From: a virus
Reading direction: 5' to 3' (one strand)
IMG/VR virus record: IMGVR_UViG_3300006841_000093
Span: 32,001 to 96,000 of that record
DNA length: 64,000 nucleotides
Shown here: in pieces, positions 1-64,000 of the stretch
Position numbering within the stretch: the first letter of the stretch is position 1
Layout of the letters: every line of letters starts with the position of its first letter
Program-made: the position numbers and the translations under genes
Notes under the pieces: model-generated
Seen by the model: only the letters and a program-made list of their open reading frames with translations
Database searches by the model: none
Told to the model about the DNA's origin: nothing

Positions 1-1
1 A

Positions 2-205
2 AATGTTCCAGGTGATGTAGTGAATAAAGTTGAAACTATCAAGATGCAATGGATTCAAGATGATCTAGGTACATACTTTCCTTTTGATCAAGGAGTTACA
101 AAAGCAGATGGTAGTACAGTTGGTAAAGGTGAAATTGCAAGACCTCAATTAGAAACTATGCAATATTTTGTCAAAGGAGTGGCTTCACCATTTCCTGTAA
201 AATAA
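2..205 (+). CDS. C-terminal fragment of a BMP-family (purine nucleoside) ABC substrate-binding protein; start lies upstream of the window
   Basis: Frame is open from position 2 (NVPGDVVNKVETIK...). The tail FPFDQGVTKADG...GE...LETMQYFVKGV resembles BMP/PnrA C-termini, and purine permease and PRTase genes follow. Confidence 0.55.
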   Translation, partial: NVPGDVVNKVETIKMQWIQDDLGTYFPFDQGVTKADGSTVGKGEIARPQLETMQYFVKGVASPFPVK

Positions 206-263
206 TAATTGGGGATGCCCTCATGGATGAGAAATTCCCCCCAAAAGAAAATGAAAGGTTAAT

Positions 264-1397
264 ATGGAAGGTCTGTTAGAAAGCATTTTAACAGCGGTTG
301 CGGTGGTGATTAATGGTATACCTCAAGGGATTTTAGCACTATCTTTTGGGTTTGCCGCCTTTCCTACTGCAATAGCATTCGTTATTGGTATTATAGGATC
401 AATAGCATTTGCTTCAGTAGCAACTATTTCGTTTCAAGCAGAAACGATTACATTAGCCGGTACTTTAGGTAAAACTATGAAAGAGAGGTTATCTCTCATA
501 TTTTGGGGTGCCGCATTATTGTTGATTCCGTCATTGCTAGGAATGAACGAAGCACTTGTACAGTTTATCGGTCCGATTGTTGTCACATCGATGATGTGTG
601 GAGTTGGATTGATGCTTGCAAATGTGTCAATAGATTTGTTTAATTCAGAAAAATGGACAGGCATAGTCTCTATGGTTAGTGCCTTGGCTGTTTGGTTTTG
701 GACAAAAGATTTGGCATGGACAATTATTTCTTCTGTACTTATTTCTACTGCATTTTACGTTTTACTTAAACAAAATGCAATGTTACGAGAAACATTGGGA
801 GTAGAAATAGAAGAGATTGAAGTTGATAAGTCAAGAGAAAAATTCACTACAGGAAATATTGAGTGGAAGTTTTGGACAAATAAAAATATTGTTTTAGGCG
901 CATTATCTCTTGCGTGTCTAAACATTGGTGCAAATATCTCATTTGGTAAGATTACAGGATCTATTGCGGGTGCAAATACAAATATAGACCATTTAGCAAT
1001 TTATTCAAGTCTTGCAGACATGGGATCTGCATTCTTTGGTGGTGGGCCGGTTGAGGCAATCATCTCAGGAACTGCTGCAGCTCCAATGCCTATAGTTGCA
1101 TCTTGTATTATGATGGGAATTATGGCAGTCATACTTTTGACTAAATTACTTCCTGTTATTGGACAATATGTTCATCGTGCATCTATTGCGGGATTTCTTT
1201 TTGTCTTAGGAGTATTCGTTACTTTCATGACAAACATTAATGGTGCAATAGCTCAAGGTGGTGAATTTGCTGGCCCATACGGATTCGGTCCAATGGGAAT
1301 GGTAATTGGTGCAACCGCCTTTGTAACTATGAAGTGGAATCCTTTTTATGGATTAGTTGCAGGATTTGTTACTCAAATGATTTTTGTGGGAGCATAA
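264..1397 (+). CDS. NCS2-like nucleobase (xanthine/uracil/purine) permease
   Basis: 377 aa with many hydrophobic segments and an NCS2-like motif (SSLADMGSAFFGGGPVEAIIS); next to PRTases. Confidence 0.7.
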   Translation: MEGLLESILTAVAVVINGIPQGILALSFGFAAFPTAIAFVIGIIGSIAFASVATISFQAETITLAGTLGKTMKERLSLIFWGAALLLIPSLLGMNEALVQFIGPIVVTSMMCGVGLMLANVSIDLFNSEKWTGIVSMVSALAVWFWTKDLAWTIISSVLISTAFYVLLKQNAMLRETLGVEIEEIEVDKSREKFTTGNIEWKFWTNKNIVLGALSLACLNIGANISFGKITGSIAGANTNIDHLAIYSSLADMGSAFFGGGPVEAIISGTAAAPMPIVASCIMMGIMAVILLTKLLPVIGQYVHRASIAGFLFVLGVFVTFMTNINGAIAQGGEFAGPYGFGPMGMVIGATAFVTMKWNPFYGLVAGFVTQMIFVGA

Positions 1398-1952
1398 ATG
1401 GAAACGTATACTCTTAACGTAGCAGGTCTACAACGAGAGTTACCCAAAGTACAAATTAATGACGAGCTCGCAATAGCGAGCTTTGTCATGTTTGGTGACA
1501 CTCAGTTGATAGAATCTTGTGCAGAAGCAATTATTTTACATGCAGATTTTCCAAATCCTGTAAGTCAAATTGATATTTTGTGTTCGCCTGAAGCAAAATC
1601 AATTCCTTTAGTTCATGCTGTTGCGAGAAGATTAAATGTAGATTATGTGATTGCAAGAAAATCTGTTAAAGGATATATGTCTGAACCAATGGTTGAGAAA
1701 GTTCAATCTATCACGACAATAGGAGCTCAAACTCTTGTACTTGATAAGAGTGATGTTGAAAAATTAGAAGGTAAAAATATTTGTATAGTTGATGATGTTG
1801 TATCTACTGGTGGTTCAATTATTGGATTAGAAAATATGTTAAAAAAGATTGAATGTAATATAGTATGTAAAGCGGCGGTCTTATTGGAAGAGGCCGGTTA
1901 TGATAAAGATGATCTAGTGTATCTAGAAAAATTACCAATTTTTAAAGTATGA
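1398..1952 (+). CDS. Type I phosphoribosyltransferase (adenine/xanthine PRT-like)
   Basis: PRPP-binding motif CIVDDVVSTGGS, with PEAKSIP and ARK loops typical of Apt/Xpt. Confidence 0.85.
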   Translation: METYTLNVAGLQRELPKVQINDELAIASFVMFGDTQLIESCAEAIILHADFPNPVSQIDILCSPEAKSIPLVHAVARRLNVDYVIARKSVKGYMSEPMVEKVQSITTIGAQTLVLDKSDVEKLEGKNICIVDDVVSTGGSIIGLENMLKKIECNIVCKAAVLLEEAGYDKDDLVYLEKLPIFKV

Positions 1953-2338
1953 TTGATTTATTTCAAAAGGTAGATTTCAAATCCCACGCAGGATTAGATT
2001 TGAAATGGAAAATCGAAATGGATGCACTTTCACATGGAGAGTGGGAGTGTATTGCTCAAATGATTATGGAACTTTCTCCCCCATTTAAAGAAGCAATTGG
2101 AATTCCTAGAGGTGGTAATATACTAGGAAAATTAATGAATAAACACGGCACAGGAAAAAGAGAAGATCCAATATGTATTGTTGATGATGTCCTTACTACA
2201 GGCGGATCAATGAATGAATTTAGAACAAAGAGACATTGGAGAAACCCATCTAAGTACATTGGATGGGTAGTTTTTGCTAGATCAAAACCTCCAGATTGGG
2301 TAACTGCCCTTTTTCAAATGCCATCAACTACTAAATAG
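1949..2338 (+). CDS. Short phosphoribosyltransferase (orotate-PRT-like)
   Basis: FKSHAG, GIPRGG and CIVDDVLTTGGS motifs. Confidence 0.8.
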   Translation: MIDLFQKVDFKSHAGLDLKWKIEMDALSHGEWECIAQMIMELSPPFKEAIGIPRGGNILGKLMNKHGTGKREDPICIVDDVLTTGGSMNEFRTKRHWRNPSKYIGWVVFARSKPPDWVTALFQMPSTTK

Positions 2339-2345
2339 TTTTTTA

Positions 2346-2422
2346 TGGCTGCGGGGGTAGGATTCGAACCTACAGATTTTCTGCCAACAACAGATCGCGT
2401 TTGCCGGTTTCGCCACCCCGCA
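2346..2422 (-). tRNA. Atypical tRNA-Asn(GTT)-like gene
   Basis: Minus strand folds as: acceptor TGCGGGG/CCCCGCA, G73, CCA; D-arm GCG..CGC; anticodon arm ATCTG-TTGTTGG-CAGAA; T-arm GTAGG-TTCGAAT-CCTAC. The loop is UU-GUU-GG rather than CU-GUU-AA. Confidence 0.6.
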
Positions 2423-2545
2423 GTAAGTTTTTCAGCTCTTTTCGTTTGTTCTTCTAATGTTAGTTTTCCTAATTCACGTGCTCCTCTATTTAATTCCTCA
2501 ATAACTTTATAAATATCGTTTGGCTCATAAATTGGAATAACTTTC

Positions 2546-3433
2546 TTACTCTTCATCATTTTTAAGAATCAAATTAGCACGTTTCATTGCACTAATCATT
2601 CTAGTTACACCGATTCCGCCCCCATATCTAGGTATAAAATCGTGTGATAAAAATTCATCGAGTTCAGCTTCTACTCTTTCTTTTCCGAATAGATTAAATA
2701 ACAAGTCTGCATAACCGCCTTCAGAGATAGTATAGAATTGTTTTCTCATTTCATCAACATCTGTACCACGTTCAGCACTACCGATAGTTTCCATGCCTCC
2801 CATGATAACATCACATTTATTAGCAAGCTTATGTTGTTTTTTTACATCCATTTCACCAAGTTTCATATTCCAAAAAGGACTTGTAGATTGGGGAAAATGT
2901 GTTAGAAAAAATACATCACCATATTCTTGATACATTTCTTCTTCATGGTGGGCTTCTAATTCTGAGCCAGTATATTTTGCTAATACACTCTGATAAAATC
3001 CGCCAGGAAAATCTTCAGTATACATATTTTTTTCAATTCCGGCTTTAAATCCAAGATGTTTACAAAGATCATTTTCCATTTGAAGAAGATCCTCAAAATC
3101 ACCAGGAGCTTCAAATTCAAACATAGGAAAAATTAATTCATGTCTCCCCTCTTTTGGATTTTGTTCTTGTCGATATGAAGTTGATAAACAATAACATCCA
3201 GCAAGTTCAGGTCTTGTCAGTAGTTCATATTCTAACCACATTTGACCAGTTTGAGGAAGTGGCCAGATTTGTCCTGAATATTCGTATGTAGCAACAGTAG
3301 TAGGATCTTCACATGCTGCTAAAATAGATAATCTGTTTTGGGTATGTACTTCTTGAAATCCTCTATCATCAAAAAAGGATCGTAGTTGGCGAGTTACTTC
3401 TGTGAAATCATAAGGTGATATAATTGAGCTCAT
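2546..3433 (-). CDS. Class II aaRS catalytic-domain-only paralog (Asp/Asn/Lys family; archaeal-type asparagine synthetase AsnRS2/AS-AR-like)
   Basis: 295 aa with motif 2 (SYRQEQNPKEGRHELIFPMFEFE), GMETIGSAER and motif 3 (RYGGGIGVTRM); no N-terminal OB-fold; strong RBS AAGGAG. Confidence 0.75.
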   Translation of the reverse strand: MSSIISPYDFTEVTRQLRSFFDDRGFQEVHTQNRLSILAACEDPTTVATYEYSGQIWPLPQTGQMWLEYELLTRPELAGCYCLSTSYRQEQNPKEGRHELIFPMFEFEAPGDFEDLLQMENDLCKHLGFKAGIEKNMYTEDFPGGFYQSVLAKYTGSELEAHHEEEMYQEYGDVFFLTHFPQSTSPFWNMKLGEMDVKKQHKLANKCDVIMGGMETIGSAERGTDVDEMRKQFYTISEGGYADLLFNLFGKERVEAELDEFLSHDFIPRYGGGIGVTRMISAMKRANLILKNDEE

Positions 3434-3486
3434 TTCTCCTTTCCAAAAAAATAATCACTAGTGAGCTTTCAGTAGAGATTTCTTTT

Positions 3487-3494
3487 TATTTATA
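3487..3494 (-). promoter_or_regulatory. T4-type late promoter (TATAAATA) upstream of the aaRS paralog and tRNA unit
   Basis: TATTTATA on the + strand, about 55 nt upstream of the minus-strand ATG. Confidence 0.5.
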
Positions 3495-3506
3495 AAATTT
3501 GATTTC

Positions 3507-3534
3507 TTGACAAAATGGAAAACTATGATATAAT
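3507..3534 (+). promoter_or_regulatory. Sigma70-like promoter
   Basis: TTGACA-N16-TATAAT with TG extended -10. Confidence 0.6.
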
Positions 3535-3563
3535 AATAGTAAATAAATATTTAAAAGGAAGAA

Positions 3564-4529
3564 ATGCGATTAAAATCTAACAAAGTACCACACGGACAAG
3601 ATATATTGAACCCAGAATGGCCAGATGCTAAATGGGATGTTGGTGGACTGTTTGTACATGATGATAATATTTTTCAGCTTTTAGATAATATAAAGCAAAG
3701 ATATGATTGTGTATTACCAATTACTTCAGTATTTGGATGTTATAATGTGAGATGGCAGGGAGGTAGAACCGCCTGTACTTCACCTATTAGTAATTATAGT
3801 GGATGGACACCAGAAGATTTAATTAGACAATATAACGATAGAGGAATCGGAGTTACATTTACTTTTTCCAATACTTTAATCAAAGAAGAACATTTATCAG
3901 ATCCAAGTTGTAATTATTTGTTAGATATTTTAGCAACACAAGGATATGAAAATAATGCAGTTGCTATTACTTGTGATATTTTGTCAGATTACATTAGAAA
4001 TAAATGGCCACATGTAACACAAAAAGCATCGATTGTAAAACTAGCATCAGAAATGCCTAAGAGAAGAACATTTGAATATTACGAAAGTTTATTTGAAAAA
4101 TATGATAAAATATATTTACATCCAGATGATAATCTTAATCTTAGACTATGTGAAAAAATAGCAGAATCTGGAAAAGTTGATAAGTATGAACTTTTAGTGA
4201 ACGAAAAATGTACTATAAATTGTAGTATACGAAAAGAACATTATGATGAAACTTCTTCAGCAGTTATAGAAGGATGGCATGGAATGTTTAATTTTTCTAA
4301 TGTTGATTTTATTCATAATCCTAGTCACCCCAATAGTATATGTGAAAGGTGGACAAAATCAGACTTAAGATCGTGTGTGCTCTCTAAGGCCGAATTTAAA
4401 GAACTTTATGATATGGGATTTCGAAATTTTAAATTACAAGGAAGAGATGCACCGTGGGGATTTGTAAATTATAATATTTCAGATTGGTTAGTAGAACAAG
4501 ATACCATTGCACCAATGTTAAATTTTTAA
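3564..4529 (+). CDS. U32-like TIM-barrel protein with Cys cluster (putative Fe-S)
   Basis: ELLVNEKCTINCSIRKEHY...C...FKLQGR pattern; paralog of 52840..53676. Confidence 0.55.
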   Translation: MRLKSNKVPHGQDILNPEWPDAKWDVGGLFVHDDNIFQLLDNIKQRYDCVLPITSVFGCYNVRWQGGRTACTSPISNYSGWTPEDLIRQYNDRGIGVTFTFSNTLIKEEHLSDPSCNYLLDILATQGYENNAVAITCDILSDYIRNKWPHVTQKASIVKLASEMPKRRTFEYYESLFEKYDKIYLHPDDNLNLRLCEKIAESGKVDKYELLVNEKCTINCSIRKEHYDETSSAVIEGWHGMFNFSNVDFIHNPSHPNSICERWTKSDLRSCVLSKAEFKELYDMGFRNFKLQGRDAPWGFVNYNISDWLVEQDTIAPMLNF

Positions 4530-4530
4530 T

Positions 4531-5715
4531 ATGTTAAATTTAAAATCATTCATTGTGGATGATGAGTTGATAATTGATAAACCAAATTGGTATAAACTCA
4601 AAAATGAGTATTCACAACAAGAATTGAAAGATGCAATATCTGATACTATTGAGGGCTTACCATTACCATTATTTCCAATTACCGAAAAAGAAGCTAAAGA
4701 AGAATTTGAAGAATTAGTAAAGTTTGATGCAAGAACTTTATTAACTAAAGACAATCTGTATTCCAAAGCAGATTACAAGTATGAGTTGTCTCATTGGTAT
4801 TTAAAAAATAGTGTAGTGGGTAGAAAATCATCTAATTATTTTCATCAACTTGCTAGGTGGAGAGTACAACATGCAAGACATACTAGCCCCTATCGTTCTT
4901 GGACTATTAAAAAATTCCATCAAACATTTTTAAATCCTCTATGGACATTAAGTATGCCAGAGGTAAATAGTAAATATTTAAGAATGTGTATTCAAATGAG
5001 AATGTATATGGCGGCACAATATCCACCAGCAGTAGCAAAATCTCTTTACAATTTATTTGAAGCAAAAGATGTTTTAGATTTTTCTATGGGGTGGGGTGAT
5101 AGATTGGCAGGATTTCACGCCTCTAATGCAGAAAGTTATACAGGCATTGATCCTAATGAAGAAGTGATGAAAAATTATCCAAGACAAAATGAACTTTATG
5201 AAACTTATAAGAAAACAAAATTTATACAAGCTCCTGCTGAAGATGTGGACTTGAGTGATAGTGAATTTGATATGGTCTTTACATCGCCACCATATTTTCA
5301 TGTTGAAAGATATGCAGATGATGAAACACAATCTTGGAAACGATATGGAAAAGATATAGATGTTTGGTTAGGAGATTTTCTATTTCCAGTTTTGGAAAAA
5401 TGTTGGAACTCCTTAAAGGATGGTGGAACAATGATTGTCAATATAGCAGATGTATATGCAACAGATAAAGGACAAAATAAATCTTATGTATCTATTTGTG
5501 ATCCTATGAACGATTTTATAAAAACCCTTCCACAATCAGAATATACGGGATGTATCGGACTACAATTAAATCGAAGGCCTGGAAGTAATAATGATAAGCC
5601 AGAGTCAAAGAATAAAAAAATTATTGAACCAATGTGGGTATGGAAAAAAGGAGATGATAGGACATTGGATCAAATAATTGATGATACTTCCCCCTTAAGC
5701 AAATTTTTTCAATAA
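4531..5715 (+). CDS. DNA amino-methyltransferase (N4C/N6A)
   Basis: Motif I DFSMGWGDRL and motif IV TSPPYF; ends SPLSKFFQ. Confidence 0.8.
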   Translation: MLNLKSFIVDDELIIDKPNWYKLKNEYSQQELKDAISDTIEGLPLPLFPITEKEAKEEFEELVKFDARTLLTKDNLYSKADYKYELSHWYLKNSVVGRKSSNYFHQLARWRVQHARHTSPYRSWTIKKFHQTFLNPLWTLSMPEVNSKYLRMCIQMRMYMAAQYPPAVAKSLYNLFEAKDVLDFSMGWGDRLAGFHASNAESYTGIDPNEEVMKNYPRQNELYETYKKTKFIQAPAEDVDLSDSEFDMVFTSPPYFHVERYADDETQSWKRYGKDIDVWLGDFLFPVLEKCWNSLKDGGTMIVNIADVYATDKGQNKSYVSICDPMNDFIKTLPQSEYTGCIGLQLNRRPGSNNDKPESKNKKIIEPMWVWKKGDDRTLDQIIDDTSPLSKFFQ

Positions 5716-5720
5716 AAGAC

Positions 5721-5765
5721 TTGACATTTCACCCCAATTGTGCTATACTATAAGTAAACAATGAG
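5721..5765 (+). promoter_or_regulatory. Sigma70-like early promoter with conserved downstream AAACAATGAG
   Basis: TTGACA-N17-TATACT with extended -10 TG. Confidence 0.7.
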
Positions 5766-5841
5766 AATTGTTGATGTGGGCCGGTGAGTGTAGGTACTTA
5801 CTGGGAGCCTATGAGGATGGGGCGGGTCATAGGATTTCAAT

Positions 5842-5926
5842 GGGGAGGCTGAGCACGTGGTGAGCCCAACGGACTGTAAATCCGCCGGATATTCCTGTGA
5901 AGGTTCGACTCCTTCTCTCCCCACCA
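5842..5926 (+). tRNA. tRNA-Tyr(GTA)
   Basis: GGGGAGG/TCTCCCC acceptor stem, CT-GTA-AA loop, long variable arm, GAAGG-TTCGACT-CCTTC T-arm, A73, encoded CCA. Confidence 0.92.
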
Positions 5927-5940
5927 AAAAAAACTTTTAA

Positions 5941-5993
5941 TAAACACTTGACATTTTCCCTATTTTCATGGTATAATATAATTAAACAATGAG
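5941..5993 (+). promoter_or_regulatory. Conserved phage early promoter cassette, copy 1
   Basis: TAAACACTTGACA-N18-TATAAT-ATAATTAAACAATGAG; near-identical copies at 8331 and 21770. Confidence 0.75.
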
Positions 5994-6019
5994 AGAAAAA
6001 CTTCTTTTAGAGAGAATTT

Positions 6020-8320
6020 ATGAAAATGGAATTAGCCAATAAACAGTCAAAGTCAATTCTGGCGAAACTTCTCGCCACAGAAAACGTGACTGTTGAACAC
6101 GGCAAATACAATACAGCATCATTTGACGTAAAGAATCGTGTCCTCAGACTTCCAATTTGGAAAGAGATGAGCGGGAATCTTTACGATTTACTTGTGCTAC
6201 ACGAAGTTGGACACGCCCTGTTCACTCCTGAAGAAGGTATGCACGATGCAAAAGGAGTTGGAAGGGGTTTCAAATCTTTTCTTAATGTAGTTGAAGATGC
6301 ACGAATTGAGAGAAAAATTAAAGTTAAATATCCAGGTGGTCGCCGTTCCTTTATTGAAGGATATTCGAATTTGATGGAACGAGATTTTTTCGGCCTCAAA
6401 GATATGGATATAAGTGGTTTGGGTTTGATTGACAAGATTAATCTTCACTACAAAGTGGGAGATCATGTTGATCTTACTTTTTCTGATGAAGAAAGTGTTT
6501 TTCTTGATAGAATTGATAAAGCAAATACTTGGAAAGAAGTTGTCAAGATTTGTGAAGATCTTTACGATTATGCAAAAGAAAATGAATCTGAAACCGATAT
6601 GTCTGACCACGATTGGGAAGAACAAATGATGGAAGGTGATGAAGAATCAGATGATTATTTTGAAGATTATGAAGATTCAGAAGATGATTCAGAAGAAAAT
6701 CCTATGGAGAATGAAGCCGGTGGAGAAAATGAAGAAGGCGAGGAAGAAGAAAAAGAAGGCGAAGGTTCTGAAAAAACTCCTGCAGATGAAGGTGAAGAAG
6801 CCTTAGAAGATGATATGAGATCATTTGGTGATGAAGGTGGAGAAGATGGAGATTTTGAGCCTGAGTCAAAGACCGATAACAATTTTAGGAATAATGAAAT
6901 AGAATTGGTTTCAGAAGAATCAAAGCCTTATCGATATGTTGATCTTCCAAACAAAGTTGATTTAAAGAAAATTATTGTTTCTCACAAAGAAATTTACGAG
7001 AAGTATGTAAAATATTATTCAGCAGGTTACACAAGCCGATATAGTGATGGAGTTACTGGTGATGAATTAAAGAACGAAGCTACAAAGTTATTTCAAGAGT
7101 TTCGTAGTAAGAATAAAAAAGTTGTTGAATATCTCGCAAAAGAGTTTGAGTTGAAAAAAGCAGCGAAAGAACACGCGAGAACAGCAACGGCTAATTCAGG
7201 AATACTTGATTCCGAAAGACTTTACACTTACAAGTATAATGAACATATTTTCAAAAAGTTGAATGTTGTTCCAGATGGAAAGAATCACGGCTTGGTAATG
7301 TTTGTCGATTGGTCTGGTTCAATGTCAAGAAATATGAAAGGAACTATCGAACAAATGATGACCTTAGTTATGTTTTGTAAGAGAGTCAACATTCCTTTTG
7401 AAGTATATGCCTTTAGTGATTCTTACACAAGGTATGATGATGAAGTTAAGAACAAGTGGTATCGTGATAATTATATGTCAGATGAAAGAATTATGGATCA
7501 TGGTACTGTAGCAGTTACTCGTTTCAATCTTTTGAACTTGTTTTCTTCAAAGATGAGAGCGAAAGAACTTCACGAAGCATATATCTATATGACAGCTACC
7601 GCAGAATATTATACTGACCGATACAGATGGGATAGATCACATGATTTTAATATTCCTGATGTGATGCATTTAGGTGGAACTCCTTTGAACTCTACTTTGT
7701 TTGTTGGATTTTCAGTAATGAGAGAATTTCAAAAGAAAAATCAAGTTGATGTTATTAACAGTATTTTTCTTACTGATGGTGATTCACATTCCAGCAATGG
7801 ATATTGGAATACTGAAGGAAAGATAAGTAATTTTGATATAAGAGATGAAAATGTTATTCTTAGAGATTCAGTTTCTAAAAAATCAGTAAGGTTACAATCA
7901 AACGGACATAATCGAACAAAAGATGTAACAACTTCATTAGTTAAATTTTATAGAGAGGTTTTTGATATTAATATTGTAAACTTCTTCTTGATAGGTAGTA
8001 TGAGAAAATACGATATGGCACATTACCTTGATTCTCAAAAAAGAGCAGAAGGAGAAATTTTGGGAGCCAATTACGAAGAAATAAATACCTCACTCAGAAA
8101 ATTTCGTAAAGACAAATATATGATTATGCCTGAAATGATGGGATTCAATGAGCAGTATTTGGTTCAAGGTGGAAAGGCCTTAGAAGTTGCAGATCAACCT
8201 TTGGAAGTTGCAGAAGGAGCAACAGTAGCCCAAATGGCAAAAGCATTTAAGAAGTTCTCTACTGGAAAATTACAAAACAGAAAGCTTCTTTCAAGATTTA
8301 TTGATATGGTAGCGGCGTAA
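6020..8320 (+). CDS. CobT-like protein: N-terminal HExxH domain, acidic linker, C-terminal vWA domain
   Basis: LHEVGHAL; E/D-rich linker; MIDAS-like FVDWSGSM, LGGTPL and FLTDGDS; upstream of a CobS-like ATPase. Confidence 0.75.
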   Translation: MKMELANKQSKSILAKLLATENVTVEHGKYNTASFDVKNRVLRLPIWKEMSGNLYDLLVLHEVGHALFTPEEGMHDAKGVGRGFKSFLNVVEDARIERKIKVKYPGGRRSFIEGYSNLMERDFFGLKDMDISGLGLIDKINLHYKVGDHVDLTFSDEESVFLDRIDKANTWKEVVKICEDLYDYAKENESETDMSDHDWEEQMMEGDEESDDYFEDYEDSEDDSEENPMENEAGGENEEGEEEEKEGEGSEKTPADEGEEALEDDMRSFGDEGGEDGDFEPESKTDNNFRNNEIELVSEESKPYRYVDLPNKVDLKKIIVSHKEIYEKYVKYYSAGYTSRYSDGVTGDELKNEATKLFQEFRSKNKKVVEYLAKEFELKKAAKEHARTATANSGILDSERLYTYKYNEHIFKKLNVVPDGKNHGLVMFVDWSGSMSRNMKGTIEQMMTLVMFCKRVNIPFEVYAFSDSYTRYDDEVKNKWYRDNYMSDERIMDHGTVAVTRFNLLNLFSSKMRAKELHEAYIYMTATAEYYTDRYRWDRSHDFNIPDVMHLGGTPLNSTLFVGFSVMREFQKKNQVDVINSIFLTDGDSHSSNGYWNTEGKISNFDIRDENVILRDSVSKKSVRLQSNGHNRTKDVTTSLVKFYREVFDINIVNFFLIGSMRKYDMAHYLDSQKRAEGEILGANYEEINTSLRKFRKDKYMIMPEMMGFNEQYLVQGGKALEVADQPLEVAEGATVAQMAKAFKKFSTGKLQNRKLLSRFIDMVAA

Positions 8321-8330
8321 AAAAATTGAA

Positions 8331-8383
8331 TAAACACTTGACTTTTTACCCCAAACCGTGGTATAATATAATTAAACAATGAG
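8331..8383 (+). promoter_or_regulatory. Conserved phage early promoter cassette, copy 2
   Basis: TAAACACTTGACT-N18-TATAAT-ATAATTAAACAATGAG. Confidence 0.75.
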
Positions 8384-8421
8384 GGAATAATCCCAAAACC
8401 ATATAATGAGAGAAAAGTGAT

Positions 8422-9636
8422 ATGGAATATACTGACAAACAAATGAGTTTTCTTAGTGCAGCAGTTACCAAGTATGGTGAAGGCGCAGTTGTTTCTAAGG
8501 AAAACATTACAGAAACCGCCGAAGAAAATGGATTGAAATTTCCATTTTGGTTGACAGATACAAGGCGTATGGGTTCTTTTACTAAGGTTGATAAGGACAC
8601 ATACCGATTACCGGCGCTTAATGGTGGTGAGGGAGCTACAATAGCTGATGTTGTTGAAACAACAGTAGTAGTTGATAAAGCATCTGAAGTTGTCGTTGAA
8701 TCTAAGAATTCAGAAAGTTCAATGGATATGAGTACATATTTTAATCCAGCAGAATTGATTCCTAAAAAAGATCCGTTGTTTGTAGCACATGGACATTTTG
8801 GTGATTTGACTAAAGTTATTCAGTCAAGGAAATTCTATCCAGTATTTGAAACTGGAGAATCTGGAACTGGTAAAACTTATATGACCGAACAAGCGTGTGC
8901 CAAACTCAAGAGAGAATTTATCAGAGTAAACATTACTGTTGAAACCGATGAAGATGATCTTTTGGGTCACTACGCATTGATTGATGGTAATACAGTTTGG
9001 CAGGACGGCCCTGTAGTCATCGCAATGGAGCGTGGAGCAGTTCTTCTCCTTGATGAGATTGACTTGGCATCCAACAAAGTGATGTGTCTACAACCAATAC
9101 TTGAAGGTAAAGGTGTTTATCTGAAGAAGGTAAATCGAATGGTAAAACCAGCTGATGGTTTCACAGTAGTCGCAACCGCCAATACTAAAGGTAAAGGTTC
9201 TGAAGATGGAAGATTCGTTTTTACAAATATTTTGAACGAAGCTTTCCTTGAAAGATTTCCGATTACAATGGAAGTTGGATATCCTTCAGCACAAACCGAA
9301 AAGAAAATCGTGAACAAAGTTCTCGATTCACTTGGTGTTTCCGATACTGATTTTTCAGAAAAGTTAGTAAATTGGGCAAACGCCATTCGCAAGACTTTTT
9401 ATGATGGTGGAATTGACGAAGTTATCGCAACTCGCCGATTGGTTCATATCTCTAACGCATTCGCAATTTTCAGAGATAGAATGAAAGCCATTGAAATGTG
9501 TGTCAATCGTTTTGATGAAGACACAAAAACTAGTTTCTTGGATTTGTATTCCAAGATTGACGCCGGTGTTGACCTTGAAGAAACTGAAGAAGTTTCAGAA
9601 GAGGAATATCCCGAAGAAAATGTTAATCCTTATTAG
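8422..9636 (+). CDS. cobS: CobS/MoxR-like AAA+ ATPase
   Basis: Walker A GESGTGKT, Walker B LLLDEID, ATANTKGKG and AFLERF, as in T4-like phage CobS. Confidence 0.85.
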   Translation: MEYTDKQMSFLSAAVTKYGEGAVVSKENITETAEENGLKFPFWLTDTRRMGSFTKVDKDTYRLPALNGGEGATIADVVETTVVVDKASEVVVESKNSESSMDMSTYFNPAELIPKKDPLFVAHGHFGDLTKVIQSRKFYPVFETGESGTGKTYMTEQACAKLKREFIRVNITVETDEDDLLGHYALIDGNTVWQDGPVVIAMERGAVLLLDEIDLASNKVMCLQPILEGKGVYLKKVNRMVKPADGFTVVATANTKGKGSEDGRFVFTNILNEAFLERFPITMEVGYPSAQTEKKIVNKVLDSLGVSDTDFSEKLVNWANAIRKTFYDGGIDEVIATRRLVHISNAFAIFRDRMKAIEMCVNRFDEDTKTSFLDLYSKIDAGVDLEETEEVSEEEYPEENVNPY

Positions 9637-9644
9637 GAGAGATA

Positions 9645-9881
9645 ATGAAAATAAATGTTGAAACTCTTGTGGCAAATAACTATAAATATGTCGCAAGAGA
9701 TATGAATGGTGAAATTTACGCCTTTGAAAATGAACCGAGTCTCGCAACAGACATTGCTTGTGATACTTGGGATGTTAAAGAAGGTGAAATTTTAAAACTT
9801 ACTTCTGCAATCGAAGGAGAAACCGCAGTTGCGATTGATTCTGAGTTAGGTGATTGGAGAGATTCTTTAGTGGAGTTATAA
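9645..9881 (+). CDS. Hypothetical protein
   Basis: RBS AGGAG; contains a YVARDMNGEIYAF motif. Confidence 0.6.
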   Translation: MKINVETLVANNYKYVARDMNGEIYAFENEPSLATDIACDTWDVKEGEILKLTSAIEGETAVAIDSELGDWRDSLVEL

Positions 9882-9882
9882 T

Positions 9883-9969
9883 ATGAAAATGTGGTTAGAA
9901 GAAATAGGAACATTTGTCTTAATGATGGGATTGTTATATCTTGTCGTAGTATTAATGTTTAGTCTATAA
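9883..9969 (+). CDS. Small single-TM peptide (28 aa)
   Basis: MKMWLEEIGTFVLMMGLLYLVVVLMFSL fills the gap in a packed operon; below the ORF-track cutoff. Confidence 0.4.
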   Translation: MKMWLEEIGTFVLMMGLLYLVVVLMFSL

Positions 9970-9976
9970 AATAAAT

Positions 9977-10180
9977 ATGTTAACCTATATTTGGAGCCAA
10001 GGTATGGTCGATAAAATAGCAAAAAAAGTTGCTGAAGAACCAATAGAAGATATGAAGTCTCAGCACATTGATCACGTTGAAACTGAAAGATTAGTTGATC
10101 TTGCAAGAGAACGAGAACGTGATCGCAGACAAATGGAAATGTTTGATGATCCGTGGGAAAACTGGAGTGGACATCGATGA
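9977..10180 (+). CDS. Hypothetical protein
   Basis: Co-directional ORF in a packed small-gene cluster. Confidence 0.5.
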   Translation: MLTYIWSQGMVDKIAKKVAEEPIEDMKSQHIDHVETERLVDLARERERDRRQMEMFDDPWENWSGHR

Positions 10181-10274
10181 TAATTGGTTTATGGTGGGCA
10201 TATTTTTACATAAGAATAATGCTTTATTTACAATATGGAAACATTTAAAAATATGCTGACTGAGGAGAAGTTTA

Positions 10275-10496
10275 ATGAAAGCAATACTTGAATTTGAATT
10301 TCCAAGAGATCAGATAAAATTTGATACAGCTTCAAGGGGTTTGGATTGGGCACTTGTAGTGCGGGATATGGATCAAATAATGCACAAGAAGGTGAAATAT
10401 TCAGAACTATCCAATGAGGCCAAATTGGCGATAGAACAACTTAGATTAACAATGAGTGATATGTTAATTAATAGGGGGTTACTATATCCAGAATAA
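10275..10496 (+). CDS. Hypothetical protein
   Basis: RBS GAGGAG; MKAILEFEFP start typical of small phage proteins. Confidence 0.6.
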   Translation: MKAILEFEFPRDQIKFDTASRGLDWALVVRDMDQIMHKKVKYSELSNEAKLAIEQLRLTMSDMLINRGLLYPE

Positions 10497-10513
10497 ATTT
10501 AAAAGAGATAATT

Positions 10514-10648
10514 ATGAATCCGTTTAAACCAAATACTAGTAGAGTTGATAAACTAGAAAACCAAATAATAAATCTCAGAGAACGGGTAGCAACGTTGGAA
10601 AGAGATTTACATTTTTTTATGAGACATTATGAAAAAAGCAACGATTGA
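10514..10648 (+). CDS. Small coiled-coil hypothetical protein (44 aa)
   Basis: MNPFKPNTSRVDKLENQIINLRERVATLERDL...; fills the operon gap. Confidence 0.4.
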   Translation: MNPFKPNTSRVDKLENQIINLRERVATLERDLHFFMRHYEKSND

Positions 10649-10811
10649 AATTTTACATGAAGGTGAAACTATTTTTGGTTCTCCTACAAATGGTCCATAT
10701 TTTGTACAGGAATATGAAAACGGAGAAGTGATGGGCGCCAGTTTCCACAAGTATCTTCACGATGCAGTATCTCATGTAAAGAAATATCAGGAGATGGATT
10801 ATGAAGATTAA
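10629..10811 (+). CDS. Hypothetical protein
   Basis: Overlaps its neighbours in an operon-like way. Confidence 0.5.
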   Translation: MKKATIEILHEGETIFGSPTNGPYFVQEYENGEVMGASFHKYLHDAVSHVKKYQEMDYED

Positions 10812-11136
10812 TGAATTTATACAGAAGTACAGAACAGTTAAAAAAATTATTCCAGGCATGACTAGTAGTTATTGTCCTTATGTGATTTGTAAAGATGGAT
10901 TTAAAATGTCTGTTCAAGCAGGACAATCTAATTATAGTGAACCGAAAGAGGTGGCAGATCATTACGAAGAAGCTGAAGTTGGTTATCCATCTAAAGAAGA
11001 ACATTTACTTGCAAGGTATGCAGAAGACGGCGAAAATCTTTGTGATACTGTATATGGTTATGTTCCGTGTTCAGTCATTGATAAAGTGATTGAAAAACAT
11101 GGTGGAATAGATGAGTCTAAAATTAAAAGTATATAA
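10801..11136 (+). CDS. Hypothetical phage protein
   Basis: CKDGFKMSVQAG...Y..P...EVGYPS...VYGYVP...HGG pattern common in phage hypotheticals. Confidence 0.65.
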   Translation: MKINEFIQKYRTVKKIIPGMTSSYCPYVICKDGFKMSVQAGQSNYSEPKEVADHYEEAEVGYPSKEEHLLARYAEDGENLCDTVYGYVPCSVIDKVIEKHGGIDESKIKSI

Positions 11137-11139
11137 ATA
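11132..11139 (+). promoter_or_regulatory. T4-type late promoter
   Basis: TATAAATA about 40 nt upstream of the 11181 ORF. Confidence 0.5.
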
Positions 11140-11180
11140 TTTTAGTGATATTGATTATTAATTTATAATAGGAAAGTGAA

Positions 11181-12128
11181 ATGAAAATTTCTATTGATAT
11201 AAATGAATTAAGAGAAAAGAAAATATTTGTAGGTACACCGATGTATGGTGGAATGTGTACGGGAATGTACACTAAAGCATCAGCTGATTTAGCAACCACT
11301 GCTACAAAATATGGTATGGACATAAAGTTCTTTTATCTCTTTAATGAAAGTTTAATTACAAGAGCAAGAAATTATCTAGTCGATGAATTTTTGCGTTCCC
11401 CATATACCCACCTGATGTTCATTGATTCGGACATTAATTTTAATCCACAAGATGTATTAGCACTCGCTTCATTGTGTAATGAGGACAAACCTATTATTGG
11501 TGGTCCGTACCCAAAGAAATGTATTGCATGGGAAAAAGTTCGAAACGCAGTTGATGCAGGACTTGCAGATGAAAATCCCAATGAGTTAGAAAAATATACT
11601 GGTGATTTTGTATTTAATCCAACAGCAGGAACAACTCAAATTAAAATCGATGAACCTACAGAAGTATTAGAAGTTGGTACTGGATTTGTAATGATTAGGC
11701 GAGAAGTGTTTGAAAAATTTAGAGAAGAATATCCTCAATTTTCATATAAGCCAGATCATAACCGCTCAGAACATTTTGATGGTTCACGTTATATACACGC
11801 CTTTTTTGATACTGTCATTGATAATGATACTTATGCAGGAAAAGGTTCAGGAGGTTCAGATCGTTATTTGTCTGAAGATTATATGTTTTGTCAATGGTCT
11901 AGAAAGATTGGTTTTACAACTTGGTTGTGCCCCTGGATGGAAGTAAATCATGTAGGTACTTATGTGTTTAATGGAACATTAAAAGAATTAGGTAAGTTAG
12001 AATATGCTTCACATGGTGTAGATATTACAACTAGACCTCAACAAGAAGAACGAAAGAAAAATAGAGCAGAAAGGAGGGCTGAAGCAAAGAAAGGAAAGAA
12101 GAAAAAAATAACGCAACCTCATGGTTGA
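11181..12128 (+). CDS. GT-A fold glycosyltransferase-like protein
   Basis: GTPMYGG, ESLITRARN, DxD motif FIDSDI, VGTGFVMI and SEDYMFC. Confidence 0.7.
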   Translation: MKISIDINELREKKIFVGTPMYGGMCTGMYTKASADLATTATKYGMDIKFFYLFNESLITRARNYLVDEFLRSPYTHLMFIDSDINFNPQDVLALASLCNEDKPIIGGPYPKKCIAWEKVRNAVDAGLADENPNELEKYTGDFVFNPTAGTTQIKIDEPTEVLEVGTGFVMIRREVFEKFREEYPQFSYKPDHNRSEHFDGSRYIHAFFDTVIDNDTYAGKGSGGSDRYLSEDYMFCQWSRKIGFTTWLCPWMEVNHVGTYVFNGTLKELGKLEYASHGVDITTRPQQEERKKNRAERRAEAKKGKKKKITQPHG

Positions 12129-12152
12129 CAAATCAAAAATATATGTTATAAT
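12125..12152 (+). promoter_or_regulatory. Sigma70-like promoter for gp45/gp44
   Basis: TTGACA-N16-TATAAT with TG extension. Confidence 0.65.
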
Positions 12153-12191
12153 AAGAGAATATACAGTTAATAAATCAACATACGGAGTTAT

Positions 12192-12851
12192 ATGAAACTT
12201 ACAGCAGAAACAGTCGCGATACTTAAAAATTACGCAGCAATAAATCAAAACATACAGTTTAAGGAAGGTAAGACATTATCAACCATTTCCCCCCAAAAAA
12301 ATATTTTATCAAGTGCAGAAATTAGTGAAGAGATTTCACAAACATTTGCTATCTATGATCTTAATAGATTATTAGCGGCAATGAGTGCTTATGATAAAAT
12401 TCCAGAATTAATACTTGAAGAGAATCGATTGTTAATTAATGGTCAAACAAAATATACTTATGGTGATCCGGCCATGTTAGTATTACCTCCAGAGAAAAAA
12501 CTTGATTTTCCGGAGCCGGAGATACAATTTAAAATGCCAAAAGATAAGTATGATATGTGTTTGAAAATGGCATCGATTTTACAAGTTCCAGAATTAGTTG
12601 TACAAGGAGATGGAAGTAAAATATTTTTAGTTGCAACTGATACTAATAATTCTTCAGCAGATCAACATCCAGAAGAAGTTGGAACTACAGATAAACAATT
12701 TCAGATGGTTTTCAAGATTGAAAATATGAAACTTTTAAGTGGAAATTATGAAGTTGGAATCTCTTCTAAAGGTATTTCACATTTTTCACATGAACATTCT
12801 AAATTACAATATTGGATAGCAACAGAACAAAATTCAACGTTTAATGGATAA
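12192..12851 (+). CDS. gp45: Sliding clamp
   Basis: MKLTAETVAILKNYAAINQNI, FAIYDLN and FKIENMKLL; immediately before gp44. Confidence 0.9.
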   Translation: MKLTAETVAILKNYAAINQNIQFKEGKTLSTISPQKNILSSAEISEEISQTFAIYDLNRLLAAMSAYDKIPELILEENRLLINGQTKYTYGDPAMLVLPPEKKLDFPEPEIQFKMPKDKYDMCLKMASILQVPELVVQGDGSKIFLVATDTNNSSADQHPEEVGTTDKQFQMVFKIENMKLLSGNYEVGISSKGISHFSHEHSKLQYWIATEQNSTFNG

Positions 12852-12853
12852 AC

Positions 12854-13792
12854 ATGGAAAACTTTTTATGGGTCGAAGAATTCCGTCCTAAGACTGTAGC
12901 GGATTGTATTCTTATAGAACCAACTAAAGAAGTCTTTCAAGGTTTCGTTGATGATGGTAAAATTCCTAATTTACTTTTATCTGGCGGAGCGGGAGTAGGT
13001 AAAACTACTGTTGCTCGTGCTATGTGTGATGAAATTGGTGTAGACCATTTAATGATCAACGGATCTAATGAGGGAAGAAATATAGATACAGTAAGAACTA
13101 CTTTACAACAATACTGTAGTTCAGTTTCCATGTCAGGTGGAAGAAAAGTAGTAATAGTCGATGAGGCAGATTATATGAATGCTGATTCGGTACAACCTGC
13201 ATTAAGGGGGTTCATTGAAAAATTTAGTGCCAATGTTAGTTTTATCTTTACTTGTAATTTCCGTAATCGGATTATTGATCCTATCCATAGTCGTTGCTCT
13301 GTAGTAGAATTTATTACTCCAAGATCAGAGAAACCAAAACTCGCTCAAGAGTGTTTAGTTAGGGTTAAAGAAATTCTAACACAAAAAGGAATTAAGTTTG
13401 AAGAAAAAGTACTTGCAGAATTAGTTTTGAAACATTTTCCAGATATGAGGAGAGTGATAAATGAACTTCAAAGATATGCAGCGGGTGGAATTATTGATGC
13501 CGGTATCTTAGCACAGATTGGTGAAATCAATCTTCTTGAACTGATGAAGGCGTTGAAGGAAAAACATTTTTCAGAAGTTCGTAAATGGGTTACACAAAAT
13601 ATCGATAATGATCCAGTAAAGATTTTTAGAAAGATTTATGATGGTGTACATGAACATCTCAAAGATACTTCAATTCCACAAGCTGTTCTTGTTATTGCAG
13701 AATATCAATATAAATCTGCGTTTGTTGCAGATCAAGAAATTAACTTAGTTGCCTGTCTCACAGAGATGATGGTTGATTGCGAGTTTAAATGA
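12854..13792 (+). CDS. gp44: Clamp loader large subunit
   Basis: LWVEEFRP, GGAGVGKTT, DEAD, SRC and FPDMRR. Confidence 0.95.
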   Translation: MENFLWVEEFRPKTVADCILIEPTKEVFQGFVDDGKIPNLLLSGGAGVGKTTVARAMCDEIGVDHLMINGSNEGRNIDTVRTTLQQYCSSVSMSGGRKVVIVDEADYMNADSVQPALRGFIEKFSANVSFIFTCNFRNRIIDPIHSRCSVVEFITPRSEKPKLAQECLVRVKEILTQKGIKFEEKVLAELVLKHFPDMRRVINELQRYAAGGIIDAGILAQIGEINLLELMKALKEKHFSEVRKWVTQNIDNDPVKIFRKIYDGVHEHLKDTSIPQAVLVIAEYQYKSAFVADQEINLVACLTEMMVDCEFK

Positions 13793-15237
13793 ACGAAGAA
13801 CTATTAAAAATATATGAAGATAATACAAATGAATATGGATTGCCGGTATTCGATTTATTTACTTGGCAAAATATAAATACAAAATATATTGATCCTGATA
13901 CTTCTTTGCCTATGTCTAAACGGGCTAAAGTCATGATCGATACTATGATACATTTCTTTGAAAAACACAAACCTAAATTTCCATTTAGAGATTTTGATGA
14001 GCACGATGTTAGACAAAACTTTTATACTTTATGTAATCTCAATCTAAAAGATAATATCTTCCCTAAAGAAAAATGTAAAACTGTACATGAAAAATACGAT
14101 GACTATGTAGGAAATTTTCCAGAATGGGGAATGGGTATTTTAAATTTTAGTTCAAATTATAATAATATTTCAGATATGTTCATGAATCGTGAACGAATGA
14201 AATGTAGTTATGATCGTTCACCTAGCCCAATTACTATGTGGAATGATCAAACAGATTTAAAACAAATTCTTTCTCCAATATGGAGACTTCATCCTGATTG
14301 TGGAATGCCACTCAAGAATAATTTATATATTGAGGGTGTTAGAGTCGGAGCATATTTTGCTACTCAGTTTAAACCTTCAGTAGCAAAAGCCTTTTATGAT
14401 TTTACTAAGTCTAAAAAAGTTCTTGACACAAGTTCAGGATGGGGTGATCGAATGGCAGGATTCTTTGCATCAAATGCCGAAGAATATTATGGTATGGACC
14501 CGAATGGTGATCTACATCAAAACTATCACTCAATGGCCGTACAATATAATAATTGGTTAGGTGCAGAGAATCCCCAAACTACAACTGGAGATAATTGGTT
14601 TCAAGTTGAAGGTAAAAAGAAAGTAAAAATTTATAGATCACCGGCAGAGGATTTGCCGTGGGATGAAATTCCAGATGATATTGATATCATGTTTAGTTCA
14701 CCTCCGTATTTTGCTACTGAAAAATATGCAGAAGGAAGCAAGTTCGAAAATGATCAATCATGGAGTCGTTATAATTCTTATGAAGCATGGAGAGATGGGT
14801 TTTATCTTCCAGTAATGAAAAAAGCATTTGAGAAATTATCTCCCGGTGGATGGTTAATGGTGAATATCATGGACCCAAAAGTTAAAGGTAAAAGACATAA
14901 ATCTTGTGATGATTTGGTAAATGATCTTAAAGAATATTTTGTAGGTCAAATTGGAATGAGAATTATGGCTAGACCTAAAAGTATTAAATCTTTTGAGGGA
15001 GATACCCATGAAGAAAGAAAAGCAAAATATGATGAATGGCAAGCAAAATGGTTTATTGAATCAGTTTGGTGTTTTAGAAAGCCTGATCCTAGTAATAATA
15101 ATGTTGATATCTTTGCTCCTTATAAAGATTCTACTTTGGATGGCATGGGGCCAATCGTTGTTCAACAACCTATTAAAAAGAAAAAGTTATCAGAAGCAAC
15201 AACTGAGAAATCTTCATTAGAGGGGTTTTTTGATTAA
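13789..15237 (+). CDS. DNA amino-methyltransferase
   Basis: ATQFKP, DTSSGWGDRM and FSSPPYF; ends SSLEGFFD; paralog of 4531 and 17107. Confidence 0.8.
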   Translation: MNEELLKIYEDNTNEYGLPVFDLFTWQNINTKYIDPDTSLPMSKRAKVMIDTMIHFFEKHKPKFPFRDFDEHDVRQNFYTLCNLNLKDNIFPKEKCKTVHEKYDDYVGNFPEWGMGILNFSSNYNNISDMFMNRERMKCSYDRSPSPITMWNDQTDLKQILSPIWRLHPDCGMPLKNNLYIEGVRVGAYFATQFKPSVAKAFYDFTKSKKVLDTSSGWGDRMAGFFASNAEEYYGMDPNGDLHQNYHSMAVQYNNWLGAENPQTTTGDNWFQVEGKKKVKIYRSPAEDLPWDEIPDDIDIMFSSPPYFATEKYAEGSKFENDQSWSRYNSYEAWRDGFYLPVMKKAFEKLSPGGWLMVNIMDPKVKGKRHKSCDDLVNDLKEYFVGQIGMRIMARPKSIKSFEGDTHEERKAKYDEWQAKWFIESVWCFRKPDPSNNNVDIFAPYKDSTLDGMGPIVVQQPIKKKKLSEATTEKSSLEGFFD

Positions 15238-16036
15238 TGAAATCACACCATTAGAACAGTATAAAATAAAAGATAAAACTGTTCATGTAAAACGTGATGA
15301 TCTCATGGGAGATGGAGTTGAACATCCACCGTGGGGTAAACTGACTGCTCTACGTAAGGTGTTAGAGACTATTAATCCTCAAAAACCATTAATACATCTT
15401 TCTGTTTATGGGTCTTGGTCTGGATGGGCACTCTCTGAAGTGTCAAAAGAATTAGATTATGAATTTATTATGGCCTATCCTGACTCTAAGAAATTCCCAA
15501 AACATATTTTAGACAAATCAGAAAATGTTCTTCCTATTAAACCTAATATGATGAACGTGATGTATAATAAAGTGGGACAGATAGCAAGAGAAAAAGATTA
15601 CATTAGATTACCATATGCGTTTGATCATCTAGAGTATATTAAAACACAAAAAGCTAGACTATACGAAGTTAAACAAGAATTAGAGTTTGATCATTTAGTA
15701 GTTTCTTCTGGATCGGGAGTTACTTGTCTTGGAATGGTGATGGAACATGAACCGTGGCCACAATTATTTGATACAGGAAATACAAGAACTTTTCATACTG
15801 TATGTGTATCAAGTGAAGGAACTATTAAAAAGAAATTTAAAAAATATGGTATCGAACCAACAGAACAAGTTGAAATAGTCAAGAGTAAATTTGCATTTGA
15901 TGATATGATGGATTCGTATGAAACTCCATTTCCTTGTAATGAATTTTGGGATAAGAAGGCTTGGTATTGGTTAGAACAAAACATTGACAAATTTAAAGGT
16001 GAAATTTTATTTTGGAATCTGGGAGGTAACTGGTGA
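15230..16036 (+). CDS. PLP-dependent fold-type II enzyme (ACC deaminase/D-Cys desulfhydrase-like)
   Basis: HVKRDDL...GKL (Schiff-base Lys), SSGSGVT phosphate loop and FWNLGG. Confidence 0.7.
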   Translation: MINEITPLEQYKIKDKTVHVKRDDLMGDGVEHPPWGKLTALRKVLETINPQKPLIHLSVYGSWSGWALSEVSKELDYEFIMAYPDSKKFPKHILDKSENVLPIKPNMMNVMYNKVGQIAREKDYIRLPYAFDHLEYIKTQKARLYEVKQELEFDHLVVSSGSGVTCLGMVMEHEPWPQLFDTGNTRTFHTVCVSSEGTIKKKFKKYGIEPTEQVEIVKSKFAFDDMMDSYETPFPCNEFWDKKAWYWLEQNIDKFKGEILFWNLGGNW

Positions 16037-16245
16037 AAAAATTAGATGAAGATGTAATTAGAGTTTGTGGATGGGTATGTTCTTTGTTATGTGTATTAAT
16101 AGGATCATATTTTGTTTGGCCACACATTCATGTAGCACTATTAGGAATTGCATTTTTTTACTTTGCAGTGAGAATTTTCAATTTCTCCACTTTTAAAGAA
16201 TACGCAGAAGATCGTAAAAAACTTTTACATAGATTACAGGGGTAA
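16033..16245 (+). CDS. Small two-TM membrane protein
   Basis: Two hydrophobic segments; overlapping GTGA start. Confidence 0.5.
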   Translation: MKKLDEDVIRVCGWVCSLLCVLIGSYFVWPHIHVALLGIAFFYFAVRIFNFSTFKEYAEDRKKLLHRLQG

Positions 16246-16247
16246 CT

Positions 16248-17126
16248 GTGAGTAGAGTTGTATTAAAAGACAAAAAAGATATGAATGAAATCCATCAATT
16301 TGGTGATCACTTCAAAACGTGGGATGAAGTTACAGATAATGGAATGGAGTGGGAAGATTATAAAATCATGGGCTCACAAGATGAAATTGAACGTGATCTT
16401 GAAACACAAGTATTGAGTGTTAAGTTTTCCAAGATAGGACAAAAAACATTTGATGCATATCCAAATCTAAAATGGATTCAATGTAGAGCACACGGATCGG
16501 ATAATATCAATTTAGAATTAGCTGAAGCTCGTAGAGTGGGAGTTGTTTGTTTAGATCCAGATACAGAAAATGTTGCAAATTGGATTAACCGATGGAAAAG
16601 GGGTAAACGAATTTTATTATTAGGTGCAGGTAAAATTGGTAAGATGTTAGCTCTTGGTTTAGATCATGAAGTAACAGAAGTGACTTCCCAAACTGATTAT
16701 AATACAATTTATCCATACATGGACACGTTTGATACAATAATCGTTGCTTCATCACCTACATCTCAACCAATCGTAGATCACGCATTGTTAGAAAAATTTA
16801 ATGGAAGTATTATTTCTATATCAAGACCGGCGTGTATAGATAATGAGGCATTACTTGAAGCGGCGAAGGATGGTAGAATAACACATGCTCAAATGGATAT
16901 GTTAGATCCTAAAGGAAGAGAAGAATTAATAGAAACAGGAAAAGTAAAGTATCATAAACACACTGCATGGGAAGCACAAGGACTAAGCCAATATGATATG
17001 AGATATTTTGCTATGGTGTTTCAAGAAATACAATGGTTATTAGTGGATAAACCAACGTATGAACCGCCCATACGAAATAGTAGAATTGTTTTAGAACGAA
17101 AAGGTAATGCATTGTTTGGAGACTAA
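16248..17126 (+). CDS. D-2-hydroxyacid dehydrogenase-like protein
   Basis: CRAHGSDNI, Rossmann LLGAGKIG, SISRPACID and His in KYHKHTAW. Confidence 0.7.
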   Translation: MSRVVLKDKKDMNEIHQFGDHFKTWDEVTDNGMEWEDYKIMGSQDEIERDLETQVLSVKFSKIGQKTFDAYPNLKWIQCRAHGSDNINLELAEARRVGVVCLDPDTENVANWINRWKRGKRILLLGAGKIGKMLALGLDHEVTEVTSQTDYNTIYPYMDTFDTIIVASSPTSQPIVDHALLEKFNGSIISISRPACIDNEALLEAAKDGRITHAQMDMLDPKGREELIETGKVKYHKHTAWEAQGLSQYDMRYFAMVFQEIQWLLVDKPTYEPPIRNSRIVLERKGNALFGD

Positions 17127-18051
17127 CGAATTTCCTTATTATCCTACAGATGATGTTTGGAGGAGAGAAGAATTTTCTAAATTTATTCAGTATCAAGGAA
17201 ACTTATTGGATAATAAAATAATAAAACAGACTATGCATGGTCTAGCACTTTCGTGGTCTTATATGCCACACGCCTTTGATGTTAAATGTGGTAATATGAA
17301 TACACCTTTACAAACTTTTCTTAATGACAAAGAAAAGATCAAAAAGAAGATGGAGCAACTTGGTCATGTTGATTCGCCTTCAGGTTTGAGAAAAGCATTA
17401 AAGGTTATGTCAGGCTCACAAGGAGTTAGTAATTTTAGACCTACTGCGGCTCAAGCAATATATGAAAAGTTTTTACCAAATGGTGGAACTACATGGGATA
17501 TGTCTGGAGGTTATGGTGGAAGATTATTGGGAGCAATAAAAACTCAAATAAATTATATTGCTACTGAACCGGCGAAAGAAACGTTTGATGGATTGACTCA
17601 GATCGCAAAGGATTGGGGTCAACAATCAAACCTTTTTGGAATAAAACAACGTTTAGAAATAGTTCAGAGTGGAAGTGAAGATTATGTTCCAGAGGAAGAT
17701 TCATTAGATTTGTGTTTCACTTCACCGCCCTATTTTGATACAGAAAAATATTCTAATGAAGATACTCAAAGTTATAAAAAGTTTCCAAAGAAAGTAGATT
17801 GGTTAGAAGGTTTTTTACGAAAGACAATTCAAAACTGTCACCGAGGCTTAAAGAAAAATCGTTATTTAATTATCAATATAGCTAATGTTAGCTCATTTGA
17901 TACATTAGAAGATGAAACTGGAAATATAGTTTTGTCTGAAGGATTTGAATACTTAGATACATTTCAACTTTCTCTGTCAAAGATGCCAGGAAAGAATATT
18001 GCAAATGATGTATTCAAATATGAACCCGTATTTCTTTTCAGAAAGAAATGA
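17107..18051 (+). CDS. DNA amino-methyltransferase
   Basis: SNFRPTAA, DMSGGYGGRLLG and FTSPPYF. Confidence 0.8.
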   Translation: MHCLETNEFPYYPTDDVWRREEFSKFIQYQGNLLDNKIIKQTMHGLALSWSYMPHAFDVKCGNMNTPLQTFLNDKEKIKKKMEQLGHVDSPSGLRKALKVMSGSQGVSNFRPTAAQAIYEKFLPNGGTTWDMSGGYGGRLLGAIKTQINYIATEPAKETFDGLTQIAKDWGQQSNLFGIKQRLEIVQSGSEDYVPEEDSLDLCFTSPPYFDTEKYSNEDTQSYKKFPKKVDWLEGFLRKTIQNCHRGLKKNRYLIINIANVSSFDTLEDETGNIVLSEGFEYLDTFQLSLSKMPGKNIANDVFKYEPVFLFRKK

Positions 18052-18069
18052 AATTCGGATATAGTACAC

Positions 18070-18097
18070 TTGACAAATTAAAAAGTCATGATATACT
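18070..18097 (+). promoter_or_regulatory. Sigma70-like promoter
   Basis: TTGACA-N16-TATACT with TG extension. Confidence 0.55.
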
Positions 18098-18194
18098 ATA
18101 TAATAGTAGATAACAATATGGTTTTGTTATCAAGTAAGTTGTTATACCTTAAACGTGGTGGACGCAACTCTAAATAACTTTTTTGGAGATAGTA

Positions 18195-19229
18195 ATGGAA
18201 AATTACACAAATGGCAGTAGACTGCTACAAAATAAGACTGTACCTATTACAGTTATAGCTGAAAGATTAAATCTCTCACCTAAAAGAAAATCGTTCAATA
18301 AAAACGATTACCTACCAATAACTTACCTCAAAGCAAGTCAACTTAAAGTAGCCACAGATATTCAGAGAATAGTCATAATCTCGATGATTAAAGGGGCTAA
18401 AGTTTTTAATGGTAAATTAGCAAGACCTTTATATGTCTTTAAAAGACCAAATGGTGATTATGTTGTAACAGATGGACAACATACTGCAATTATTGCAATT
18501 TTGTATACTGAGGAACGTGGTGATGTTATATTGCCTTGTCAAATAGATATACATCCCTCACATTATACCATTGAAGAATGTGAAGCGGCGGAAGCCCAAA
18601 AGTTTAGGGAGTTAAACAGTAAACGTAGACAAGCTGGTAAAGTAGATAGACTTAGGGCAGATATTGCAGAAGGACTTGAAGAGGCCTTACAGACTTTATC
18701 AGACCTAGTAGATATGGGTGTCCATGTTGAAAGACTTGGAAACGAAGATGGGCCTGAAGTTCATGGTTATTCTAAGTTAATGGAGGCACATAAAGCCTAT
18801 GGACTTAAAAGTGTTTGTTTAGCAATCGAACTATATCAAAAACTTCAAAACGATTCCAAATTTAGGAAGTGGAATAATATTGAAAAACCCCTTAATGGTG
18901 GTTTAATTGGTGGACTGGCAGCAGTTTACTATTTTATCAGAGAATATCTTGGAGAAGGTGATAAAAGGTTCGCTCTTGAAACTTTTTTAGATGATTATCT
19001 GGGTAAATTCAAACCAAAAGATTTGTTAGAGGGTACAGCAGGTGTTTCACAAGCTGTTCTTATTGCCCGAAAAATTATTATTAGTTGCAATACCCAAATA
19101 GATCTAGAACATATAACAAAGAAAAATGGTAATGTTCTAGAAGTAAATATTGGAGAAGAACTTTTGTCTCAAGCTGGATTGGGTGATCCTAGTAAAATGA
19201 AAAGGGAATTGACCAACTCCAGAACCTGA
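18195..19229 (+). CDS. ParB/Srx-like domain protein
   Basis: ATG at 18195 after GGAG; DIQR and YVVTDGQHT (DGQHR-like) motifs. Confidence 0.55.
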   Translation: MENYTNGSRLLQNKTVPITVIAERLNLSPKRKSFNKNDYLPITYLKASQLKVATDIQRIVIISMIKGAKVFNGKLARPLYVFKRPNGDYVVTDGQHTAIIAILYTEERGDVILPCQIDIHPSHYTIEECEAAEAQKFRELNSKRRQAGKVDRLRADIAEGLEEALQTLSDLVDMGVHVERLGNEDGPEVHGYSKLMEAHKAYGLKSVCLAIELYQKLQNDSKFRKWNNIEKPLNGGLIGGLAAVYYFIREYLGEGDKRFALETFLDDYLGKFKPKDLLEGTAGVSQAVLIARKIIISCNTQIDLEHITKKNGNVLEVNIGEELLSQAGLGDPSKMKRELTNSRT

Positions 19230-19238
19230 AAATATTAA

Positions 19239-20675
19239 ATGTGTGGATTCGTAGCTGGAAATATTTTTAAAGATACAAAACACTTTCATGCCGCGTTGAG
19301 TCTTATTGATCATCGCGGTAGAGATTATAAAGGTGTTAATTATTGTATTAAAACAAATACTTACTTAGGTCATAATAGACTTTCTATTCAGGGGTTGACT
19401 GAGGAATCTAATCAACCTATGATTAAAGATAATTATACATTAGTTTATAATGGTGAATTATGGCACAGTATGAATCCACATAAAGAAAAATTCAATTTAC
19501 AGACTAGTAGTGATACAGAGTTGTTACTCAATATGTTTCACTTAGACCAACAAGATTGTATCAAAACACTTGATGGTATGTTTGGGTTTGCGGTCTTGGA
19601 TAATAAAAGAAATTACTTGACCTTTGCTAGAGATTTTATGGGTAGAATTCCCTTGTACTTTTTCAAGAGAGGTAAAGAAATTATCGTAGCAAGTGAACTA
19701 AAAGCAATTACAAACTCATTGAACATTAATGCTTCTGATGTAGTATTAGCAGATCCAGGTTGTTACTATCAATTTGATTATGTAACAGGAGAATTGACAA
19801 AGAGAACATATTATGAATTTCCTGCAATGGATGATATTGAAGATATGTCAGAAGAAGAAGTGATGGATGGTATACGTAATTTATTAACTGAAGGTGTACA
19901 TAATGAGTTAATAAGTGATGTACCTGTTTGTACAATTTTGTCAGGCGGAGTAGATTCTACTGTCGTTACATATCTACTCAAACAAAAAATTCCAGATCTA
20001 CAAGCATTTGTAGTGAGTATGGGTGATACTGGAAAGAAAGATGATTTGTACTATGCAAGAATGGCGGCTAAAGAAATTGGTGTTCCACTCCATGAAGTTA
20101 TTATTGATGAGGAGTGGGTAGAACAAAATTTAACTGAAGCAGTCTATGCAGTCGAAGATTTTAGTTGGACACAAGTTTCTCCGGCGGTTGCTCAATTAGC
20201 ACTTTCCAAAAGAATTCATGATGAAGGGTTTAAGGTCGTCTTTGGTGGAGAAGGTAGTGATGAATTGTTTGCTTCCTATGGACATGTATTTGCGTGGAAC
20301 TATGAAGATAAAGATTACATCAAAGAACGATATAAGCTGGTAGTAAATCTCCACAAAAACAATTTAATACGAACCAACAAAGCAATGATGTATGGTGGAA
20401 CAGTAGAATTAAGAACACCATTTCTTCACAAAGATTTGGTCGAATTTTGTTTGAGAATTCCCCCGAAGTATAAGCAAACAGCCGATAGAGTGTGGAAACC
20501 AATGTTAAGAAAAGCTTTTTCTGGCAAACTTTCAGATGAATTATTATTCAGACCAAAAAAGACTTTTCAAGATGGTTGTCACACTATCTACCTCAAGAAT
20601 CATAAGGAAAGAATTAAAGAAACGTATTTGACGCATTATGGTCAAAAAAATCCATTAGAGAGTTTTTTCGGATGA
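19239..20675 (+). CDS. asnB: AsnB-family glutamine amidotransferase / ATP pyrophosphatase
   Basis: Cys1 Ntn domain (MCGF, HRGRD, GHNRLSI, NGE, SDTE), SGGVDS PP-loop, GEGSDELF and RTPFL; ends NPLESFFG. Confidence 0.85.
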   Translation: MCGFVAGNIFKDTKHFHAALSLIDHRGRDYKGVNYCIKTNTYLGHNRLSIQGLTEESNQPMIKDNYTLVYNGELWHSMNPHKEKFNLQTSSDTELLLNMFHLDQQDCIKTLDGMFGFAVLDNKRNYLTFARDFMGRIPLYFFKRGKEIIVASELKAITNSLNINASDVVLADPGCYYQFDYVTGELTKRTYYEFPAMDDIEDMSEEEVMDGIRNLLTEGVHNELISDVPVCTILSGGVDSTVVTYLLKQKIPDLQAFVVSMGDTGKKDDLYYARMAAKEIGVPLHEVIIDEEWVEQNLTEAVYAVEDFSWTQVSPAVAQLALSKRIHDEGFKVVFGGEGSDELFASYGHVFAWNYEDKDYIKERYKLVVNLHKNNLIRTNKAMMYGGTVELRTPFLHKDLVEFCLRIPPKYKQTADRVWKPMLRKAFSGKLSDELLFRPKKTFQDGCHTIYLKNHKERIKETYLTHYGQKNPLESFFG

Positions 20676-21772
20676 AATTATATAATGAAGATTGCATGAA
20701 ACAAATGCAAGAGATGATTGATGATGGAATTCAAGTTGATTCTGTTGTTACAGATCCCCCATACGGTATTCATTTTATGGGTAAGGATTGGGATAAATTT
20801 AAAGGTACTAAAGTTACCAAGAGTCAAGTAGTTACAAATTTGGGAGCAGGAATGAGAATGACTACTCACAAAGAAAATATGGATTTTCAGAAATGGTGTA
20901 ACGAATGGGCAATTTTGTGTTTAGAGTTATTAAAGCCAGGTGGTTATATTTTAGCATTTAGTTCTTCAAGGACTTATCATCATTTGGCTTGTGGTATTGA
21001 ATCAGCAGGATTTGAAGTACGAGATCAACTTATGTGGTTGTATGGTTCAGGATTTCCAAAGAGTATGAATATCGGAAAAGGTTGGGGAACTGCACTCAAA
21101 CCAGCACACGAACCTGTTGTTATGGCGAGGAAACCAGTTGAAGGAACTGTCGCAGATAATGTTTTGAAACATGGAACAGGTGGTATCAATATTGATGATT
21201 GTAGAATAGATTTATCTGAAGGTGATGATCCAAGATTGGGCGGTAAAGGAACTTGGAAAACTGATAAGATGGCAAAAGATGTTTATGTTGGTGGATATGC
21301 AGGAGAAGATCAAGGATCAAGTGAGTTGGGTAGATTTCCAGCAAATGTGATGCACGATGGTTTAGAACAAGAGTGGGCACGATTCTTCTATTGTCCAAAA
21401 GTTTCTAGAAATGAAAGGAACGGGGGATTGGAAAATATGGAAGAAAAGATACACAATACAGAAGATTGTACTAATTTACCATCTATAAGAACTAATAGTG
21501 TAAATACTTCTAGTGGGAAACAAAGAACAGTCAATCCTACCAAAAATAATCATCCAACAGTCAAACCGATTGAGTTGATGAAATACCTTTGTCGCCTTGT
21601 AACTCCAAAAGGTGGAATTGTTCTTGATCCATTTATGGGTTCAGGTTCTACTGGAATGGCTGCGAAGGATGAAGGATTTGATTTTGTGGGAATTGAACGG
21701 GAGAAGGAATATTTTGAGATTGCAGAAGCACGTATCAATGCTTCTTCACCTTTATTGGATTTTTTTGAATAA
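20672..21772 (+). CDS. Beta-class DNA methyltransferase
   Basis: TDPPY, GSGFPK, HPTVKP and DPFMGSGST; ends SPLLDFFE. Confidence 0.9.
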   Translation: MKLYNEDCMKQMQEMIDDGIQVDSVVTDPPYGIHFMGKDWDKFKGTKVTKSQVVTNLGAGMRMTTHKENMDFQKWCNEWAILCLELLKPGGYILAFSSSRTYHHLACGIESAGFEVRDQLMWLYGSGFPKSMNIGKGWGTALKPAHEPVVMARKPVEGTVADNVLKHGTGGINIDDCRIDLSEGDDPRLGGKGTWKTDKMAKDVYVGGYAGEDQGSSELGRFPANVMHDGLEQEWARFFYCPKVSRNERNGGLENMEEKIHNTEDCTNLPSIRTNSVNTSSGKQRTVNPTKNNHPTVKPIELMKYLCRLVTPKGGIVLDPFMGSGSTGMAAKDEGFDFVGIEREKEYFEIAEARINASSPLLDFFE

Positions 21773-21822
21773 ACACTTGACTTTTTCATCAAAACCGTGG
21801 TATAATATAACTGAACAATGAG
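21770..21822 (+). promoter_or_regulatory. Conserved phage early promoter cassette, copy 3
   Basis: TAAACACTTGACT-N18-TATAAT-ATAACTGAACAATGAG. Confidence 0.75.
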
Positions 21823-21833
21823 TAATAACCTTA

Positions 21834-22103
21834 ATGAGAGAGAATATGTTTGAGTTCAGAGCGGGTAGAAAACGAGTCGTAAAAACAGTTGAAACTGTAG
21901 ATGAAGCTAACAAATTGATGAGAGCAATGATTGCGATTCGCAATAACGATTCCCTTTGGGAAAATATTAATGTGAAAACTGGACATCTCCGTGCAGTTGA
22001 TGAATTGGAAAAGTTAGTCGGCACTATCTTTGATGTGTTTGATACTATGTCCATTTATGTAAATGGTAAATCTGTAAGGAAAATTTGGGCGAGGGGTTTC
22101 TAA
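21834..22103 (+). CDS. Hypothetical early protein (start may be 21846)
   Basis: First ORF after the conserved promoter. Confidence 0.55.
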   Translation: MRENMFEFRAGRKRVVKTVETVDEANKLMRAMIAIRNNDSLWENINVKTGHLRAVDELEKLVGTIFDVFDTMSIYVNGKSVRKIWARGF

Positions 22104-22654
22104 TGAGAGACTTTAGTATTGTAGAAACTGCTTCTAGGGCAGAAATGAAAGAAATTTTATTTTATGTTTTGAAGTGGTTTAAGAAAAAAACACTTGGTAA
22201 TCCATTTAATTATAATCGAGCATTTGAGTGGTTACAGGCTGAAATTCTTGGTTTTGAATTAGAGAAAGTAGGTGGTGGTTCTGATGGAAAAGATAAAGAT
22301 GGTGTAACAGCGGAGTTTAAAGCTTCTGCTTGGAAAGGTCTTGGCGCGAAGGGTCAAGAATTGACAAACTCTTTTACATACAATGGAACAAGTCGATATG
22401 AAGATTGGAATGAACAAGAAGATTATTGTCTGAAAAAGATTTTTCGTGATCCTTTTCATTTTTGGTCTATCATCAATTATGAGGAAGGGAAATTCGTAAA
22501 AACATTTAAAGTTCCTGCAGAAACAGTTTGTAATTTACTTATGCCTAAATGGACAAATAGTTGGAAAAATCCTAGTAAAAAAGATCCGAGAATAGGTGGT
22601 TCAGTTTCAACTAAAGATTTAGCAGGAGAAAATTTTGAAATCATCAATCACTAA
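22103..22654 (+). CDS. Putative PD-(D/E)xK restriction-endonuclease-like protein
   Basis: GSDGKDKDGVTAEFKAS fits D-x(n)-E-x-K; overlaps a methyltransferase gene. ORF track start is 22085; 22103 is the TAATG-coupled ATG. Confidence 0.5.
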   Translation: MRDFSIVETASRAEMKEILFYVLKWFKKKTLGNPFNYNRAFEWLQAEILGFELEKVGGGSDGKDKDGVTAEFKASAWKGLGAKGQELTNSFTYNGTSRYEDWNEQEDYCLKKIFRDPFHFWSIINYEEGKFVKTFKVPAETVCNLLMPKWTNSWKNPSKKDPRIGGSVSTKDLAGENFEIINH

Positions 22655-23363
22655 ACAAACAGATTTAGAATTACTTTCTACGATTAAAAATAATTCTGTT
22701 GATCTGGTTCTTACAGATCCACCGTATATTATCTCTAGAAAATCTGGGATGCAATCCTATAAAAATAGTTTAGAGAAGGGTGGAAAGGTAGATGAAAAAT
22801 TTGGAAAGAAATATGCTATAACTACTGAATTTGGTGAGTGGGATAATTCTTACACTATAGATGATTTAGAAAAAGCGATAAATGAATTTTATAGAATACT
22901 AAAATCTGGTGGTTCATGTATTATATTTTTTGATATATGGAAAATAGAAACTCTGTCAAAGTTGTTAAGTAAATTTTCCAAACATAGATTTATTGAATGG
23001 GTTAAATCAAATCCAATGCCAGTCAATCAATATGCAACATATCTATCAAATGCAAGAGAGATAGCTATTAGTTGTGTAAAAGGTGGTAAGGCAACATTTA
23101 ACAGTAAATATGATAATGGAATTTATGATTATCCAATATATGGCGGAAAAGATAGATTTCATCCTACTCAAAAATCTTTACCGATGTTTGAGGAATTAAT
23201 TAAAAAACATTCTAATGAAGGAGATACAGTAGTTGATCCTTATGCCGGAAGTGGTACTACTGCGGTAGCCGCTATAAACACAAATAGAAATTATTTGTGC
23301 TGTGAACCCTCTGATGAATATTTTGAGAAGGGGAAAAAAAGATGTGAAGATGCAAAAGCATAA
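22635..23363 (+). CDS. Beta-class DNA methyltransferase
   Basis: LTDPPY, FHPTQK and DPYAGSGTT. Confidence 0.9.
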   Translation: MKSSITKQTDLELLSTIKNNSVDLVLTDPPYIISRKSGMQSYKNSLEKGGKVDEKFGKKYAITTEFGEWDNSYTIDDLEKAINEFYRILKSGGSCIIFFDIWKIETLSKLLSKFSKHRFIEWVKSNPMPVNQYATYLSNAREIAISCVKGGKATFNSKYDNGIYDYPIYGGKDRFHPTQKSLPMFEELIKKHSNEGDTVVDPYAGSGTTAVAAINTNRNYLCCEPSDEYFEKGKKRCEDAKA

Positions 23364-23371
23364 ATAATTTT

Positions 23372-24472
23372 ATGGAATTACAGCAGTTTAAAGAAGTTAG
23401 TCAATTATTCATGGATTATGATGGAGAAGTTCAGATTAATCCATTTGCAAAGGTTCATTGGGGTACTGTTCAAGAGAATCACCTCAATGGAAAACTGTTT
23501 GTTGACAATGATAAAAACTATGGTATAATAGGTAGTGAGGCTAAAACAAGTAGAGAAGTAAAAGATTTTTCTAATCAAGTTGTTGGTCAAATTAAAGTAG
23601 GAGATATCTGTATCAAGAGATTTTTCTACAAAGAAGGATATAGAGAAAATGTAGTAAATCATATTTCGAAAATGAGAGAATCAACATTCGGAGATCGTGA
23701 TTTATGGTTTACTCATATTAATATGGAACATGAAGGAGATAAAGCGGTTGCTAAAGAATTTAATGCAACTTGGTTATCTTCAAGAATAGACGCGGTAGCA
23801 GCAGAAGTTAGAGGAGTATATTATTCTGGAGAACAAAAACAAATAGGATTAGGAAAACATGAAAATATTCCTTGTTGTAGATTAGATTATCCATATATTG
23901 AAGGATTAGATGAATTTTCAGAAGAATTAGATGAATACGTGAAAGATGGATGGGGAATAGCAGATCATCAAAAATCTTATGGTGGTAAAGATAAAACGTG
24001 GACATCTATCGAAATAATACCATTAATAGTTACTTATGGTACTAAAAAAGCAAAACAAGGTCTTAGGGGCGATTTAAACGAAGAATATATTAAGAGATTT
24101 CCTATTATTGAGAATATTATCAATCAGATAACCACTTTTGATGACTGTTTGTGGTTAGCAGTTGCTAAAGTATCTCCAAAAGGTGGTAATATATCAAGAC
24201 ATAGTGATAAAGGTATCGACAAAATGAATGCCGGAATACAGATTGGTAAAACGGCAAGAATACATTATGTGATGAAATCTAATCCTGAAACATATTTTCA
24301 ATTACAAGACCTTCAGGGAAAGACTCATAAATATTCTATGAAACAAGGTGAATATTGGTATATGGATAAGAGAAAACCCCACTCCGTATACAATAAAGGT
24401 GATACATTTAGGTATCACATGATTTTTGATATGAAAGTAACACAAGATTTATGGGACCATTTGATTTTATAA
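23372..24472 (+). CDS. Fusion of an N-terminal GNAT-like domain and a C-terminal Asp/Asn beta-hydroxylase-like 2OG-Fe(II) domain
   Basis: C-terminal ISRHSD...RIH...GEYWYMDKRKPHSVYN...RYHMIFD; N-terminal beta/alpha pattern like acetyltransferases (weaker). Confidence 0.6.
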   Translation: MELQQFKEVSQLFMDYDGEVQINPFAKVHWGTVQENHLNGKLFVDNDKNYGIIGSEAKTSREVKDFSNQVVGQIKVGDICIKRFFYKEGYRENVVNHISKMRESTFGDRDLWFTHINMEHEGDKAVAKEFNATWLSSRIDAVAAEVRGVYYSGEQKQIGLGKHENIPCCRLDYPYIEGLDEFSEELDEYVKDGWGIADHQKSYGGKDKTWTSIEIIPLIVTYGTKKAKQGLRGDLNEEYIKRFPIIENIINQITTFDDCLWLAVAKVSPKGGNISRHSDKGIDKMNAGIQIGKTARIHYVMKSNPETYFQLQDLQGKTHKYSMKQGEYWYMDKRKPHSVYNKGDTFRYHMIFDMKVTQDLWDHLIL

Positions 24473-24855
24473 AAGCAATCAATACACATAAAAATATCAT
24501 GAAAGATGGTGATCCATTGGCTGAAAAGGATTATGTACCTTTTCTTGTTAATCGTGGTTTATCGTTTTTTCAAGATACTGTTATACAAGTCAATGAAATG
24601 AATAGGTTACATTTTATTGACCACAAGCTCCAATTCGATTATTTGCTAAATAACATTAGACCAAGAAAGAGATGGTCTAAGTGGTTGAAACCAGACAAAA
24701 TTGATAATCTAGAACTAGTCAAAGAGTATTTTGGTTTCGGTAATGAAAAAGCAAAGGATGCTCTTGAAATCCTTTCTAGTGAGGATATCGAAGAGATTAA
24801 GAGAAAACTTGCAAAAGGTGGAATGGAGAAAAATAATGACAGTAAACATAGATGA
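24451..24855 (+). CDS. gp62: Clamp loader small subunit
   Basis: PFDFIKAIN, YVPFLVNRGLS, NEMN, QFDYLLNNIRPRKR and KEYFG..NEKA. Confidence 0.9.
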   Translation: MGPFDFIKAINTHKNIMKDGDPLAEKDYVPFLVNRGLSFFQDTVIQVNEMNRLHFIDHKLQFDYLLNNIRPRKRWSKWLKPDKIDNLELVKEYFGFGNEKAKDALEILSSEDIEEIKRKLAKGGMEKNNDSKHR

Positions 24856-25270
24856 GATGGTGGAATGTACATTAACAGAACCTGATGATTTTTTAAAAAT
24901 TAGAGAGACATTGACTAGAATTGGAGTAGCATCCAGAAAAGATAAAACTCTGTATCAATCATGTCATATATTACATAAACAAGGAAGATATTTTATTGTA
25001 CACTTTAAAGAATTATTTGCACTTGATGGTAAACCAACCAATTTTTCAGAAAATGATCAAGCGAGAAGAAACACAATAGCAAACTTATTAGCAGAATGGG
25101 GATTAATTAAATTAGTAAATCCTGATCAATCTTCTGCATTAGTTGTCCCGTTAAATCAATTAAAAATTCTAGCATATAAAGAAAAAGATGAATGGGCATT
25201 AACCGCAAAATACAATATTGGAAGTAAGAAAGTAAATTATGAGTACGGCGAAGAAGAAGGTGGTAACTAA
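24836..25270 (+). CDS. regA: Translational repressor RegA
   Basis: PDDFLKIRETLTRIGVAS, LYQSCHILHKQGRYFIVHFKELF; ATG at 24836. Confidence 0.95.
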   Translation: MTVNIDEMVECTLTEPDDFLKIRETLTRIGVASRKDKTLYQSCHILHKQGRYFIVHFKELFALDGKPTNFSENDQARRNTIANLLAEWGLIKLVNPDQSSALVVPLNQLKILAYKEKDEWALTAKYNIGSKKVNYEYGEEEGGN

Positions 25271-25823
25271 AACAGAGTCATCACCAACAACCAATACAAG
25301 TACATCTTTAAAATTTTACAGATTGAACGAACAAGCCATATTACCAACATTTGCAACAAAACAATCAGCTTGTTTTGATTTATATGCAAATTTGATAAAT
25401 GGTGAGGAAGTTCAGTATTATCAGGCAATAGCTACTAAAGTACTACCCAGAAAAGTTTCATTTGATATAAATAGTAATAGATCATTTATACCAATCAATA
25501 ATGAAGAAAGAATGTTGATCCCTCTAGGGCTTATCGCAGATATACCAGAGGGATTTTCTGTTAGATTACATTCGAGATCTGGTATGGCATTTAAACAGGG
25601 AGTTTATCTTACAAATTGTGAAGGGATTATCGATAGTGATTATGTTGATCCAATGTTTGCAATGGTTACGAATATGAGTAATGTACCCGTAAAGATTTAT
25701 GATGGAGACAGGATATGCCAAGGAGAACTAGTTCGATGTGAAAAATATACATTGGATGAGTCTGATGAAGCACCAACTCAAAAAACAGATAGAGAAGGTG
25801 GATTTGGTTCAACTGGTACGTAA
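25239..25823 (+). CDS. dut: dUTPase (trimeric)
   Basis: ACFDL, RSGMA, GIIDSDY, GDRICQG and REGGFGSTG. Confidence 0.95.
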   Translation: MSTAKKKVVTKTESSPTTNTSTSLKFYRLNEQAILPTFATKQSACFDLYANLINGEEVQYYQAIATKVLPRKVSFDINSNRSFIPINNEERMLIPLGLIADIPEGFSVRLHSRSGMAFKQGVYLTNCEGIIDSDYVDPMFAMVTNMSNVPVKIYDGDRICQGELVRCEKYTLDESDEAPTQKTDREGGFGSTGT

Positions 25824-25865
25824 ATAACTACCAGTTAGTCTTTAACTTAATTTAACGGAGTTTAT

Positions 25866-26096
25866 ATGTTAGATAAAGCAGTCGGATGGATGCGCAGCCT
25901 TACCGAAGCCGGAATTGCATTAATCGCTCTTGGAGTGGTTTTACAAATAATCTGGCCAGGAGCCGCAGCGATTCCATTTATTGGAATAGACATTGTAGGA
26001 AACGTTCTTGCCCTAGTTGCAAAACTTGGTGGAGAAGGTCTTGTAGGTCTAGTTGCGTTATGGGTTCTTTGGGGCATCTATAGTAGAGGTCAGTAA
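25866..26096 (+). CDS. Small membrane protein
   Basis: RBS GGAG; Gly-rich hydrophobic helices. Confidence 0.65.
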   Translation: MLDKAVGWMRSLTEAGIALIALGVVLQIIWPGAAAIPFIGIDIVGNVLALVAKLGGEGLVGLVALWVLWGIYSRGQ

Positions 26097-26102
26097 AGGA
26101 TC

Positions 26103-26130
26103 TTGACAAATCCAAATTCCATGATATAAT
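26103..26130 (+). promoter_or_regulatory. Sigma70-like promoter
   Basis: TTGACA-N16-TATAAT. Confidence 0.6.
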
Positions 26131-26166
26131 AAACCTAAGTGAATTTTATATTATGGAAGTAGAACT

Positions 26167-26201
26167 GAAGGGGTACAAACTACTGTTTGGCCCCTTCTTT
26201 T
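26167..26201 (+). terminator. Rho-independent terminator or attenuator-like hairpin
   Basis: GAAGGGG..CAAAC-TACT-GTTTG..CCCCTTC followed by TTTT. Confidence 0.55.
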
Positions 26202-26345
26202 AATTACAAATAATGATGAAAACAAAATTTAAGTTAGTAGTAAAAGACTCTGGTGAATATACAGCAGATTCGTTTAGTGAACTAATTTGGATAGTTATAA
26301 AACACAGATTTGGACACTTCTTCAAAGGAGAAGGGTTCATTGACT

Positions 26346-26438
26346 GAGGTTGTCCATAGTGGAAACCTCTTTTACACAACGATTGCTCAAGCGAAAGAGA
26401 ATCGTTATTTTATTAACCTCGCTTTATAAGGAGGAATT
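26346..26438 (+). promoter_or_regulatory. ROSE-like RNA thermometer in the hsp20 5' UTR
   Basis: Three hairpins; the last, CCUC-G-CUU-UAU-AAGGAGG, pairs the SD with a bulged G (U(U/C)GCU signature). Confidence 0.65.
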
Positions 26439-26915
26439 ATGGTACTTCGCGCAGCACACACCCCTTTAAATTTTGGTGATTTAGAAAAAGTTCTAGGATT
26501 TTCCGTAGGATTTGATTCAATGTTTGATCGTTGGGAATCGGTTTTTGATTTCAATACGGCGAACAATACAAATTATCCCCCATACAACATTCGGAGAGAA
26601 GGAGATGAAAAATATTTCATCGAACTTGCGATTGCTGGTCTAAATGAAGATGATTTGGAAGTTTCATTACAGAGTCAAGTTCTTAATATTCGTTCTAAGA
26701 AGGAATCGGATCAGGAACCAGAAGATAATTATGTACATCGTGGAATTGCTAAAAGGCAATTTGAAAGAGAATTTACATTATCTGATGACATTGTAGTTAA
26801 GGGTTGTGATTTAACGAATGGAATGTTAACCATTGAACTTGAAAGAATAATTCCAGAGGAAAAACGAGCACGTTTAATTCCTATTGGAAAAAATAAAGTC
26901 AAGTCGATTAACTAA
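26439..26915 (+). CDS. hsp20: Small heat shock protein Hsp20
   Basis: NYPPYNI, IELAIAG, VHRGIAKRQFEREF and NGMLTIEL. Confidence 0.95.
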   Translation: MVLRAAHTPLNFGDLEKVLGFSVGFDSMFDRWESVFDFNTANNTNYPPYNIRREGDEKYFIELAIAGLNEDDLEVSLQSQVLNIRSKKESDQEPEDNYVHRGIAKRQFEREFTLSDDIVVKGCDLTNGMLTIELERIIPEEKRARLIPIGKNKVKSIN

Positions 26916-26923
26916 TTCGATGC

Positions 26924-26957
26924 GCCCATCAATACTTTTGTATTGGTGGGCTTTTTT
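26924..26957 (+). terminator. Rho-independent terminator
   Basis: GCCCATCAATAC-TTTT-GTATTGGTGGGC followed by T6. Confidence 0.85.
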
Positions 26958-26989
26958 GTTATCTAAATATTAGAAAAAAAGGAGAAAAT

Positions 26990-27076
26990 ATGTGTAATAA
27001 CGAACATTGTCATTGTGAGGGTTGTACTTGTGATCCTTGTGAATGTTCAGCAGATGATCTGTGTGGATGTGAATAA
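26990..27076 (+). CDS. Metallothionein-like Cys-rich peptide (28 aa)
   Basis: MCNNEHCHCEGCTCDPCECSADDLCGCE: 9 Cys, 2 His, four CxC motifs; strong RBS AAGGAG; absent from the ORF track. Confidence 0.7.
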   Translation: MCNNEHCHCEGCTCDPCECSADDLCGCE

Positions 27077-27092
27077 TTTTTGAAAGGTTATA

Positions 27093-27554
27093 ATGCTTAC
27101 AATATTAGGAAGTGTATTAGGATTTGCTACTTCTACTGTACCTACCATAATGGACTTCTTTAAAGAAAAAGAAGAGAAGAAAGCAAAACAAGAAGAATTT
27201 AAATTACAGATAGAAGCAAAAAAAGCAGGTGTAGATTTAGACATTAAATTGTTTGAAGCAAAAAAAGATTTTGATGAACAGAAAATGCTTCTTGAACATG
27301 ATAAGGCATTAGGTCAACAAGGGGGTTTTATAAACTCGTTAAGAGCATTTGTAAGACCTTTTATAACTTATGTGTTTGTATTGACATTTATAGGTATTAA
27401 AGTAGTACTTGTATGGCAAGCAATACAAATAGATGCAGATTTAAATCAAACTATTGATATTGTGTGGGATGATGAAACTGAGGCTCTATTTGCAGCAATA
27501 ATTAGTTTTTGGTTCGGTTCTCGCGCAATGCCAGCGAAAAAGACCAATAAGTGA
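27093..27554 (+). CDS. Putative holin (3TM-type)
   Basis: N-terminal TM, coiled coil, VRPFITY TM and IISFWFGSR; directly upstream of the endolysin. Confidence 0.6.
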   Translation: MLTILGSVLGFATSTVPTIMDFFKEKEEKKAKQEEFKLQIEAKKAGVDLDIKLFEAKKDFDEQKMLLEHDKALGQQGGFINSLRAFVRPFITYVFVLTFIGIKVVLVWQAIQIDADLNQTIDIVWDDETEALFAAIISFWFGSRAMPAKKTNK

Positions 27555-27563
27555 GGAAATGAA

Positions 27564-28040
27564 ATGGCAGGAAATATACAATTATCAAAGAACTTTTGGC
27601 TTAGTGAATTAATCAAGAGTTCTACTGCAGAAAGAAAGGGTATTGATAATACACCAGAGACAGAACATTTAGTTAATCTTACAGTAATAACACAACAAAT
27701 TTTACAACCGGTCAGAGAACATTTCGGAGTAATCACAGTCAATTCTGGATATCGAGGACCCAAATTAAATGCAGCTATTGGTGGATCAAAAACCTCTCAG
27801 CACATGAATGGTGAGGCGGTAGATTTTGAGCAATTAGGTACTCCTAATCCAACAGTAGCAAAATGGATAACAGAAAATCTAGTATGGGATCAAATCATAT
27901 TAGAGTTTTATAAAAAAGGTGAACCTAATTCGGGGTGGATACATTGTTCATACAAAAAAAATGGTCAAAATCGAAAGAAGATAACTACAGCATTAGTACA
28001 AAATGGAAAGACAGTTTACAAAAACGGGTTTGTTGTTTAA
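27564..28040 (+). CDS. Peptidase M15A endolysin
   Basis: LSKNFWLSEL, SGYR, SQHMNGEAVD and WIHCS zinc motifs. Confidence 0.85.
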   Translation: MAGNIQLSKNFWLSELIKSSTAERKGIDNTPETEHLVNLTVITQQILQPVREHFGVITVNSGYRGPKLNAAIGGSKTSQHMNGEAVDFEQLGTPNPTVAKWITENLVWDQIILEFYKKGEPNSGWIHCSYKKNGQNRKKITTALVQNGKTVYKNGFVV

Positions 28041-28109
28041 TCGAATTTTACATTAAATTTTATCTTCAAATACTTTTCACGGTGGGCGCGTTCATGGGTC
28101 GCTCATGGG

Positions 28110-28138
28110 TTGACAAACACATAAAACTGTGTTATAAT
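28110..28138 (+). promoter_or_regulatory. Sigma70-like promoter for gp43
   Basis: TTGACA-N17-TATAAT with TG extension. Confidence 0.7.
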
Positions 28139-28204
28139 AGGTTAGATGAAATTAATAGTGATTATGATAAAGAAACGCGAACAAACTGGTATCCCAAAAA
28201 CTAA

Positions 28205-30679
28205 ATGTCAAAATTTTATACTAACGTAGTATGTCTAGGTAATTATATTTTCGAAAGGGGAATAGAAAATGGATTACCTTTTGAAGAAAGACATGAATTT
28301 AAACCTACCTTATATATTCCTACCACAACTGAAACTAAATGGCGAACACTTGAAGATGAGCCAGTAGCCCCTGTTCAATGGGGATCTATTAAAGAAACCC
28401 GCGAATCAGTAAAAAAGTATGAAGGTGTAGATAACATGAAAATCTACGGCCATACAAATTATAATTATTCTTTTATTGCTGAAACATATCCAGAAAATAT
28501 TGATTACAATTTAGAACATCTTAAAATGATGTTTCTAGATATTGAAGTTGCTTCTGAACAAGGATTTCCTGATCCTGAAAACGCATCAGAAGAAGTAGTT
28601 GCCATTACTACAAAGATGGGTGATGATATTCAAGTTTGGGGTTGTAATGAATTTAAGAATGATAAAGAGGATATTACATATAATAGATGTTTTGATGAAC
28701 GACAATTATTAGAAGAATTTGTCATGTATTGGCAGAAGAATTGTCCTCATGTAATTTCTGGTTGGAACACAAAAACATTTGATACTCCATATCTTATTAA
28801 CAGAATTCGTAATATCTTAAATGAAACGTGGGTCAAGAAACTTTCACCGTGGGGATTTGTTAAAGAACAAAAAATCTTTGGTATGGGTGGTCGTGAAGTT
28901 CAGACTTATGAAATCTATGGTGTGTCTGAAATTGATTACTTGGATGCCTACAAGAAGTTTACTTATACTAATCAAGAGTCATATAGATTAGATCATATTG
29001 CTTATGTAGAATTGGGTCAAACTAAACTAGACTTTTCTGAAGTAGCAACACTCCATGAATTGTACAAGAAAGATTTTCAAAAGTTCATTGAATACAATAT
29101 TCAAGATACATTATTGGTTAGTCGCCTTGAAGATAAATTAAAACTTTTAGAATTGATTATTTCTCTGGCATATCTGTCGAAGTGTAATCTCACAGATGTA
29201 TTTGCACAGACTAGAATGTGGGATTGTATTATTTACAATCATCTTTTGAGAGAGAAAATTGTAATTCCTCAAAAGACTAAACATAGTAAAGGTGATATGT
29301 ATGAGGGTGCTTATGTTAAAGCACCACAATGTGGTAGACATGAATGGATTGTGAGTTTTGATTTAAACAGTCTATATCCACATTTGATTATGCAATATAA
29401 TATTTCTCCTGAAACCATCTTAGGACAATGGAAAGATGAAATAGGAGTAGAAGGTTTAATCGATAAAGAATTTGATACATCAGTTTGGAAACAAAAAGAT
29501 ATAACAGTTACACCGAATGGATCTGTTTATCGTAGAGATAAGCAAGGGTTTCTTCCCCAATTAATGGAAAGTATGTACAATGATAGGGTGAAATATAAAA
29601 AGAAAATGTTAGATGAACAGAAAAAGGGAAGAAACTCTGATCCAAATAAATTATCACAATATTACAACTATCAACAAAATTTAAAGATTGCATTAAACTC
29701 CGCCTATGGAGCAATGGGTAATCAATGGTTTCGTTATTATGATGAACGTAATGCAGAAGCAGTTACTGCAGCAGGTCAGTTATCAATTCAATGGGCCGAG
29801 AATGCAGTAAACAATTATTTAAACAAAACATTAGGTACACAAGATGTTGACTATATTGTTGCTATGGATACTGATTCTTTATATGTTCGTCTTGATGATC
29901 TTGTTTCTAGAATTGGTATTACCGATAAGGAAAAAATCATTGGATTCTTGGACAAGGCCTGTGGAAGAATCGAAGAAGTAATTGAAAAATGTTATACTGA
30001 ATTAGCGGAGTACATGAACGCCTATCAACAAAAGATGGTCATGAAACGTGAGGTCATTGCTGATACAGGAATTTGGACAGCAAAGAAACATTATATTCTG
30101 AACGTTCACGATTCTGAGGGTGTTCGATATGAAGAACCAAAATTAAAGATTGTGGGTATTGAAGCAATTAAAAGTTCAACACCAGAAGCATGTAGACAAT
30201 CACTTAGAGAGATTTTCAATATTATTATTTCAGGCACAGAAGATGATGTTATTGGTTATATTGAAAAGTTTAAAGAGAAGTTTTTTGGTTTGAATATGGA
30301 AGCTGTAGCATTTCCAAGATCTGTTAATGGATTAAAAAAATATAAAGATTCAGCAACAATTTATAAAAAATCAACTCCAATTCATGTTAAGGGAAGTTTA
30401 ATTTATAATCACATGTTGAGGACTAAGAAATTAACTAGAAGATATCCTGTTATACAAGAGGGTGAAAAGGTTAAGTTCACTTATCTCAAAGATCCAAATC
30501 CAGCAGGTGATAAAGTAATTTCTGTATTAAATAGTTTACCAAAAGAATTTGAATTAGAGAAATATATAGATTATGATACCCAATTTGAGAAAGCATTTAT
30601 CGAACCATTAAAAGGTGTATTAGATGTAATTGGGTGGGAAACAGAGAGAAAGTCAAGTCTTGACAATTTTTTTATATAG
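28205..30679 (+). CDS. gp43: Family B DNA polymerase
   Basis: Exo DIE, SFDLNSLYP, KIALNSAYG and MDTDS; C-terminal clamp-binding SSLDNFFI. Confidence 0.97.
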   Translation: MSKFYTNVVCLGNYIFERGIENGLPFEERHEFKPTLYIPTTTETKWRTLEDEPVAPVQWGSIKETRESVKKYEGVDNMKIYGHTNYNYSFIAETYPENIDYNLEHLKMMFLDIEVASEQGFPDPENASEEVVAITTKMGDDIQVWGCNEFKNDKEDITYNRCFDERQLLEEFVMYWQKNCPHVISGWNTKTFDTPYLINRIRNILNETWVKKLSPWGFVKEQKIFGMGGREVQTYEIYGVSEIDYLDAYKKFTYTNQESYRLDHIAYVELGQTKLDFSEVATLHELYKKDFQKFIEYNIQDTLLVSRLEDKLKLLELIISLAYLSKCNLTDVFAQTRMWDCIIYNHLLREKIVIPQKTKHSKGDMYEGAYVKAPQCGRHEWIVSFDLNSLYPHLIMQYNISPETILGQWKDEIGVEGLIDKEFDTSVWKQKDITVTPNGSVYRRDKQGFLPQLMESMYNDRVKYKKKMLDEQKKGRNSDPNKLSQYYNYQQNLKIALNSAYGAMGNQWFRYYDERNAEAVTAAGQLSIQWAENAVNNYLNKTLGTQDVDYIVAMDTDSLYVRLDDLVSRIGITDKEKIIGFLDKACGRIEEVIEKCYTELAEYMNAYQQKMVMKREVIADTGIWTAKKHYILNVHDSEGVRYEEPKLKIVGIEAIKSSTPEACRQSLREIFNIIISGTEDDVIGYIEKFKEKFFGLNMEAVAFPRSVNGLKKYKDSATIYKKSTPIHVKGSLIYNHMLRTKKLTRRYPVIQEGEKVKFTYLKDPNPAGDKVISVLNSLPKEFELEKYIDYDTQFEKAFIEPLKGVLDVIGWETERKSSLDNFFI

Positions 30680-30687
30680 TGTATAAT
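30660..30687 (+). promoter_or_regulatory. Sigma70-like promoter
   Basis: TTGACA-N16-TATAAT. Confidence 0.6.
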
Positions 30688-30698
30688 AGGGGGTATAC

Positions 30699-30929
30699 AT
30701 GGCAGGAAGTGTAATGGTAAGATATGCAAAGAAGACTACAAAACAATTAAGAAAAGAAAATTCAGGGTCACATGCTCAAATGTCAAAACAATTAAATTAT
30801 TCAATAGATATAGATCCAGATTCAATTAGTTATATGACTTTTGAAACTCAATCAGAAGCAAAGGCTTTTGCACAAAGAATGCAAGAAGATGGAAACCATA
30901 TAATTGAGATAAAAGATGATTACAGATGA
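30699..30929 (+). CDS. Hypothetical protein
   Basis: RBS GGGG after a promoter. Confidence 0.6.
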   Translation: MAGSVMVRYAKKTTKQLRKENSGSHAQMSKQLNYSIDIDPDSISYMTFETQSEAKAFAQRMQEDGNHIIEIKDDYR

Positions 30930-31083
30930 TTTTGGTGGTTGGCTCACAGAAGATTTGCTACTTTTATTATCAGATTTAAAATTTCAAAGAGATCGTGTGG
31001 AAACATATTCTGAACGAGTAGATATAAATCAAGAAATTAGAGCAGTTAAAACAGAACTTAGATTAAGGAAAGATAATGAGTGA
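30916..31083 (+). CDS. Small hypothetical protein (55 aa)
   Basis: [21 protein letters not shown]... bridges the gap to uvsX with overlapping ends. Confidence 0.45.
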
Positions 31084-32134
31084 TTATTTAGATAATTTAG
31101 TAAAAGTGACAGGTAATGAATTCGCAACAAAAGTTTCAGATGGGGTTGAAGCTGGTGATGTTACTGGTCATGTAGATACAGGAAGTTATATTTTAAATGC
31201 ATTAGTTTCAGGAGACATTTATGGAGGAATCCCATCAAACAAAATTACAGCTCTGGCAGGAGAAACTGCAACGGGTAAAACATTTTTCGCTCTTGGTATG
31301 GTCAAACAGTTTCTTTCAGATAATCCTAGCGGCGGCGTTTTGTATTTTGAGTCTGAGTCTGCACTCACTAAAGACATGATTGAGAGTAGGGGAATCGATT
31401 CAAAACGAATGATAATTCTCCCCGTAACTACTATACAAGAATTTACTCACCAAGCAGTTAAAATAGTAGAAAATCATACAGAAGATAAACCGATAATGAT
31501 GTGTCTCGATTCACTTGGAATGTTATCAACAACAAAAGAAGTTGGTGATATTACAGAAGGTAAGGAGACTAAAGATATGACACGGGCACAACTTGTTAAA
31601 GGGTGTTTCAGGGTCTTGACATTGAAATTAGGTAAAGCAGGAATTCCATTATTAGTAACCAATCATACATACAAACAAGTTGGAACTATGTTTCCACAAG
31701 ATGTGATGGGTGGTGGTAGTGGACTACAGTATGCAGCATCTACAATTATTTTCCTTTCCAAGAGAAAAGAAAAAGAGGGCACAGATGTTGTTGGTAATGT
31801 AATACATTGTAAGAATTTTAAATCTAGATTAACGAAAGAAAATAAAAAGGTAGATGTTCTCTTGAGGTATGATCAAGGTTTGAATAGATATTATGGGTTA
31901 CTTGAATTAGCAGAAGAAGCGGGGATTTTTAAAAAGGTTTCTACAAGATATGAGATGCCGGATGGTGGTAAAATTTTTGGAAAGGCAATACTGAATGAGC
32001 CTGAAAAATATTTTACAAAGGAAATTCTTGATAAATTAAATGATTATGCAAAAACAGTATTTCTCTATGGTGGAAAAAGTGAAGAAAGAAACGAAACTGA
32101 GGATGAGACAGTCCCAGTCAACGAAACCAACTAA
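31076..32134 (+). CDS. uvsX: RecA-like recombinase UvsX
   Basis: [22 protein letters not shown] and MGGGSG. Confidence 0.95.
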
Positions 32135-32531
32135 AGATCCTTTTTTTAAAGGTACTAACGAAACTGATACAGATTTAAGGACAGTATTAAATGATCCTTA
32201 TTTTGAAACAGGTGGGGCACTTTATAAAGAATGTACTAATCCAAATGATCCGAATGATAAATCTTTGTGTATAGTAGTACAAGACGCATCACCATTTGAT
32301 GGAGCAGTGATTAGATACACTTCATTTAAATTGGTAGAACAAGAACTAGGTGGAAATGATATTGCATGTCAATATGAATATGATATTGAAGTGCCGCCAC
32401 ATGATTTGGGATATGAAATTACCGATAAGGATGGTCAAGAATTTGAAAAACGATTAGGGGAATGGGTTATAGAAATCTTACAACGACAAATGGAAAAACA
32501 TGCAGCAGAGGATAGAAACAATAATACTTAA
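32040..32531 (+). CDS. Hypothetical protein in the gp40 position
   Basis: Lies between uvsX and gp41; exact start uncertain. Confidence 0.55.
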
Positions 32532-33915
32532 AAATCTAATTCATAATGAAGAATATTCTAGGAAAGTTATACCCTTTCTTAATAAAGAATATTTTATGGA
32601 ACATACAGATAAAATATTATATACAGAAATTAATAAATTTATTGAGAAATATAATAATTTACCTACTAAAGAAGCATTAGTAATTGAATTAGATTCTTCA
32701 TCATTGAAGGAAGAAGAATTTTCTAATGTAACAGAATTATTAACTTATATAGAGGGTCAAGAAGATGAGAAATCGGACTTGGTATGGTTGTTGGAGACAA
32801 CAGAAAAGTTTTGCCAAGACAAAGCAATCTACAACGCCGTTGTCAACTCAATTAAAATATTGGATGAACCCGAAAAATCTAACGCTGACAAAGGTGCTAT
32901 TCCTGAGTTGCTTACCGATGCTCTTTCTGTTAGTTTTGATCCTCATGTCGGCCATGACTATCTTTTGGATTCTGATGATCGTTATGATTTTTATCACAAG
33001 GTTGAAAAAAAGATTCCTTTTGATCTTGACTACTTCAACAAGATAACTCAAGGTGGACTCTCTTCTAAAACTTTAAATGTAGCTCTTGCCGGAACAGGTG
33101 TTGGTAAATCATTATTTATGTGTCATGTAGCAGCTAATGCATTATCTCAAGGTAATAATGTTTTGTATATTACATTGGAGATGGCAGAAGAACGTATAGC
33201 AGAACGTATTGATGCAAATTTAATGAACATTAGATTAGATGATTTGATTAGTTTACCCAAAAAAATGTATGAGAAGAAAATTAATGATCTCAAGAATACA
33301 GTTAAAGGTAGATTAATCGTTAAAGAATATCCTACTGCTGCAGCGAATACAAATCATTTTAGGGCATTATTGAATGAATTAAATCTTAAGAGAAATTTTA
33401 AAGCTGATATGATTCTAGTCGATTATATCAATATATGTTCTTCTTCACGAATTAGACCAGGACAATATGTAAATTCTTATAGTTATGTGAAATCTATTGC
33501 CGAAGAACTTAGGGGATTGGCAGTAGAGTTTGATGTTCCAATTTTATCGGCCACTCAAACCAATAGACAAGGATTTCAAAATACAGATGTGGGTCTTGAA
33601 GATACAAGTGAAAGTTTCGGACTTCCTGCAACAGCAGATTTTATGTTTGCGATTATTAGTAATGAAAACTTGGAAGAAGCGGGACAAATATTAATCAAAC
33701 AGTTAAAAAATCGATATAGTGATCCTACCACAAATAAGAAATTTTTAGTGGGAGTAGATAGAGCAAAGATGAGACTTTCCGATTTAGGGGAAGAATCACA
33801 AAAGGGATTAGTTGATACTGGAGGAAAAGAAGAAAAAGAAGATGTTCCACTATTTGATGCATCTACTGGTGGTAGGATGAAGAGTAAAAAAGATTTTGGG
33901 GAGTTTAAATTTTGA
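32500..33915 (+). CDS. gp41: Replicative helicase
   Basis: AGTGVGKS, YITLEM, KEYPT, VDYINI, SATQTNR and QLKNRY. Confidence 0.96.
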   Translation: MQQRIETIILKNLIHNEEYSRKVIPFLNKEYFMEHTDKILYTEINKFIEKYNNLPTKEALVIELDSSSLKEEEFSNVTELLTYIEGQEDEKSDLVWLLETTEKFCQDKAIYNAVVNSIKILDEPEKSNADKGAIPELLTDALSVSFDPHVGHDYLLDSDDRYDFYHKVEKKIPFDLDYFNKITQGGLSSKTLNVALAGTGVGKSLFMCHVAANALSQGNNVLYITLEMAEERIAERIDANLMNIRLDDLISLPKKMYEKKINDLKNTVKGRLIVKEYPTAAANTNHFRALLNELNLKRNFKADMILVDYINICSSSRIRPGQYVNSYSYVKSIAEELRGLAVEFDVPILSATQTNRQGFQNTDVGLEDTSESFGLPATADFMFAIISNENLEEAGQILIKQLKNRYSDPTTNKKFLVGVDRAKMRLSDLGEESQKGLVDTGGKEEKEDVPLFDASTGGRMKSKKDFGEFKF

Positions 33916-34244
33916 GTGATGATAATATAGTAGATTTAGATGAATATAGAAAGGAAAAACATAAGGTAGACGCAAAACCTATTTCCAACCTCAAGACATT
34001 TGTGCCAGATCAATACTACATTTACCCTGACATGGGGATAATGATCCACGTATTGTTTATTACAGATCAAAGTATACATTTCGGAGAAGCAGTTTATATA
34101 ATGGAAGACCAATATGGGAATTTCTTTGCAGATATTGTCGAAGAAGAGACTTGTGAAGGTTGGCATTTACTACATAAAGATGTTTTTCTAAAAGCTGTTG
34201 AAAATAATAGACCCCCAGATCCCCCAGAGCCACAAGTTGGATGA
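33912..34244 (+). CDS. Hypothetical protein
   Basis: Overlapping start; packed operon. Confidence 0.6.
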   Translation: MSDDNIVDLDEYRKEKHKVDAKPISNLKTFVPDQYYIYPDMGIMIHVLFITDQSIHFGEAVYIMEDQYGNFFADIVEEETCEGWHLLHKDVFLKAVENNRPPDPPEPQVG

Positions 34245-34252
34245 CTTGTTAT

Positions 34253-34260
34253 TATAAATA
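34253..34260 (+). promoter_or_regulatory. T4-type late promoter
   Basis: TATAAATA, 33 nt upstream of the 34294 ATG (RBS AGGAG). Confidence 0.65.
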
Positions 34261-34293
34261 TATCAGTAAAGTGTATTTTAATGCTAGGAGAAA

Positions 34294-36063
34294 ATGAAAC
34301 GTTTTAAACAAATTACTGCAGATTTATATGATGCCTCTAAATCAGAGAAACTTGCTCATGATTTAGCACTTATTACCGAAAAGGGTGAAGATATATGTGC
34401 AGTAGACATAACTCAGTTAAGGTCTAAAGTTTTACGTGACAGACACGCAAAAATGTGTAAGCCTGAGCCAAAACATTGGAGTAATACAAAGAAAAAACTT
34501 AAAGATACACCTATACAACGAGCAGCAAAACGTGCCGGAATGCAAACAAAAGCACGAAAAGGATTATATAATCAAAAACAACATGATTTTAAAGATTTTT
34601 TAATAGAAGATATTCTCAATGAAGGCCGGAAAGAAATCCAAGCTCAAATAATCTCCGCTGGGAAAGCCGCAGGATTAGAAAAACATTCTAATCTCGCAAG
34701 AGTTTACAATCCTAAAGGAATGAAAAATGGTGATTTTGTTAAACTGATTAAACAAACATTTGAAGTGGATGATGTTGTAGTTCTTGCTCCCAAAGATCAA
34801 GGTAATCCTAGTTCTTCATTTTATACTTTCCTATGGAACGAAAATCAAATAACTCTTGCAGGAGCAGTTAAAGGTAGAGGTAGTAGACAAACAGAAGAAC
34901 AAGAAATATCTTGGCTTTTAGTATTAAGTGGTTATCATCAAGGTTATGGTGAATTAGTAGATGATGAATTTTTAGAAAAATTGTCGGGTGAAGCAAAAGT
35001 ATATTCAAAAATCACTAATTCAAAGGGAAAATTCTTAGGAGAAAGTGACGCACAAGGTTTAGTTTTTTGGTTATCTAATAATAATGATTGGTTACAATCT
35101 CATAGAAAACAGGCAAATAAGTTCATTAAAAGTGTTTCATCAGCACCATTAAGATATGTTAAAGATTATTCTAAACTTGATATAGTTCAACATGCAAAAG
35201 CACTTTTTCCGAAAGCTGTCCCTGGACAAATATTTGATAAAGATAAATGGAATCCAGCAGATGTTTGGCTCTATTATGAAGATTTAACAGAACAAGCAAG
35301 TTTAGCAGACTTAAATAACTATCTCTTAGCTTCTATAGAAGGTGGTAAAGGTATCATAGGTATATCTTTAAAATTAGGTGGAGGTAACGTAAATACAATA
35401 AATGCCAGAAAACGTCCAGTTTATGTTGTTGATGATTTTGATATGAAATTTGGTGATTTATTTGCCCAAAATGTTAATACAGAATATGGTGGAATGGGAA
35501 TGGAAGGCTATTCTGTTATGTATAGACTGTTTAGCCCAAAAATTGGAGAACTTATTAGGGGAGAAGCACAACAGAAAGCGGCTCTAGCGGCACAAGGGAA
35601 AGTTTATTTAAAATATATTGATCATTTAACGGGAGGGGCGCAAGCATCAAAAGCTGTTGCAGGTGTAGCAAAGAAAATTGTAGAGAAAGATAAAAAAACA
35701 GGAGTTTATAAATTTACAACAGATGGTGCAAGGACATTTAATAAAGTCAAGAGAGCATGGCCACTTGTAAGAGATAATAATATAATTGAGTGGGCATCAA
35801 CTGCAAATCCTGCCAATTATGATAGACTTGTAGATTCTAAAACATTTTTAGAATATGTTAATGAATATGCAATAAAAAAGAAGTTGAGAGAAAGTGAAAT
35901 GCAAGTAAGAGTTATGGCACGATTTCAAACTATTATGTTAGGAGCGGTGTTTTCTTCTATAAAACGAAAAAGTGTAGACAAATTACATGAAATTGTATTA
36001 GGTATGTTACTATTTGCTAAATCAGAATCAGTTTGGTCTGCACCACACATGAAGGCACAATAA
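34294..36063 (+). CDS. Large hypothetical protein, possible PD-(D/E)xK nuclease domain
   Basis: EQE...DKWNPADVW...IGISLK pattern; capsid-targeting-like N-terminus MKRFKQI. Confidence 0.5.
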   Translation: MKRFKQITADLYDASKSEKLAHDLALITEKGEDICAVDITQLRSKVLRDRHAKMCKPEPKHWSNTKKKLKDTPIQRAAKRAGMQTKARKGLYNQKQHDFKDFLIEDILNEGRKEIQAQIISAGKAAGLEKHSNLARVYNPKGMKNGDFVKLIKQTFEVDDVVVLAPKDQGNPSSSFYTFLWNENQITLAGAVKGRGSRQTEEQEISWLLVLSGYHQGYGELVDDEFLEKLSGEAKVYSKITNSKGKFLGESDAQGLVFWLSNNNDWLQSHRKQANKFIKSVSSAPLRYVKDYSKLDIVQHAKALFPKAVPGQIFDKDKWNPADVWLYYEDLTEQASLADLNNYLLASIEGGKGIIGISLKLGGGNVNTINARKRPVYVVDDFDMKFGDLFAQNVNTEYGGMGMEGYSVMYRLFSPKIGELIRGEAQQKAALAAQGKVYLKYIDHLTGGAQASKAVAGVAKKIVEKDKKTGVYKFTTDGARTFNKVKRAWPLVRDNNIIEWASTANPANYDRLVDSKTFLEYVNEYAIKKKLRESEMQVRVMARFQTIMLGAVFSSIKRKSVDKLHEIVLGMLLFAKSESVWSAPHMKAQ

Positions 36064-37280
36064 TGTTCGCATTTGCTTCATTTTTAACTGAACAAAAGAA
36101 TCTCCACATGGAACACCTTGAAGATGAGGTGTTAAATGGTGGAGTAGAAGGAACTAGGGGAGCAATAAATTTCCTTCAAGGATTGAGGGATATGTTAGCA
36201 GGAAGTTCAGCTTCTTCTGTAGATGTTACAGTAAAATGGGATGGAGCACCCGCAGTGTTTGCAGGAATTAATCCTGAGAATGATCAATTCTTTGTAGGAA
36301 CAAAAGGTGTATTCGCTAAGAATGCAAAGATAAATTATACTGATACAGATATAGATAATAATCATTCAGGAGGATTAGCAGAGAAACTTAAAGTTGCACT
36401 TAAAGAATTATCCAAAGTAAACATACAAGGTGTTTTACAGGGTGATATGATGTATACTCATAATGATATTACAAAAGAAACGATTGATGGTGAACCTTAT
36501 ATTACTTTTCAACCAAATACTATCGTTTATGCAATACCAGTGAAATCAAAGTTGGCGGCTAAAATCCTGTCCTCTAATATGGGAATCGTATGGCACACCA
36601 CTTATAGTGGAGATACGATGGAGGACATGACCGCCTCCTTTGGTGTTAGTTCGGGGGCGTTTAGTGAAAGTAGTTCAGTATGGCAAGCAGATGCATCATT
36701 CAAAGATCATTCTGGAAGTGCCACTATGACAAGTAAAGAGACTGGTGATGTTACTAAAATATTAAGTCAAGCTGGTAAACTGTTTAGAGAAATAGACTCT
36801 AATACTCTGGCTATGGTAGCGGGAGATCCTACACCAAAAGAATTGATAAAGACGTATAACAATAAAATGGTGAGAGAAGGACAGAAGATTTCAAATCCTA
36901 AAAGACATACTGCAGGAGTGATTAAATTTGTATATGATAAGTTGAAAGCAGATGTAGATAAGGTAAAAAGAGAAAATACGAAAAAAGAGAAACAACGTAA
37001 GATGGATTTATATGTTGACTTTTTCAGAAAACATTCTTCAGATTTAGTCAAGATATTTGCATTACAAAATTTACTTATTGATGCAAAATTAATAATTCTT
37101 AGAAAATTAGAACAAGTTAAATCTATCAAAACGTTAATGAAAACATCTACAGGATTTAAAGTTACTTCTCCAGAGGGGTTCGTTGCTATAGACAAACTCA
37201 AAGGTGGTGCAGTCAAGTTGGTTGATCGAATGGAATTTTCAATGCAAAACTTCAACGCAGCAAAGAATTGGGATAAATGA
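36063..37280 (+). CDS. Conserved T4-like phage protein with covalent nucleotidyltransferase (ligase/capping) motifs
   Basis: KNLHMEHLED, KWDG (motif I), LQGD, FQPN, EGFV and VKLV; start MFAFASFLTE. Confidence 0.55.
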   Translation: MFAFASFLTEQKNLHMEHLEDEVLNGGVEGTRGAINFLQGLRDMLAGSSASSVDVTVKWDGAPAVFAGINPENDQFFVGTKGVFAKNAKINYTDTDIDNNHSGGLAEKLKVALKELSKVNIQGVLQGDMMYTHNDITKETIDGEPYITFQPNTIVYAIPVKSKLAAKILSSNMGIVWHTTYSGDTMEDMTASFGVSSGAFSESSSVWQADASFKDHSGSATMTSKETGDVTKILSQAGKLFREIDSNTLAMVAGDPTPKELIKTYNNKMVREGQKISNPKRHTAGVIKFVYDKLKADVDKVKRENTKKEKQRKMDLYVDFFRKHSSDLVKIFALQNLLIDAKLIILRKLEQVKSIKTLMKTSTGFKVTSPEGFVAIDKLKGGAVKLVDRMEFSMQNFNAAKNWDK

Positions 37281-37489
37281 AAACATTTTCAAAGTATCTA
37301 GAAGAAAATTCCAAGTATATTGTTTCCAAGAACCCAAGCGACAAGAAATGGTATGTAATGGGTCATGTGGGAAGAAACAAATGGATGCCGGTTTCTAGTG
37401 GATTTAAAAACAAAGCCCAAGCTCAGAAGTGGGCAAAGAGTCAAGATAAGGTGGATGACGCGGCTCGCGGAGAAATAGGTGGTGTATAA
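37277..37489 (+). CDS. Small hypothetical protein with CTS-like leader
   Basis: Starts MKTFSKYLEE. Confidence 0.65.
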   Translation: MKTFSKYLEENSKYIVSKNPSDKKWYVMGHVGRNKWMPVSSGFKNKAQAQKWAKSQDKVDDAARGEIGGV

Positions 37490-37661
37490 GATGAAAAAAG
37501 TTATAATACCACATATAGACCACGGTGTTGATATTATTGGTGATGAATGGGAAGATGAAGAAGATGAATCTGAGATGTATGAACAACGAGAAGATCCAGA
37601 TCATCCATACTGTACAAATTGGCCAGTAAATAAAAAAAAGGAAAAACATGGAAACATTTAA
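37479..37661 (+). CDS. Small acidic hypothetical protein
   Basis: Packed operon. Confidence 0.45.
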   Translation: MVYKMKKVIIPHIDHGVDIIGDEWEDEEDESEMYEQREDPDHPYCTNWPVNKKKEKHGNI

Positions 37662-37926
37662 AGAATTTTTTGGTAAAAAGGCTGTAATCGATAAAGATCA
37701 AGAAGAATTAGAAAAACTTGGTTTGAAAGCTGCTGGTAGAGGTGGTTGGTCTAAAAAAGAACAAGATCGATATAATGATCTTTGGATGAAGATGCACAAA
37801 AAGGGTCAAACTCCATTAATGACACCACCAAGTGTATATGATGATGATTCGTGGGGAACTAAAACTACAAAACTTCATAAGAAGTTAAGATTAACTAAAA
37901 AAGATCATTCAAGTGTATTAGCATGA
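37648..37926 (+). CDS. Small hypothetical protein with CTS-like leader
   Basis: Starts METFKEFFGK. Confidence 0.6.
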   Translation: METFKEFFGKKAVIDKDQEELEKLGLKAAGRGGWSKKEQDRYNDLWMKMHKKGQTPLMTPPSVYDDDSWGTKTTKLHKKLRLTKKDHSSVLA

Positions 37927-38951
37927 GTACAGCTGTATTTGCTTTTGGGAGATTTAATCCTCCTACTATCGGACATGAAAAGTTGATAAACGCAGTAATT
38001 GCTACTAATCAACGTGAGGGTGGAACTGCCTACATTTATGGAAGTCATTCACAAGATAGTAGAAAAAATCCCCTTTCACATTCAGAAAAAATGGGATATT
38101 TACAAAAAATGTTCCCACGAATTAAAAAGTCGATACAAACTAAAGCAAAAGAACGAAATGTACTACAAATCGCACATACATTAAATGAAAAATATGATAA
38201 ATTAATATTAGTAGTGGGTAGTGATAGAGTCGATGACTTTACCTCTTTACTAAATAGTTACAATGGGATAAAGTCTAAACATGGATTTTATGAATATAAA
38301 GAAATAAAAGTATATAGTGCAGGTGAAAGAGACCCAGATGCAGATGGTGCTTCTGGAATGTCAGCATCTAAGATGAGATCAGCCGCAACAAAGGGTGATT
38401 TTGAGTCGTTTATATCAGGCGCATCAAGTGAATTAACTATAAAAGAAAAGAGAAATCTAATGAATGATGTACGAAAAGGATTGAAATTAGATTCATTACG
38501 TGAAGCAATGAAACGCCGAAGAGGTTATGAGAAACCTGTTATAGTTGAACATAAAGATAATATTGAAACAAAAGAACTATCTTGGCAAGGTTATGATACT
38601 GTAAATTTATCTACTTGTGTAGAGGCGTTTGAATTATTTGATGAAATAGTTAATAGTGTCGGTGATGGAACGTTTACTGCCCCAGAAAAGGGGTATCTTA
38701 AAGAAGCACTAATGTTGACAGATAAATGTCTTTGTATTTCACAAGTACCAGAAGAAGAAATAACAGAAGAAGATGAAGTGAATTACATAAAAAGTTCAGA
38801 GAAAGCAATAAAACTTTTGGAGACTGTTAAAAAACGAACAGGCATACCATTTGAATATTCGTTTTTGAATGATCTTCAAGTAAAAGTTGCACCTAATGCA
38901 CAACCACGAAAAACATTTACACAATTTTCAGGAGAAATGTATGGCCTCTGA
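37923..38951 (+). CDS. HIGH-superfamily nucleotidyltransferase (cytidylyl/NMN adenylyltransferase-like) with C-terminal extension
   Basis: FGRFNPPTIGHEKL, VVGSDR, SAGERD and SASKMR. Confidence 0.75.
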   Translation: MSTAVFAFGRFNPPTIGHEKLINAVIATNQREGGTAYIYGSHSQDSRKNPLSHSEKMGYLQKMFPRIKKSIQTKAKERNVLQIAHTLNEKYDKLILVVGSDRVDDFTSLLNSYNGIKSKHGFYEYKEIKVYSAGERDPDADGASGMSASKMRSAATKGDFESFISGASSELTIKEKRNLMNDVRKGLKLDSLREAMKRRRGYEKPVIVEHKDNIETKELSWQGYDTVNLSTCVEAFELFDEIVNSVGDGTFTAPEKGYLKEALMLTDKCLCISQVPEEEITEEDEVNYIKSSEKAIKLLETVKKRTGIPFEYSFLNDLQVKVAPNAQPRKTFTQFSGEMYGL

Positions 38952-40077
38952 TAGCCTATTAACAGTAATTCAAGGACTAGTCAAGAGAGATGGTCGAATT
39001 GCAAAAGAAGACGCCAAGAAAGCTAAAGAAGCAGTAAAGGCGCAAAAAGAACAAGAAGATGAAGAAGATGAGGATGAAGAACCAGTAGGAGAACCTGCTG
39101 ATAATCAACCGCCTGCAGATGAGCCACCACCTGAAGAGGGTGAAGATGAAGAAGGTGAAGAAGAGGACGAAGAAGAGGGTGATTATGATAATAAAGTTTC
39201 TGGACCCGATCCTGCATTAGTTCAACAAGTTTCCCAAATAGTTATGCAACAAATACAAGATATGTTGCAGGCAGCAGACGATGCTCAAAAAGATAGAACA
39301 AAAGACGATATTAAACTTTCTGGTAAGAAAGAAAAAATAGATACTAAACCCAAAATGGAACAAATAGTAACAAGGAGAGAAAGAATGAATTTCCAAGAAG
39401 CAATCCGTTTGGCCGTCACGGACACACATCTAGAAGAAGGTTATGAATCTGTTGTCCTTGATATTCTAGAAGATGAAGGTATAGATGGCCCTTTAGGTTA
39501 TGAACCATTTTTTGAAAAAGGTAAATTATATGTAGAAAAAGGTTCAGAAAAGAAAGCCGCAAAGGTACTTAAAAACTCTAAAGATATTCGAAAAGTTCCT
39601 AAAATTGTAGGAGAAGAATTATCAGAAGAAGAGTATCTTCAAATGGAATCAGTAGCCGTTGATGGTAGACTAAAAGGATTTAGAGAAGCCCTTAAACGTT
39701 TAACTTATGAAAAAATTAAAGCAATGAAGGCTAAAGAAGAAGTCAAAAAAGAACATTTGAATGCAGGTCTTGGAAAAGAAGGTGTTGAAAAAGATACTAA
39801 AGGTGATGGAGATGAATATCAAAAGTTCTTCAAAGCAGCACTCAAGAAGTTTGGGGTAGATGAGCCTGATCAACTAGAAGGTGATAAGAAAAAAGAATTC
39901 TTTGATTATGTTGATAAAAATTGGAAGGCCGATAATGAAAAGCCTGAGCCAGAAGATAAAAAAGAAGAAGTTGATATCGAAGAAATGAGAAATATTCTTC
40001 AAAATATGGATATTGATCAACTAACTGATGATATCATTGAGAAAGCCACAAAACTTGTCCAAAAGGCAAAAAAATGA
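38941..40077 (+). CDS. Acidic modular protein, possibly prohead-core related
   Basis: ATG at 38941; D/E/P-rich linker; YQKFFKAALKKFGV...KKKEFFDYVDKNW module. Confidence 0.55.
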   Translation: MASDSLLTVIQGLVKRDGRIAKEDAKKAKEAVKAQKEQEDEEDEDEEPVGEPADNQPPADEPPPEEGEDEEGEEEDEEEGDYDNKVSGPDPALVQQVSQIVMQQIQDMLQAADDAQKDRTKDDIKLSGKKEKIDTKPKMEQIVTRRERMNFQEAIRLAVTDTHLEEGYESVVLDILEDEGIDGPLGYEPFFEKGKLYVEKGSEKKAAKVLKNSKDIRKVPKIVGEELSEEEYLQMESVAVDGRLKGFREALKRLTYEKIKAMKAKEEVKKEHLNAGLGKEGVEKDTKGDGDEYQKFFKAALKKFGVDEPDQLEGDKKKEFFDYVDKNWKADNEKPEPEDKKEEVDIEEMRNILQNMDIDQLTDDIIEKATKLVQKAKK

Positions 40078-41285
40078 AGAGATTTGGAGAGTACATCTCA
40101 AACCAAGATGAAAAAGTAGCTCCATCAATAGAAAAGACAGTAGAAAAGAAATCTATTGATGAAGCTGCTTCTCTTGGAGATTTATTAATTGGTTTAGCTG
40201 CTGCGGGTGGAGCCGCGGGTTTTAAAGCTGCTTGGAATAAATGGGCTCCAACTAAGGGAGCAAGGGCAAAGAGAAAAGAAAAAGCCGATGATAAAGAGGA
40301 ACGAAGACAAGAAAAAATTGCAAAGGCAAAGAAGAAGGGGAACGAAAAGAAGTTAAAAAAATTAATGTCTCCTGATGAATATAAGAAATATGGTGATGAA
40401 AAAACACAAAAGAAAAAAGATGATCAAAAAGCCAAGTTAGATAAAAAGGGTGAAAAAGAAAGAGGTGGAATTGAAGATCCTAAAGATGCTGAAGCATATT
40501 TCAAAAAACATGGTGAGGCGCCAAGAGGATGGAGAAACGCCGCTGCAGATGGTGAAGCTCCAGAGTTGATGACAAGAGCCGATTATGCAAAAGAATTAAA
40601 ACGGCGAAGGAAAATTAACACAAAACAAGAACCAGACAAGAAACCTGAACCAAAAGATAATACTAATGATTCATTTAAACCGGAGGGGGATATGGCTCTA
40701 AAAGAAAGTCCAGAACTTCAAGCAATTATGTCTTTAGATGATGAAGGAATAAAAGCCGATATCAATCGTAAAGGTCAAGTGGTTGTTAAGAAAAAAGATT
40801 TAAAGAAAGCCGAAAAGAAACTGAAAAAAGAATTTGGTGGTAAATTCAAATCATTATTACCAAAACTTGTAGGTGAAGAAGTTCTAGAAGATGGAACTGA
40901 TGCAATGATAAATCAATATAAAAAAGATACTCCAGGACAGAGAACTGCATGGGAAGTAGTATCTAAAGCTCGTGCAAAAATAATTGAAGCGGTTGACGCC
41001 GAGGCAGCAAGAGAATTATACTTATTCATGCAAAATGAAAGATCTTTAATGAGACAAAAAGACTCTATCATTAAGAATATTTCAAATAAAATGAAGAGTG
41101 GTAAATATGATCATAAACAAGCACCTAAACTATGGATGTATTGGGTAGATAATGGCGCAAAAGAATATGATAAATTGTACAGCTCTCCAGGCGTGAAAAC
41201 TTTTGATAAAGATACAAAGATGTCGGTGGCTATTCAGCTAGGTGATGAATATAAAGCCGAAATCGAATTAGGAAATTACAGTTAA
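40074..41285 (+). CDS. Modular K/E-rich protein with CTS-like leader
   Basis: Starts MKRFGEYI; modules bounded by xxE sites. Confidence 0.55.
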   Translation: MKRFGEYISNQDEKVAPSIEKTVEKKSIDEAASLGDLLIGLAAAGGAAGFKAAWNKWAPTKGARAKRKEKADDKEERRQEKIAKAKKKGNEKKLKKLMSPDEYKKYGDEKTQKKKDDQKAKLDKKGEKERGGIEDPKDAEAYFKKHGEAPRGWRNAAADGEAPELMTRADYAKELKRRRKINTKQEPDKKPEPKDNTNDSFKPEGDMALKESPELQAIMSLDDEGIKADINRKGQVVVKKKDLKKAEKKLKKEFGGKFKSLLPKLVGEEVLEDGTDAMINQYKKDTPGQRTAWEVVSKARAKIIEAVDAEAARELYLFMQNERSLMRQKDSIIKNISNKMKSGKYDHKQAPKLWMYWVDNGAKEYDKLYSSPGVKTFDKDTKMSVAIQLGDEYKAEIELGNYS

Positions 41286-41293
41286 GGAATCTA

Positions 41294-41548
41294 ATGGAAA
41301 AAAATGATAATTACTTTGATAATAAATCAGAGGCCGAGAAGTTAAGAAATGTTGCATCTATGGTCAATGATATTGTAAATACTAAACCTGATGATTCACT
41401 TGAAGTAAAAGAGTCAGATACCGAAACTAAAGAAGAATTGCCTGAAGTAGATCCTGTAGTAGATTTAGTAGGTAAAGCAATATCTACACATAATCCAAAT
41501 AGAGGAGCATTCTTTCAAGGGGTACAAAAACAAGGAACAACGAAATGA
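41294..41548 (+). CDS. Hypothetical protein
   Basis: RBS AAGGA. Confidence 0.55.
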   Translation: MEKNDNYFDNKSEAEKLRNVASMVNDIVNTKPDDSLEVKESDTETKEELPEVDPVVDLVGKAISTHNPNRGAFFQGVQKQGTTK

Positions 41549-41727
41549 CACAGTATAATTATGAATTAGATCTCGTTAATGAGCGTCTAAAACAGATTGA
41601 TGACATCATGGAAAAGTTTTCGGGGTTTCCTGAAGTTAAACAAAAATTACAAGGTGCGAGAGACGCATTAGTAGAAAGCGAAGAAGAAATTATGACATAT
41701 TATGATCTTACAAGTTTAGAGAAGTAA
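41545..41727 (+). CDS. Hypothetical helical protein
   Basis: ATGA overlap with the previous gene. Confidence 0.55.
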   Translation: MTQYNYELDLVNERLKQIDDIMEKFSGFPEVKQKLQGARDALVESEEEIMTYYDLTSLEK

Positions 41728-41733
41728 ATAAGT

Positions 41734-41741
41734 CATAAATA
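41734..41741 (+). promoter_or_regulatory. Late promoter variant
   Basis: CATAAATA upstream of a structural-like gene. Confidence 0.5.
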
Positions 41742-41775
41742 TTATAATAACAACTCAATTTAATAGGAGAAAAAC

Positions 41776-42399
41776 ATGCCTTTATGGGGAACAGCTCATG
41801 CATCGGCAACAAACAAACCCAAGTTTTTGCCAACTGATGAGGATTCAGATTATGCCAGAGCAGACAGCTATGCAACACAAGCTGGATGGGTAATGCAACC
41901 AGGACACGTTTCATCTGGAAATGACAATACAGCTGCAGATCCGGAAGTTTTAGTTGCAAGTGGTGGTCTTGCAGGAGCAGACGCGACTAGTGGTCTTAGA
42001 GCACCAACTATTACATCAATGAGATTTGTCAAAGGAACAACTGCTACTACAGATTTAACTGCCGCTGATTCAACAGCAAGAGTTCGTGTTGAAATCACAT
42101 GGGATGAGGAAGTAACTGTTGCAGGTACACCACAAGTTGTAGTTGCTAATAGTAACGCCTCAGGTGGTGGATTTGGTAACTATACACTTAGTTATATTGC
42201 ATCTGGTTCAACTGCAAATAGAAAACTATTTGAAGCAACAAGTCAAAGTTTGGGTAATACTGATGTTCTGACATTAGGTGGATCAAACATTACACTTAAT
42301 GGTGGAACAATTTCTGATACAGTAGTAGGTGGAACAACTCTTGCTGCATCATTAGTACTTTCCGGTCTTTCAGCAGTTGCAGTAACAATTGCATCATAA
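41776..42399 (+). CDS. Putative virion structural protein (Ig-like, A/G/S/T-rich)
   Basis: MPLWG...KPKFL start, WDEEVTVAGTP Ig-like strand, late promoter and AGGAG RBS. Confidence 0.6.
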   Translation: MPLWGTAHASATNKPKFLPTDEDSDYARADSYATQAGWVMQPGHVSSGNDNTAADPEVLVASGGLAGADATSGLRAPTITSMRFVKGTTATTDLTAADSTARVRVEITWDEEVTVAGTPQVVVANSNASGGGFGNYTLSYIASGSTANRKLFEATSQSLGNTDVLTLGGSNITLNGGTISDTVVGGTTLAASLVLSGLSAVAVTIAS

Positions 42400-42405
42400 T
42401 AATTA

Positions 42406-42666
42406 ATGTTTGGAGTTAAAATGGCAAAAAGTTTATTAAAGAAGGCTAAGAAAGCCTCTAAAAGTGTGAAGAAGGAAGTTAAAAAGGAAGTACACAAACT
42501 TACTAATAAGCCCTCTTCTGCCAGAGATCATATAGAATCCCTTTCAAAACAACGCAGAGATGCGGCAGTTATATGGGGGATGATTCAAAATGGAAACCAT
42601 AGTGATTCAGAGATCAAAAAAATGGTTGAAGAAAAAGGTTTTCATACACTATTAGGTGAATTGTAG
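42406..42666 (+). CDS. Basic hypothetical protein
   Basis: Lys-rich N-terminus. Confidence 0.55.
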   Translation: MFGVKMAKSLLKKAKKASKSVKKEVKKEVHKLTNKPSSARDHIESLSKQRRDAAVIWGMIQNGNHSDSEIKKMVEEKGFHTLLGEL

Positions 42667-42781
42667 TCTAATAGTTTTTTTACAGAGTTACGTCTAGAGC
42701 ATTCCCTTCCGCAAGAATGTGGAGCTCTAGCGTAATGTCTTTAACGGTGGCGAGTCCCGTCACATAGCCGTAGGAGAAAAA

Positions 42782-43225
42782 ATGGCTGATAAGAAAATTA
42801 CCGCACTTAATGCTTCAACCGCATTAAGTACTGATGATCTTTTACACGTAGTTGATGATCCAAGTGGATCACCTACTAACAAGAAGATCACCGCCGCGAA
42901 TGTGTTCAACAAGATCCCAACATGGATCGCATTTGCTGGAACACCTCAAGCACTTTCCGGTGCTGGAGCCGCAAATCTCACCACAGCAATTACTAACTGT
43001 ACCTCTACTGGTGCAGCACAAGTAGTTAGCCTTGCTGACTCAACACAAGCAGGTCAAGTTAAAATCATCACACATACTGTTGATGGTGGAGATGTGAGAG
43101 TTACACCAACTACTTTAGATGGTGGAACTTATGCAACTCTTGATGCTGTTGGTGATACTGTTGTTCTACTTTGGAACGATAGTGCATGGCAGATTATCGG
43201 TGGAAATGGTTACGCAGTAACTTAA
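42782..43225 (+). CDS. Putative virion structural or fiber protein
   Basis: MADKKITAL...DDLLHVVDD...NKKIT motif typical of phage fiber N-termini; beta-rich C-terminus. Confidence 0.6.
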
Positions 43226-43244
43226 TCCATAGTTTTTTAATGTG

Positions 43245-43271
43245 GAGTAGGTCGAAAGACCTACTCTTTTT
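43245..43271 (+). terminator. Rho-independent terminator
   Basis: GAGTAGGTC-GAAA-GACCTACTC followed by T5. Confidence 0.85.
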
Positions 43272-43286
43272 GATGATAGGTTTATT

Positions 43287-43544
43287 ATGGCAAAAGAAAT
43301 GACAATTAGTATTACAGAATTAAAAGCAGAAAAAGCAAAACTTGAAGGAGATCGTGCAGTTCTAGGTGAAAGAGTTGTAGCACTTAATGCAGAACGAGAT
43401 AAATCTCAACAACAATTAATAATGATTGCAGGAGCAATTCAAGCAATCAATCAACTTATTGAGAGACATGATCCAGAAGTAGTCGAGCTTGGTAGTGATT
43501 TATCAGATGAAAACCACGGACCTGGCCCCGATGAAGAAAAATGA
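43287..43544 (+). CDS. Coiled-coil hypothetical protein
   Basis: Heptad pattern. Confidence 0.6.
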   Translation: MAKEMTISITELKAEKAKLEGDRAVLGERVVALNAERDKSQQQLIMIAGAIQAINQLIERHDPEVVELGSDLSDENHGPGPDEEK

Positions 43545-43939
43545 TATTTGATGATCTAAATGATGATAATTTCCTCATGTATGCCATGAAGGAATATAAT
43601 GATGTACAATGTACAGATATTGAAGAATTTTATGATGACTTAAAGAAAATTAAGTATATCAAGAGACTCTTTAATATTTACAAAAATAATGGTCAATTAA
43701 AGGAACGATTAATTCTTAATCACCTTATAGTATTTTACAATGTTTTTTCAGTACAGGCAGGCACACGAATATTGTTTTATAAGATTGAAAAAGACTTTTG
43801 GCCAATGTTAAAAACATTCTTAATTTTCTTGGATCGAATGCCTGAAAAGATAGATTCGATTAGGGGTGAAACAATACTAACATCCAATATTAAACTGGAC
43901 GATGGTATTGTTACTCGATTAAGATCAATAAAGGTTTAA
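43541..43939 (+). CDS. Conserved T4-like phage hypothetical protein
   Basis: FLMYAMKEY...EEFYDDLKKIKYIKRLF...LKERLILNHLI. Confidence 0.75.
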   Translation: MIFDDLNDDNFLMYAMKEYNDVQCTDIEEFYDDLKKIKYIKRLFNIYKNNGQLKERLILNHLIVFYNVFSVQAGTRILFYKIEKDFWPMLKTFLIFLDRMPEKIDSIRGETILTSNIKLDDGIVTRLRSIKV

Positions 43940-46681
43940 ATGGGCGTAATCACTGGAGCAGCAAATTTATATTTTATCTATAAATTTATAAGGATTCTTA
44001 CTACTCCTTTTAATAAGACTGATGCGTTTAAATTGGGAATTGTAGATGAAAATGGTAAAATTCTCAAGAAAAAGGCAAAATTAAAAACTGATGAAGAAAA
44101 AGATGCCTATACCATGATGCATCGATTGGTATGGAAACTAAAACGATTAATGGAGAAAATTCCATTTGGTAAATCACGTTTAGCATCTTACGCCGCCGCT
44201 CTTTGGTTGATTAAAGAAAACAAAGAAGATAATATTTCAGAAGAAGAATTACAAGAATCATTTTTGTCCTTCTTAGAAACTGATTGGGAAAATGATGCAC
44301 TCATTCTCAAAGAAAACTACGAAGGTGATTTAGATAAAAAAACATTTGAAGATTTAAAAGAAGGTCATAAGAAGGTAAAATTACCACCACACCTCGCAAA
44401 ATTCTTTGACAAAAAAGGTAATCTAAAAAAGGATGCAGCAGATCGTGTCCAAAAAGGTAGAGCACAAAGAGGTGTAAAAATAACAGATAGAACTCCCGAT
44501 TGGATGTTTGAAATAGCACCGCCTGGTTGGGAAGGTACTGTTAAAGCAATGAAAAAGAAAAAAGGAATAGATAATCCTTATGCACTCGCATGGCATATGC
44601 ATAATAAAGGAATGAAACCACACATACCAGAAGAATTGGGAGGAATAATGGGTCAAGCTTTTCAAACCTATCTTGATGAAAAACGAAAATCTTTAAAAAA
44701 TACAAAAGATGTTGGAATGGAATGTCAAGAATGTGGTAAAAAATTTAGAGCCAAATTATCTACATTAGAATATGGTAAAACTAAATGTCCAAAATGTAAG
44801 AGTACAGATCTAGATTTTCAATTTGGTGAGCAAGTAGTAGAGGGGTGGAAAATAGTAGAACATAAGGGTACTAAACCCCATAAACATCCACATGAAGATG
44901 ATGAAGAAATGGATGAAAAGAAAATAATGAAATTAAAAATTAAACCAAAGAAGATTAAAAAGATGAAGGACTTGAGACTTTATGCCCCCTCTAAGAAGAA
45001 AAGTAGTTCACCTTCTTCATCTCCCCACACTCCAGCGTATGGTATATCAAGAAAAGGTGGATTTGGTGCTGGTAAAGGATATGGCACAACTTTCTCAGGA
45101 AAAACACGTTCACCTATTATGTTTGGTGAAGAAGAAATTAATGAAAAGGAAGTAGCAGTACAACCAACAGTAGATAATCTTAAACAGATTGTAAAGGACA
45201 AACAGAATGCAGTGTTCATGTTTAAGGATGGTAAAGCAAGAGTTGATCTTTTCTCTGCATCTGCTTTAATGGGAGTATATAATGCATTAAAACCCGCCAC
45301 AAGAAAGAAGTTTGAAACAATGATTAAGACCAAAGGTGGTTTTATGAAATCGGCAGAATTTGCATTCAAGATGGCGAAAGAAGAAGTAGATCCTCACGCA
45401 AAAGTAATGGCGAAAAAAGGAGATAGTCCAGAAAAGATTAAAGACATGCATCCAGAAATTACGGATGATGAACTAGAAAAACTGTTTAAAGAGGAATTTA
45501 ATATTAAACCTGAAATACCAAAATTTAGTCAATTCTTAAAAGAAGGACGACCATCATTAGATCCCGATTATGTACCTTCGGCCACTTTAACTGATAAAAT
45601 GAGAGCAAAGCTATTATCTACACAGAAAAAGCTTTATTCATCAAAAGACATCGAATCAATGGCCCGGAAGTATAAACAAAAACTTGTCGGAGATCCTGTT
45701 GGTGGAAAATCATGGGGAGGAGATTGGGAAATCGTATTAAGAAATGGTGTAAGTTTATCGTATGAATACGGTCCAAATTCTACTTATATTAAAGGGTGGA
45801 AGTTTGATAGAAAAGCAATACAGAAGTATATTGGTAAATATGCAAATGAGCATGAAACTCCAAGAGACTATGCACCAATGGGAGGAAAAGTTCTAGTCGG
45901 TGGTCTTGAAGCGGCTTTTGAAGTAATTTCTGAGGCAGCAGGGTTTCATAATTATCCAAAAAGAAATAAAGTGGGTGATGAAATAGAAAAACTTGCAAGT
46001 AAAGGTGGAGCGGAAGCAGATAAACTTTTCGTAATAGCTACTGCATTACAGAAAGGTAGAATTCCAAATAAATTTATTAAAGAACTTAGCCCTAAGAGGA
46101 AAAAAGAAGTTCATGCTATTATGAAAGATTTTAAATGGAAAATATTACCAGAAGAAGATGAACTTAATGAACGGAAATATAACTGGGCCGTTATTGATAC
46201 CGCAGATAAAAATAGAGTTCAAGCACTCACAAGTGATGAGAAAGGAGCCCGTGATTCTGTCAAATCTTCTACTATTTCAAAACATGATTATCATTATGGG
46301 AAAGATCCTAAAACTCTGAAGGTTGTTAAACTTAAAAAGGCACATAAAGATAATGATATTGGAGATCCATTAAAAGAAGAAGCACCCGCAAATAGTGTAG
46401 CAGGTGGAAACGTTAATTTAGATCCCTTTAAGAAGAAAAGGAAAAACGCAAAAGTAGAAACAGAATCTTTTGCAGGACAAAAGGTATTCGTAGTTACTCC
46501 AGATGTATATTATCAATCACGATTGGGAAAATCTAGATATTTGAGATATGAAAAATTCGTTGGAAACGATAAATTAGGAGAAGCAATCCGTCAATACGGA
46601 AGAGAAAATCCTAAAGCAGCAATTATTTTAAAGAATTCAGTAAACGGAGCTATGTTATATTTAAAATATGGAAAGAAATAG
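43940..46681 (+). CDS. 913-aa mosaic multi-module protein
   Basis: Conserved N- and C-terminal modules, a Zn ribbon CQECG..CPKC, a GIDNPYALAW module and many (L/I/F)xE junctions. Confidence 0.65.
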   Translation: MGVITGAANLYFIYKFIRILTTPFNKTDAFKLGIVDENGKILKKKAKLKTDEEKDAYTMMHRLVWKLKRLMEKIPFGKSRLASYAAALWLIKENKEDNISEEELQESFLSFLETDWENDALILKENYEGDLDKKTFEDLKEGHKKVKLPPHLAKFFDKKGNLKKDAADRVQKGRAQRGVKITDRTPDWMFEIAPPGWEGTVKAMKKKKGIDNPYALAWHMHNKGMKPHIPEELGGIMGQAFQTYLDEKRKSLKNTKDVGMECQECGKKFRAKLSTLEYGKTKCPKCKSTDLDFQFGEQVVEGWKIVEHKGTKPHKHPHEDDEEMDEKKIMKLKIKPKKIKKMKDLRLYAPSKKKSSSPSSSPHTPAYGISRKGGFGAGKGYGTTFSGKTRSPIMFGEEEINEKEVAVQPTVDNLKQIVKDKQNAVFMFKDGKARVDLFSASALMGVYNALKPATRKKFETMIKTKGGFMKSAEFAFKMAKEEVDPHAKVMAKKGDSPEKIKDMHPEITDDELEKLFKEEFNIKPEIPKFSQFLKEGRPSLDPDYVPSATLTDKMRAKLLSTQKKLYSSKDIESMARKYKQKLVGDPVGGKSWGGDWEIVLRNGVSLSYEYGPNSTYIKGWKFDRKAIQKYIGKYANEHETPRDYAPMGGKVLVGGLEAAFEVISEAAGFHNYPKRNKVGDEIEKLASKGGAEADKLFVIATALQKGRIPNKFIKELSPKRKKEVHAIMKDFKWKILPEEDELNERKYNWAVIDTADKNRVQALTSDEKGARDSVKSSTISKHDYHYGKDPKTLKVVKLKKAHKDNDIGDPLKEEAPANSVAGGNVNLDPFKKKRKNAKVETESFAGQKVFVVTPDVYYQSRLGKSRYLRYEKFVGNDKLGEAIRQYGRENPKAAIILKNSVNGAMLYLKYGKK

Positions 46682-46691
46682 GAAATAAAAT

Positions 46692-47075
46692 ATGGCAGAA
46701 GGGAAGGAGCTCCAAGATGTTAAGCTCGAAGTCGGTCTGTTAAAAAATGAGGTCGAAGCCAGAGGAAAACAAACAGAGGTTCTTCTTTCTAAACTTGATC
46801 TCACCACAGACAAACTTCAACAGCTTACAGTACAAATAATAAAGTTAAATACTCGACAGGAAGATCATCTCAAACATGATACTACTGTGCGTGATGAACT
46901 AAAAATTCTTCATACAAGAATTGGTGATCTTCATGATAAGCAATTATCTGCACAGAAAGAAATAGAACACAGACTTGATCGTTTAGATCAATATAAATCA
47001 AAACTTATGGGTATGATTGTTGTAGTGGGAGGTGCACTTGGTGTAACTGTTACACTTGCACTACATTTTCTATAA
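46692..47075 (+). CDS. Coiled-coil protein with C-terminal TM helix
   Basis: Heptads followed by MIVVVGGALGVTVTLALHFL. Confidence 0.65.
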   Translation: MAEGKELQDVKLEVGLLKNEVEARGKQTEVLLSKLDLTTDKLQQLTVQIIKLNTRQEDHLKHDTTVRDELKILHTRIGDLHDKQLSAQKEIEHRLDRLDQYKSKLMGMIVVVGGALGVTVTLALHFL

Positions 47076-47086
47076 AGAAAGGTAAT

Positions 47087-47365
47087 ATGAAAACTTTTAA
47101 AGAATTAACAGATGAATTAATTTCACGTTGGAGTGAGGCCGTAAAGAGAAAGGTAGTATTCAGAGGTGGAAAACGACAGGTGAAAAAAGTTACCGATAAA
47201 GCGGGATTTAAAATGGTAGGTGGTAAAGAAGTTAAAATGGATGCTAAAGAAAAAATGAAACGTAAAAAGGGTGCCAAAATTGCTGCAAGAAAAGCAAAAA
47301 GTAAAAAAGGAGTAGCAGCAAAGAAGCGTCTTAAGTCATTGAAAAAAGGTGGACATATAAAATGA
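47087..47365 (+). CDS. Basic prohead core protein-like (gp68-like)
   Basis: MKTFKELTDE leader, then VFRGGKRQVKK..GFKMVGG..KM..KEK.KRKKGAK..ARK..KRLKSL, resembling gp68-family C-termini. Confidence 0.5.
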   Translation: MKTFKELTDELISRWSEAVKRKVVFRGGKRQVKKVTDKAGFKMVGGKEVKMDAKEKMKRKKGAKIAARKAKSKKGVAAKKRLKSLKKGGHIK

Positions 47366-47619
47366 AAACGTATTCAAGGTTTAAAGAAGGTTCATTAGAC
47401 GACAAACTTGATAAGTACGTTAGTAACGAAATCAAGAAAAGGAAACTCGCAAGATTTCCTGTGAATGCTACTGATGACTACCAAATGAAAAAGAAGAAAC
47501 CTGCGTTTACTTTTCCATCACCAACAGGCGAAATGATAATTAAAGTGTGGTTAAGACCTATGGCAAAACCCGCAAAGAGCCATACAAAAGCATTTAATTA
47601 CGAATTGGATGATAAGTAA
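47362..47619 (+). CDS. Small hypothetical protein with CTS-like leader
   Basis: Starts MKTYSRFKE. Confidence 0.6.
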   Translation: MKTYSRFKEGSLDDKLDKYVSNEIKKRKLARFPVNATDDYQMKKKKPAFTFPSPTGEMIIKVWLRPMAKPAKSHTKAFNYELDDK

Positions 47620-48473
47620 TGTTAACCCTAAAAGAATATGCTGTATACAGTACTTCAGATTATGTATTCACATGGGATGATCACATACCGATATCTGGTC
47701 CTATGTTAAAAAGAATCTGGCCAAATTCAATTCGTGCCACAGTCTTTCATGCTACTGATTTAAAAGGACTTCATTCATTGATAAGAATGGAAGGAAGTAA
47801 AAAAACTATTTCTGCATTTTTCTCAATGATGGGAAAATATATGGGAACTGGTGTAGCTACAGGAGGGGGTATCGTTGCAGAGTTAGAAGCCGATGTTCTT
47901 GTATCTGCAAGAGATGATATAATGAGTAAAGTAGATAAAACGGGTAGAAGATGGGTTACATTAGATTTCTTTTCATCTGCCGCAAGAAACTACTTAGGTC
48001 GTGACCGATTCGCTATGGTAGAAAAAGAGTTTTTATCATTAAAACAATACTTAGTTTCTAAACATGTAGATAAAAATCTTTATAATCAAAATATGTGGAA
48101 AGATGTCTGGAAAGAAATGAAAGATTATCTAAAATATGATGGTAGAAAAATAGCTGCGGTGATAAAAGATTATTTTGATGGTGTAGAGAAAATTCTTAAA
48201 AGACATGAAGATATAATGGGTAGTATTATGTATGGTTATGCAAGATCAAAAAGACAAACTGATAATTCATGGGATGAACAAATAGTCAATAACTTCACGA
48301 TTAAGAAAATTCATGTTCTTGAAGTAAAAGGCTATGAAGATGCAGATTATGTATATCATGATGAAATAAAAGATATTGGAAGACCAATTAAGAAATGGGA
48401 TTCTGATGTAGATTTGGAAATGTATACAAGACAAGTCGTTGCAAAAGAAGTACCAGCAAGGAAAAAGAGATGA
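47619..48473 (+). CDS. Hypothetical protein, ADP-ribosyltransferase-like (paralog A)
   Basis: VFHAT..ISAF..GGIVAELEAD..WDEQIV; paralog of 49657. Confidence 0.4.
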   Translation: MLTLKEYAVYSTSDYVFTWDDHIPISGPMLKRIWPNSIRATVFHATDLKGLHSLIRMEGSKKTISAFFSMMGKYMGTGVATGGGIVAELEADVLVSARDDIMSKVDKTGRRWVTLDFFSSAARNYLGRDRFAMVEKEFLSLKQYLVSKHVDKNLYNQNMWKDVWKEMKDYLKYDGRKIAAVIKDYFDGVEKILKRHEDIMGSIMYGYARSKRQTDNSWDEQIVNNFTIKKIHVLEVKGYEDADYVYHDEIKDIGRPIKKWDSDVDLEMYTRQVVAKEVPARKKR

Positions 48474-49042
48474 TATCTTTCAAAAAATATTCAGATATTT
48501 CAACTAAGGTAGCAAAGAAATTAAAACTTTCAAAAGATAAGGCTCTTGAACTTATTGTGAAAGCACAACAAAAAGGTTATGATCCTTTAAAGTGGCAAAG
48601 AAATCTATCAATATTAACCACTATGTCTGCTGAATATGATCCAGAGATAAAGGAAAAAACAATGTCATCAAGACAAAAACTTCAACAGATGCAACACTAT
48701 TGGGATAATCTTTGGCACATGGCATCAGATGTAGTAAAAAAGAAAAACATGTTTATGAGATTTGGTATTAAAAATATTAAATTGGGTAAGGGTGGAAGAA
48801 AGATATTATCATTTGATGAAGATAGAGATTATAAAGCAGAATATAAAAAATTCCAATCATCTAAAAAGATGAAGAAATATAGAGCAGAATTAAATAAATA
48901 CAATCGAGATAAGGGAACTTATGGAAATGGTGATGGTAAAGATGCATCTCATAAAGGCGGAAAGATTGTGGGAATGGAAGACCAAAGTGTTAATAGGGGT
49001 AGAGCAGAAAAAAGTAGATTAGTAGGATCAAAGAGAAAATGA
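48470..49042 (+). CDS. Protein with C-terminal HNH-like domain
   Basis: RDYKAEY...GDGKDASHK...VNRGR. Confidence 0.5.
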   Translation: MISFKKYSDISTKVAKKLKLSKDKALELIVKAQQKGYDPLKWQRNLSILTTMSAEYDPEIKEKTMSSRQKLQQMQHYWDNLWHMASDVVKKKNMFMRFGIKNIKLGKGGRKILSFDEDRDYKAEYKKFQSSKKMKKYRAELNKYNRDKGTYGNGDGKDASHKGGKIVGMEDQSVNRGRAEKSRLVGSKRK

Positions 49043-49097
49043 TGGGGCTGACTTACCAAAGGCCAACCCCTGACAGTTTTTCATGCCATAGGTATTT

Positions 49098-49274
49098 ATG
49101 AAAGAAGAAAGATTAATTTCAAGTATAGTTATGATAACTTTTTTAGGATTGTGGTTTATAGTTTTATTTACATTTGGATTACTTGTATATCAAACATCAT
49201 CATATCAAGGTCAAGTTGATGAACTTATAAAAGAAAATGCCAAGATAACAACATTATGGATGGAAAAAAATTAA
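49098..49274 (+). CDS. Small TM protein (58 aa)
   Basis: MKEERLISSIVMITFLGLWFIVLFTFGLLVY...; its TAA overlaps the next ATG (TAATG). Confidence 0.5.
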   Translation: MKEERLISSIVMITFLGLWFIVLFTFGLLVYQTSSYQGQVDELIKENAKITTLWMEKN

Positions 49275-49660
49275 TGAAAACATTTTCTACATATATCTTT
49301 GAAAGAATATCAAAGTCAGATTTAGATCAAGTAGAAAAATATGCAGATAGATTATTTGCAGCAGTTGGAATAGATGTTGAATTTACTAGACATTTTCATG
49401 ATAGAGTGAACGATGAACGAAATAAGAAACCAATCAATTCAGCGGAGTTGGTTAGATTATTTCGTTTAACATACAAGAAGTATGGTAAGAAAATTGCACA
49501 GATGAATCCAGATGCAGAAGCAGTCATTACAGATATGGAAACAGATGTTAATATGCCATTTGTAATCAATCTTGATAAAGGTGGAATGTTAGATCTCGTT
49601 GCAAAAACAGTAATGAGAAAGAAAGATTTTAAAACTAGTAGTCAGAAATTAAGGGTATGA
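49274..49660 (+). CDS. RegB/RelE-like (BECR-fold) ribonuclease candidate
   Basis: MKTFSTYIFE leader; VEFTRHFHDRVNDERN...I and LVAKTVMRK. Confidence 0.4.
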   Translation: MKTFSTYIFERISKSDLDQVEKYADRLFAAVGIDVEFTRHFHDRVNDERNKKPINSAELVRLFRLTYKKYGKKIAQMNPDAEAVITDMETDVNMPFVINLDKGGMLDLVAKTVMRKKDFKTSSQKLRV

Positions 49661-50547
49661 AATCATTTAGAGGATATTTACAAGAACGTGCACCGGCGTG
49701 GACAGAAAGTTTGTCTACTGCGTTGTTTGATCTTACACGAACACACTACATGATACCATTATCACCTTCAATCTTGAAGAGGATATGGCCTAAACTGCCT
49801 CGTACAACTGTATTTCATTTAACAGATCGAGTTGGTGTTCAACATTTAAAAAAGATGCAGGGGGGCAAAAGATCAATTTCAGCATTTTGGAATATAACTG
49901 CTAGAGCCATTGATGATGGAATCAGAACAGATGGTGGTTATGTTGTAGAATTAGAAGGAGATATTCTTGCGGCGAATCCCGATGATATAATGAGTCAACC
50001 GGATAAAACAGGAAGAAGGTGGTTAACTTTAAGTACATTACTTGATCCTGTTGATAAACATGGTATGGGTGGTGGAGTAAAACTCAAGAGAATGGAAAAT
50101 GATATAGAAGAAATGATGATAGAAATTATTATGAAATATGCAGATGATCCGATACACATGCCGAATGTTAAGAATTCTTGGATTGCTCTTGGTAAAGAAT
50201 ATGGAAGCAGAAGTCCAGAAGATAATAAAATTAAAGGTCAGATCATAGGAGATTATATCGATGGTATGGAAGGTGTTATGAAAAAGCACTCTAAACAATT
50301 AAAATCGGTACTTTTAGATTACTCTAAGAAAAAAATACAAGAACCGGATGAAGATAGTGGAGATACACCAGAATGGGATGAAGTAGTGGTTAATAATTTT
50401 AAAATTCAAAGGATTCATGTTACTCCCGAATTTTCATTAGACTTTGAGGGTGATAAAGATATATATGGATTTCCATTTGAACTATATCATGAAACAGAAG
50501 AAATGGTAGATTACATCAATAGAACAGTACAACCTATAAAGATATGA
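49657..50547 (+). CDS. Hypothetical protein, ADP-ribosyltransferase-like (paralog B)
   Basis: MKSFRGYLQE leader; VFHLT..ISAF..GGYVVELEGD..EWDEVVV. Confidence 0.4.
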   Translation: MKSFRGYLQERAPAWTESLSTALFDLTRTHYMIPLSPSILKRIWPKLPRTTVFHLTDRVGVQHLKKMQGGKRSISAFWNITARAIDDGIRTDGGYVVELEGDILAANPDDIMSQPDKTGRRWLTLSTLLDPVDKHGMGGGVKLKRMENDIEEMMIEIIMKYADDPIHMPNVKNSWIALGKEYGSRSPEDNKIKGQIIGDYIDGMEGVMKKHSKQLKSVLLDYSKKKIQEPDEDSGDTPEWDEVVVNNFKIQRIHVTPEFSLDFEGDKDIYGFPFELYHETEEMVDYINRTVQPIKI

Positions 50548-50553
50548 TAAAAG

Positions 50554-50916
50554 ATGATCTCATTTACTGAAAAAGCCGCTAGTAAAGTATTAAGTATTAT
50601 GGATGAACAAAAAGTAGATGATGACACAAGAGTACGAGTTGGTGTTAAGGGTGGTGGTTGTTCGGGATTTACTTATACAGTAGATTTCGATAGTAGGAAG
50701 AATAGGTTTGATTTAGAATTTGAATCTTTTGGACTTAATGTATTAGTAGATAAAAAAAGTCATTTATATATTAAAGGTACAGAAATTGATTGGTCTAATG
50801 AATTAAATGATCGTGGATTAAAATTTAATAATCCATCTGCAAAAGGTAGTTGTGGATGTAGAACATCATTTATGCACGAAGGAGTAAATGGAGCAAAAGA
50901 GCCAAGTTGGTTGTGA
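50554..50916 (+). CDS. iscA: A-type Fe-S carrier (IscA/HesB family)
   Basis: VKGGGCSGFTY and CGC motifs. Confidence 0.9.
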   Translation: MISFTEKAASKVLSIMDEQKVDDDTRVRVGVKGGGCSGFTYTVDFDSRKNRFDLEFESFGLNVLVDKKSHLYIKGTEIDWSNELNDRGLKFNNPSAKGSCGCRTSFMHEGVNGAKEPSWL

Positions 50917-51298
50917 ACTTAAAATAACAGAAAAAGCCGCTGTAGAATTTAAACAAATGTGTATTGGTGAAGATAAACATTGGGCGGATTCATATTTAAG
51001 GATAGGAGCAAATTCAGGCGGATGTTCTGGTTGGAAGTATAGTTTAGATTATGAAGATACAGTAGATGATTCTACTGACTTGATTTTTGAACAATATGGT
51101 GTTAAACTAGTAGTTGATGAATACATACTTAACGATATAATTGGTGATGTAGAAGTAGATTATAAAATAGGAAATTTAGTAGAACAAGGATTTATATTTA
51201 AAAGACTTAAATATGAACATGTCTGCGGGTGTGGAGAAAGCTTCACACCAATAAAGGATATTCCTGCAGATGGTAAGCAGAATTTAGGTTGGAAATAA
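50888..51298 (+). CDS. Second A-type Fe-S carrier (IscA/HesB family)
   Basis: SGGCSGWKYSL and CGCGESF. Confidence 0.85.
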   Translation: MEQKSQVGCELKITEKAAVEFKQMCIGEDKHWADSYLRIGANSGGCSGWKYSLDYEDTVDDSTDLIFEQYGVKLVVDEYILNDIIGDVEVDYKIGNLVEQGFIFKRLKYEHVCGCGESFTPIKDIPADGKQNLGWK

Positions 51299-51299
51299 A

Positions 51300-51692
51300 A
51301 TGGCATATTCAGATAAGGTATTAAAGCATTATGAACGACCAAGTAATGTTGGTAGTTTGGATAGTGGGAGTAATTCTGTGGGCACTGGCCTTGTGGGTGC
51401 TCCAGAGTGTGGTGATGTAATGAAACTCCAAATCCAAGTAGACGATAAAGGAACAATAGTTGATGCCAAGTTTAAAACATTTGGTTGTGGGTCGGCTATT
51501 GCTGCGAGTTCATTAGCAACAGAGTGGATTAAAGATAAACCACTTGATGAAGCAGAAACAATTAAAAACACAGAGATAGTTAATGAACTATCTTTACCTC
51601 CAGTTAAAATACATTGTAGTGTTCTTGCTGAAGATGCAATTAAAGCTGCAATCAAAGACTATAAGAGTAAAAATGGCTATGAGAACGTTTAA
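51300..51692 (+). CDS. iscU: Fe-S scaffold IscU
   Basis: MAYSDKVLKHY, GAPECGDVMKLQI, FGCGSAIA and LPPVKIHCSVLAEDA. Confidence 0.95.
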   Translation: MAYSDKVLKHYERPSNVGSLDSGSNSVGTGLVGAPECGDVMKLQIQVDDKGTIVDAKFKTFGCGSAIAASSLATEWIKDKPLDEAETIKNTEIVNELSLPPVKIHCSVLAEDAIKAAIKDYKSKNGYENV

Positions 51693-52317
51693 ATCATTCT
51701 TGACAGAAGACATATCAGCAGTAACAAAAGAATTTACAGAACTTTTAGTTGATAATGTATATTCTCAATATGTAAAACAATATAGTAAACATTCAGAAAA
51801 ATGTGTAGGTTGGTTAGATGGAGAAGAAAATTCTCAATTAAGACTTCAAAAAATATATGAAGGTGGAATCGGTGACAATGATTCTATTTTAGATGTAGGT
51901 TGTGGAGTGGGTCATCTTCATAGATACTTAAAAGAACAGGGGTGGAACGGAAAATATTTAGGATTTGATCCAAATAAAAAAGCAATTGATTTGATTGATG
52001 AAAGTATCAATGCAATACATGGTACAATAGAAGATTTGGATGAAACAAAATATGATTGGGCTATTTCAAATGGTGTTTTTAATTTAGGATTAAAAGAATC
52101 ACATACATTTTGGATTATTGAAAATATGGTAAGACTTACCAATAAAGGAATTATATTCAATATGTTACAAGCACCATACGAAGATTCACAATATGAGGCA
52201 TATAATCCAATGTGGATTCATTATAGATTACAAGAACATAATCACAAAAGAATAGAAATTGTTCAAAATTATATGGATAAGGATCAAGAATTTACTGTTT
52301 ATTTTTATAAGGTATAA
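51679..52317 (+). CDS. Class I SAM-dependent methyltransferase with CTS-like leader
   Basis: Start MRTFKSFLTE at 51679; LDVGCGVG and SNGVFN. Confidence 0.75.
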   Translation: MRTFKSFLTEDISAVTKEFTELLVDNVYSQYVKQYSKHSEKCVGWLDGEENSQLRLQKIYEGGIGDNDSILDVGCGVGHLHRYLKEQGWNGKYLGFDPNKKAIDLIDESINAIHGTIEDLDETKYDWAISNGVFNLGLKESHTFWIIENMVRLTNKGIIFNMLQAPYEDSQYEAYNPMWIHYRLQEHNHKRIEIVQNYMDKDQEFTVYFYKV

Positions 52318-52833
52318 ATGGATAAAAAATTTAAACATTATATAGTAGAATTCGATACACCACAAATTTATTGTGATATGGATGGAGTGTTAGCAGATTT
52401 TGAAAAGGGAGTAAAAAATATGATTGGGGGCAAATTTTCTGATGCTAGATGGGCAGAATTACCAGATGATTTTTTCTTACAATTAGAACCAATGAAAGAC
52501 GCACAAAAATTGTGGGATTTTATTGGAAAATATGATCCACTTATTTTAACTGCCGTTCCAAGATCCTCTAGAGGACCTATTGCGGCAAGGGCAACAGAAG
52601 ATAAAACTAGATTTATGAAAAGGTGGTTTGGTGTTTCTCCCAATAGGATGTATCCTGTCATGAGAGCGGATAAAATGAGATTCGCAAAAGATGGTAGAGA
52701 TGGAAGACCCAATTTACTCATTGATGATCACTCTAAGAATATTGCACAATTTAGGGCCGCTGGGGGTATAGGAGTACATCATCTAAGTGCAAGTGGAAGT
52801 ATTAAACAACTGAAAGACATTGGTTATAAGTGA
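52318..52833 (+). CDS. HAD-family 5'(3')-deoxyribonucleotidase-like phosphatase
   Basis: YCDMDGVLADF, ILTA and LLIDDHSKN. Confidence 0.85.
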   Translation: MDKKFKHYIVEFDTPQIYCDMDGVLADFEKGVKNMIGGKFSDARWAELPDDFFLQLEPMKDAQKLWDFIGKYDPLILTAVPRSSRGPIAARATEDKTRFMKRWFGVSPNRMYPVMRADKMRFAKDGRDGRPNLLIDDHSKNIAQFRAAGGIGVHHLSASGSIKQLKDIGYK

Positions 52834-52839
52834 GGTGAA

Positions 52840-53676
52840 ATGATATCTTGTTCTGCAAGAAAGATGGTCCAATTTCATATTAGAGATTGGTTGGATTTAC
52901 AACGTAGTTATGCAAAAATACATGGTGGAATAGAGTTTGAATTTGAAGACATAGATTATGCATTCGGTGTAGTGGAAGGATTTTCTACACTATGGGGAGG
53001 CAGAGCACAAATGGCCGGGCACGGCGATTTGGAACTTACTAAGGTAGATGAATATTGGTTATATGATCATAATATTGGTGTAAAGTTACCTTTCACCACA
53101 AAAGTATTTAGTGATGAATTGTACAATAAAAGTCTAGATATCCTGAAATGGTATCATCGAAAAGGTAACGCAATCATTACTTACCACGATGAACTTGGAA
53201 GAAGAATTAAGGAAGATTTTCCAGATTATAAAATAGAAGCAAGTTGTATACAAGATATTAATAATATTGAAAAATGGAATGAAAAGATTTCATTAGGAAT
53301 TTATGATGAGATTGTTTTACCTATACATTTAAATGATGATATAGAATTTCTTAAAAGTATTAAAGAGAAGGAAAAACTCAGACTATTTCTTAATGTAGAA
53401 TGTTCTTATAATTGTCCACAAAAAGTTTGTTATGGTGTGACCTCAAAAATTAATGCAGGTCTACGAGAACAGGGTACCATGTTGTGCAGTCTTTTGGATT
53501 TTGGTATGCCACGTACATTTTATAATGATGAAATTGATTGGAGCACTTTTTATTTTGATAAACAACTATTTGATGGGATGGGTATTGATAAATACAAATT
53601 AGTTCCCCCTATTGAAAATGCACAAAGAATACCTCTTATGTTAGAAAAAAATAAGGATATGAGGCGTGGGGATTAA
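52840..53676 (+). CDS. U32-like TIM-barrel protein with Cys cluster
   Basis: LFLNVECSYNCPQKVCY...C; paralog of 3564. Confidence 0.5.
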   Translation: MISCSARKMVQFHIRDWLDLQRSYAKIHGGIEFEFEDIDYAFGVVEGFSTLWGGRAQMAGHGDLELTKVDEYWLYDHNIGVKLPFTTKVFSDELYNKSLDILKWYHRKGNAIITYHDELGRRIKEDFPDYKIEASCIQDINNIEKWNEKISLGIYDEIVLPIHLNDDIEFLKSIKEKEKLRLFLNVECSYNCPQKVCYGVTSKINAGLREQGTMLCSLLDFGMPRTFYNDEIDWSTFYFDKQLFDGMGIDKYKLVPPIENAQRIPLMLEKNKDMRRGD

Positions 53677-53700
53677 ACAAATAGATAATTAAGGATTTCA

Positions 53701-54045
53701 ATGGAACATTTATTTACGTTTGATGAATTAATGATGATGGGGCTTGTCGTTTTTTCTTCATTTTGGATCTTTCTATTTAATTATAGACAAGACAACAAAG
53801 ACAAATATGCGGGGGCTAAATCATTAATCGTATTAGACTTATTCATTAATATGGGAATGTCTGTTACGGGGTACTTATTGGTATCAGTAGTATTCAAAAA
53901 TGTTCCGCAACTCGCACAATATGAAAGTTATAGATATCCGATTGGATATTTGTTTGGACTCACTTCTAATGTAAGTATACCAATAGTTTTAAAGTGGTTT
54001 CAAGAACAAATAACTAAAAAACTTAGAGAAGCAGGAAAAAAGTGA
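53701..54045 (+). CDS. Three-TM membrane protein
   Basis: Hydrophobic segments. Confidence 0.6.
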   Translation: MEHLFTFDELMMMGLVVFSSFWIFLFNYRQDNKDKYAGAKSLIVLDLFINMGMSVTGYLLVSVVFKNVPQLAQYESYRYPIGYLFGLTSNVSIPIVLKWFQEQITKKLREAGKK

Positions 54046-54053
54046 GGTAGATT

Positions 54054-54491
54054 ATGGCAAAACAAGACAAAGAACATCAACATGAAGAAACCTTAGTAGA
54101 GTTAGAACCAGTAAAAGCGATTGAGAGAGAAACTAAGAATCTAGTTGCATCTAGTAAGGTTTTTATTTACTTAATTATTGGACTATTAGCATATTTAATA
54201 TTCTTGGTTATTCCATCTATTGAAGAAAAAGTTACATGGATGGAGAAAGACTTAAATTCTGTTTTAGTACAATCAGAACGATTTAAGAAATCTACTAGAG
54301 TATTTGCAAGAGATAATCAATGTGCATCTTGTCATTTAAGCCCCGATTATCTACTCCACAACTTACTCACCAAATATCCTAGTTTTTCTGATATTAAAGC
54401 TTTCATGCAAGTAGGACATCAAAGGTATTATACAATGCAAACTCCGATTCCAGATGATGAATTACTAGAAATATATCGGGCACTACAATGA
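54054..54491 (+). CDS. Membrane-anchored monoheme c-type cytochrome-like protein
   Basis: Single TM helix, then CASCH heme motif and a downstream Met candidate (YTMQTP). Confidence 0.6.
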   Translation: MAKQDKEHQHEETLVELEPVKAIERETKNLVASSKVFIYLIIGLLAYLIFLVIPSIEEKVTWMEKDLNSVLVQSERFKKSTRVFARDNQCASCHLSPDYLLHNLLTKYPSFSDIKAFMQVGHQRYYTMQTPIPDDELLEIYRALQ

Positions 54492-55579
54492 TAATGTTTG
54501 GAAAAGTAATTGTATCATTAGTATGGGTAGTATGGATAGTTATAGTTGGTTCTACTGCTGAAGGACAAAATGTAAGTCCAGAATATATTCCCACATATAG
54601 TACAACTTACGATAGGGTAAAGGCAAGAGGATATGTCATTTGTGGAACTAATGATGAGTTTCCAGGCTTTTCTCAAGAAATGATACTTGGTGGTGGTGGT
54701 GAAGAAAGGTGGGAAGGTTTTGATGTTGATCTTTGTCGAGCAATTGCAGCAGGAATATTTGGAGATCCAGATGCTATAGAATTTGAAATAGTCAATGGAA
54801 AAACTAGATTTGAATTTTTGTTAGATGGAACGATAGATGTACTTTCAGCAGCAACGACATATACCTATACAAGAAATGTACAGAAAAAATTAGAATTCAT
54901 GCCCACAACCTATTACGATGGTCAAGGATTCATTGTAAGAAAAACTCTTGGTGTATCTTCTGCGAAACAGATGGAAGGTGCAAGAATATGTTTTAGTTCA
55001 TCTGGAACTGCTGCAAAAAACATAAAAGATTTCTTTAAATTACATGAAATAAATTACATACCAGTCCCCGTTCCCTCAAATGAAAAAACAAGAAACGTTT
55101 ACAAGAGGGGTGACTGTGATATGTATGGAACAGATAGATCAGGATTAGCATCAAATAGATTAAGTTTTAGTGATCCTGACAGACATTTGATTTTACCAGA
55201 GATAATTTCAAAAGAACCTCTTGGTATGGTAGTTCGTTATGGAGATCAGAAATGGTCAGATATAGTTCGATGGACAGTTTATGTATTGTTCATTGCAGAA
55301 GAAATTGGATTAAATTCAAATAATATTGATGATTTTGAAAACAATAGTGATCCAAATGTACAACGATTTATGGGTGAATTAAATGGAACAGATCATCCTC
55401 ATCTTGGATCTAAACTCGGTTTGGGCAAAAACTGGTCATATAATATTATTAAGTTAGTAGGAAATTACAAAGAAATATATGAACGAAATGTGGGGGTAAA
55501 TACTCCTATTGGACTAGAACGTGGTTTGAATAAATTATATACTCATGGAGGATTATTGTACGCCCCGCCTCTTAAGTAA
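54488..55579 (+). CDS. General L-amino acid ABC substrate-binding protein (AapJ/BztA-like)
   Basis: GFDVDLCRAIAA, TYTYTRN, YYDGQGF, LPEIISKEPLG, GNYKEIYERN and GLLYAPP. Confidence 0.9.
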   Translation: MIMFGKVIVSLVWVVWIVIVGSTAEGQNVSPEYIPTYSTTYDRVKARGYVICGTNDEFPGFSQEMILGGGGEERWEGFDVDLCRAIAAGIFGDPDAIEFEIVNGKTRFEFLLDGTIDVLSAATTYTYTRNVQKKLEFMPTTYYDGQGFIVRKTLGVSSAKQMEGARICFSSSGTAAKNIKDFFKLHEINYIPVPVPSNEKTRNVYKRGDCDMYGTDRSGLASNRLSFSDPDRHLILPEIISKEPLGMVVRYGDQKWSDIVRWTVYVLFIAEEIGLNSNNIDDFENNSDPNVQRFMGELNGTDHPHLGSKLGLGKNWSYNIIKLVGNYKEIYERNVGVNTPIGLERGLNKLYTHGGLLYAPPLK

Positions 55580-55590
55580 AGGAATAACAC

Positions 55591-56184
55591 ATGGGCCACG
55601 TTACCCGCTTTTCTAAACCAGAATACGGAACTGGAAGAAAAAAACATTTCGAAGATGTTCCAGAAAATAGAACAGCAGTAGATAACATTCTGCGAGTCAA
55701 TCATGGTAATCAAATGAGACTAGGATTGATGGCAGATGCAAAAGCTAATATTATGATTACTGTTGCATCGATAGTATTTTCAATAACTATTGCAAATTTA
55801 GATAATGAAGTAATGCGTTATACTCTTCTAACATTTGCCGTTGGTAGTTTTTTCTCTTTGTTATTTGCTATATTTGCAATTATACCAAATACAGACTATC
55901 CTAGAGTAAAATGGTCTAAGGAAATTGATAGAGATTCACCTATATTCAATCCGTTGTTCTTTGGTCACTTTGCACATTTGGATATAGATGAATATAAAGA
56001 AGATTACGCAGAAATTTTAAGTACTGATGACAGTATATATGATTCAATGGCAGGAGATATCTATGGTCAAGGAAAGATACTTGCATTAAAGAAATATAAG
56101 TATTTGAAATGGTCATATAACTGTTTTCTCACAGGAATGTCATGTGCAATTATAACATTTGTAGTACAACATGTAATTTTATAA
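55591..56184 (+). CDS. Pycsar-type membrane effector domain protein (PycTM/DUF5706-like)
   Basis: ADAKANIMIT-TM1, TM2-AIFAIIP, PLFFGHF, DIYGQGKILALKKYKYLKWSY-TM3. Confidence 0.75.
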   Translation: MGHVTRFSKPEYGTGRKKHFEDVPENRTAVDNILRVNHGNQMRLGLMADAKANIMITVASIVFSITIANLDNEVMRYTLLTFAVGSFFSLLFAIFAIIPNTDYPRVKWSKEIDRDSPIFNPLFFGHFAHLDIDEYKEDYAEILSTDDSIYDSMAGDIYGQGKILALKKYKYLKWSYNCFLTGMSCAIITFVVQHVIL

Positions 56185-56191
56185 AAATGAA

Positions 56192-56515
56192 ATGAAATTA
56201 GGTATCAATAAAACGATTAATAGACATTGGAGAGATTGGGCAGGATTAGTTTATCTATTCATTTGCCTGATAGATTTTTTTGTTGCTCCTTTGATATGGA
56301 ATCTTAAAATGGAAGCTTATTGTTATGATATAAAGATGACAGCACTTGAAAAAGGTTTGGATGGTAGTGAATGTGATATTACTAGGTGGACTCCTTTAAC
56401 ATTAGGAGCAGGGGCAATGTTTCACTTATCATTCGGAGCTATATTAGGTGCAACTGCTTGGAAGAAAAAAGAAGAACTGGAAGCTCATCATAATAATAAG
56501 TCTGATACTACTTAG
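56192..56515 (+). CDS. Putative holin-like membrane protein
   Basis: WR.WAGLVYLFICLIDF..P and PLTLGAGAMFHLSFGAILG pattern. Confidence 0.5.
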   Translation: MKLGINKTINRHWRDWAGLVYLFICLIDFFVAPLIWNLKMEAYCYDIKMTALEKGLDGSECDITRWTPLTLGAGAMFHLSFGAILGATAWKKKEELEAHHNNKSDTT

Positions 56516-57317
56516 TGGATGTTCGATAACGAATTGGTTTATATATAAAGATGGAGAAAGTGGAAATCGAGATACATTACCAGTAACATTAGATTCCCTT
56601 ATTGAAATGGGTGAATATTCTAAACTGATTTATACAAATAAGGGAATATTTGCTGATGGTACAGTATCGCCTGAAGAACCAGAATTCTATGGTTTGAATA
56701 GGATGATCGCAGATCAACACCGCGTTAAAAAAGATCAATTTTCTTATTTTGTAATACAAGAGGATGGTGTTACTATTCTCATCTTTAGAGGAACATCAAA
56801 TTGGAAAAATGTATTATCGGATCTTGATGCAAGACCATTTATTGATGACAATTTAGATACAAAACTTCATAGAGGTTTTAGAGATGCGGCTGAATCTATT
56901 TATAGTGACATTAAAAGAAATTATGAATTAGATCACACAGTATTTTTGACAGGACATTCACTAGGTGGTGCAATAGCACAAATCATAGGATTATGGTTAC
57001 ATTCGACAGGGAGTCACAATGTTCAAATTTATACTTTCGGAAGCCCAAAAGTCAGTACTACATTTACTTTTAACGAACCCAATCATTGGCGGGTGGTTGA
57101 TAGGAGCGATCCTGTGCCTTTTCTGCCTACTCTTCCTTATGTTCATTCAGGCGTGGTGATTGATATTGATACATTATCATGGAGTGAAAATCATGAGGAA
57201 AGAGGAATTTTACAGACAGATGCTTTAGAACATTCTGTTAAGGACTACCTTGATATACTATATAATCATTCAGAATGTGATGCTGAATGTAGAGGCTCTA
57301 GGGACATAAGAGAATAA
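56448..57317 (+). CDS. Class 3 lipase lipoprotein
   Basis: Lipobox LLSGC, FRGTS, HRGF, GHSLGG, TFGSP and DPVP. Confidence 0.85.
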   Translation: MQLLGRKKKNWKLIIIISLILLSGCSITNWFIYKDGESGNRDTLPVTLDSLIEMGEYSKLIYTNKGIFADGTVSPEEPEFYGLNRMIADQHRVKKDQFSYFVIQEDGVTILIFRGTSNWKNVLSDLDARPFIDDNLDTKLHRGFRDAAESIYSDIKRNYELDHTVFLTGHSLGGAIAQIIGLWLHSTGSHNVQIYTFGSPKVSTTFTFNEPNHWRVVDRSDPVPFLPTLPYVHSGVVIDIDTLSWSENHEERGILQTDALEHSVKDYLDILYNHSECDAECRGSRDIRE

Positions 57318-57320
57318 ATA
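57313..57320 (+). promoter_or_regulatory. Possible late promoter
   Basis: AATAAATA upstream of 57348. Confidence 0.35.
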
Positions 57321-57347
57321 TTACAAAAATAAACAAAAGGGGAAAAA

Positions 57348-58220
57348 ATGGCAGAAGAAATGATGGATTTCGGATTTAGTGCCGTAACCGCAGATGAATA
57401 TGAAAAAGACCAGACAGATGGTGAAAATACTGGACTTGGAGGGGCTGCCAGTCCTGAAGCACTTGCTGCATTAGATTATAAGATTGAACAAATTATAGGT
57501 CATTTATCAACTAAAGCAGATGAATCAAGTAGTAGTGATTTTGGATTTACTCAAGAGGATAAAGATAAACAAGAGGGAAAATTACAAGATATTGAAGAAA
57601 AAATTGATAAGATTCTTTCATTAGAATTAGATGAAGAACGAGCACAAACTACAGCAGATATTCTTTCACAATTAAATGATGCAACTGGAGATTCTAGAAC
57701 AGCTTCAGCAGAAGCAAAGAAGTCAGTAGGAAAACAAGATGAGATCATGAAGTTCCTACAAGATATGTCACCAAAGGTTGATAAGATTCTTAAACTAGAG
57801 AGTCTTGAAAGTCTTCTAGAAGGTACTTCAGGTAAGTTAGATAGTTTATCAGAAGTCGCAGGAGCAGTACAAACTGTTTCGGCTGATCCTCCCGATTTAT
57901 CACCAATCGTAGAAAAATTAGAATTCATGGATAAAGATATCCAAAAGATTCTAAAGATGGAACAGTTAGAAGCTGTTACTGCACTACAAAAATCCTCTCA
58001 TGATATGACATCATTAGCAAAAGAACTCGAAGAAAGAAAAAAGGATATAGATATTAAATATAAAGCTCGTATGTTAGCAGTAGAAAAGTTAATTCTTCCT
58101 TTGATAGAGAACCTTCAAAAAGATGGAAATACAAAAGAATATATTAGATGGCCAAATAGAATACCTATCTTAGAAGCTCAAAAACAAAAAATTATACAAG
58201 TTACAAGGTCTGAACTATGA
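57348..58220 (+). CDS. Coiled-coil protein with internal repeats
   Basis: Three K(I/V)xKIL(S/K)(L/M)E-like repeats; C-terminal LPLIENL..KEYIRWPNR. Confidence 0.65.
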   Translation: MAEEMMDFGFSAVTADEYEKDQTDGENTGLGGAASPEALAALDYKIEQIIGHLSTKADESSSSDFGFTQEDKDKQEGKLQDIEEKIDKILSLELDEERAQTTADILSQLNDATGDSRTASAEAKKSVGKQDEIMKFLQDMSPKVDKILKLESLESLLEGTSGKLDSLSEVAGAVQTVSADPPDLSPIVEKLEFMDKDIQKILKMEQLEAVTALQKSSHDMTSLAKELEERKKDIDIKYKARMLAVEKLILPLIENLQKDGNTKEYIRWPNRIPILEAQKQKIIQVTRSEL

Positions 58221-58960
58221 GATTTGGAGATTTAAAACAAGAACTTTTAGAAGGTGTATATGATCCTGGCATTTTTAAAGCATTCTTCTTAGCAGGAGGT
58301 GCGGGAAGTGGTAAGTCATATTCAGCAGAAAAAGCAACTGGATCAGCTGCAGGAAAATTTTCTTGGGATTCTTCTATGGAGAAGATTACTCCTGGTAAGG
58401 TCGGTCCTTTTGGATTGAAAGTAGTCAACTCTGATGAACAATTAGAATATGGTTTGATGAAAGCAAAGATGTCTTCTAATATGAAGGCATATACTGATGA
58501 TGATACTACAAGAAAAGAACTGATTAGAGCAAAAGCCAAAAAGAAGACAGCAAAAAAAGAACAGTTATGGGTCAATGGAAGATTAGGATTAATCATTGAT
58601 GGTACTGCTAAAGATATAACTAAACTTAGTATAAAGAAAAAAGCACTAGAAGATGTTGGTTATGATACTCACATGATATTTGTTAATACTTCCCTTGATG
58701 TTGCAATTCAACAAAATAATTCAAGAAAAAGAAAACTTCCTGATGAAATTATTAGACAAACATGGAATGAAGTTCAAGGAATTAAAAATGAACTTGCTAA
58801 TCTATTTGCTGGAGGATTTGTTGAAATTGTTAATAATAGAGCAGGAGAAGATGTATTTCGAAAATCATTTGTCGAAGTAGGTAAACTTATAAAACGCCCA
58901 CCAACTAAACCTGCCGCAAAAATGTGGATCGCTCAAGAACTAGAACAGAAAAAGAGGTAA
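58217..58960 (+). CDS. P-loop kinase (zeta-toxin/AAA_33-like)
   Basis: GGAGSGKS, VNSD, IIDGT and RKRKLP. Confidence 0.75.
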   Translation: MRFGDLKQELLEGVYDPGIFKAFFLAGGAGSGKSYSAEKATGSAAGKFSWDSSMEKITPGKVGPFGLKVVNSDEQLEYGLMKAKMSSNMKAYTDDDTTRKELIRAKAKKKTAKKEQLWVNGRLGLIIDGTAKDITKLSIKKKALEDVGYDTHMIFVNTSLDVAIQQNNSRKRKLPDEIIRQTWNEVQGIKNELANLFAGGFVEIVNNRAGEDVFRKSFVEVGKLIKRPPTKPAAKMWIAQELEQKKR

Positions 58961-59569
58961 TTGCCTATGGTAGCCTTCTCACATTTGTCTATGGTTGCAT
59001 TTGTGATTTTGGGTTTGTCTATGGTTCGATTGATGATAAATTATAGTTCGTTATTAGCAAAAAATTACAATGATAGTCCAGATGATGATGTGTTCTTTTA
59101 CTGGCCACATACAGCAATGAGTCTTATAACTTTTTTTACTATTATATTATTTTGGTGGACTTCATATCCTTTAAGAGATTTGACTTATTATCCAAACGAA
59201 GGATGGAATTTATTCACGTTTATATTGTATCTTTCTGTACCATTTTTGTTTTTTATGGTTACTGAAATAATTGCTCCACAACCTGACACATATAAAGATA
59301 TAGAAGTTGATTTAAAAAAATATTATTATGACAATCATAAAGTTATATTAGGCTTGGCAGTAGTATTACAAGTTTGTCTCCTTGCGAATCTTTTTGTATT
59401 CTTTAAAGGAGAATTAATGTCAATGAAAGTAATAGGAAGAGTTATTATGTTATGTATTATGACTCCAATGGTATTCATTAATAATAAAAGATTACATGAA
59501 ATTGGTATGACTATATTCTTTTTAGGATTCATTTATACCATAATAAAGTATCATATCTTTATGGTATAA
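58961..59569 (+). CDS. Multi-TM membrane protein
   Basis: About 6 hydrophobic segments; YWPH...FWW motif. Confidence 0.65.
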   Translation: MPMVAFSHLSMVAFVILGLSMVRLMINYSSLLAKNYNDSPDDDVFFYWPHTAMSLITFFTIILFWWTSYPLRDLTYYPNEGWNLFTFILYLSVPFLFFMVTEIIAPQPDTYKDIEVDLKKYYYDNHKVILGLAVVLQVCLLANLFVFFKGELMSMKVIGRVIMLCIMTPMVFINNKRLHEIGMTIFFLGFIYTIIKYHIFMV

Positions 59570-59572
59570 CCT

Positions 59573-59818
59573 ATGGTTTACATTGTACGCAAATGGACTG
59601 TTGCTACTGTTCAAGTTATATATTACATTCCCGATTATCTACATATCCTCAATGAATTCGCTTGGCAAACTGAAGATCGCCTTCCCGAATATCCACGTAT
59701 AACCCAATTTTTAGATTATTGGGATAAACACATTGACGGCCCAATCAAAGAAGCATACATTTATGATCATGATGAATCAAAAATAAGGCATGTAGATAGA
59801 AGATACAAAATCAACTGA
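59573..59818 (+). CDS. usg: Usg-family protein
   Basis: T..V.YYIPD..HIL..F.WQ..D..P.YP....FL.YW...IDGP pattern. Confidence 0.7.
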   Translation: MVYIVRKWTVATVQVIYYIPDYLHILNEFAWQTEDRLPEYPRITQFLDYWDKHIDGPIKEAYIYDHDESKIRHVDRRYKIN

Positions 59819-59819
59819 C

Positions 59820-59847
59820 TTGACTTATCATCATTTCGTGGTATAAT
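59820..59847 (+). promoter_or_regulatory. Sigma70-like promoter
   Basis: TTGACT-N16-TATAAT with TG extension, upstream of primase. Confidence 0.6.
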
Positions 59848-59853
59848 TATAGT

Positions 59854-60879
59854 ATGAGTTTATACACAGATCAAAAATACGTGGGATTACTCTCACCTCG
59901 CCTAGACTTATTCAAACAAGTACGCCAAAATTTGTGGAATTCTCGATGTCCTATTTGTGGTGATTCCTCAAAAAATAAATCCAAAAAAAGACTGTATATT
60001 TATGAAAAGAAACAGAGCTTATTTGTAAAATGTCATAATTGTGGTTATGGATCTAATCTTGGAAATTTTATAAAGGAACTTGATCCTCATTTACATGGTC
60101 AATATGTAGTAGAAAGATATGGTGAAGGAACTAAACACATGGTATTTGGTAAAAAGGAAAAAATACCAGAATTTAATTTTGAGAAACCAAAGTTCAAACC
60201 ACAACCTACAAAGATAAATTTACCCTCAATAGATGAACTTGATGGAGAACATTTTGCTCGTAAATATTTTGAGAGTAGAAAAATTCCAGAAAGTTTTAAG
60301 GATAAAGTTTACTTTGCTGAAGACTTTAGAGAATGGGCACAAGAGATATCCAAAATAGATTATTCTAATTTGGGTAAAGATGAACCAAGAATGGTTATTC
60401 CTTTTTTTGATATGGAAGGAAAACTCATCGCAGCTCAAGGTAGAGCATTAGGTAAATCTGAACTTAGATATATCACAGTTAAGGTTGAAGAAAGCTATCG
60501 TAAAATTTATGGACTCGATAGATGGAATCCTGAAGACACTACATATATTACAGAGGGGCCAATAGATTCTATGTTTCTTCCAAATTGTTTAGCGGTTGCC
60601 GGAGGTGATCTACAAACAATAAAAATGGATAAGGAACAGACTGTATTAATATTCGATAATGAGCCAAGAAACGAACATACTGTTAAAAAATTAATGAAAG
60701 CAATTGATGATGGTTGGTCTGTTGTCATTTGGGGTAAGGAAAGAAAATTCAAAGATATTAATGATTTAATTATGAGTGGGCTGTTAACTGATGAAATCTT
60801 GTTTATAATAAATAAAAGAACGATGAGGGGATTAGAAGCAGATTGGGCAGCTAGAGAGTGGAGAAATGTCCAATACTGA
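59854..60879 (+). CDS. gp61: DNA primase
   Basis: Zn finger CPICGDS..CHNCG, TEGPIDS, FDNE and KDIND. Confidence 0.95.
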   Translation: MSLYTDQKYVGLLSPRLDLFKQVRQNLWNSRCPICGDSSKNKSKKRLYIYEKKQSLFVKCHNCGYGSNLGNFIKELDPHLHGQYVVERYGEGTKHMVFGKKEKIPEFNFEKPKFKPQPTKINLPSIDELDGEHFARKYFESRKIPESFKDKVYFAEDFREWAQEISKIDYSNLGKDEPRMVIPFFDMEGKLIAAQGRALGKSELRYITVKVEESYRKIYGLDRWNPEDTTYITEGPIDSMFLPNCLAVAGGDLQTIKMDKEQTVLIFDNEPRNEHTVKKLMKAIDDGWSVVIWGKERKFKDINDLIMSGLLTDEILFIINKRTMRGLEADWAAREWRNVQY

Positions 60880-61696
60880 AACTATTACGATTGATGAAAG
60901 TGGTGAACTCCATGAGGAAATCCAAGTACACGAACATGGATTTGTAAAACTCTTGGATGTAATGGGGAATGATGAAGTAGAGAACGCCGCAAGAATTAGT
61001 TATGGAGAAGGAACAAGAAAAACAAGTCAGACACGTAATCTAATACGTTACTTGATGAGACACAAACACACCTCACCCTTTGAGATGTGCGAGGTCAAGT
61101 TCCATTTGAAACTCCCAATATTTGTTATGCGCCAGTTAGTCCGTCATAGGACGGCAAATCTGAACGAGTACTCTGGAAGATACTCAGTCATGTCAGATGA
61201 CTTTTATTTCCCCAAAGGGAAAGAATTAAAACCTCAATCAACATCGAATAAACAAGGTAGAGAAGATGGCGAATTACGCAATCCAGGAGAAATTCAATTT
61301 GAAATATTTCGAATTTTTGATGGTGCGAAGAACGCCTACCACAATCTATTAGATTGGGATCTATCAAGAGAGTTAGCACGAATAGTACTTCCCGTGGCTA
61401 ACTATACTGAAGTTATATGGAAAATAGATTTACATAATTTTTTCCATTTTTATCGCTTGAGGGGTGATGACCATGCTCAAGATGAAATACAACATTTTGC
61501 AGATGCTATGTGGCAATTAGTTGAACCACATTTCCCTATATGTTGTGAAGCATTTACAGATTATGTGTTAGAAGCAAAGACCTTTTCTAAGAAAGAAATG
61601 GCAATAATAAAGGACAATCTAAATGGAAGCTGGGTGATGTCAAAGTATGGATTGTCAGAACGAGAATCAAGAGAATTTTTAGACAAATTAAAATAG
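60866..61696 (+). CDS. thyX: FAD-dependent thymidylate synthase
   Basis: HTSPFE, RHRTANLNEYSGRY and ELARIVLP. Confidence 0.95.
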   Translation: MSNTETITIDESGELHEEIQVHEHGFVKLLDVMGNDEVENAARISYGEGTRKTSQTRNLIRYLMRHKHTSPFEMCEVKFHLKLPIFVMRQLVRHRTANLNEYSGRYSVMSDDFYFPKGKELKPQSTSNKQGREDGELRNPGEIQFEIFRIFDGAKNAYHNLLDWDLSRELARIVLPVANYTEVIWKIDLHNFFHFYRLRGDDHAQDEIQHFADAMWQLVEPHFPICCEAFTDYVLEAKTFSKKEMAIIKDNLNGSWVMSKYGLSERESREFLDKLK

Positions 61697-61709
61697 AAAG
61701 AAAGTAATC

Positions 61710-63674
61710 ATGCTACCTACCGAATACCAACAATTTATTCACTTATCAAGATATGCACGATGGGATTATATCAAAGGAAGAAGAGAAACATGGGATGAGA
61801 CTGTTGAACGTTACTTTGATTTTTTTAAAGGACATTTGAAAGAAACGTGTGGTTATGATCTAGAAAATGGTGAAAGAGTAGAGTTGGAAAATGCAGTCAA
61901 GGAATTAAAAGTAATGCCTTCAATGAGATGTTTAATGACAGCTGGACCAGCGTTGGAGAAAGAAAACGTTGCGGGCTACAACTGTAGCTATGTTAAGATA
62001 GACAACTTACGTTCATTTGATGAAATACTCTATGTACTGATGAATGGTACGGGTGTGGGATTTTCAGTAGAAGAAGAATATTGTAATAAACTACCACAAG
62101 TTCCTGATGAACTATACGAAACAGAAACTACTATAGTTGTAGCAGATTCTAAGTTAGGTTGGGCGAGAGCATTTAAAGAACTGATTTCATTACTGTATGG
62201 TGGACATATACCTAAGTGGGATATAAGTAAAGTTAGAGAGGCGGGAGCACCATTAAAGACTTTTGGAGGTAGAGCTTCAGGACCTGAACCCCTTGTAGAC
62301 CTTTTTAATTTCACAACTAGTACAATTAAAAACGCATTAGGAAGAAAACTTAAACCAGTAGAATGTCATGATATAGTTTGTAAGATAGCAGAAATTGTTG
62401 TAGTAGGTGGTGTACGAAGATCGGCTCTCATTAGTCTTTCAAATCTTAATGATAGAGAAATGAGATTCGCCAAACATGGTGAATGGTACAAAGATAACGT
62501 ACAGAGAGCACTCGCAAACAACTCAGTTAATTATAAAGAGAAACCAGATGTAGGAACTTTCATGAGAGAGTGGTTATCACTCTACGATAGTAAGTCTGGA
62601 GAGCGTGGTATTTACAGTAGTTTAGCAAGCAAATCCCATGTAAGTGAACTAAATAATAGAGAAAAGGATAAAGATGGCACATACATTCAAAGAAGATTGG
62701 CAAGAGATGATTTTGGCACAAATCCTTGCAGCGAGATCATTTTACGATCCCGAGAATTCTGCAACTTGTCCGAAGTCGTCCTCAGATCCAACGATAATTT
62801 GCAGTCTATCAAAGACAAAGTTAGGGTTGCAACTATCCTTGGCACATTCCAATCTACTCTCACAAACTTCAAATACCTCTCTAGAGAGTGGCAACGAAAT
62901 TGTGAAGAAGAACGATTACTTGGAGTTAGTCTCACCGGAATCATGGATAATTCCTTAACGAATGGGTCAAAAGATAATATAAAAAAGACATTAAATGAAC
63001 TTAGAGATATCGCAGTAGAAACAAATAAAGAATATGCGAAAAAACTTGGAATCGAAAGAGCCGCCGCCATTACGTGTGTCAAACCTAGTGGTACTGTATC
63101 TCAGCTCGTTGATTCTGCTTCTGGTATTCATGCCCGCCATAATCCTTATTATATTAGGACAGTAAGGGCCGATAATAAAGACCCACTCTGTAAAATGATG
63201 AAAGCAGAGGGGTTTCCACATGAGCCTGATGTAAGTAAGCCTGAACATACTACTGTCTTTTCATTTCCACAAAAAAGCCCAGAAGGGGCGGTTTGTAGAA
63301 CAGAAATGACTGCATGGAAGCAGTTATCCTTATGGCACACCTACGCCAAAGAATGGTGTGAACATAAACCAAGTGTTACTGTCTCTATCAAGGAAGATGA
63401 GTGGGTAAATACAGCGGCTTGGGTATATGAAAATTTTGATGACATAAGTGGTATTAGTTTTTTACCATTTAGTGATCATACATATAGACAAGCACCGTAC
63501 CAAGATTGTACAGAAAAAGAGTATAAAGAACTATTAGATCAGATGCCAAAAGATGTAAATTGGGCATCTTTAGCAGATTACGAAACTCAAGACTATACTA
63601 GTGCTAGTCAAGAGTTTGCGTGTACTTCAGAGAAAGGTTGTGAAATAGTAGATATTTCACCTGCAGTCTCATAA
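61710..63674 (+). CDS. nrdJ: Class II (B12-dependent) ribonucleotide reductase
   Basis: MPSMR, YNCS, GVRRSA, TNPCSEI, CVKPSGTVS and WCEHKPS. Confidence 0.92.
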   Translation: MLPTEYQQFIHLSRYARWDYIKGRRETWDETVERYFDFFKGHLKETCGYDLENGERVELENAVKELKVMPSMRCLMTAGPALEKENVAGYNCSYVKIDNLRSFDEILYVLMNGTGVGFSVEEEYCNKLPQVPDELYETETTIVVADSKLGWARAFKELISLLYGGHIPKWDISKVREAGAPLKTFGGRASGPEPLVDLFNFTTSTIKNALGRKLKPVECHDIVCKIAEIVVVGGVRRSALISLSNLNDREMRFAKHGEWYKDNVQRALANNSVNYKEKPDVGTFMREWLSLYDSKSGERGIYSSLASKSHVSELNNREKDKDGTYIQRRLARDDFGTNPCSEIILRSREFCNLSEVVLRSNDNLQSIKDKVRVATILGTFQSTLTNFKYLSREWQRNCEEERLLGVSLTGIMDNSLTNGSKDNIKKTLNELRDIAVETNKEYAKKLGIERAAAITCVKPSGTVSQLVDSASGIHARHNPYYIRTVRADNKDPLCKMMKAEGFPHEPDVSKPEHTTVFSFPQKSPEGAVCRTEMTAWKQLSLWHTYAKEWCEHKPSVTVSIKEDEWVNTAAWVYENFDDISGISFLPFSDHTYRQAPYQDCTEKEYKELLDQMPKDVNWASLADYETQDYTSASQEFACTSEKGCEIVDISPAVS

Positions 63675-63693
63675 CAATTAATAGGGGGTTCAC

Positions 63694-63882
63694 ATGTCAC
63701 TTAAAGATAAATTTGATGTGTGGTATGAGGATGTTAAAGATAAAGTATATTTTACTTTTCACAGAGACAAATTAGAGAAAGATCAACTCTATGAGACTAG
63801 GTGGGTATGGTATCATACTGTGCTAGTCGTAGAGTTAGCTATAATAATACTGTTATTGCTTTATATTGGATTTGCGATATGA
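63694..63882 (+). CDS. Small membrane protein
   Basis: C-terminal TM helix; RBS GGGGG. Confidence 0.55.
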   Translation: MSLKDKFDVWYEDVKDKVYFTFHRDKLEKDQLYETRWVWYHTVLVVELAIIILLLLYIGFAI

Positions 63883-64000
63883 AAAAGATTTTGATGATGT
63901 TTATTATTGTATTTTTGTTTATGTTCCTACCTTTTATATGGGCAGAACATGGAACAAAACATATTAGTGATTTTGATAAAGTACCTGATGATGGTTGGCC
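63879..64000 (+). CDS. Partial ORF with signal-peptide-like N-terminus, runs off the window end
   Basis: MKKILMMFIIVFLFMFLPFIWAEH... Confidence 0.45.
   Translation, partial: MKKILMMFIIVFLFMFLPFIWAEHGTKHISDFDKVPDDGW

Follow-up and report, generated by a model that had tools for sequence, protein, structure and literature searches.

An AsnB-type amidotransferase of a marine T4-like phage as a candidate DNA-modifying enzyme

Principal finding

The product of the gene at positions 19,239 to 20,675 is probably, though by no means certainly, a glutamine-dependent amidotransferase whose substrate is replicated phage DNA and not free aspartate. Positions refer to the window, which is the whole stretch of 64,000 nucleotides that was analyzed. 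Because the subfamily appears to be virus-only, the protein carries a polymerase-type C-terminal tail, and its neighbors are methyltransferase-like, the enzyme most likely amidates an acid group on modified DNA and does not synthesize asparagine. The first-pass annotation had already suggested that this AsnB may work on DNA, at the clamp and with methyltransferase-fold partners. That proposal gained support from the covariation of the tail, the virus-only subfamily, the loss of aspartate residues, the linkage to SPPY genes (which encode class I SAM-transferase-like paralogs), kinship with the AsnB of a CmoA/CmoX cluster, and the precedent of CmoY.

The gene and its catalytic residues

19,239 to 20,675, plus strand: AsnB-family glutamine amidotransferase (P0001), 478 amino acids
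19,242 to 19,808, plus strand: Ntn glutaminase domain, from GATase_7/GATase_6 matches and the residue map, with Cys2 after Met
19,941 to 19,958, plus strand: PP-loop SGGVDS, residues 235-240 in the synthetase domain, from the alignment to 1ct9 and the residue map

The reading frame is open from its ATG start, and its source is a marine T4-like phage. Its TGA stop overlaps the ATG of the downstream gene (ATGA at 20,672 to 20,675). The description of the product as a complete Ntn plus PP-loop AsnB proved correct, with Pfam matches to GATase_7 (1e-26) and Asn_synthase (1.7e-52) and the catalytic residues present. In the residue map, the glutaminase site keeps the N-terminal Cys after Met and the equivalents of R49, N74, E76, and D98, and the synthetase domain keeps those of E348, D351, E352, R387, and K449. 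The SGGxDS loop and the catalytic E348 and K449 are represented by SGGVDS, E338, and the K449 equivalent. The protein is a complete AsnB-type enzyme, in which the glutaminase domain is predicted to make ammonia and the PP-loop domain to adenylate a carboxylate.

The substrate of this adenylation is predicted to differ from that of asparagine synthetase. The protein passes the broad model TIGR01536 with 284 bits against a cut-off of 267, whereas it fails the AsnB equivalog model PRK09431 with 287 bits against a cut-off of 499. Compared with E. coli AsnB, the equivalent of T323 is Q, that of R325 is S, and that of D384 is N. K376, another aspartate-site residue of AsnB, is replaced by L, and the C-terminal segment of about 65 residues that includes C523 is missing. 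T322, T323, R325, and C523 (Boehlein et al.), together with D384, have been tied to the handling of aspartate or beta-aspartyl-AMP (PMC5775275, PMC6748925). This set of residues of asparagine synthetase B (EC 6.3.5.4) is not retained in the phage protein. In contrast, the kept E348, D351, and E352 bind the aspartate amino group in ASNS, which points against an enzyme acting on DNA.

Distribution and genomic linkage

Relatives of the phage AsnB account for 113 of the 118 signature matches in IMG/VR. A pattern scan of 185,579 prokaryote genomes in GTDB found no close homologue, and the relatives found there share 22-29% identity, the best being 29%. Since a pattern-based scan can miss variants, this result is a strong hint, short of proof, that the subfamily is virus-only. 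The island had no megablast match among 50,697 phage records, and cultured phages contained no close AsnB homologue, the best having 33% identity. A giant-virus origin of the 548-amino-acid AsnB forms is unsupported because the AsnB carriers tested have the gp23 capsid gene. An NCLDV capsid search of the carriers gave no matches; its control gave no signal either.

The island around the gene in this phage lies between the two clamp-loader genes, and two further genes of the window bear on it:

2,546 to 3,433, minus strand: class II aaRS catalytic core (PF00152 1.3e-19; phrog_29758, function unknown)
4,531 to 5,715, plus strand: SPPY394, third SPPY paralog, tail SPLSKFFQ, of the type that adjoins AsnB in other lineages
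12,854 to 13,792, plus strand: gp44 clamp-loader subunit, left border of the island (phrog_168 4.6e-118)
13,789 to 15,237, plus strand: SPPY482, class I SAM-transferase-like, tail SSLEGFFD (motif I VLDxSxGWGDR, motif IV TSPPYF)
15,230 to 16,036, plus strand: PALP268, fold-type II PLP enzyme of the deaminase/dehydratase type (phrog_7093 4e-21)
16,248 to 17,126, plus strand: HADH292, D-2-hydroxyacid dehydrogenase family (invariant Arg193, His238)
17,107 to 18,051, plus strand: SPPY314, a shorter SPPY paralog without the tail, present in only some relatives
18,183 to 19,229, plus strand: weakly ParB-like protein, variable accessory (phrog_2558 5e-57, function unknown; phrog_1033 ParB-like 7e-4)
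20,672 to 21,772, plus strand: beta-class N6/N4 DNA methyltransferase (MT366), tail SPLLDFFE, variable accessory (N6_N4 7e-38)
23,372 to 24,472, plus strand: 2OG366, Asp/Asn beta-hydroxylase-like 2OG oxygenase, recurrent module member (PF05118 2.5e-10)
24,451 to 24,855, plus strand: gp62 clamp-loader subunit, right border of the island (phrog_225 2.8e-40)

AsnB adjoins SPPY paralogs in about 50 of 71 divergent T4-like loci, in several gene orders, and in most of the remaining loci the contig ends next to the AsnB gene. Genes for HADH, PALP, and 2OG enzymes are often present at these loci; 2OG366 homologues lie inside the module in L028-L066, and three proteins (P0055, P0098, and P0099) are AsnB-HADH fusions. 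In one lineage, AsnB occurs with SPPY genes, and the PLP enzyme and the dehydrogenase are not nearby. The conserved partners of AsnB are the SPPY paralogs, the PLP enzyme, and the 2-hydroxyacid dehydrogenase, while ParB-like genes and beta-class methyltransferases are variable accessories. The ParB-like and methyltransferase flanks noted in the first-pass annotation are therefore accessories in both cases; the downstream methyltransferase was confirmed, but the upstream gene is only weakly ParB-like, has no Pfam match, and has a homologue in just one close relative (L003, 47% identity). The module genes lie within a known variable region of T4-like genomes, so their apparent linkage could be inflated.

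Most SPPY genes, in contrast, have no AsnB beside them, as in 77 of 79 loci of the SPPY482 type and 19 of 21 of the SPPY394 type. Four of five longer SPPY contigs lack an Asn_synthase match, and the fifth has one about 30 kb from its SPPY gene. The SPPY products may therefore simply methylate, in which case AsnB would have no substrate.

An ordinary auxiliary metabolic gene has to be considered here, namely a compact asparagine synthetase that raises asparagine supply and whose location merely reflects the variable gp44-gp62/gp43 region. The TIGR01536 score and the intact glutaminase site, PP-loop, E348/D351/E352, R387, and K449 agree with such a role, public pipelines call the gene asparagine synthase, and AsnB-like genes occur in other large phages. 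This explanation is nevertheless unlikely, since the equivalog model fails, the R325, T323, D384, and K376 equivalents and the C523 segment are lost, the GTDB scan revealed no close cellular donor, the SPPY linkage survives several rearrangements, and a covarying polymerase-type tail (described below) would be pointless on a metabolic enzyme. It had also been suggested that a second possible Asn synthetase at 2,546 could make a metabolic role redundant. That gene has a class II aaRS core and no match to AsnA, and could only conceivably be such an enzyme.

Partner enzymes

The AF2 model of SPPY482 (pTM 0.82) has a methyltransferase fold, which Foldseek and VIA-align place only as a generic class I methyltransferase fold. 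As tRNA m2G enzymes, O-methyltransferases, and TYW2 score alike against it, the acceptor and the transferred group are unreadable from the fold. PALP268 (AF2 pTM 0.86) has an invariant Lys37 and an SGSGVT loop, and 9 of its 12 homologues match PF00291. In fold comparisons with the PDB, it comes closest to threonine deaminase, an ACC deaminase homologue, and D-cysteine desulfhydrase. Searching the PDB by sequence yielded no useful match for either SPPY482 or PALP268.

These enzymes raise the possibility that AsnB never touches DNA and that its acceptor is a free small molecule produced by the PLP enzyme and the dehydrogenase; a 2-hydroxy- or 2-oxo-acid, a nucleotide, and a cofactor analogue are examples. 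The known fold relatives of PALP268 and HADH292 all use small molecules, and the AsnB-dehydrogenase fusions suggest metabolite channeling. In addition, a polymerase-like tail is missing from both PALP268 and the 2OG oxygenase, and the conserved C-terminal R..N.[LW]F of HADH, which was considered as a clamp tail, does not covary with the polymerase tail. A small-molecule substrate is still improbable, because one lineage has AsnB and SPPY with no PLP enzyme or dehydrogenase nearby, AsnB itself bears the clamp-type tail in two lineages, and the homologue CmoY acts directly on DNA (PMC12783734). An amidated product of this kind would be used elsewhere, possibly as a donor moved to DNA by an SPPY enzyme.

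The C-terminal tail and the sliding clamp

12,192 to 12,851, plus strand: gp45 sliding clamp, presumed docking partner (phrog_223 1.9e-60)
20,652 to 20,672, plus strand: tail PLESFFG of AsnB, candidate sliding-clamp-binding peptide, motif shared with phage gp43 and gp55
28,205 to 30,679, plus strand: gp43 DNA polymerase, reference clamp-binding tail SSLDNFFI (phrog_262, 1052 bits)

The phage AsnB ends in KNPLESFFG, so the clamp-type tail NPLESFFG reported earlier is present. In the same phage, gp43 ends in SSLDNFFI and the late sigma factor gp55 in ALELFMSAA, and the methyltransferase-fold proteins SPPY482, SPPY394, and MT366 carry the related tails listed above. The pattern L..FF.?$ is found at the C-termini of 5 of the 152 plus-strand ORFs, one of which is the DNA polymerase, compared with 0.09 expected (Poisson P = 6e-8). 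T4 gp43 ends in ASLDFLFG and T4 gp55 in SLDFLYEAND, with SLDFL[FY] in common.

AsnB orthologues as distant as 64% identity retain the tail, and it changes together with the polymerase tail in two lineages. In the second lineage, the polymerase ends in KKFF[EDS]F and AsnB in NKFFxxA; in L060, L064, and L066, the polymerase has LEDFF and AsnB has LE[KE]FM. In a third lineage, that of the 548-amino-acid forms, AsnB has no polymerase-like tail. Across dozens of contigs, SPPY482 bears a tail that resembles the one on the polymerase of the same contig, in pairs such as LEHLFA with LEGLFQ and NLDEFFG with NLDEFFG. In the SPPY482 model, residues 448-482 are disordered, and the tail follows this disordered linker. 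These findings suggest that the phage AsnB is probably tethered to the sliding clamp through its tail. In a literature search, no methyltransferase or amidotransferase with a T4-type clamp peptide was found to have been reported.

It is very unlikely that the shared peptide has a different function, for instance in marking proteins for degradation or assembly, with AsnB unrelated to the replisome: the peptide is short and degenerate and the AsnB of some lineages lacks it, but both classical T4 clamp clients, gp43 and gp55, bear it here at the extreme C-terminal position of T4, and in the SPPY482 model a disordered linker precedes it.

Proposed mechanism and carboxyl source

In the preferred reading, in which AsnB acts on DNA, the tail would dock the enzyme on gp45 behind the fork. 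An SPPY transferase would first add a carboxyl-bearing group to the exocyclic amine of a base. AsnB would then adenylate the carboxylate, and ammonia derived from glutamine would displace AMP to give a carboxamide. The likely purpose of this process would be to shield phage DNA from host nucleases.

The identity of the added group is the most speculative step, and it may be the 3-amino-3-carboxypropyl (acp) moiety of SAM. Where their genes are present, the beta-hydroxylase-like 2OG oxygenase, the PLP deaminase/dehydratase, and the 2-hydroxyacid dehydrogenase could turn the amino-acid end of this group into a 2-hydroxy acid before amidation. A full clamp-tethered assembly line of environmental T4-like phages, in which SPPY adds acp to an exocyclic amine, these three enzymes form the 2-hydroxy acid, and AsnB caps it as a carboxamide, is put forward tentatively and is itself rather doubtful; its product would be an amide-bearing base side chain not described before.

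The first-pass annotation also suggested that a methyltransferase paralog places a carboxylated adduct on the base. The carboxyl-donor enzyme CmoA was not found, and SPPY genes mostly lack AsnB. Searches with TIGR00740, PF00145, and tblastn with SpCmoA and SpCmoX gave no match in the genome or in 88 related loci, and neither CmoA nor CmoX was found in 79 SPPY482-type and 22 SPPY394-type loci. A phage-encoded Cx-SAM/CmoX route was rejected on these grounds, and it is possible that Cx-SAM is supplied by the host. A 5-hydroxymethyl-pyrimidine route was rejected because there was no thymidylate-synthase homologue. As the genome and the related loci searched contain no CmoA, C5-methyltransferase, or hydroxymethylase, the carboxyl source is only inferred. 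No relevant literature was found that connects asparagine synthase with DNA hypermodification or that describes aminocarboxypropyl groups on DNA.

Significance

If the preferred reading is true, genes labeled asparagine synthase in many uncultured T4-like phages would be DNA hypermodification enzymes, and the chemistry of CmoY would extend to another family of transferases and, probably, to another position on the base. It would also mean that phages bring base-modifying enzymes to the sliding clamp and protect new DNA during its synthesis. The same principle of clamp recruitment operates in eukaryotes with DNMT1 and PCNA, and a literature search did not find recruitment of base-modifying enzymes to T4-type clamps described. 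A simple sequence rule follows, in which a C-terminal tail matching that of the polymerase finds other replisome-tethered phage enzymes. A new modified base would be relevant to restriction evasion, the sequencing of environmental phage DNA, and enzymatic DNA labeling. If the acp assembly line is also true, it would be the first acp-type DNA modification, with the first base-modifying enzymes known to ride a T4-type clamp.

Comparison with known systems

Diphthamide synthesis offers a chemical parallel. Dph2 transfers acp from SAM, and the PP-loop enzyme Dph6 amidates the carboxylate in an ATP-dependent reaction, the same logic of an acp group followed by amidation that may apply here. That pathway modifies a protein histidine rather than DNA, and its enzymes come from families unrelated to those here, so the likeness is a resemblance only.

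E. coli AsnB (PDB 1ct9) and human ASNS (PDB 6gq3) share with the phage AsnB the two-domain layout, the Ntn Cys, the glutamine site, and the PP-loop; the match to 1ct9 has an E-value of 1.5e-45 and about 28% identity. Unlike both, the phage enzyme has no equivalents of R325, T323, K376, and D384 and no C523 segment. It further differs in its apparently virus-only distribution, its clamp-type tail, and its score below the equivalog cut-off.

The T4 clamp clients gp43, gp55, and gp33 carry an acidic-hydrophobic peptide at the extreme C-terminus (SLDFLFG and SLDFLY in T4), and an L[DE]xFF-type peptide occupies this place in gp43, gp55, AsnB, and methyltransferase-fold proteins of this phage. The T4 clients are replication and transcription factors, whereas the tailed proteins here also include predicted base-modifying enzymes.

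The nearest known relative is the CmoA/CmoX/CmoY system. In Synechococcus phage S-B43, the AsnB homologue CmoY joins glycine to 5-carboxymethylcytosine (5cxmC) in DNA (Yang et al., Nat Commun 2025, PMC12783734); homologues of CmoY that carry a glutaminase domain are predicted to use ammonia (PMC12783734). The same study found no candidates for N6-adenine or N4-cytosine carboxymethyltransferases (PMC12783734). The phage AsnB shares 20% identity with SpCmoY (E = 4e-4). Its closest cultured relative is gp124 of Streptomyces phage TurkishDelight (33% identity over 455 amino acids), a putative CmoY relative with a glutaminase domain, which shares the Q322/L376/N384 signature, has a CmoX homologue (8e-73) on one side and a CmoA homologue (5e-21) on the other, and groups with the phage AsnB subfamily in the tree (93/91 support, long branches).

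In both systems, an AsnB homologue is encoded beside SAM-transferase-fold enzymes, often with ParB-like genes nearby, and ATP-dependent amide formation on a carboxylated DNA base, as in the CmoY system, is proposed for the phage AsnB. The two differ in their parts. SpCmoY is a synthetase domain of 271 amino acids, whereas the phage AsnB has a full glutaminase domain and a clamp-type tail. The Cmo system uses CmoA and the C5-methyltransferase-type CmoX, which are absent here and in the related loci searched; the partners of the phage AsnB are SPPY amino-methyltransferase-like paralogs, a PLP deaminase-like enzyme, a 2-hydroxyacid dehydrogenase, and a 2OG oxygenase.

Phage and gene island

On the most likely reading, the AsnB-type protein (AsnB) of this phage is probably an amidotransferase that draws on glutamine, docks on the clamp, and turns the carboxyl of a DNA adduct installed by an SPPY protein into an amide. 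Its gene lies in a complete 134.5-kb IMG/VR virus record, of which bases 32001-96000 form the window. The phage is T4-like, with recognised gp45, gp44, gp62, RegA, and gp43; the gp43 polymerase is ~51% identical to marine cyanomyovirus polymerases. In T4, gp44 and gp62 are adjacent, whereas here they are separated by an island of genes.

13789-15237: SPPY482, 482-aa methyltransferase-like protein, first island gene
15230-16036: PALP268, 268-aa PLP-type protein
16248-17126: HADH292, 292-aa 2-hydroxyacid dehydrogenase
17107-18051: SPPY314, 314-aa methyltransferase-like protein
Also in the island: ParB-like protein, resemblance weak
19239-20675, plus strand: AsnB, open ORF, ATG start, 478 aa
Also in the island: two clear beta-class DNA methyltransferases, including the 366-aa protein at 20672-21772
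23372-24472: 2OG oxygenase (2OG366)

The 482-aa protein, PLP enzyme, dehydrogenase, and AsnB are invariant across 13 close relatives; the ParB-like gene and beta-class methyltransferases are variable. The 482-, 394- (SPPY394, 4531-5715), and 314-aa proteins are paralogs sharing motif I VLDxSxGWGDR and motif IV TSPPYF, an arrangement typical of amino-group SAM transferases.

The early region encodes further proteins.

1398-1952: phosphoribosyltransferase-domain protein
6020-8320: 766-aa peptidase-like protein, phrog_459
8422-9636: CobS-like AAA protein, phrog_249 ("porphyrin biosynthesis")

The minus-strand gene at 2546-3433 encodes a 295-aa class II aaRS catalytic core of the AsnRS/AspRS type that lacks an anticodon-binding domain. 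Its match to phrog_29758 (function unknown, 2.7e-102) is strong, and it is oriented divergently to SPPY394 and a 321-aa gene without assigned function.

Divergence and distribution of AsnB

The first-pass annotation of a complete Ntn plus PP-loop AsnB was borne out by the open 478-aa frame, both Pfam domains (class II glutaminase and Asn_synthase, 1.7e-52), and the catalytic residues. The Ntn cysteine, glutamine-binding residues, PP-loop, and equivalents of E348/D351/E352, R387, and K449 are kept, and the closest solved relative is E. coli AsnB (1ct9, 1.5e-45). The AsnB stop codon and the start codon of the gene after it overlap. AsnB scores just above the cut-off of the broad model TIGR01536, but its 287 bits fall short of the 499 required by the AsnB equivalog model. 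Relative to E. coli AsnB, all members of the subfamily carry Q and S where Boehlein's T323 and R325 would lie, L in place of K376, and N in place of D384. Its C-terminus is ~65 residues shorter, so the C523-bearing segment is missing. A role in binding aspartate and ATP is cited for T322, T323, R325, and C523 of AsnB (PMC5775275), and D400, equivalent to E. coli D384, is described as conserved in the synthetase site of ASNS (PMC6748925). These comparisons indicate that the protein is not an ordinary AsnB. As rival readings, service as a metabolic asparagine synthetase is unlikely, and amidation of a free metabolite by AsnB is equally so.

Subfamily signature peptides matched 118 stretches in IMG/VR, 113 of them relatives, and gave no match above 29% identity in 185,579 prokaryote genomes. 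The gp23 capsid gene is present in three AsnB carriers of 130-274 kb, which are therefore T4-like phages. In the tree, an AsnB-like gene on a 30.6-kb Candidatus Peregrinibacteria MAG contig (L024) falls inside the viral subfamily on a long branch; it could come from a prophage, from phage DNA contaminating the MAG, or from a genuine cellular member of the subfamily.

C-terminal tails

The C-terminus of AsnB had been called a clamp-type tail, and this claim is well upheld, as the same pattern occurs on gp43, is conserved, and covaries with the polymerase tail. In this phage, gp43 ends in SSLDNFFI and the sigma factor gp55 (phrog_234) in ALELFMSAA; their T4 counterparts end in ASLDFLFG and SLDFLYEAND, the established gp45-binding peptides. 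Similar tails are found on AsnB (PLESFFG), SPPY482 (SSLEGFFD), SPPY394 (SPLSKFFQ), and the 366-aa methyltransferase (SPLLDFFE). The C-terminal L..FF pattern was observed five times against 0.09 expected among this phage's proteins (P = 6e-8, Poisson) and is absent from all its unrelated proteins.

AsnB orthologues down to 64% identity retain [SP]L[ED]xF[FML] while surrounding residues drift. In a lineage with a ~30% identical polymerase, the polymerase tail is KKFF[EDS]F and the AsnB tail NKFFxxA; in L060, L064, and L066, they are LEDFF and LE[KE]FM. The AsnB tail changes together with the polymerase tail across these lineages. Tails of SPPY482 homologues also mirror the polymerase tail of the same contig (LEHLFA with LEGLFQ, NLLDFL with TLEDFL, and NLDEFFG with NLDEFFG), and a 30-residue disordered linker precedes the tail in the SPPY482 AlphaFold model. 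The AsnB forms of a third lineage, 541-571 aa long, lack such a polymerase-like tail. That the shared tail has a function other than clamp docking is very improbable.

HADH292 and its homologues share a motif at the extreme C-terminus, R-x-x-N-x-[LW]-F (NALFGD in this phage), which is invariant across lineages without covarying with the polymerase tail and might serve either a structural purpose or as a second docking peptide. The 2OG oxygenases of distant lineages L028, L038, L043, L060, and L063 have the conserved end KHLD[AS]L[LI].

Linkage of AsnB and SPPY genes

AsnB adjoins one to three SPPY paralogs in ~50 of 71 divergent loci, the remainder being mostly contigs that end close to the AsnB gene. 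The dehydrogenase occurs in ~28 of these loci, the PLP enzyme in ~22, and the 2OG oxygenase in ~12; module gene order varies by lineage, and the module often adjoins the polymerase gene. Natural AsnB-2-hydroxyacid dehydrogenase fusions of about 770 aa were also found (P0055, P0098, and P0099). The AsnB-SPPY association is one-sided: SPPY genes, on at least 596 IMG/VR stretches, are far commoner than AsnB and usually stand alone beside gp43. Sister contigs L194 and L195/L196 share the order polymerase, gp44, [AsnB], SPPY394-type gene and differ only in the presence of AsnB, which therefore looks like a removable add-on. Such a pattern fits a base modification that can, but need not, be followed by another step. 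SPPY enzymes may merely methylate.

In the L070-L098 lineage, the module has AsnB and SPPY genes without the other partners. A 180-aa protein with weak GNAT likeness is encoded between them (L070:9430-9972, with counterparts in L071-L098) and matches acetyltransferase PHROGs at E = 1e-4.

Partner enzymes and proposed function

The predicted structure of SPPY482 is a class I SAM transferase fold (pTM 0.82), and the structures nearest to it are too generic to reveal the acceptor. Its family (loci L104-L182) accounts for at least 596 stretches in IMG/VR and abounds in marine T4-like phages that are uncultured, usually directly beside gp43 and with a tail nearly always mirroring that of the polymerase. 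The family looks like a clamp-tethered DNA transferase that is widespread yet missing from the genomes of cultured phages. PALP268 is a fold-type II PLP enzyme (PF00291 matched by 9 of 12 homologues). Its model (pTM 0.86) most resembles threonine deaminase, a homologue of ACC deaminase, and D-cysteine desulfhydrase, and one lysine and a glycine loop are invariant among homologues. HADH292 retains the invariant Arg and His of its family. Both belong to enzyme types that make and reduce 2-oxo acids. The 2OG oxygenase is Asp/Asn beta-hydroxylase-like, and its N-terminal 180 residues have no family match.

In the proposed mechanism, an SPPY enzyme would install a carboxyl-bearing adduct on DNA, and clamp-docked AsnB would turn the adduct carboxyl into an amide with glutamine as the nitrogen source. 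We infer that the adduct is the 3-amino-3-carboxypropyl group of SAM, because SAM itself offers no other carboxyl-bearing group for unaided transfer by an SPPY enzyme and because the oxygenase, PLP enzyme, and dehydrogenase would then make chemical sense together. Cx-SAM made by the host is an alternative carboxyl source.

Comparison with the CmoA/CmoX/CmoY system

In Synechococcus phage S-B43, CmoA and CmoX make 5-carboxymethylcytosine, and the AsnB homologue CmoY ligates glycine to this base in DNA (Yang et al., PMC12783734). CmoY homologues with a glutaminase domain were predicted to use ammonia (Yang et al., PMC12783734). This AsnB and SpCmoY share only 20% identity, and the CmoA and C5-methyltransferase of CmoA/CmoX systems are missing from this phage, where no thymidylate-synthase homologue was found either. 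The best cultured-phage match to AsnB is TurkishDelight gp124 (33% identity), which has a CmoX homologue (8e-73) on one side, a CmoA homologue (5e-21) on the other, and two adjoining ParB-like genes. TurkishDelight gp124 shares Q322/L376/N384 with this AsnB and, in a small tree, groups with the AsnB subfamily on long branches.

Follow-up and report, generated by a model that had tools for sequence, protein, structure and literature searches.

The internal-protein mechanism of phage T4 has so far been studied in T-even coliphages, in which the cargo consists of small inhibitors. According to the T4 record, ipII and ipIII begin with the ten-residue tag MKTYQEFIAE. T4 genetics has assigned targeting by this capsid targeting sequence (CTS) to residues 4 and 7 and processing to residues 8 and 10 (PMC9026906, section 2.6). 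T4 also packages and injects an enzyme, the ADP-ribosyltransferase (ART) Alt, which is processed by gp21 at ITE-6 and LTE-619 (PMC5694885). In phiKZ-like and SPN3US jumbo phages, a prohead protease similar to that of T4 processes ejection proteins at (S/A/G)-x-E (PMC5694885, PMC7411985), and Iyer, Burroughs and Aravind have predicted head-packaged effector fusions, including MuF- and portal-fused ARTs, Nudix and 2H domains, as well as polyvalent proteins (PMC9503650).

Here, we have analysed a window of 64,000 nucleotides (positions 32,001 to 96,000 of IMG/VR record IMGVR_UViG_3300006841_000093) from a complete 134.5-kb T4-like marine myophage genome. Among annotated phages, Methylophilales phage Melnitz is the closest to it; megablast of the whole region against phage records gave no matches. 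A previous sequence-only reading of positions 34253-58960 had proposed that about 14 late-expressed proteins carry leaders similar to those of T4 internal proteins and form a packaged and injected enzyme cargo. We put the probability that the ten-residue N-terminal peptide serves this phage as its counterpart of the T4 capsid targeting sequence at roughly 65%: since it is almost identical to the T4 head-loading tag, the proteins behind it are probably packed into the head and trimmed by the head protease. Internal proteins and targeting leaders are not mentioned in the pelagimyophage, Melnitz, cyanophage-comparison and T4-relatives papers. Unless stated otherwise, coordinates below refer to the window, and all leader genes and promoters are on the plus strand.

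The leader peptide and its statistics

The consensus of the leader is M-K-[T/S]-F-x-x-[Y/F/H]-[L/I]-x-E, which occupies the ten N-terminal residues. All 14 N-termini quoted previously are present in the sequence at their respective starts and differ considerably in quality. Six proteins have a clear leader (starts 36063, 37277, 47087, 49274, 49657 and 51679), and a seventh carrier, 52318, has the motif offset by one residue. Approximately five additional leaders are partial and are backed by full leaders on relatives: 34294, 37648, 40074 and 47362 retain the MK.F...aromatic half of the tag alone, and 47619 has a degenerate copy, with full leaders elsewhere in its family. The leaders of 48470 and 58217 are weak or marginal. 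The L/I-x-E processing motif is found in the six or seven strong carriers, and its two positions (aliphatic 8 and Glu 10) are missing from the N-terminus of 34294 and from 37648, 40074 and 48470; the absence of this half from several of the listed proteins counts against capsid loading. As seven of the 14 listed leaders are weaker, the figure of about 14 is generous, and the leader observation is real but over-counted.

Four features were preset from T4 genetics: an aromatic residue at positions 4 and 7, an aliphatic residue at 8 and Glu at 10. All four were observed in five N-termini against 0.07 expected (P = 1.5e-8). Three of these five are starts that were reassigned post hoc to the leader Met; in each case, the reassigned start is supported by an overlap of 1 nt or 14 nt with the upstream gene, and orthologues lend additional support at 36063 and 49274. 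Seven N-termini have three or more of the features, and six of them are located inside 34253-58960 (Fisher P = 1.3e-4). The enrichment is therefore real. A scoring matrix derived from relatives only gave six clear matches (51679, 49657, 37277, 47087, 49274 and 36063), all between 36 and 52 kb of the window. None of the replication genes had a comparable score, in agreement with the earlier claim that these genes are free of the leader.

Likeness to the T4 tag and to cleavage sites

The leader agrees with MKTYQEFIAE at all four mapped residues and is of equal length. When Glu10 of the T4 tag is replaced by Asp, processing is blocked whereas targeting is not. In a logo weighted by family over 19 families, the frequencies were 0.79 for F4, 0.90 for an aromatic residue or His at position 7, 0.75 for L/I at position 8 and 0.66 for E10, and the information content drops to approximately 0.6 bit from residue 11. 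The conserved positions are encoded by varying synonymous codons, which indicates selection on the protein; a nucleotide-level (translational) signal was rejected because the residues are kept while the codons vary. In the capsid-protein alignment, T4 FLTE/AEIGG corresponds to VFMTE/AA in this phage and to AFLGE/I in HTVC008M (a slash marks the cut). The second half of the leader resembles this capsid-protein maturation site, at which cleavage is predicted by homology. A Peptidase_S77 (gp21-type prohead protease) gene is present at genome positions 9459-10106, with an above-cut-off domain match at genome positions 9519-9962 (E = 1.2e-36), and a very acidic 398-aa protein encoded between the protease and capsid genes may be a gp22-type scaffold, an assignment made from position only.

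The similarity to T4 noted earlier is borne out by residues 4, 7, 8 and 10, by the encoded protease and by the basic character of the carriers. Both systems have a ten-residue M-K-T-[Y/F]-x-x-[F/Y]-[I/L]-x-E peptide on unrelated, mostly basic proteins encoded in variable genome regions, a gp21-family protease in the genome and an aromatic-aliphatic-x-Glu motif where the capsid protein is matured. However, the phage is of a different family, the Kyanoviridae-type marine phages that infect OM43 or SAR11-like hosts, and has 6-12 carriers compared with three in T4, many of the former being enzymes of 130-600 aa rather than small inhibitors. Its tag often has His at position 7, its tagged genes fuse to multi-module proteins in which the cleavage half is kept at the joints, and its system is proposed from sequence rather than from biochemistry.

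Modularity and wider distribution of the tag

In related contigs, the tag occurs on at least 19 families, the clusters of which have no similarity beyond residue 14, and the carriers differ in the Pfam domains behind the common tag. Pfam and PHROG models begin downstream of the leader, which is unstructured in AlphaFold models. The tag has also been gained or lost between orthologues: DUF6267 has the leader in this phage and lacks it in cyanophage P-HM1, the NT5C enzyme has it here and lacks it in the orthologue on contig L079 (which starts with MNELPQIYCDMD), and the cytidylyltransferase is leaderless here and tagged in Melnitz (MKKFSEIIEA) and HTVC008M (MKTLKELLRK). These observations support a modular tag, defined at the protein level, that is attached to proteins otherwise unrelated to one another. 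The carriers have a median pI of 9.5 compared with 5.7 for the other proteins, and 12 of 14 are basic versus 32 of the 180 others (P = 3e-7). Embedded copies of the 49657 family retain [Y/F/H]-L-x-E right before the domain.

When used as a DNA pattern, the leader was found in at least 120 stretches of viral DNA; of 85 matches that were checked, 73 are true gene starts. All nine long contigs retrieved by this pattern alone contain Peptidase_S77, a co-occurrence that may merely mean that the tag is confined to T4-like phages. A scan of the same type in T4 singles out ipII and ipIII, and the reversed-pattern control had no matches in five genomes.

Proteins carrying the leader

The first leader gene (34294..36063) encodes a basic fusion protein of 589 aa. 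Its N-terminal module (MKRFKQ...) has LITE at residues 26-29, and an internal leader remnant, QHDFKDFLIE, is located at residues 96-105, at the fusion point. In relatives, the two halves are separate ORFs, the second of which has a leader of its own (MKTLVSYIKE, MRSFKSHL or MLNFKGW). The C-terminal domain of approximately 490 aa belongs to an unannotated, exclusively viral family; the ESM Atlas returned only viral hypothetical clusters for it, the restriction-endonuclease rows (0.85) being within chance and rejected, and a PDB sequence search with 34294 gave no match. The adjacent gene (36063..37280, leader MFAFASFLTE) encodes DUF6267, the Pfam model of which begins at residue 13. K58, D60 and G61 of its KWDG motif (residues 58-61) are invariant, and residues 57-213 weakly match nine DNA/RNA ligase nucleotidyltransferase domains (Z 4.9-5.5) in a model with a pLDDT of 69 that is low near K58; neither the protein nor the DUF6267 profile matched PDB sequences. 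DNA/RNA ligases are covalent nucleotidyltransferases with K-x-D-G as their motif I; the invariant KWDG and the weak but coherent fold matches support a ligase-like DUF6267.

The following genes encode an internal-protein-like basic protein of 70 aa and pI 9.8 (37277..37489, MKTFSKYLEE) and a basic protein of 92 aa with the variant leader METFKEFFGKK (37648..37926), whose orthologues start with MKSYKVWQEGWF or MKTFTQYHEGWF. The leaderless cytidylyltransferase-like enzyme (37923..38951, plus strand) lies among them, and a lysine-rich basic protein of 403 aa and pI 9.4 has the partial leader MKRFGEYISN (40074..41285). A mosaic protein of 913 aa (43940..46681) consists of modules inserted between the ends of a conserved protein of approximately 200 aa; these modules occur elsewhere on leader-tagged proteins, and leader-like joints are found at residues 240-247 (AFQTYLDE, nt 44657-44680) and 527-534 (KFSQFLKE, nt 45518-45541).

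Further downstream, the leader MKTFKELTDE of a very basic 92-aa protein (pI 11.0, 47087..47365) is near that of T4 IPI (MKTFKEFTST). Other basic proteins are those of 85 aa (47362..47619, partial leader MKTYSRFKE), 190 aa (48470..49042, weak leader-like start MISFKKYSD) and 128 aa (49274..49660, MKTFSTYIFE), the domain of the last being the C-terminal part of a protein with a 43940-type N-terminus on contig L074. The products of 47619..48473 (degenerate leader MLTLKEY) and 49657..50547 (296 aa, MKSFRGYLQE) are paralogues from an expanded, unannotated family of 886 clusters, in which R49, H54, S75, E98 and GRR119-121 are invariant. The 49657 model has a pLDDT of 84.7, with the leader below 50, and its top fold matches are weak (DarT1 with Z 5.2, CteC with 5.0, DarTG with 5.0, 4.3 and 4.2, and Tpt1 with 4.3). 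These ART matches, like the ligase matches of DUF6267, came from the slower all-against-all aligner only, as Foldseek found nothing below E = 0.001 in the PDB with either model and the 49657 family had no Pfam or Foldseek match. An ART-like fold of the family is tentatively suggested by these matches and by suggestive motifs, the characteristics of ARTs being a beta-core fold and the catalytic motifs R or H, S-x-S and E-x-E.

The remaining carriers are a class I SAM methyltransferase (51679..52317, MRTFKSFLTE) with a Pfam methyltransferase domain from residue 66, an NT5C/HAD-type nucleotidase (52318..52833) whose leader, MDKKFKHYIVE, is shifted by one residue, and a weak candidate, a zeta-toxin-type P-loop kinase (58217..58960) in which LLE forms the end of a short N-terminal extension and is followed by the conserved GVYDPGIFKAFF. 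The homologue of the latter in HTVC008M (MIPFILKE followed by GLYDPGIFKAFF) is located in a ligase-like/cytidylyltransferase cluster. Consequently, the enzymes listed earlier are retained as far as the methyltransferase, the NT5C-type phosphatase and the zeta-type kinase (all by Pfam) and the ligase-like DUF6267 are concerned, and tentatively for the ART-like family. RNase-like and HNH proteins were not found; Pfam searches at E up to 5 with eight unannotated carriers gave noise only, so that these two activities can be placed on no gene.

Like T4 Alt, the tagged enzymes would be a cargo with a short propeptide at the N-terminus, the last residues of which are aliphatic-x-Glu, and the 47619/49657 family may also share the ART fold. 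However, this family has no sequence similarity to Alt, a relationship that was rejected at an hhalign probability of 0.1%, and the weak fold match of 49657 (Z of approximately 5) is to DarT, CteC and Tpt1 rather than to Alt/VIP2. The head-packaged effector fusions share the idea of myovirus enzyme domains that are delivered with the DNA and combined into multi-domain proteins, but are addressed by being fused to a structural domain of the head, whereas the address in this phage would be a cleavable ten-residue peptide. In the phiKZ-like and SPN3US phages, as predicted for this phage, a relative of gp21 cleaves many head proteins behind Glu and the cargo includes families of paralogues; these phages differ in their cleavage motif, their long propeptides and their lack of a conserved ten-residue N-terminal tag.

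Late promoters and alternative explanations

A canonical T4-type late promoter, TATAAATA, is located at 34253..34260, 33 nt upstream of the ATG of the first leader gene (34294), in agreement with the earlier statement that the run starts at a promoter, and is conserved in relatives. This is one of five intergenic copies in the genome; one of the others lies upstream of the tail-tube gene, two upstream of the head-gene cluster and the fifth, at window position 11132, upstream of a gene at 11181 that is not structural. Of the 48 ORFs right after TATAAATA in related contigs, 38 begin with M[KR][STNAP][FLY] versus 91 of 561 others; P-values on these contigs are inflated because many orthologues are non-independent. 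A late-promoter-like CATAAATA at 41734..41741 lies ahead of a gene whose product is homologous to a structural protein of cyanophage virions. The second cluster follows a strong terminator (43244-43267), and no recognisable late promoter was found upstream of 43287-58960. Late expression therefore has a basis in the sequence for 34294-41727 and, through CATAAATA, a weaker one up to approximately 43225, but none for the second cluster, and the restriction of the canonical promoter to the first operon counts against capsid loading. The sigma-70 promoter scan is uninformative on timing, since its counts match those of shuffled sequence.

The leader cluster is flanked by the helicase (gp41) and primase (gp61) genes and lies outside the head genes, a placement that also counts against capsid loading. 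One alternative, which we regard as unlikely, is that the proteins share the N-terminal tag for another purpose, such as docking to a phage chaperone or hub protein, or the timing of enzyme activity in the cytoplasm by degradation or activation, and are never packaged. The proximity to replication genes, the missing late promoter in front of 43287-58960 and the absence of virion proteomics for the phage or its cultured relatives from the Melnitz and pelagimyophage papers would be consistent with such a tag, as would the cytoplasmic, leaderless homologues of tagged enzymes in cyanophages; the leaderless DUF6267 and cytidylyltransferase homologues indicate that the capsid is not needed for enzyme function. 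On the other hand, a non-capsid tag would not be expected to match the T4 CTS in length and at every mapped residue, to resemble the capsid-protein maturation site in its second half, to retain the cleavage half in its internal copies at fusion joints, to precede proteins that are basic like DNA-associated head proteins, or to be accompanied by the S77 protease in 9/9 contigs.

It is even less probable that the tagged proteins reach the prohead core and are cut, but act only in assembly or are degraded or expelled like T4 gp22, gp67 and gp68, leaving no injected cargo. In favour of this, the protease of T4 also cleaves core proteins (PMC5694885), a head-scaffolding PHROG is matched marginally by 47087 (E = 9.7e-4), and an acidic scaffold-like protein is encoded inside the cluster (38941-40077). 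However, scaffold proteins are acidic whereas the carriers are basic, and folded enzymes with a single predicted N-terminal cut are similar to T4 Alt and the internal proteins and unlike scaffold. Chance similarity or descent from paralogues with a shared N-terminus is refuted, despite the paralogy of 47619 and 49657 and the frequency of MK starts in AT-rich phages, by the enrichment over expectation, the at least 19 unrelated families with dissimilar mature parts and different Pfam domains behind one tag, and the empty reversed-pattern control.

Proposed mechanism and biological implications

If the leader is a capsid targeting sequence, its first half, with Phe4 and the aromatic residue at position 7, would dock the protein on the scaffolding core during prohead assembly, and the gp21-type prohead protease would cut after Glu10, as it is likewise predicted to cut an aromatic-aliphatic-x-Glu motif in the major capsid protein. 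The mature, mostly basic proteins would remain together with the DNA inside the head and would probably accompany it into the host. The tag would be a movable module that survives as an internal joint after fusion of two tagged genes. The predicted cargo would comprise small basic proteins similar to T4 internal proteins as well as enzymes, namely the ligase-like DUF6267, the methyltransferase, the HAD phosphatase, the P-loop kinase and possibly the ART-fold family, and may serve in anti-defence as was previously proposed. Capsid loading is directly testable because the relatives Melnitz, HTVC008M and Mosig are in culture.

A more speculative and rather unlikely extension is that the tag is a plug-in address which loads a changeable enzyme kit, and that an RNA-repair set delivered with the DNA undoes host cleavage of tRNA or other RNA before phage genes are expressed, the head protease splitting fused cargo at the tag remnants. 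The kit in such a reading comprises a ligase-like enzyme, a kinase, a phosphatase, a methyltransferase, a nucleotidyltransferase and a Tpt1/DarT-like ART-fold enzyme.

If capsid loading is true, DUF6267 and the unannotated family of 886 clusters would be assigned a setting, and the tag would be able to carry whole enzymes and multi-module proteins. In uncultured T4-like phages, the tag may provide a simple sequence signature by which effectors delivered by the virion can be predicted: the long contigs retrieved by its DNA pattern alone all had a matching protease. The T4 internal-protein mechanism would then extend to abundant myophages of streamlined marine heterotrophs.

Genomic Context of the Leader-Tagged Genes

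The source record is a single contig of 134,505 bp with a completeness estimate of complete, in which the window (bases 32001-96000) is preceded by genes for terminase, sheath, tube, portal, prohead protease, an acidic scaffold-like protein, and the major capsid protein. Its T4-like gene order runs from sliding clamp, clamp loader, DNA polymerase, UvsX, and gp41 helicase through the leader region (34253-58960) to gp61 primase and ribonucleotide reductase. Among annotated phages, Methylophilales phage Melnitz-3 (Kyanoviridae) is the nearest, with 52% identity in the DUF6267 protein, and Pelagibacter phage HTVC008M and T4-like cyanophages are remoter. Several proteins of the leader region, named here by window start coordinate, begin with a ten-residue peptide (M-K-[T/S]-F-x-x-[Y/F/H]-[L/I]-x-E) proposed as a capsid-loading signal. 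The main alternative is that this tag has another, cytoplasmic role, in favor of which are the location of the cluster among replication genes and cyanophage homologues that function with no leader.

Occurrence and Properties of the Tag

In T4, IPIII relies on residues 4 and 7 for targeting and on residues 8 and 10 for processing (PMC9026906, section 2.6). Because circularity was to be avoided, four features were preset from T4 genetics: an aromatic residue at positions 4 and 7, an aliphatic residue at 8, and Glu at 10. All four were present in 5 of 216 N-termini, where the frequency at internal positions would give 0.07 (P = 1.5e-8), and at least three in seven N-termini, six of which lie within 34253-58960. 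A scoring matrix trained only on the leaders of relatives gave clear scores of 10-19 bits at six starts (51679, 49657, 37277, 47087, 49274, and 36063), with nothing comparable elsewhere in the genome. The leader of 52318 (MDKKFKHYIVE) matches after a one-residue shift; 34294, 37648, 40074, and 47362 retain only the MK.F...aromatic half; 47619 has a decayed copy, its family being fully tagged elsewhere; and 48470 and 58217 have marginal leaders. These results show a real and clustered motif. All 14 N-termini quoted in the sequence-only reading were found, but its "about 14" leaders come down to six to seven strong, approximately five partial, and two weak cases.

The carriers have a median pI of 9.5, versus 5.7 for other plus-strand genes, and a pI of at least 8.5 is found in 12 of 14 carriers and 32 of 180 other plus-strand genes (P = 3e-7). 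This fits the internal proteins of T4, which have been described as highly basic (PMC8442874). The small basic carriers of 70-92 aa (37277, 37648, 47087, and 47362), together with the lysine-rich 403-aa 40074, are the closest counterparts of these T4 proteins. A second alternative is that tagged proteins are targeted to the prohead core with no delivery into the host. The leader cluster also encodes, at 38941-40077, a very acidic protein without a leader (pI 4.6, 27% Asp+Glu), whose family reaches 740-840 aa in relatives through added modules, with LKTFKADMKE in front of one module; this product could be a scaffold-like partner of the basic cargo.

The Tag as a Movable Module

In the surroundings of DUF6267 homologues in 79 IMG/VR contigs, the tagged proteins form at least 19 clusters without mutual similarity past residue 14. 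This dissimilarity, and the five complete N-termini against 0.07 expected, exclude chance or paralogy as the source of the leaders. The family-weighted logo reads M1, K2 (0.84), T/S3 (0.87), F4 (0.79), K5 (0.54), any residue at 6, H/Y/F/W7 (0.90), L/I8 (0.75), any residue at 9, and E10 (0.66), after which information content falls abruptly to about 0.6 bit, and the tag is therefore a ten-residue unit, the same length as MKTYQEFIAE read from the T4 record. Its conserved residues are encoded by varying synonymous codons, and selection therefore operates at the peptide level.

The tag is gained and lost between orthologues. DUF6267 begins MFAFASFLTE/QKNLHMEHLEDE in the window phage (slash, putative cut after Glu) and MANVTQLKHLEHIEDE in cyanophage P-HM1; the NT5C enzyme begins MDKKFKHYIVE/FDTPQIYCDMD in the window phage and MNELPQIYCDMD in the related viral contig L079; and the cytidylyltransferase, untagged in the window phage, is tagged in Melnitz and HTVC008M. 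Pfam and PHROG models start downstream of the tag, which is at low confidence in both of two AlphaFold models; the tag is a module outside the folds.

Relation to the Prohead Protease

Among the genes of the phage is one for a Peptidase_S77 (gp21) homologue. Alignment of the capsid proteins places VFMTE/AA of the window phage and AFLGE/I of HTVC008M at the maturation site of T4, FLTE/AEIGG, with Phe and Glu invariant; the predicted cut in the capsid protein therefore shares its four-residue pattern with the second half of the tag. The 34294 protein is a fusion of two genes separate in relatives, and its joint retains QHDFKDFLIE, a leader minus Met-Lys-Thr. Where copies of the 49657 family are embedded in longer public proteins, [Y/F/H]-L-x-E directly precedes the domain (e.g., FKRKGGYLRE and SDNFLTE). 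A 913-aa mosaic protein (43940-46681) is composed of modules leader-tagged elsewhere, with AFQTYLDE and KFSQFLKE at two module borders. Such joints, with the processing half kept and the targeting half decayed, are what protease cutting would predict. In the same mosaic protein, the first ~125 and last ~80 residues match a ~200-aa protein of relatives, and the insert holds a zinc ribbon and other modules known from leader-tagged proteins, with the border motif F..[YF]L.E.

Distribution in Other Phages

A DNA pattern encoding the tag matched at least 120 stretches of viral sequence; of the 85 matches that were inspected, 82 begin an ORF of 50 aa or more and 73 coincide with a gene start. A related, slightly broader pattern selects ipII and ipIII in T4 and, read backwards, gives no hit. 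Peptidase_S77 was present in all nine long contigs found via the DNA pattern, several of which are only 17-57% complete; this co-occurrence, which may partly reflect lineage, is a necessary condition for the capsid-loading model, not proof.

HTVC008M has a syntenic cluster at 106.5-116.4 kb (L087:6562-7224 and neighbors) with the leaders MKSFKDFQN, MRTYRAFKK, MKTFTDFST, and MKTLKELLRK, which keep the MK[ST][FL] half, mostly lack L-x-E at positions 8-10, and resemble the longer T4 IPI leader type. T4 gp61.1, a 54-aa hypothetical protein (L090:67-231; NC_000866 18966-19130, minus strand), starts with MKTFKEFIKE, to all appearances a near-perfect capsid targeting sequence, and is flanked by genes 41 and 61, the position that the leader cluster has in the marine phage.

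In T-even phages, identification of ip genes by signal sequence is established (Repoila 1994, as cited in PMC9026906 and PMC12373910), T4 Alt is a known packaged enzyme, and packaged enzymes have been predicted as head-protein fusions (PMC9503650). No report of the tag was found for marine Kyanoviridae-type phages.

Promoters and Timing

The late-promoter site TATAAATA has five intergenic copies; one is at 34253, and three more stand in front of the tube gene and of the head-gene cluster. CATAAATA lies before 41776, whose product is homologous to a virion structural protein of a cyanophage. Among ORFs of relatives, 38 of the 48 that immediately follow TATAAATA start with M[KR][STNAP][FLY], versus 91 of 561 others, an association inflated by shared ancestry. 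Gene 42782-43225 is followed by a strong intrinsic terminator (43244-43267; 10-bp stem, then a T run), which divides the late-promoter operons from the leader genes downstream, and the second cluster (47-52 kb) has no visible late promoter in front of it. This layout supports the predicted late expression of the leader genes for the first operon, starting at 34294, and not for the second cluster. The best sigma-70-type promoter of the region (59820-59847; TTGACT, 16 nt, TG-TATAAT) stands immediately upstream of the gp61 primase gene, where the leader region ends and expression would return to the early type.

Putative Cargo Enzymes

Among the enzymes named in the sequence-only reading, the methyltransferase, phosphatase, and kinase were assigned by Pfam as a class I methyltransferase (51679), an NT5C/HAD nucleotidase (52318), and a zeta-type P-loop kinase (58217), the HTVC008M homologue of the last lying within a ligase-like/cytidylyltransferase cluster; neither an RNase nor an HNH domain was found among the cluster proteins. 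The ligase-like protein would be DUF6267 (36063), in which KWDG is invariant and model residues 57-213 match nine DNA/RNA ligase nucleotidyltransferase domains with weak but coherent scores (Z 4.9-5.5). The ART-like assignment of the 47619/49657 family is tentative: its model, of confident fold (pLDDT 84.7), best matches DarT, CteC, and Tpt1 at Z 4.2-5.2, and its invariant residues are R, H, S-x-S, and E-x-E-like. Relatives carry as many as five copies of this family in tandem, and public data contain 886 representative clusters of it. The 49657-type domain also occurs in public proteins of 650-1350 aa (P0048, P0095, and P0111) with a cytidylyltransferase-like or poly(A)-polymerase/CCA-type RNA-binding domain, partners that suggest a chemistry on nucleic acids, possibly on RNA ends.

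Midway through the leader cluster, three small genes without leaders (50554-51692) have two IscA/HesB-like N-termini and one IscU-like N-terminus, and may encode iron-sulfur cluster assembly proteins. Taken together, the ligase-like, kinase, phosphatase, methyltransferase, and nucleotidyltransferase proteins resemble, speculatively, an RNA-repair set.

Follow-up and report, generated by a model that had tools for sequence, protein, structure and literature searches.

What does the conserved hypothetical protein encoded near the middle of this viral DNA do, and does it act together with partner enzymes? A preliminary description made from the letters of the window (the whole stretch of 64,000 nucleotides that was analysed) had proposed an unrecognised RNA-ligase-like enzyme which, with a HAD phosphatase and a P-loop kinase, could form a heal-and-seal repair kit. 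T4-like cyanophages and their relatives on SAR11 and OM43 bacteria are generally held to be among the most abundant marine viruses, and the protein family concerned, DUF6267, is a testable candidate for a gap noted since 2005, namely that no DNA ligase, rnlA (T4-type RNA ligase) or pseT (polynucleotide kinase) is recognisable. Family membership, the motifs and a fold prediction were worked out computationally, as were the leader, the promoter, gene fusions and synteny, and from these we infer catalysis, packaging of the protein and substrate.

Results

The gene and its family

The protein covers the entire Pfam profile PF19782 (DUF6267, positions 1–376 of 376, E 1.4e-110) and matches phrog_455 (E 1.7e-105), an entry that spans both DUF6267 and the HIGH-type nucleotidyltransferase encoded downstream (Table 1). 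The P-HM1 homologue is annotated T4-GC 71 and, as judged from sequence, DUF6267 is PHROG 455 and cyanophage T4-GC71. At 50% identity the family falls into more than 2,600 clusters. It has long forms, such as the present protein, and short forms, the two sharing approximately 25% identity. The ATG at 36063 was chosen as the start over the TTG at 36033 given in the open-reading-frame list because it overlaps the stop codon of the upstream gene and relatives start at the same place. No paper was found in the literature on DUF6267, PF19782 or 'cytitidyltransferase', and a protein language-model atlas matched the protein to unnamed viral clusters only. The plasmid collection searched was without a DUF6267 homologue, and none of four proteins examined with PADLOC (ligase-like protein, transferase, kinase and HAD protein) gave a match.

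Table 1. Positions of the operon, its signals and the candidate partner genes, counted from the first nucleotide of the window.
Feature	Position	Strand	Residues or length	Remarks
T4-type late promoter box	34253–34260	+		TATAAATA; 34 nt before the first operon gene
Upstream operon gene	34294–36063	+	589 aa	phrog_1462, no Pfam family; stop overlaps DUF6267 start (TAATG)
DUF6267 gene	36063–37280	+	405 aa	Predicted ligase-like covalent nucleotidyltransferase (Pfam PF19782, model fold)
Leader	36063–36092	+	Ten codons	MFAFASFLTE; aromatic at 4 and 7, Leu 8, Glu 10
H-x-x-H-x-E-D motif	36105–36125	+		HMEHLED; conserved, very start of predicted mature protein
Motif I	36228–36251	+	56–63	TVKWDGAP; K58 predicted nucleotidyl-accepting lysine
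Motif III	36432–36455	+	124–131	VLQGDMMY; Q126, G127, D128 nearly invariant
Motif IIIa	36501–36518	+	147–152	ITFQPN; F149, P151, N152
Helical domain	36732–37112	+	224–350 (~125 residues)	Inserted between motifs IIIa and IV
Motif IV	37170–37187	+	370–375	PEGFVA; E371, G372
Motif V	37209–37229	+	383–389	AVKLVDR; K385, R389 invariant
Small ORF	37277–37489	+	70 aa	Leader MKTFSKYLEE; start overlaps DUF6267 stop (ATGA)
Small ORF	37648–37926	+	92 aa	METFKEFFGK...; directly upstream of and overlapping the nucleotidyltransferase gene
HIGH-type nucleotidyltransferase	37923–38951	+		PF01467, phrog_3041/395; cytidylyltransferase-like, weakly NMNAT-like
HAD-superfamily phosphatase	52318–52833	+		Weak NT5C match; leader-like start MDKKFKHYIVE; candidate end-healing partner
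Zeta/AAA_33-like P-loop kinase	58217–58960	+		Candidate end-healing partner

Ligase motifs are the most conserved part of the family

Translation confirmed that the five ligase/capping motifs claimed for the protein are present and in the order I, III, IIIa, IV and V. Conservation was evaluated in alignments of 62 long-form relatives and of 54 mixed relatives. K58, D60, G61, Q126, G127, D128, F149, P151, N152, E371, G372, K385 and R389 were among the columns found invariant or nearly so, and the motif residues form the most conserved columns of the family. K58 and D60 were invariant across long and short forms, F149 in one alignment (A1) and N152 in another (A3). H15, H18 and E20 of the N-terminal HMEHLED were likewise invariant or nearly so; leaderless short forms start just before this motif, which could bind metal.

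Two motifs depart from the usual consensus, as motif V reads K-x-x-x-R (K-L-V-D-R) as opposed to K-x-K and motif III carries Asp in place of the Glu of most ligases. Such departures would suit a non-catalytic protein of ligase fold that binds nucleic acid inside the head, for example to protect DNA ends, and the internal proteins of T4 are indeed mostly non-enzymatic cargo (PMC9026906). Against this, long and short forms, although only some 25% identical, keep K58, D60, D128, F149, E371, K385 and R389 with little or no variation, a pattern typical of an active site, and we consider a non-catalytic role very unlikely.

The predicted fold resembles that of ligases

The AlphaFold model of the protein (long form) had a pLDDT of 89.8, and the two models used, of the long and the short form, reached approximately 90 and 92. 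The motifs all map to beta-strands or their ends, which is also where ligases have them, the strands being residues 53–58 (K58 at the end), 124–132 (motif III), 144–149 (IIIa), 372–377 (IV) and 382–386 (V). Owing to the inserted helical domain, in which N267 and K342 are invariant and which is shorter in cyanophage forms, motifs IIIa and IV are spaced by about 220 residues. There is no OB domain, because only about 16 residues, with a single helix following the last strand, come after motif V.

All non-helical top matches of the long-form model were ligases, namely NgrRnl (5cot, Z 7.6, 183 residues, 4.1 A), Trl1 (6n0t, Z 7.3), REL1 (Z 7.2), T4 Rnl2 (Z 7.0) and T4 Rnl1 (Z 6.9). With the short-form model the top 23 of 48,161 chains were all ligases (Z 4.7–6.9, rmsd 4.0–5.3 A, 152–190 residues), Z reached 5 or more in 18 chains only, DNA ligases stood lower at Z 4.7–5.5, and capping enzymes and snurportin were also found among the matches. 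RNA ligases, at Z 6.4–7.6, ranked above DNA ligases in both searches. The fold scores are modest, all Z values lying below 8, a range that according to the tool is often reached by models without relatives. The expectation that the predicted fold would be of the ligase/capping type was borne out, both models matching such enzymes almost exclusively, and so at these modest Z values was its RNA-ligase-like character, the nearest structural matches being RNA ligases. Foldseek, the tool originally suggested for a comparison with Rnl1/Rnl2, was run against the PDB and for neither model gave a match at E 0.001 or better (best E 0.02); its list is nearly all ligases, and the lists are informative by their composition only.

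Sequence searches did not connect the family to known ligases. Pfam assigned the protein to DUF6267 alone, with no match to a ligase family, PF01068 or an OB domain; hhalign of the family against a low-diversity T4 Rnl2 alignment gave a probability of 0.2%; and the sequences of PDB chains, queried with the protein as well as the family profile, returned chance matches only (isocitrate dehydrogenase, ribosomal protein eS8). The features of Rnl2-type enzymes (PF09414 and the C-terminal domain PF18043) were not found, there being no Pfam match and nothing after motif V, nor was the C-terminal helical domain of the Rnl1/Trl1 type, the helical domain of DUF6267 preceding motif IV, nor the OB domain and motif VI of the T4 gp30 type. 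By fold, even so, the short-form model is most similar to the Rnl1/Trl1 group.

One might then suppose that the ligase likeness is a coincidence of short motifs and a common beta-sheet arrangement in a protein of unrelated function, as Z values under 8 and the lack of profile-level likeness (Pfam, PDB sequences, T4 Rnl2 alignment) would allow. We regard this as very improbable, for two independently built models gave lists composed almost wholly of ligases and capping enzymes with alignments that span the whole domain (~170–200 residues), and all five motifs are found on the strands where a ligase would have them as well as at the most conserved positions of the family. Because conserved columns, strand placement and fold matches coincide, the motif set is more than chance. 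On the basis of the models we predict that DUF6267 belongs, as a highly diverged branch with RNA-ligase-like architecture, to the covalent (lysine) nucleotidyltransferase superfamily.

A capsid-targeting leader and a late promoter

The first ten residues of the protein, MFAFASFLTE, resemble the T4 capsid-targeting sequence MKTYQEFIAE, which was confirmed at two T4 gene starts, and fit the roles described for positions 4, 7, 8 and 10 (PMC9026906). A prohead protease cleavage site is predicted after Glu 10, and the genome itself has a gene for a gp21-type protease (PF03420, E 1.2e-36, C1:9519-9962). The strict leader pattern was found in 41 of 151 long-form relatives and in none of the other proteins compared (0/120 T4 Rnl2, 0/45 gp41 helicases, 0/20 UvsX). 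In fused forms (L/I)-x-E occurs just ahead of the DUF6267 domain; cyanophage forms are without a packaging leader. The upstream operon gene begins with the targeting-leader-like MKRFKQITAD, but has Asp at position 10. Of ~70 related loci, 28 have the late promoter box no more than 100 nt upstream of either DUF6267 or the gene preceding it, as compared to ~1.4 expected.

The leader, the late promoter and the constant partner described below had been missed in the preliminary description. Together they point to delivery in the virion, as read from the sequences. The partner transferase was detected in virions of S-SM1 and S-CREM2, and the S-CREM2 protein (gp154) starts with MKNFSSFLTE. The leaderless DUF6267 protein of S-CREM2 (gp87) was not detected in virions, and T4-GC71 is absent from the virion proteins of S-SM1, S-PM2, Syn9 and S-CREM2, four proteomes among which leader status was checked for the S-CREM2 protein only (none).

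A replacement for the phage DNA ligase?

DUF6267 could also be the replicative DNA ligase 'missing' from marine T4-like phages, taking over from T4 gp30 the sealing of Okazaki fragments and of nicks that arise in recombination. Cyanomyoviruses lack a recognisable gp30 and RNase H, undetected distant homologues having been left possible in reviews (PMC2984593, PMC1079782), and T4-GC71 as well as its 'cytidyltransferase' neighbour T4-GC190 were present in 16/16 cyanomyophage genomes compared in 2010. The present genome (134.5 kb, estimated complete) gave zero matches to PF01068, PF01653, PF09414 and PF09511; PF01068 is absent from Melnitz, S-CREM2 and P-HM1 and also, with less weight, from two IMG/VR contigs that are only 75% and 54% complete. 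The conserved gene order of UvsX, gp41 helicase, a variable gene and DUF6267 is in line with such a role, as are the leaderless forms of cyanophages.

The phage DLP6, however, has a DUF6267 gene (E 1.4e-119, with leader and beside the transferase) in addition to a canonical PF01068 ligase, which argues against plain replacement of the DNA ligase. Moreover, DUF6267 is without the OB domain and motif VI, both of which occur in known ATP-dependent DNA ligases, both fold searches place RNA ligases above DNA ligases, and a late promoter with a capsid-targeting leader is unsuited to an enzyme of the replisome. A replicative ligase is unlikely on balance.

Partner genes: end repair or small molecules?

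The HIGH-type nucleotidyltransferase is the constant partner of DUF6267; it adjoins DUF6267 in cyanophages and in DLP6 and is fused to it in 7 representative proteins. In S-CREM2 the genes beside the transferase (gp155, gp156, gp160) include no DUF6267, the homologue being gp87 elsewhere. L010 and L011, the loci most closely related to this one, also have the 92-aa ORF. When a complex of the transferase domain with DUF6267 (residues 11–405) was predicted, the score was 0.00, which speaks neither for nor against binding.

The proposed link to the kinase and the phosphatase held in part. Relatives of both lie directly downstream of DUF6267 in locus L086, three genes in a row, where the adjoining kinase relative shares 41% identity; HAD relatives are found near DUF6267 also in L073, L051 and L059, protein P0008 joins the kinase and DUF6267 in one chain, and fusions of the kinase with the HIGH-type transferase occur in L018, L025 and L030. 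The P0008 fusion and the adjacency in other phages therefore give the repair-kit idea comparative support. What did not hold is proximity in the window, in which the two genes lie 15–21 kb from DUF6267, and their likeness to Pnkp: the HAD protein is by sequence 5'(3')-deoxyribonucleotidase (NT5C)-like and not T4 Pnkp-like, the kinase is Zeta/AAA_33-like, and PDB sequence searches with the two gave no link to T4 Pnkp.

The partners resemble small-molecule enzymes, the transferase being weakly similar to NMNAT, NadR and NadD models, with the HAD protein matching NT5C and the kinase being Zeta/AAA_33-like. This suits a role in which DUF6267 transfers a nucleotide to a target other than a nick, either acting with its partners on free nucleotides or cofactors (e.g. 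AMP to NMN, giving NAD+ and countering NAD-depleting defences) or capping or tagging a 5' end. A HIGH-type transferase with a P-loop kinase is the arrangement of NadR and CoA synthase, NAD+ is AMP joined to NMN and hence the same type of product as that of ligase step 2, and capping enzymes and snurportin are among the fold matches. Nevertheless, every characterised member of the ligase/capping fold known to us acts on nucleic acid 5' ends, the NMNAT matches of the transferase are all far below cut-offs, an NMNAT-like enzyme alone would make NAD+ so that a second route would be redundant, and the sequence gives no sign of an NMN or NAD pocket. We consider such a target improbable.

Discussion

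Our preferred reading, to which we would give roughly an even chance, is that the DUF6267 protein is a late-made, head-packaged enzyme, predicted to be RNA-ligase-like, that works with its partners as an end-repair kit. K58 in motif I would be charged with AMP by ATP and would hand it on to a 5'-phosphate end, after which the strand would be joined. As the operon is late and the leader is of T4 type and ends in L-T-E, the protein would most likely enter the prohead, lose its leader to the gp21-type protease and reach the host cell along with the injected DNA. Together with the HIGH-type nucleotidyltransferase and, in many relatives, the Zeta/AAA_33-like kinase and HAD phosphatase, it would make up a virion-delivered set that heals and seals broken polynucleotide ends, probably of RNA rather than DNA. 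The HIGH-type nucleotidyltransferase has, to our knowledge, no role in any heal-and-seal pathway, which counts against a kit. So does the deoxyribonucleotidase-like HAD protein, with which the set could act on free nucleotides.

It is a possible though rather doubtful extension that marine and some soil T4-like phages inject such a head-loaded kit, consisting of an AMP-charged ligase, the HIGH-type nucleotidyltransferase, a kinase and a phosphatase, and that cut RNA (or nicked phage DNA) would be mended before any phage gene is expressed. If true, DUF6267 would be the first polynucleotide ligase known to arrive with the virion, which would suggest that repair enzymes can be carried into the host as cargo of phage heads, and a function would be assigned to a gene common to 16/16 cyanomyophage genomes and to its 'cytidyltransferase' neighbour. 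A ligase-type DUF6267 would also account for the recurrence of the partner enzyme in virion proteomes. The layout, in which a domain precedes motif IV, the OB domain is missing and a His/Glu motif stands at the N-terminus, would be new to the ligase superfamily and, if the enzyme is active, its substrate range would be of interest for reagent use.

Comparison with known systems

The closest counterparts of DUF6267 are RNA ligases (the LIG domain of Trl1, NgrRnl/Rnl5, T4 Rnl2, T4 Rnl1 and REL1), its best fold matches over ~170–200 residues (Z 6.4–7.6), in which the five motifs likewise follow one another on beta-strands and which are without an OB domain. An association with a kinase is also shared, as Trl1 is LIG-KIN-CPD, T4 Rnl1 acts with Pnkp and DUF6267 is fused to a kinase in P0008. 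In contrast to these ligases, DUF6267 has no sequence-profile likeness detectable with Pfam or the T4 Rnl2 alignment, places its helical domain before motif IV and not after motif V, has an additional N-terminal H-x-x-H-x-E-D and a motif V of K-L-V-D-R, appears to be late-made with a capsid-targeting leader, and has a HIGH-type partner foreign to known RNA repair pathways.

T4 gp30 and other ATP-dependent DNA ligases (PF01068 with OB domain) have the same nucleotidyltransferase fold and rank lower (Z 4.7–5.5); DUF6267 differs in having no OB domain, motif VI or PF01068 match, and is present in phage groups without gp30, yet coexists with a gp30-type ligase in DLP6. With T4 IPI, IPII, IPIII and Alt it shares the ten-residue leader (aromatic at 4 and 7, I/L at 8, E at 10), late expression and a gp21-type protease, but the head cargo of T4 consists of small basic proteins and one ADP-ribosyltransferase, whereas DUF6267, if packaged as we propose, is a predicted ligase-type enzyme. 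The set of kinase, phosphatase and ligase known from T4 Pnkp with Rnl1 and from bacterial Pnkp/Hen1 recurs around DUF6267, although with a kinase and a HAD protein that are not of Pnkp type, an added HIGH-type transferase, genes scattered in the window and, as proposed here, delivery by the virion rather than early expression.

Ligase motifs and predicted fold of the DUF6267 protein

The source virus is a marine T4-like myophage, judged by its replication genes (family B DNA polymerase, UvsX, gp41-type helicase and primase), its gp21-type prohead protease and its closest named phage, OM43 phage Melnitz (Kyanoviridae), to whose counterpart the DUF6267 protein is 52% identical. The parent virus record spans 134.5 kb and is estimated to be complete, while the window is low in G+C and carries nearly all its genes on the + strand. 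Two tRNA genes were located in it. A 197-aa protein matched PycTM, a family of Pycsar effectors (Pfam E 2.4e-23; PADLOC PycTM E 1.6e-17); such bacterial defence effectors are here met within a phage genome, and the genes on either side code for a solute-binding-like protein and a class 3 lipase. In translation, the N-termini of three further small genes resemble those of proteins that assemble iron-sulfur clusters: two are IscA/HesB-like (GGGCSG) and one is IscU-like (APECGD). Coordinates are collected in the table.

Features of the window discussed in the text
Feature	Position	Strand	Remarks
tRNA-Asn (GTT) gene	2346-2422	-	
tRNA-Tyr (GTA) gene	5842-5926	+	
Late-promoter box	34253-34260		TATAAATA
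Upstream gene	34294-36063	+	589 aa; begins MKRFKQITAD
DUF6267 gene	36063-37280	+	405 residues; begins MFAFASFLTE
Leader-bearing gene	37277 (start)	+	MKTFSKYLEE
HIGH-type nucleotidyltransferase	37923-38951	+	PF01467
Leader-bearing gene	49274 (start)	+	MKTFSTYIFE
Leader-bearing gene	49657 (start)	+	MKSFRGYLQE
Three genes with iron-sulfur-assembly-like N-termini	50554-51692	+	
SAM methyltransferase	51679 (start)	+	leader MRTFKSFLTE
HAD protein	52318 (start)	+	shifted leader version MDKKFKHYIVE
PycTM-like gene	55591-56184	+	
Zeta/AAA_33-like P-loop kinase	58217		

The preliminary description had read the DUF6267 gene product as an RNA-ligase-like enzyme on the basis of TVKWDGAP, VLQGDMMY, ITFQPN, PEGFVA and AVKLVDR, which are indeed present in this order in the translation. 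In alignments of long-form relatives (A1) and of long and short forms together (A3, in which the two groups are roughly 25% identical to each other) the motifs fell on invariant or near-invariant columns (K58, D60, G61; Q126, G127, D128; F149, P151, N152; E371, G372; K385, R389) and are thus not a chance pattern. H15, H18, E20, H178, N267 and K342 were conserved besides. The match to Pfam DUF6267 covered the whole protein (E 1.4e-110); PHROG 455, a profile without assigned function, was matched as well. Among 1.8 billion representative proteins searched, 2,667 clusters reached E ≤ 0.001, and homologues occurred in roughly 460 phage records, almost all of them cyanomyophages and the remainder phages of Methylophilales, Pelagibacter, Vibrio, Pseudoalteromonas and Stenotrophomonas. 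No description of the family was found in the searchable literature. It is still a DUF because a Pfam scan, a PDB-sequence profile search and a profile comparison with T4 Rnl2 gave no link to a known ligase family.

AlphaFold modelling of the window protein (pLDDT 89.8) placed every motif on a β-strand, with a helical domain (residues 224-350) inserted between motifs IIIa and IV. Beyond motif V there is a single short helix, and the protein therefore lacks an OB domain. Foldseek, the check suggested in the preliminary description, gave no significant match for this model. On exhaustive comparison with 48,161 PDB representatives the matches, helical bundles fitting the insert aside, were ligases only. 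RNA ligases scored highest (NgrRnl 5cot, Z 7.6 over 183 residues at 4.1 Å; Trl1, 7.3; REL1, 7.2; T4 Rnl2, 7.0; T4 Rnl1, 6.9), DNA ligases reaching Z 5.6-6.1. In order to take out most of the insert, the short form S-CREM2 gp87 was also modelled (295 aa, pLDDT 92.1). Its best 23 matches were all ligases, again led by RNA ligases (Trl1, Z 6.9 over 189 residues; NgrRnl, 6.8; T4 Rnl2, 6.8; T4 Rnl1, 6.4), and Z ≥ 5 was reached by 18 chains only. Its Foldseek list consisted almost entirely of ligases and capping enzymes, with a best E-value of just 0.02. No score is strong by itself, but what the lists consist of, how the matches extend over the entire domain and where the motifs lie together make the predicted ligase fold a solid assignment. 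As far as fold and motifs go, the ligase-like reading is supported by the models, the structural matches and the conserved columns, and the protein would most likely function as a covalent lysyl-AMP polynucleotide ligase of the RNA-ligase type.

An unlikely candidate for the missing DNA ligase

Cyanomyoviruses are described in reviews as being without gp30 and RNase H, with undetected distant homologues left possible (PMC2984593, PMC1079782), and DUF6267 might accordingly be the DNA ligase these phages appear to miss. The family (T4-GC71) is found in 16/16 cyanomyophage genomes compared and the gene order UvsX, gp41, variable gene, DUF6267 is kept. In addition, PF01068, detected in T4 as positive control, had no match in the source genome, Melnitz, S-CREM2, P-HM1 or two partial IMG/VR contigs. 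However, the soil phage DLP6 encodes a gp30-type ligase together with a leader-bearing DUF6267 protein, which adjoins a 722-aa transferase. The absence of an OB domain and the ranking of RNA over DNA ligases in both fold searches also speak against this role, which we regard as unlikely, if somewhat less so for cyanophage forms lacking the leader.

Probable partner enzymes

The PHROG 455 profile (764 positions) covers DUF6267 as well as the downstream HIGH-type nucleotidyltransferase. Seven representative proteins combine the two in one chain, with the transferase on one side or the other. In P-HM1 the transferase gene lies directly downstream and overlaps that of DUF6267, in DLP6 it lies two genes downstream, and it was found 0-2 genes downstream in about half of 80 related loci. 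Coordinates given by Sullivan et al. for T4-GC71 and T4-GC190 (the cyanophage transferase) likewise adjoin in most of the 16 cyanomyophages of that comparison. FGRxNPPTxGH and SGERDPDA...MSASKxR are invariant motifs of the transferase, which matched NMNAT models only weakly.

A repair kit comprising the ligase-like protein, the HAD phosphatase and the P-loop kinase had also been proposed. The trio has comparative support since relatives of the kinase and HAD protein accompany DUF6267 elsewhere: a kinase relative (41% identity) immediately follows DUF6267 in locus L086, the kinase is fused to DUF6267 in one protein (P0008) and to the transferase in L018, L025 and L030, and HAD relatives occur in L086, L073, L051 and L059. 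The genes are nevertheless scattered in the window, and by sequence the HAD protein is deoxyribonucleotidase-like rather than Pnkp-like.

Predicted late expression and head packaging

A late-promoter box, TATAAATA, lies in the 49-nt gap ahead of the upstream gene, which is translationally coupled to the DUF6267 gene via a TAATG overlap. Among 80 related IMG/VR loci surveyed, approximately 70 were testable, and 28 of these had the box within 100 nt upstream of DUF6267 or its upstream gene, compared to about 1.4 expected from overall box density. The upstream gene product is without a Pfam family, and the gene in that position varies among relatives. Its N-terminus resembles the leader except for an Asp at position 10, which in T4 permits targeting and blocks cleavage (PMC9026906); a second site, L-I-T-E, is found at residues 26-29.

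Most unfused long-form relatives start M-x-x-F-x-x-(F/Y)-(L/I)-x-E, with a conserved N-x-H-L-E-H a few residues on, and fused proteins have an (L/I)-x-E site just ahead of the DUF6267 domain. Melnitz (EXVC039M) and DLP6 are among the phages whose DUF6267 protein bears the leader. A strict leader pattern was present in 41 of 151 long forms and absent from all 120 short forms, 120 Rnl2 proteins, 45 helicases and 20 UvsX proteins examined. The occurrence of such leaders on several otherwise unrelated genes of the window suggests, from sequence, a larger set of head-packaged cargo. In related phages (L055:3148-6792, L018:8612-12019, L051, L074, L078) the transferase is enlarged to 900-1,214 aa by Zeta/AAA_33 kinase, DUF5824 and DUF6321 segments and by weakly matching HNH_3 ones; such enlarged forms may represent polyproteins that are cleaved at (L/I)-x-E sites.

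Virion proteomes in the literature agree with packaging of leader-bearing proteins; of the DUF6267 proteins concerned, S-CREM2 gp87 was the one checked for a leader. In S-CREM2 virions the transferase gp154, which begins MKNFSSFLTE, was detected and the leaderless gp87 was not (PMC10665884). S-SM1 virions yielded 25 peptide counts for T4-GC190, and T4-GC71 is absent from the virion-protein lists of S-SM1, S-PM2 and Syn9 (PMC3037559, supplementary Table 8). S-CREM2 gp156 (L002:3513-4226), encoded two genes downstream of the transferase and weakly matching a Pol-beta-type nucleotidyltransferase (PF01909, E 3.4e-4), was also detected in virions.

From its leader, together with late expression and the phage's protease, we predict that the DUF6267 protein of the window is packaged into the head and injected. 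A late, capsid-targeted protein would be an odd replisome component, a further point against its being the missing DNA ligase. Most likely the RNA-ligase-type protein would be made late, be packaged into the head and work with the HIGH-type nucleotidyltransferase, joined in many phages by the kinase and HAD phosphatase. Interest in the family stems from its wide distribution among ocean phages and from its bearing on a long-standing gap in their gene complement. In T4, MKTYQEFIAE was found at two gene starts, as would fit IPII and IPIII; these share an identical propeptide, and in the leader positions 4 and 7 serve targeting and positions 8 and 10 processing (PMC9026906). The window protein resembles this capsid-targeting leader at those functional positions, through F4, F7, L8 and E10.
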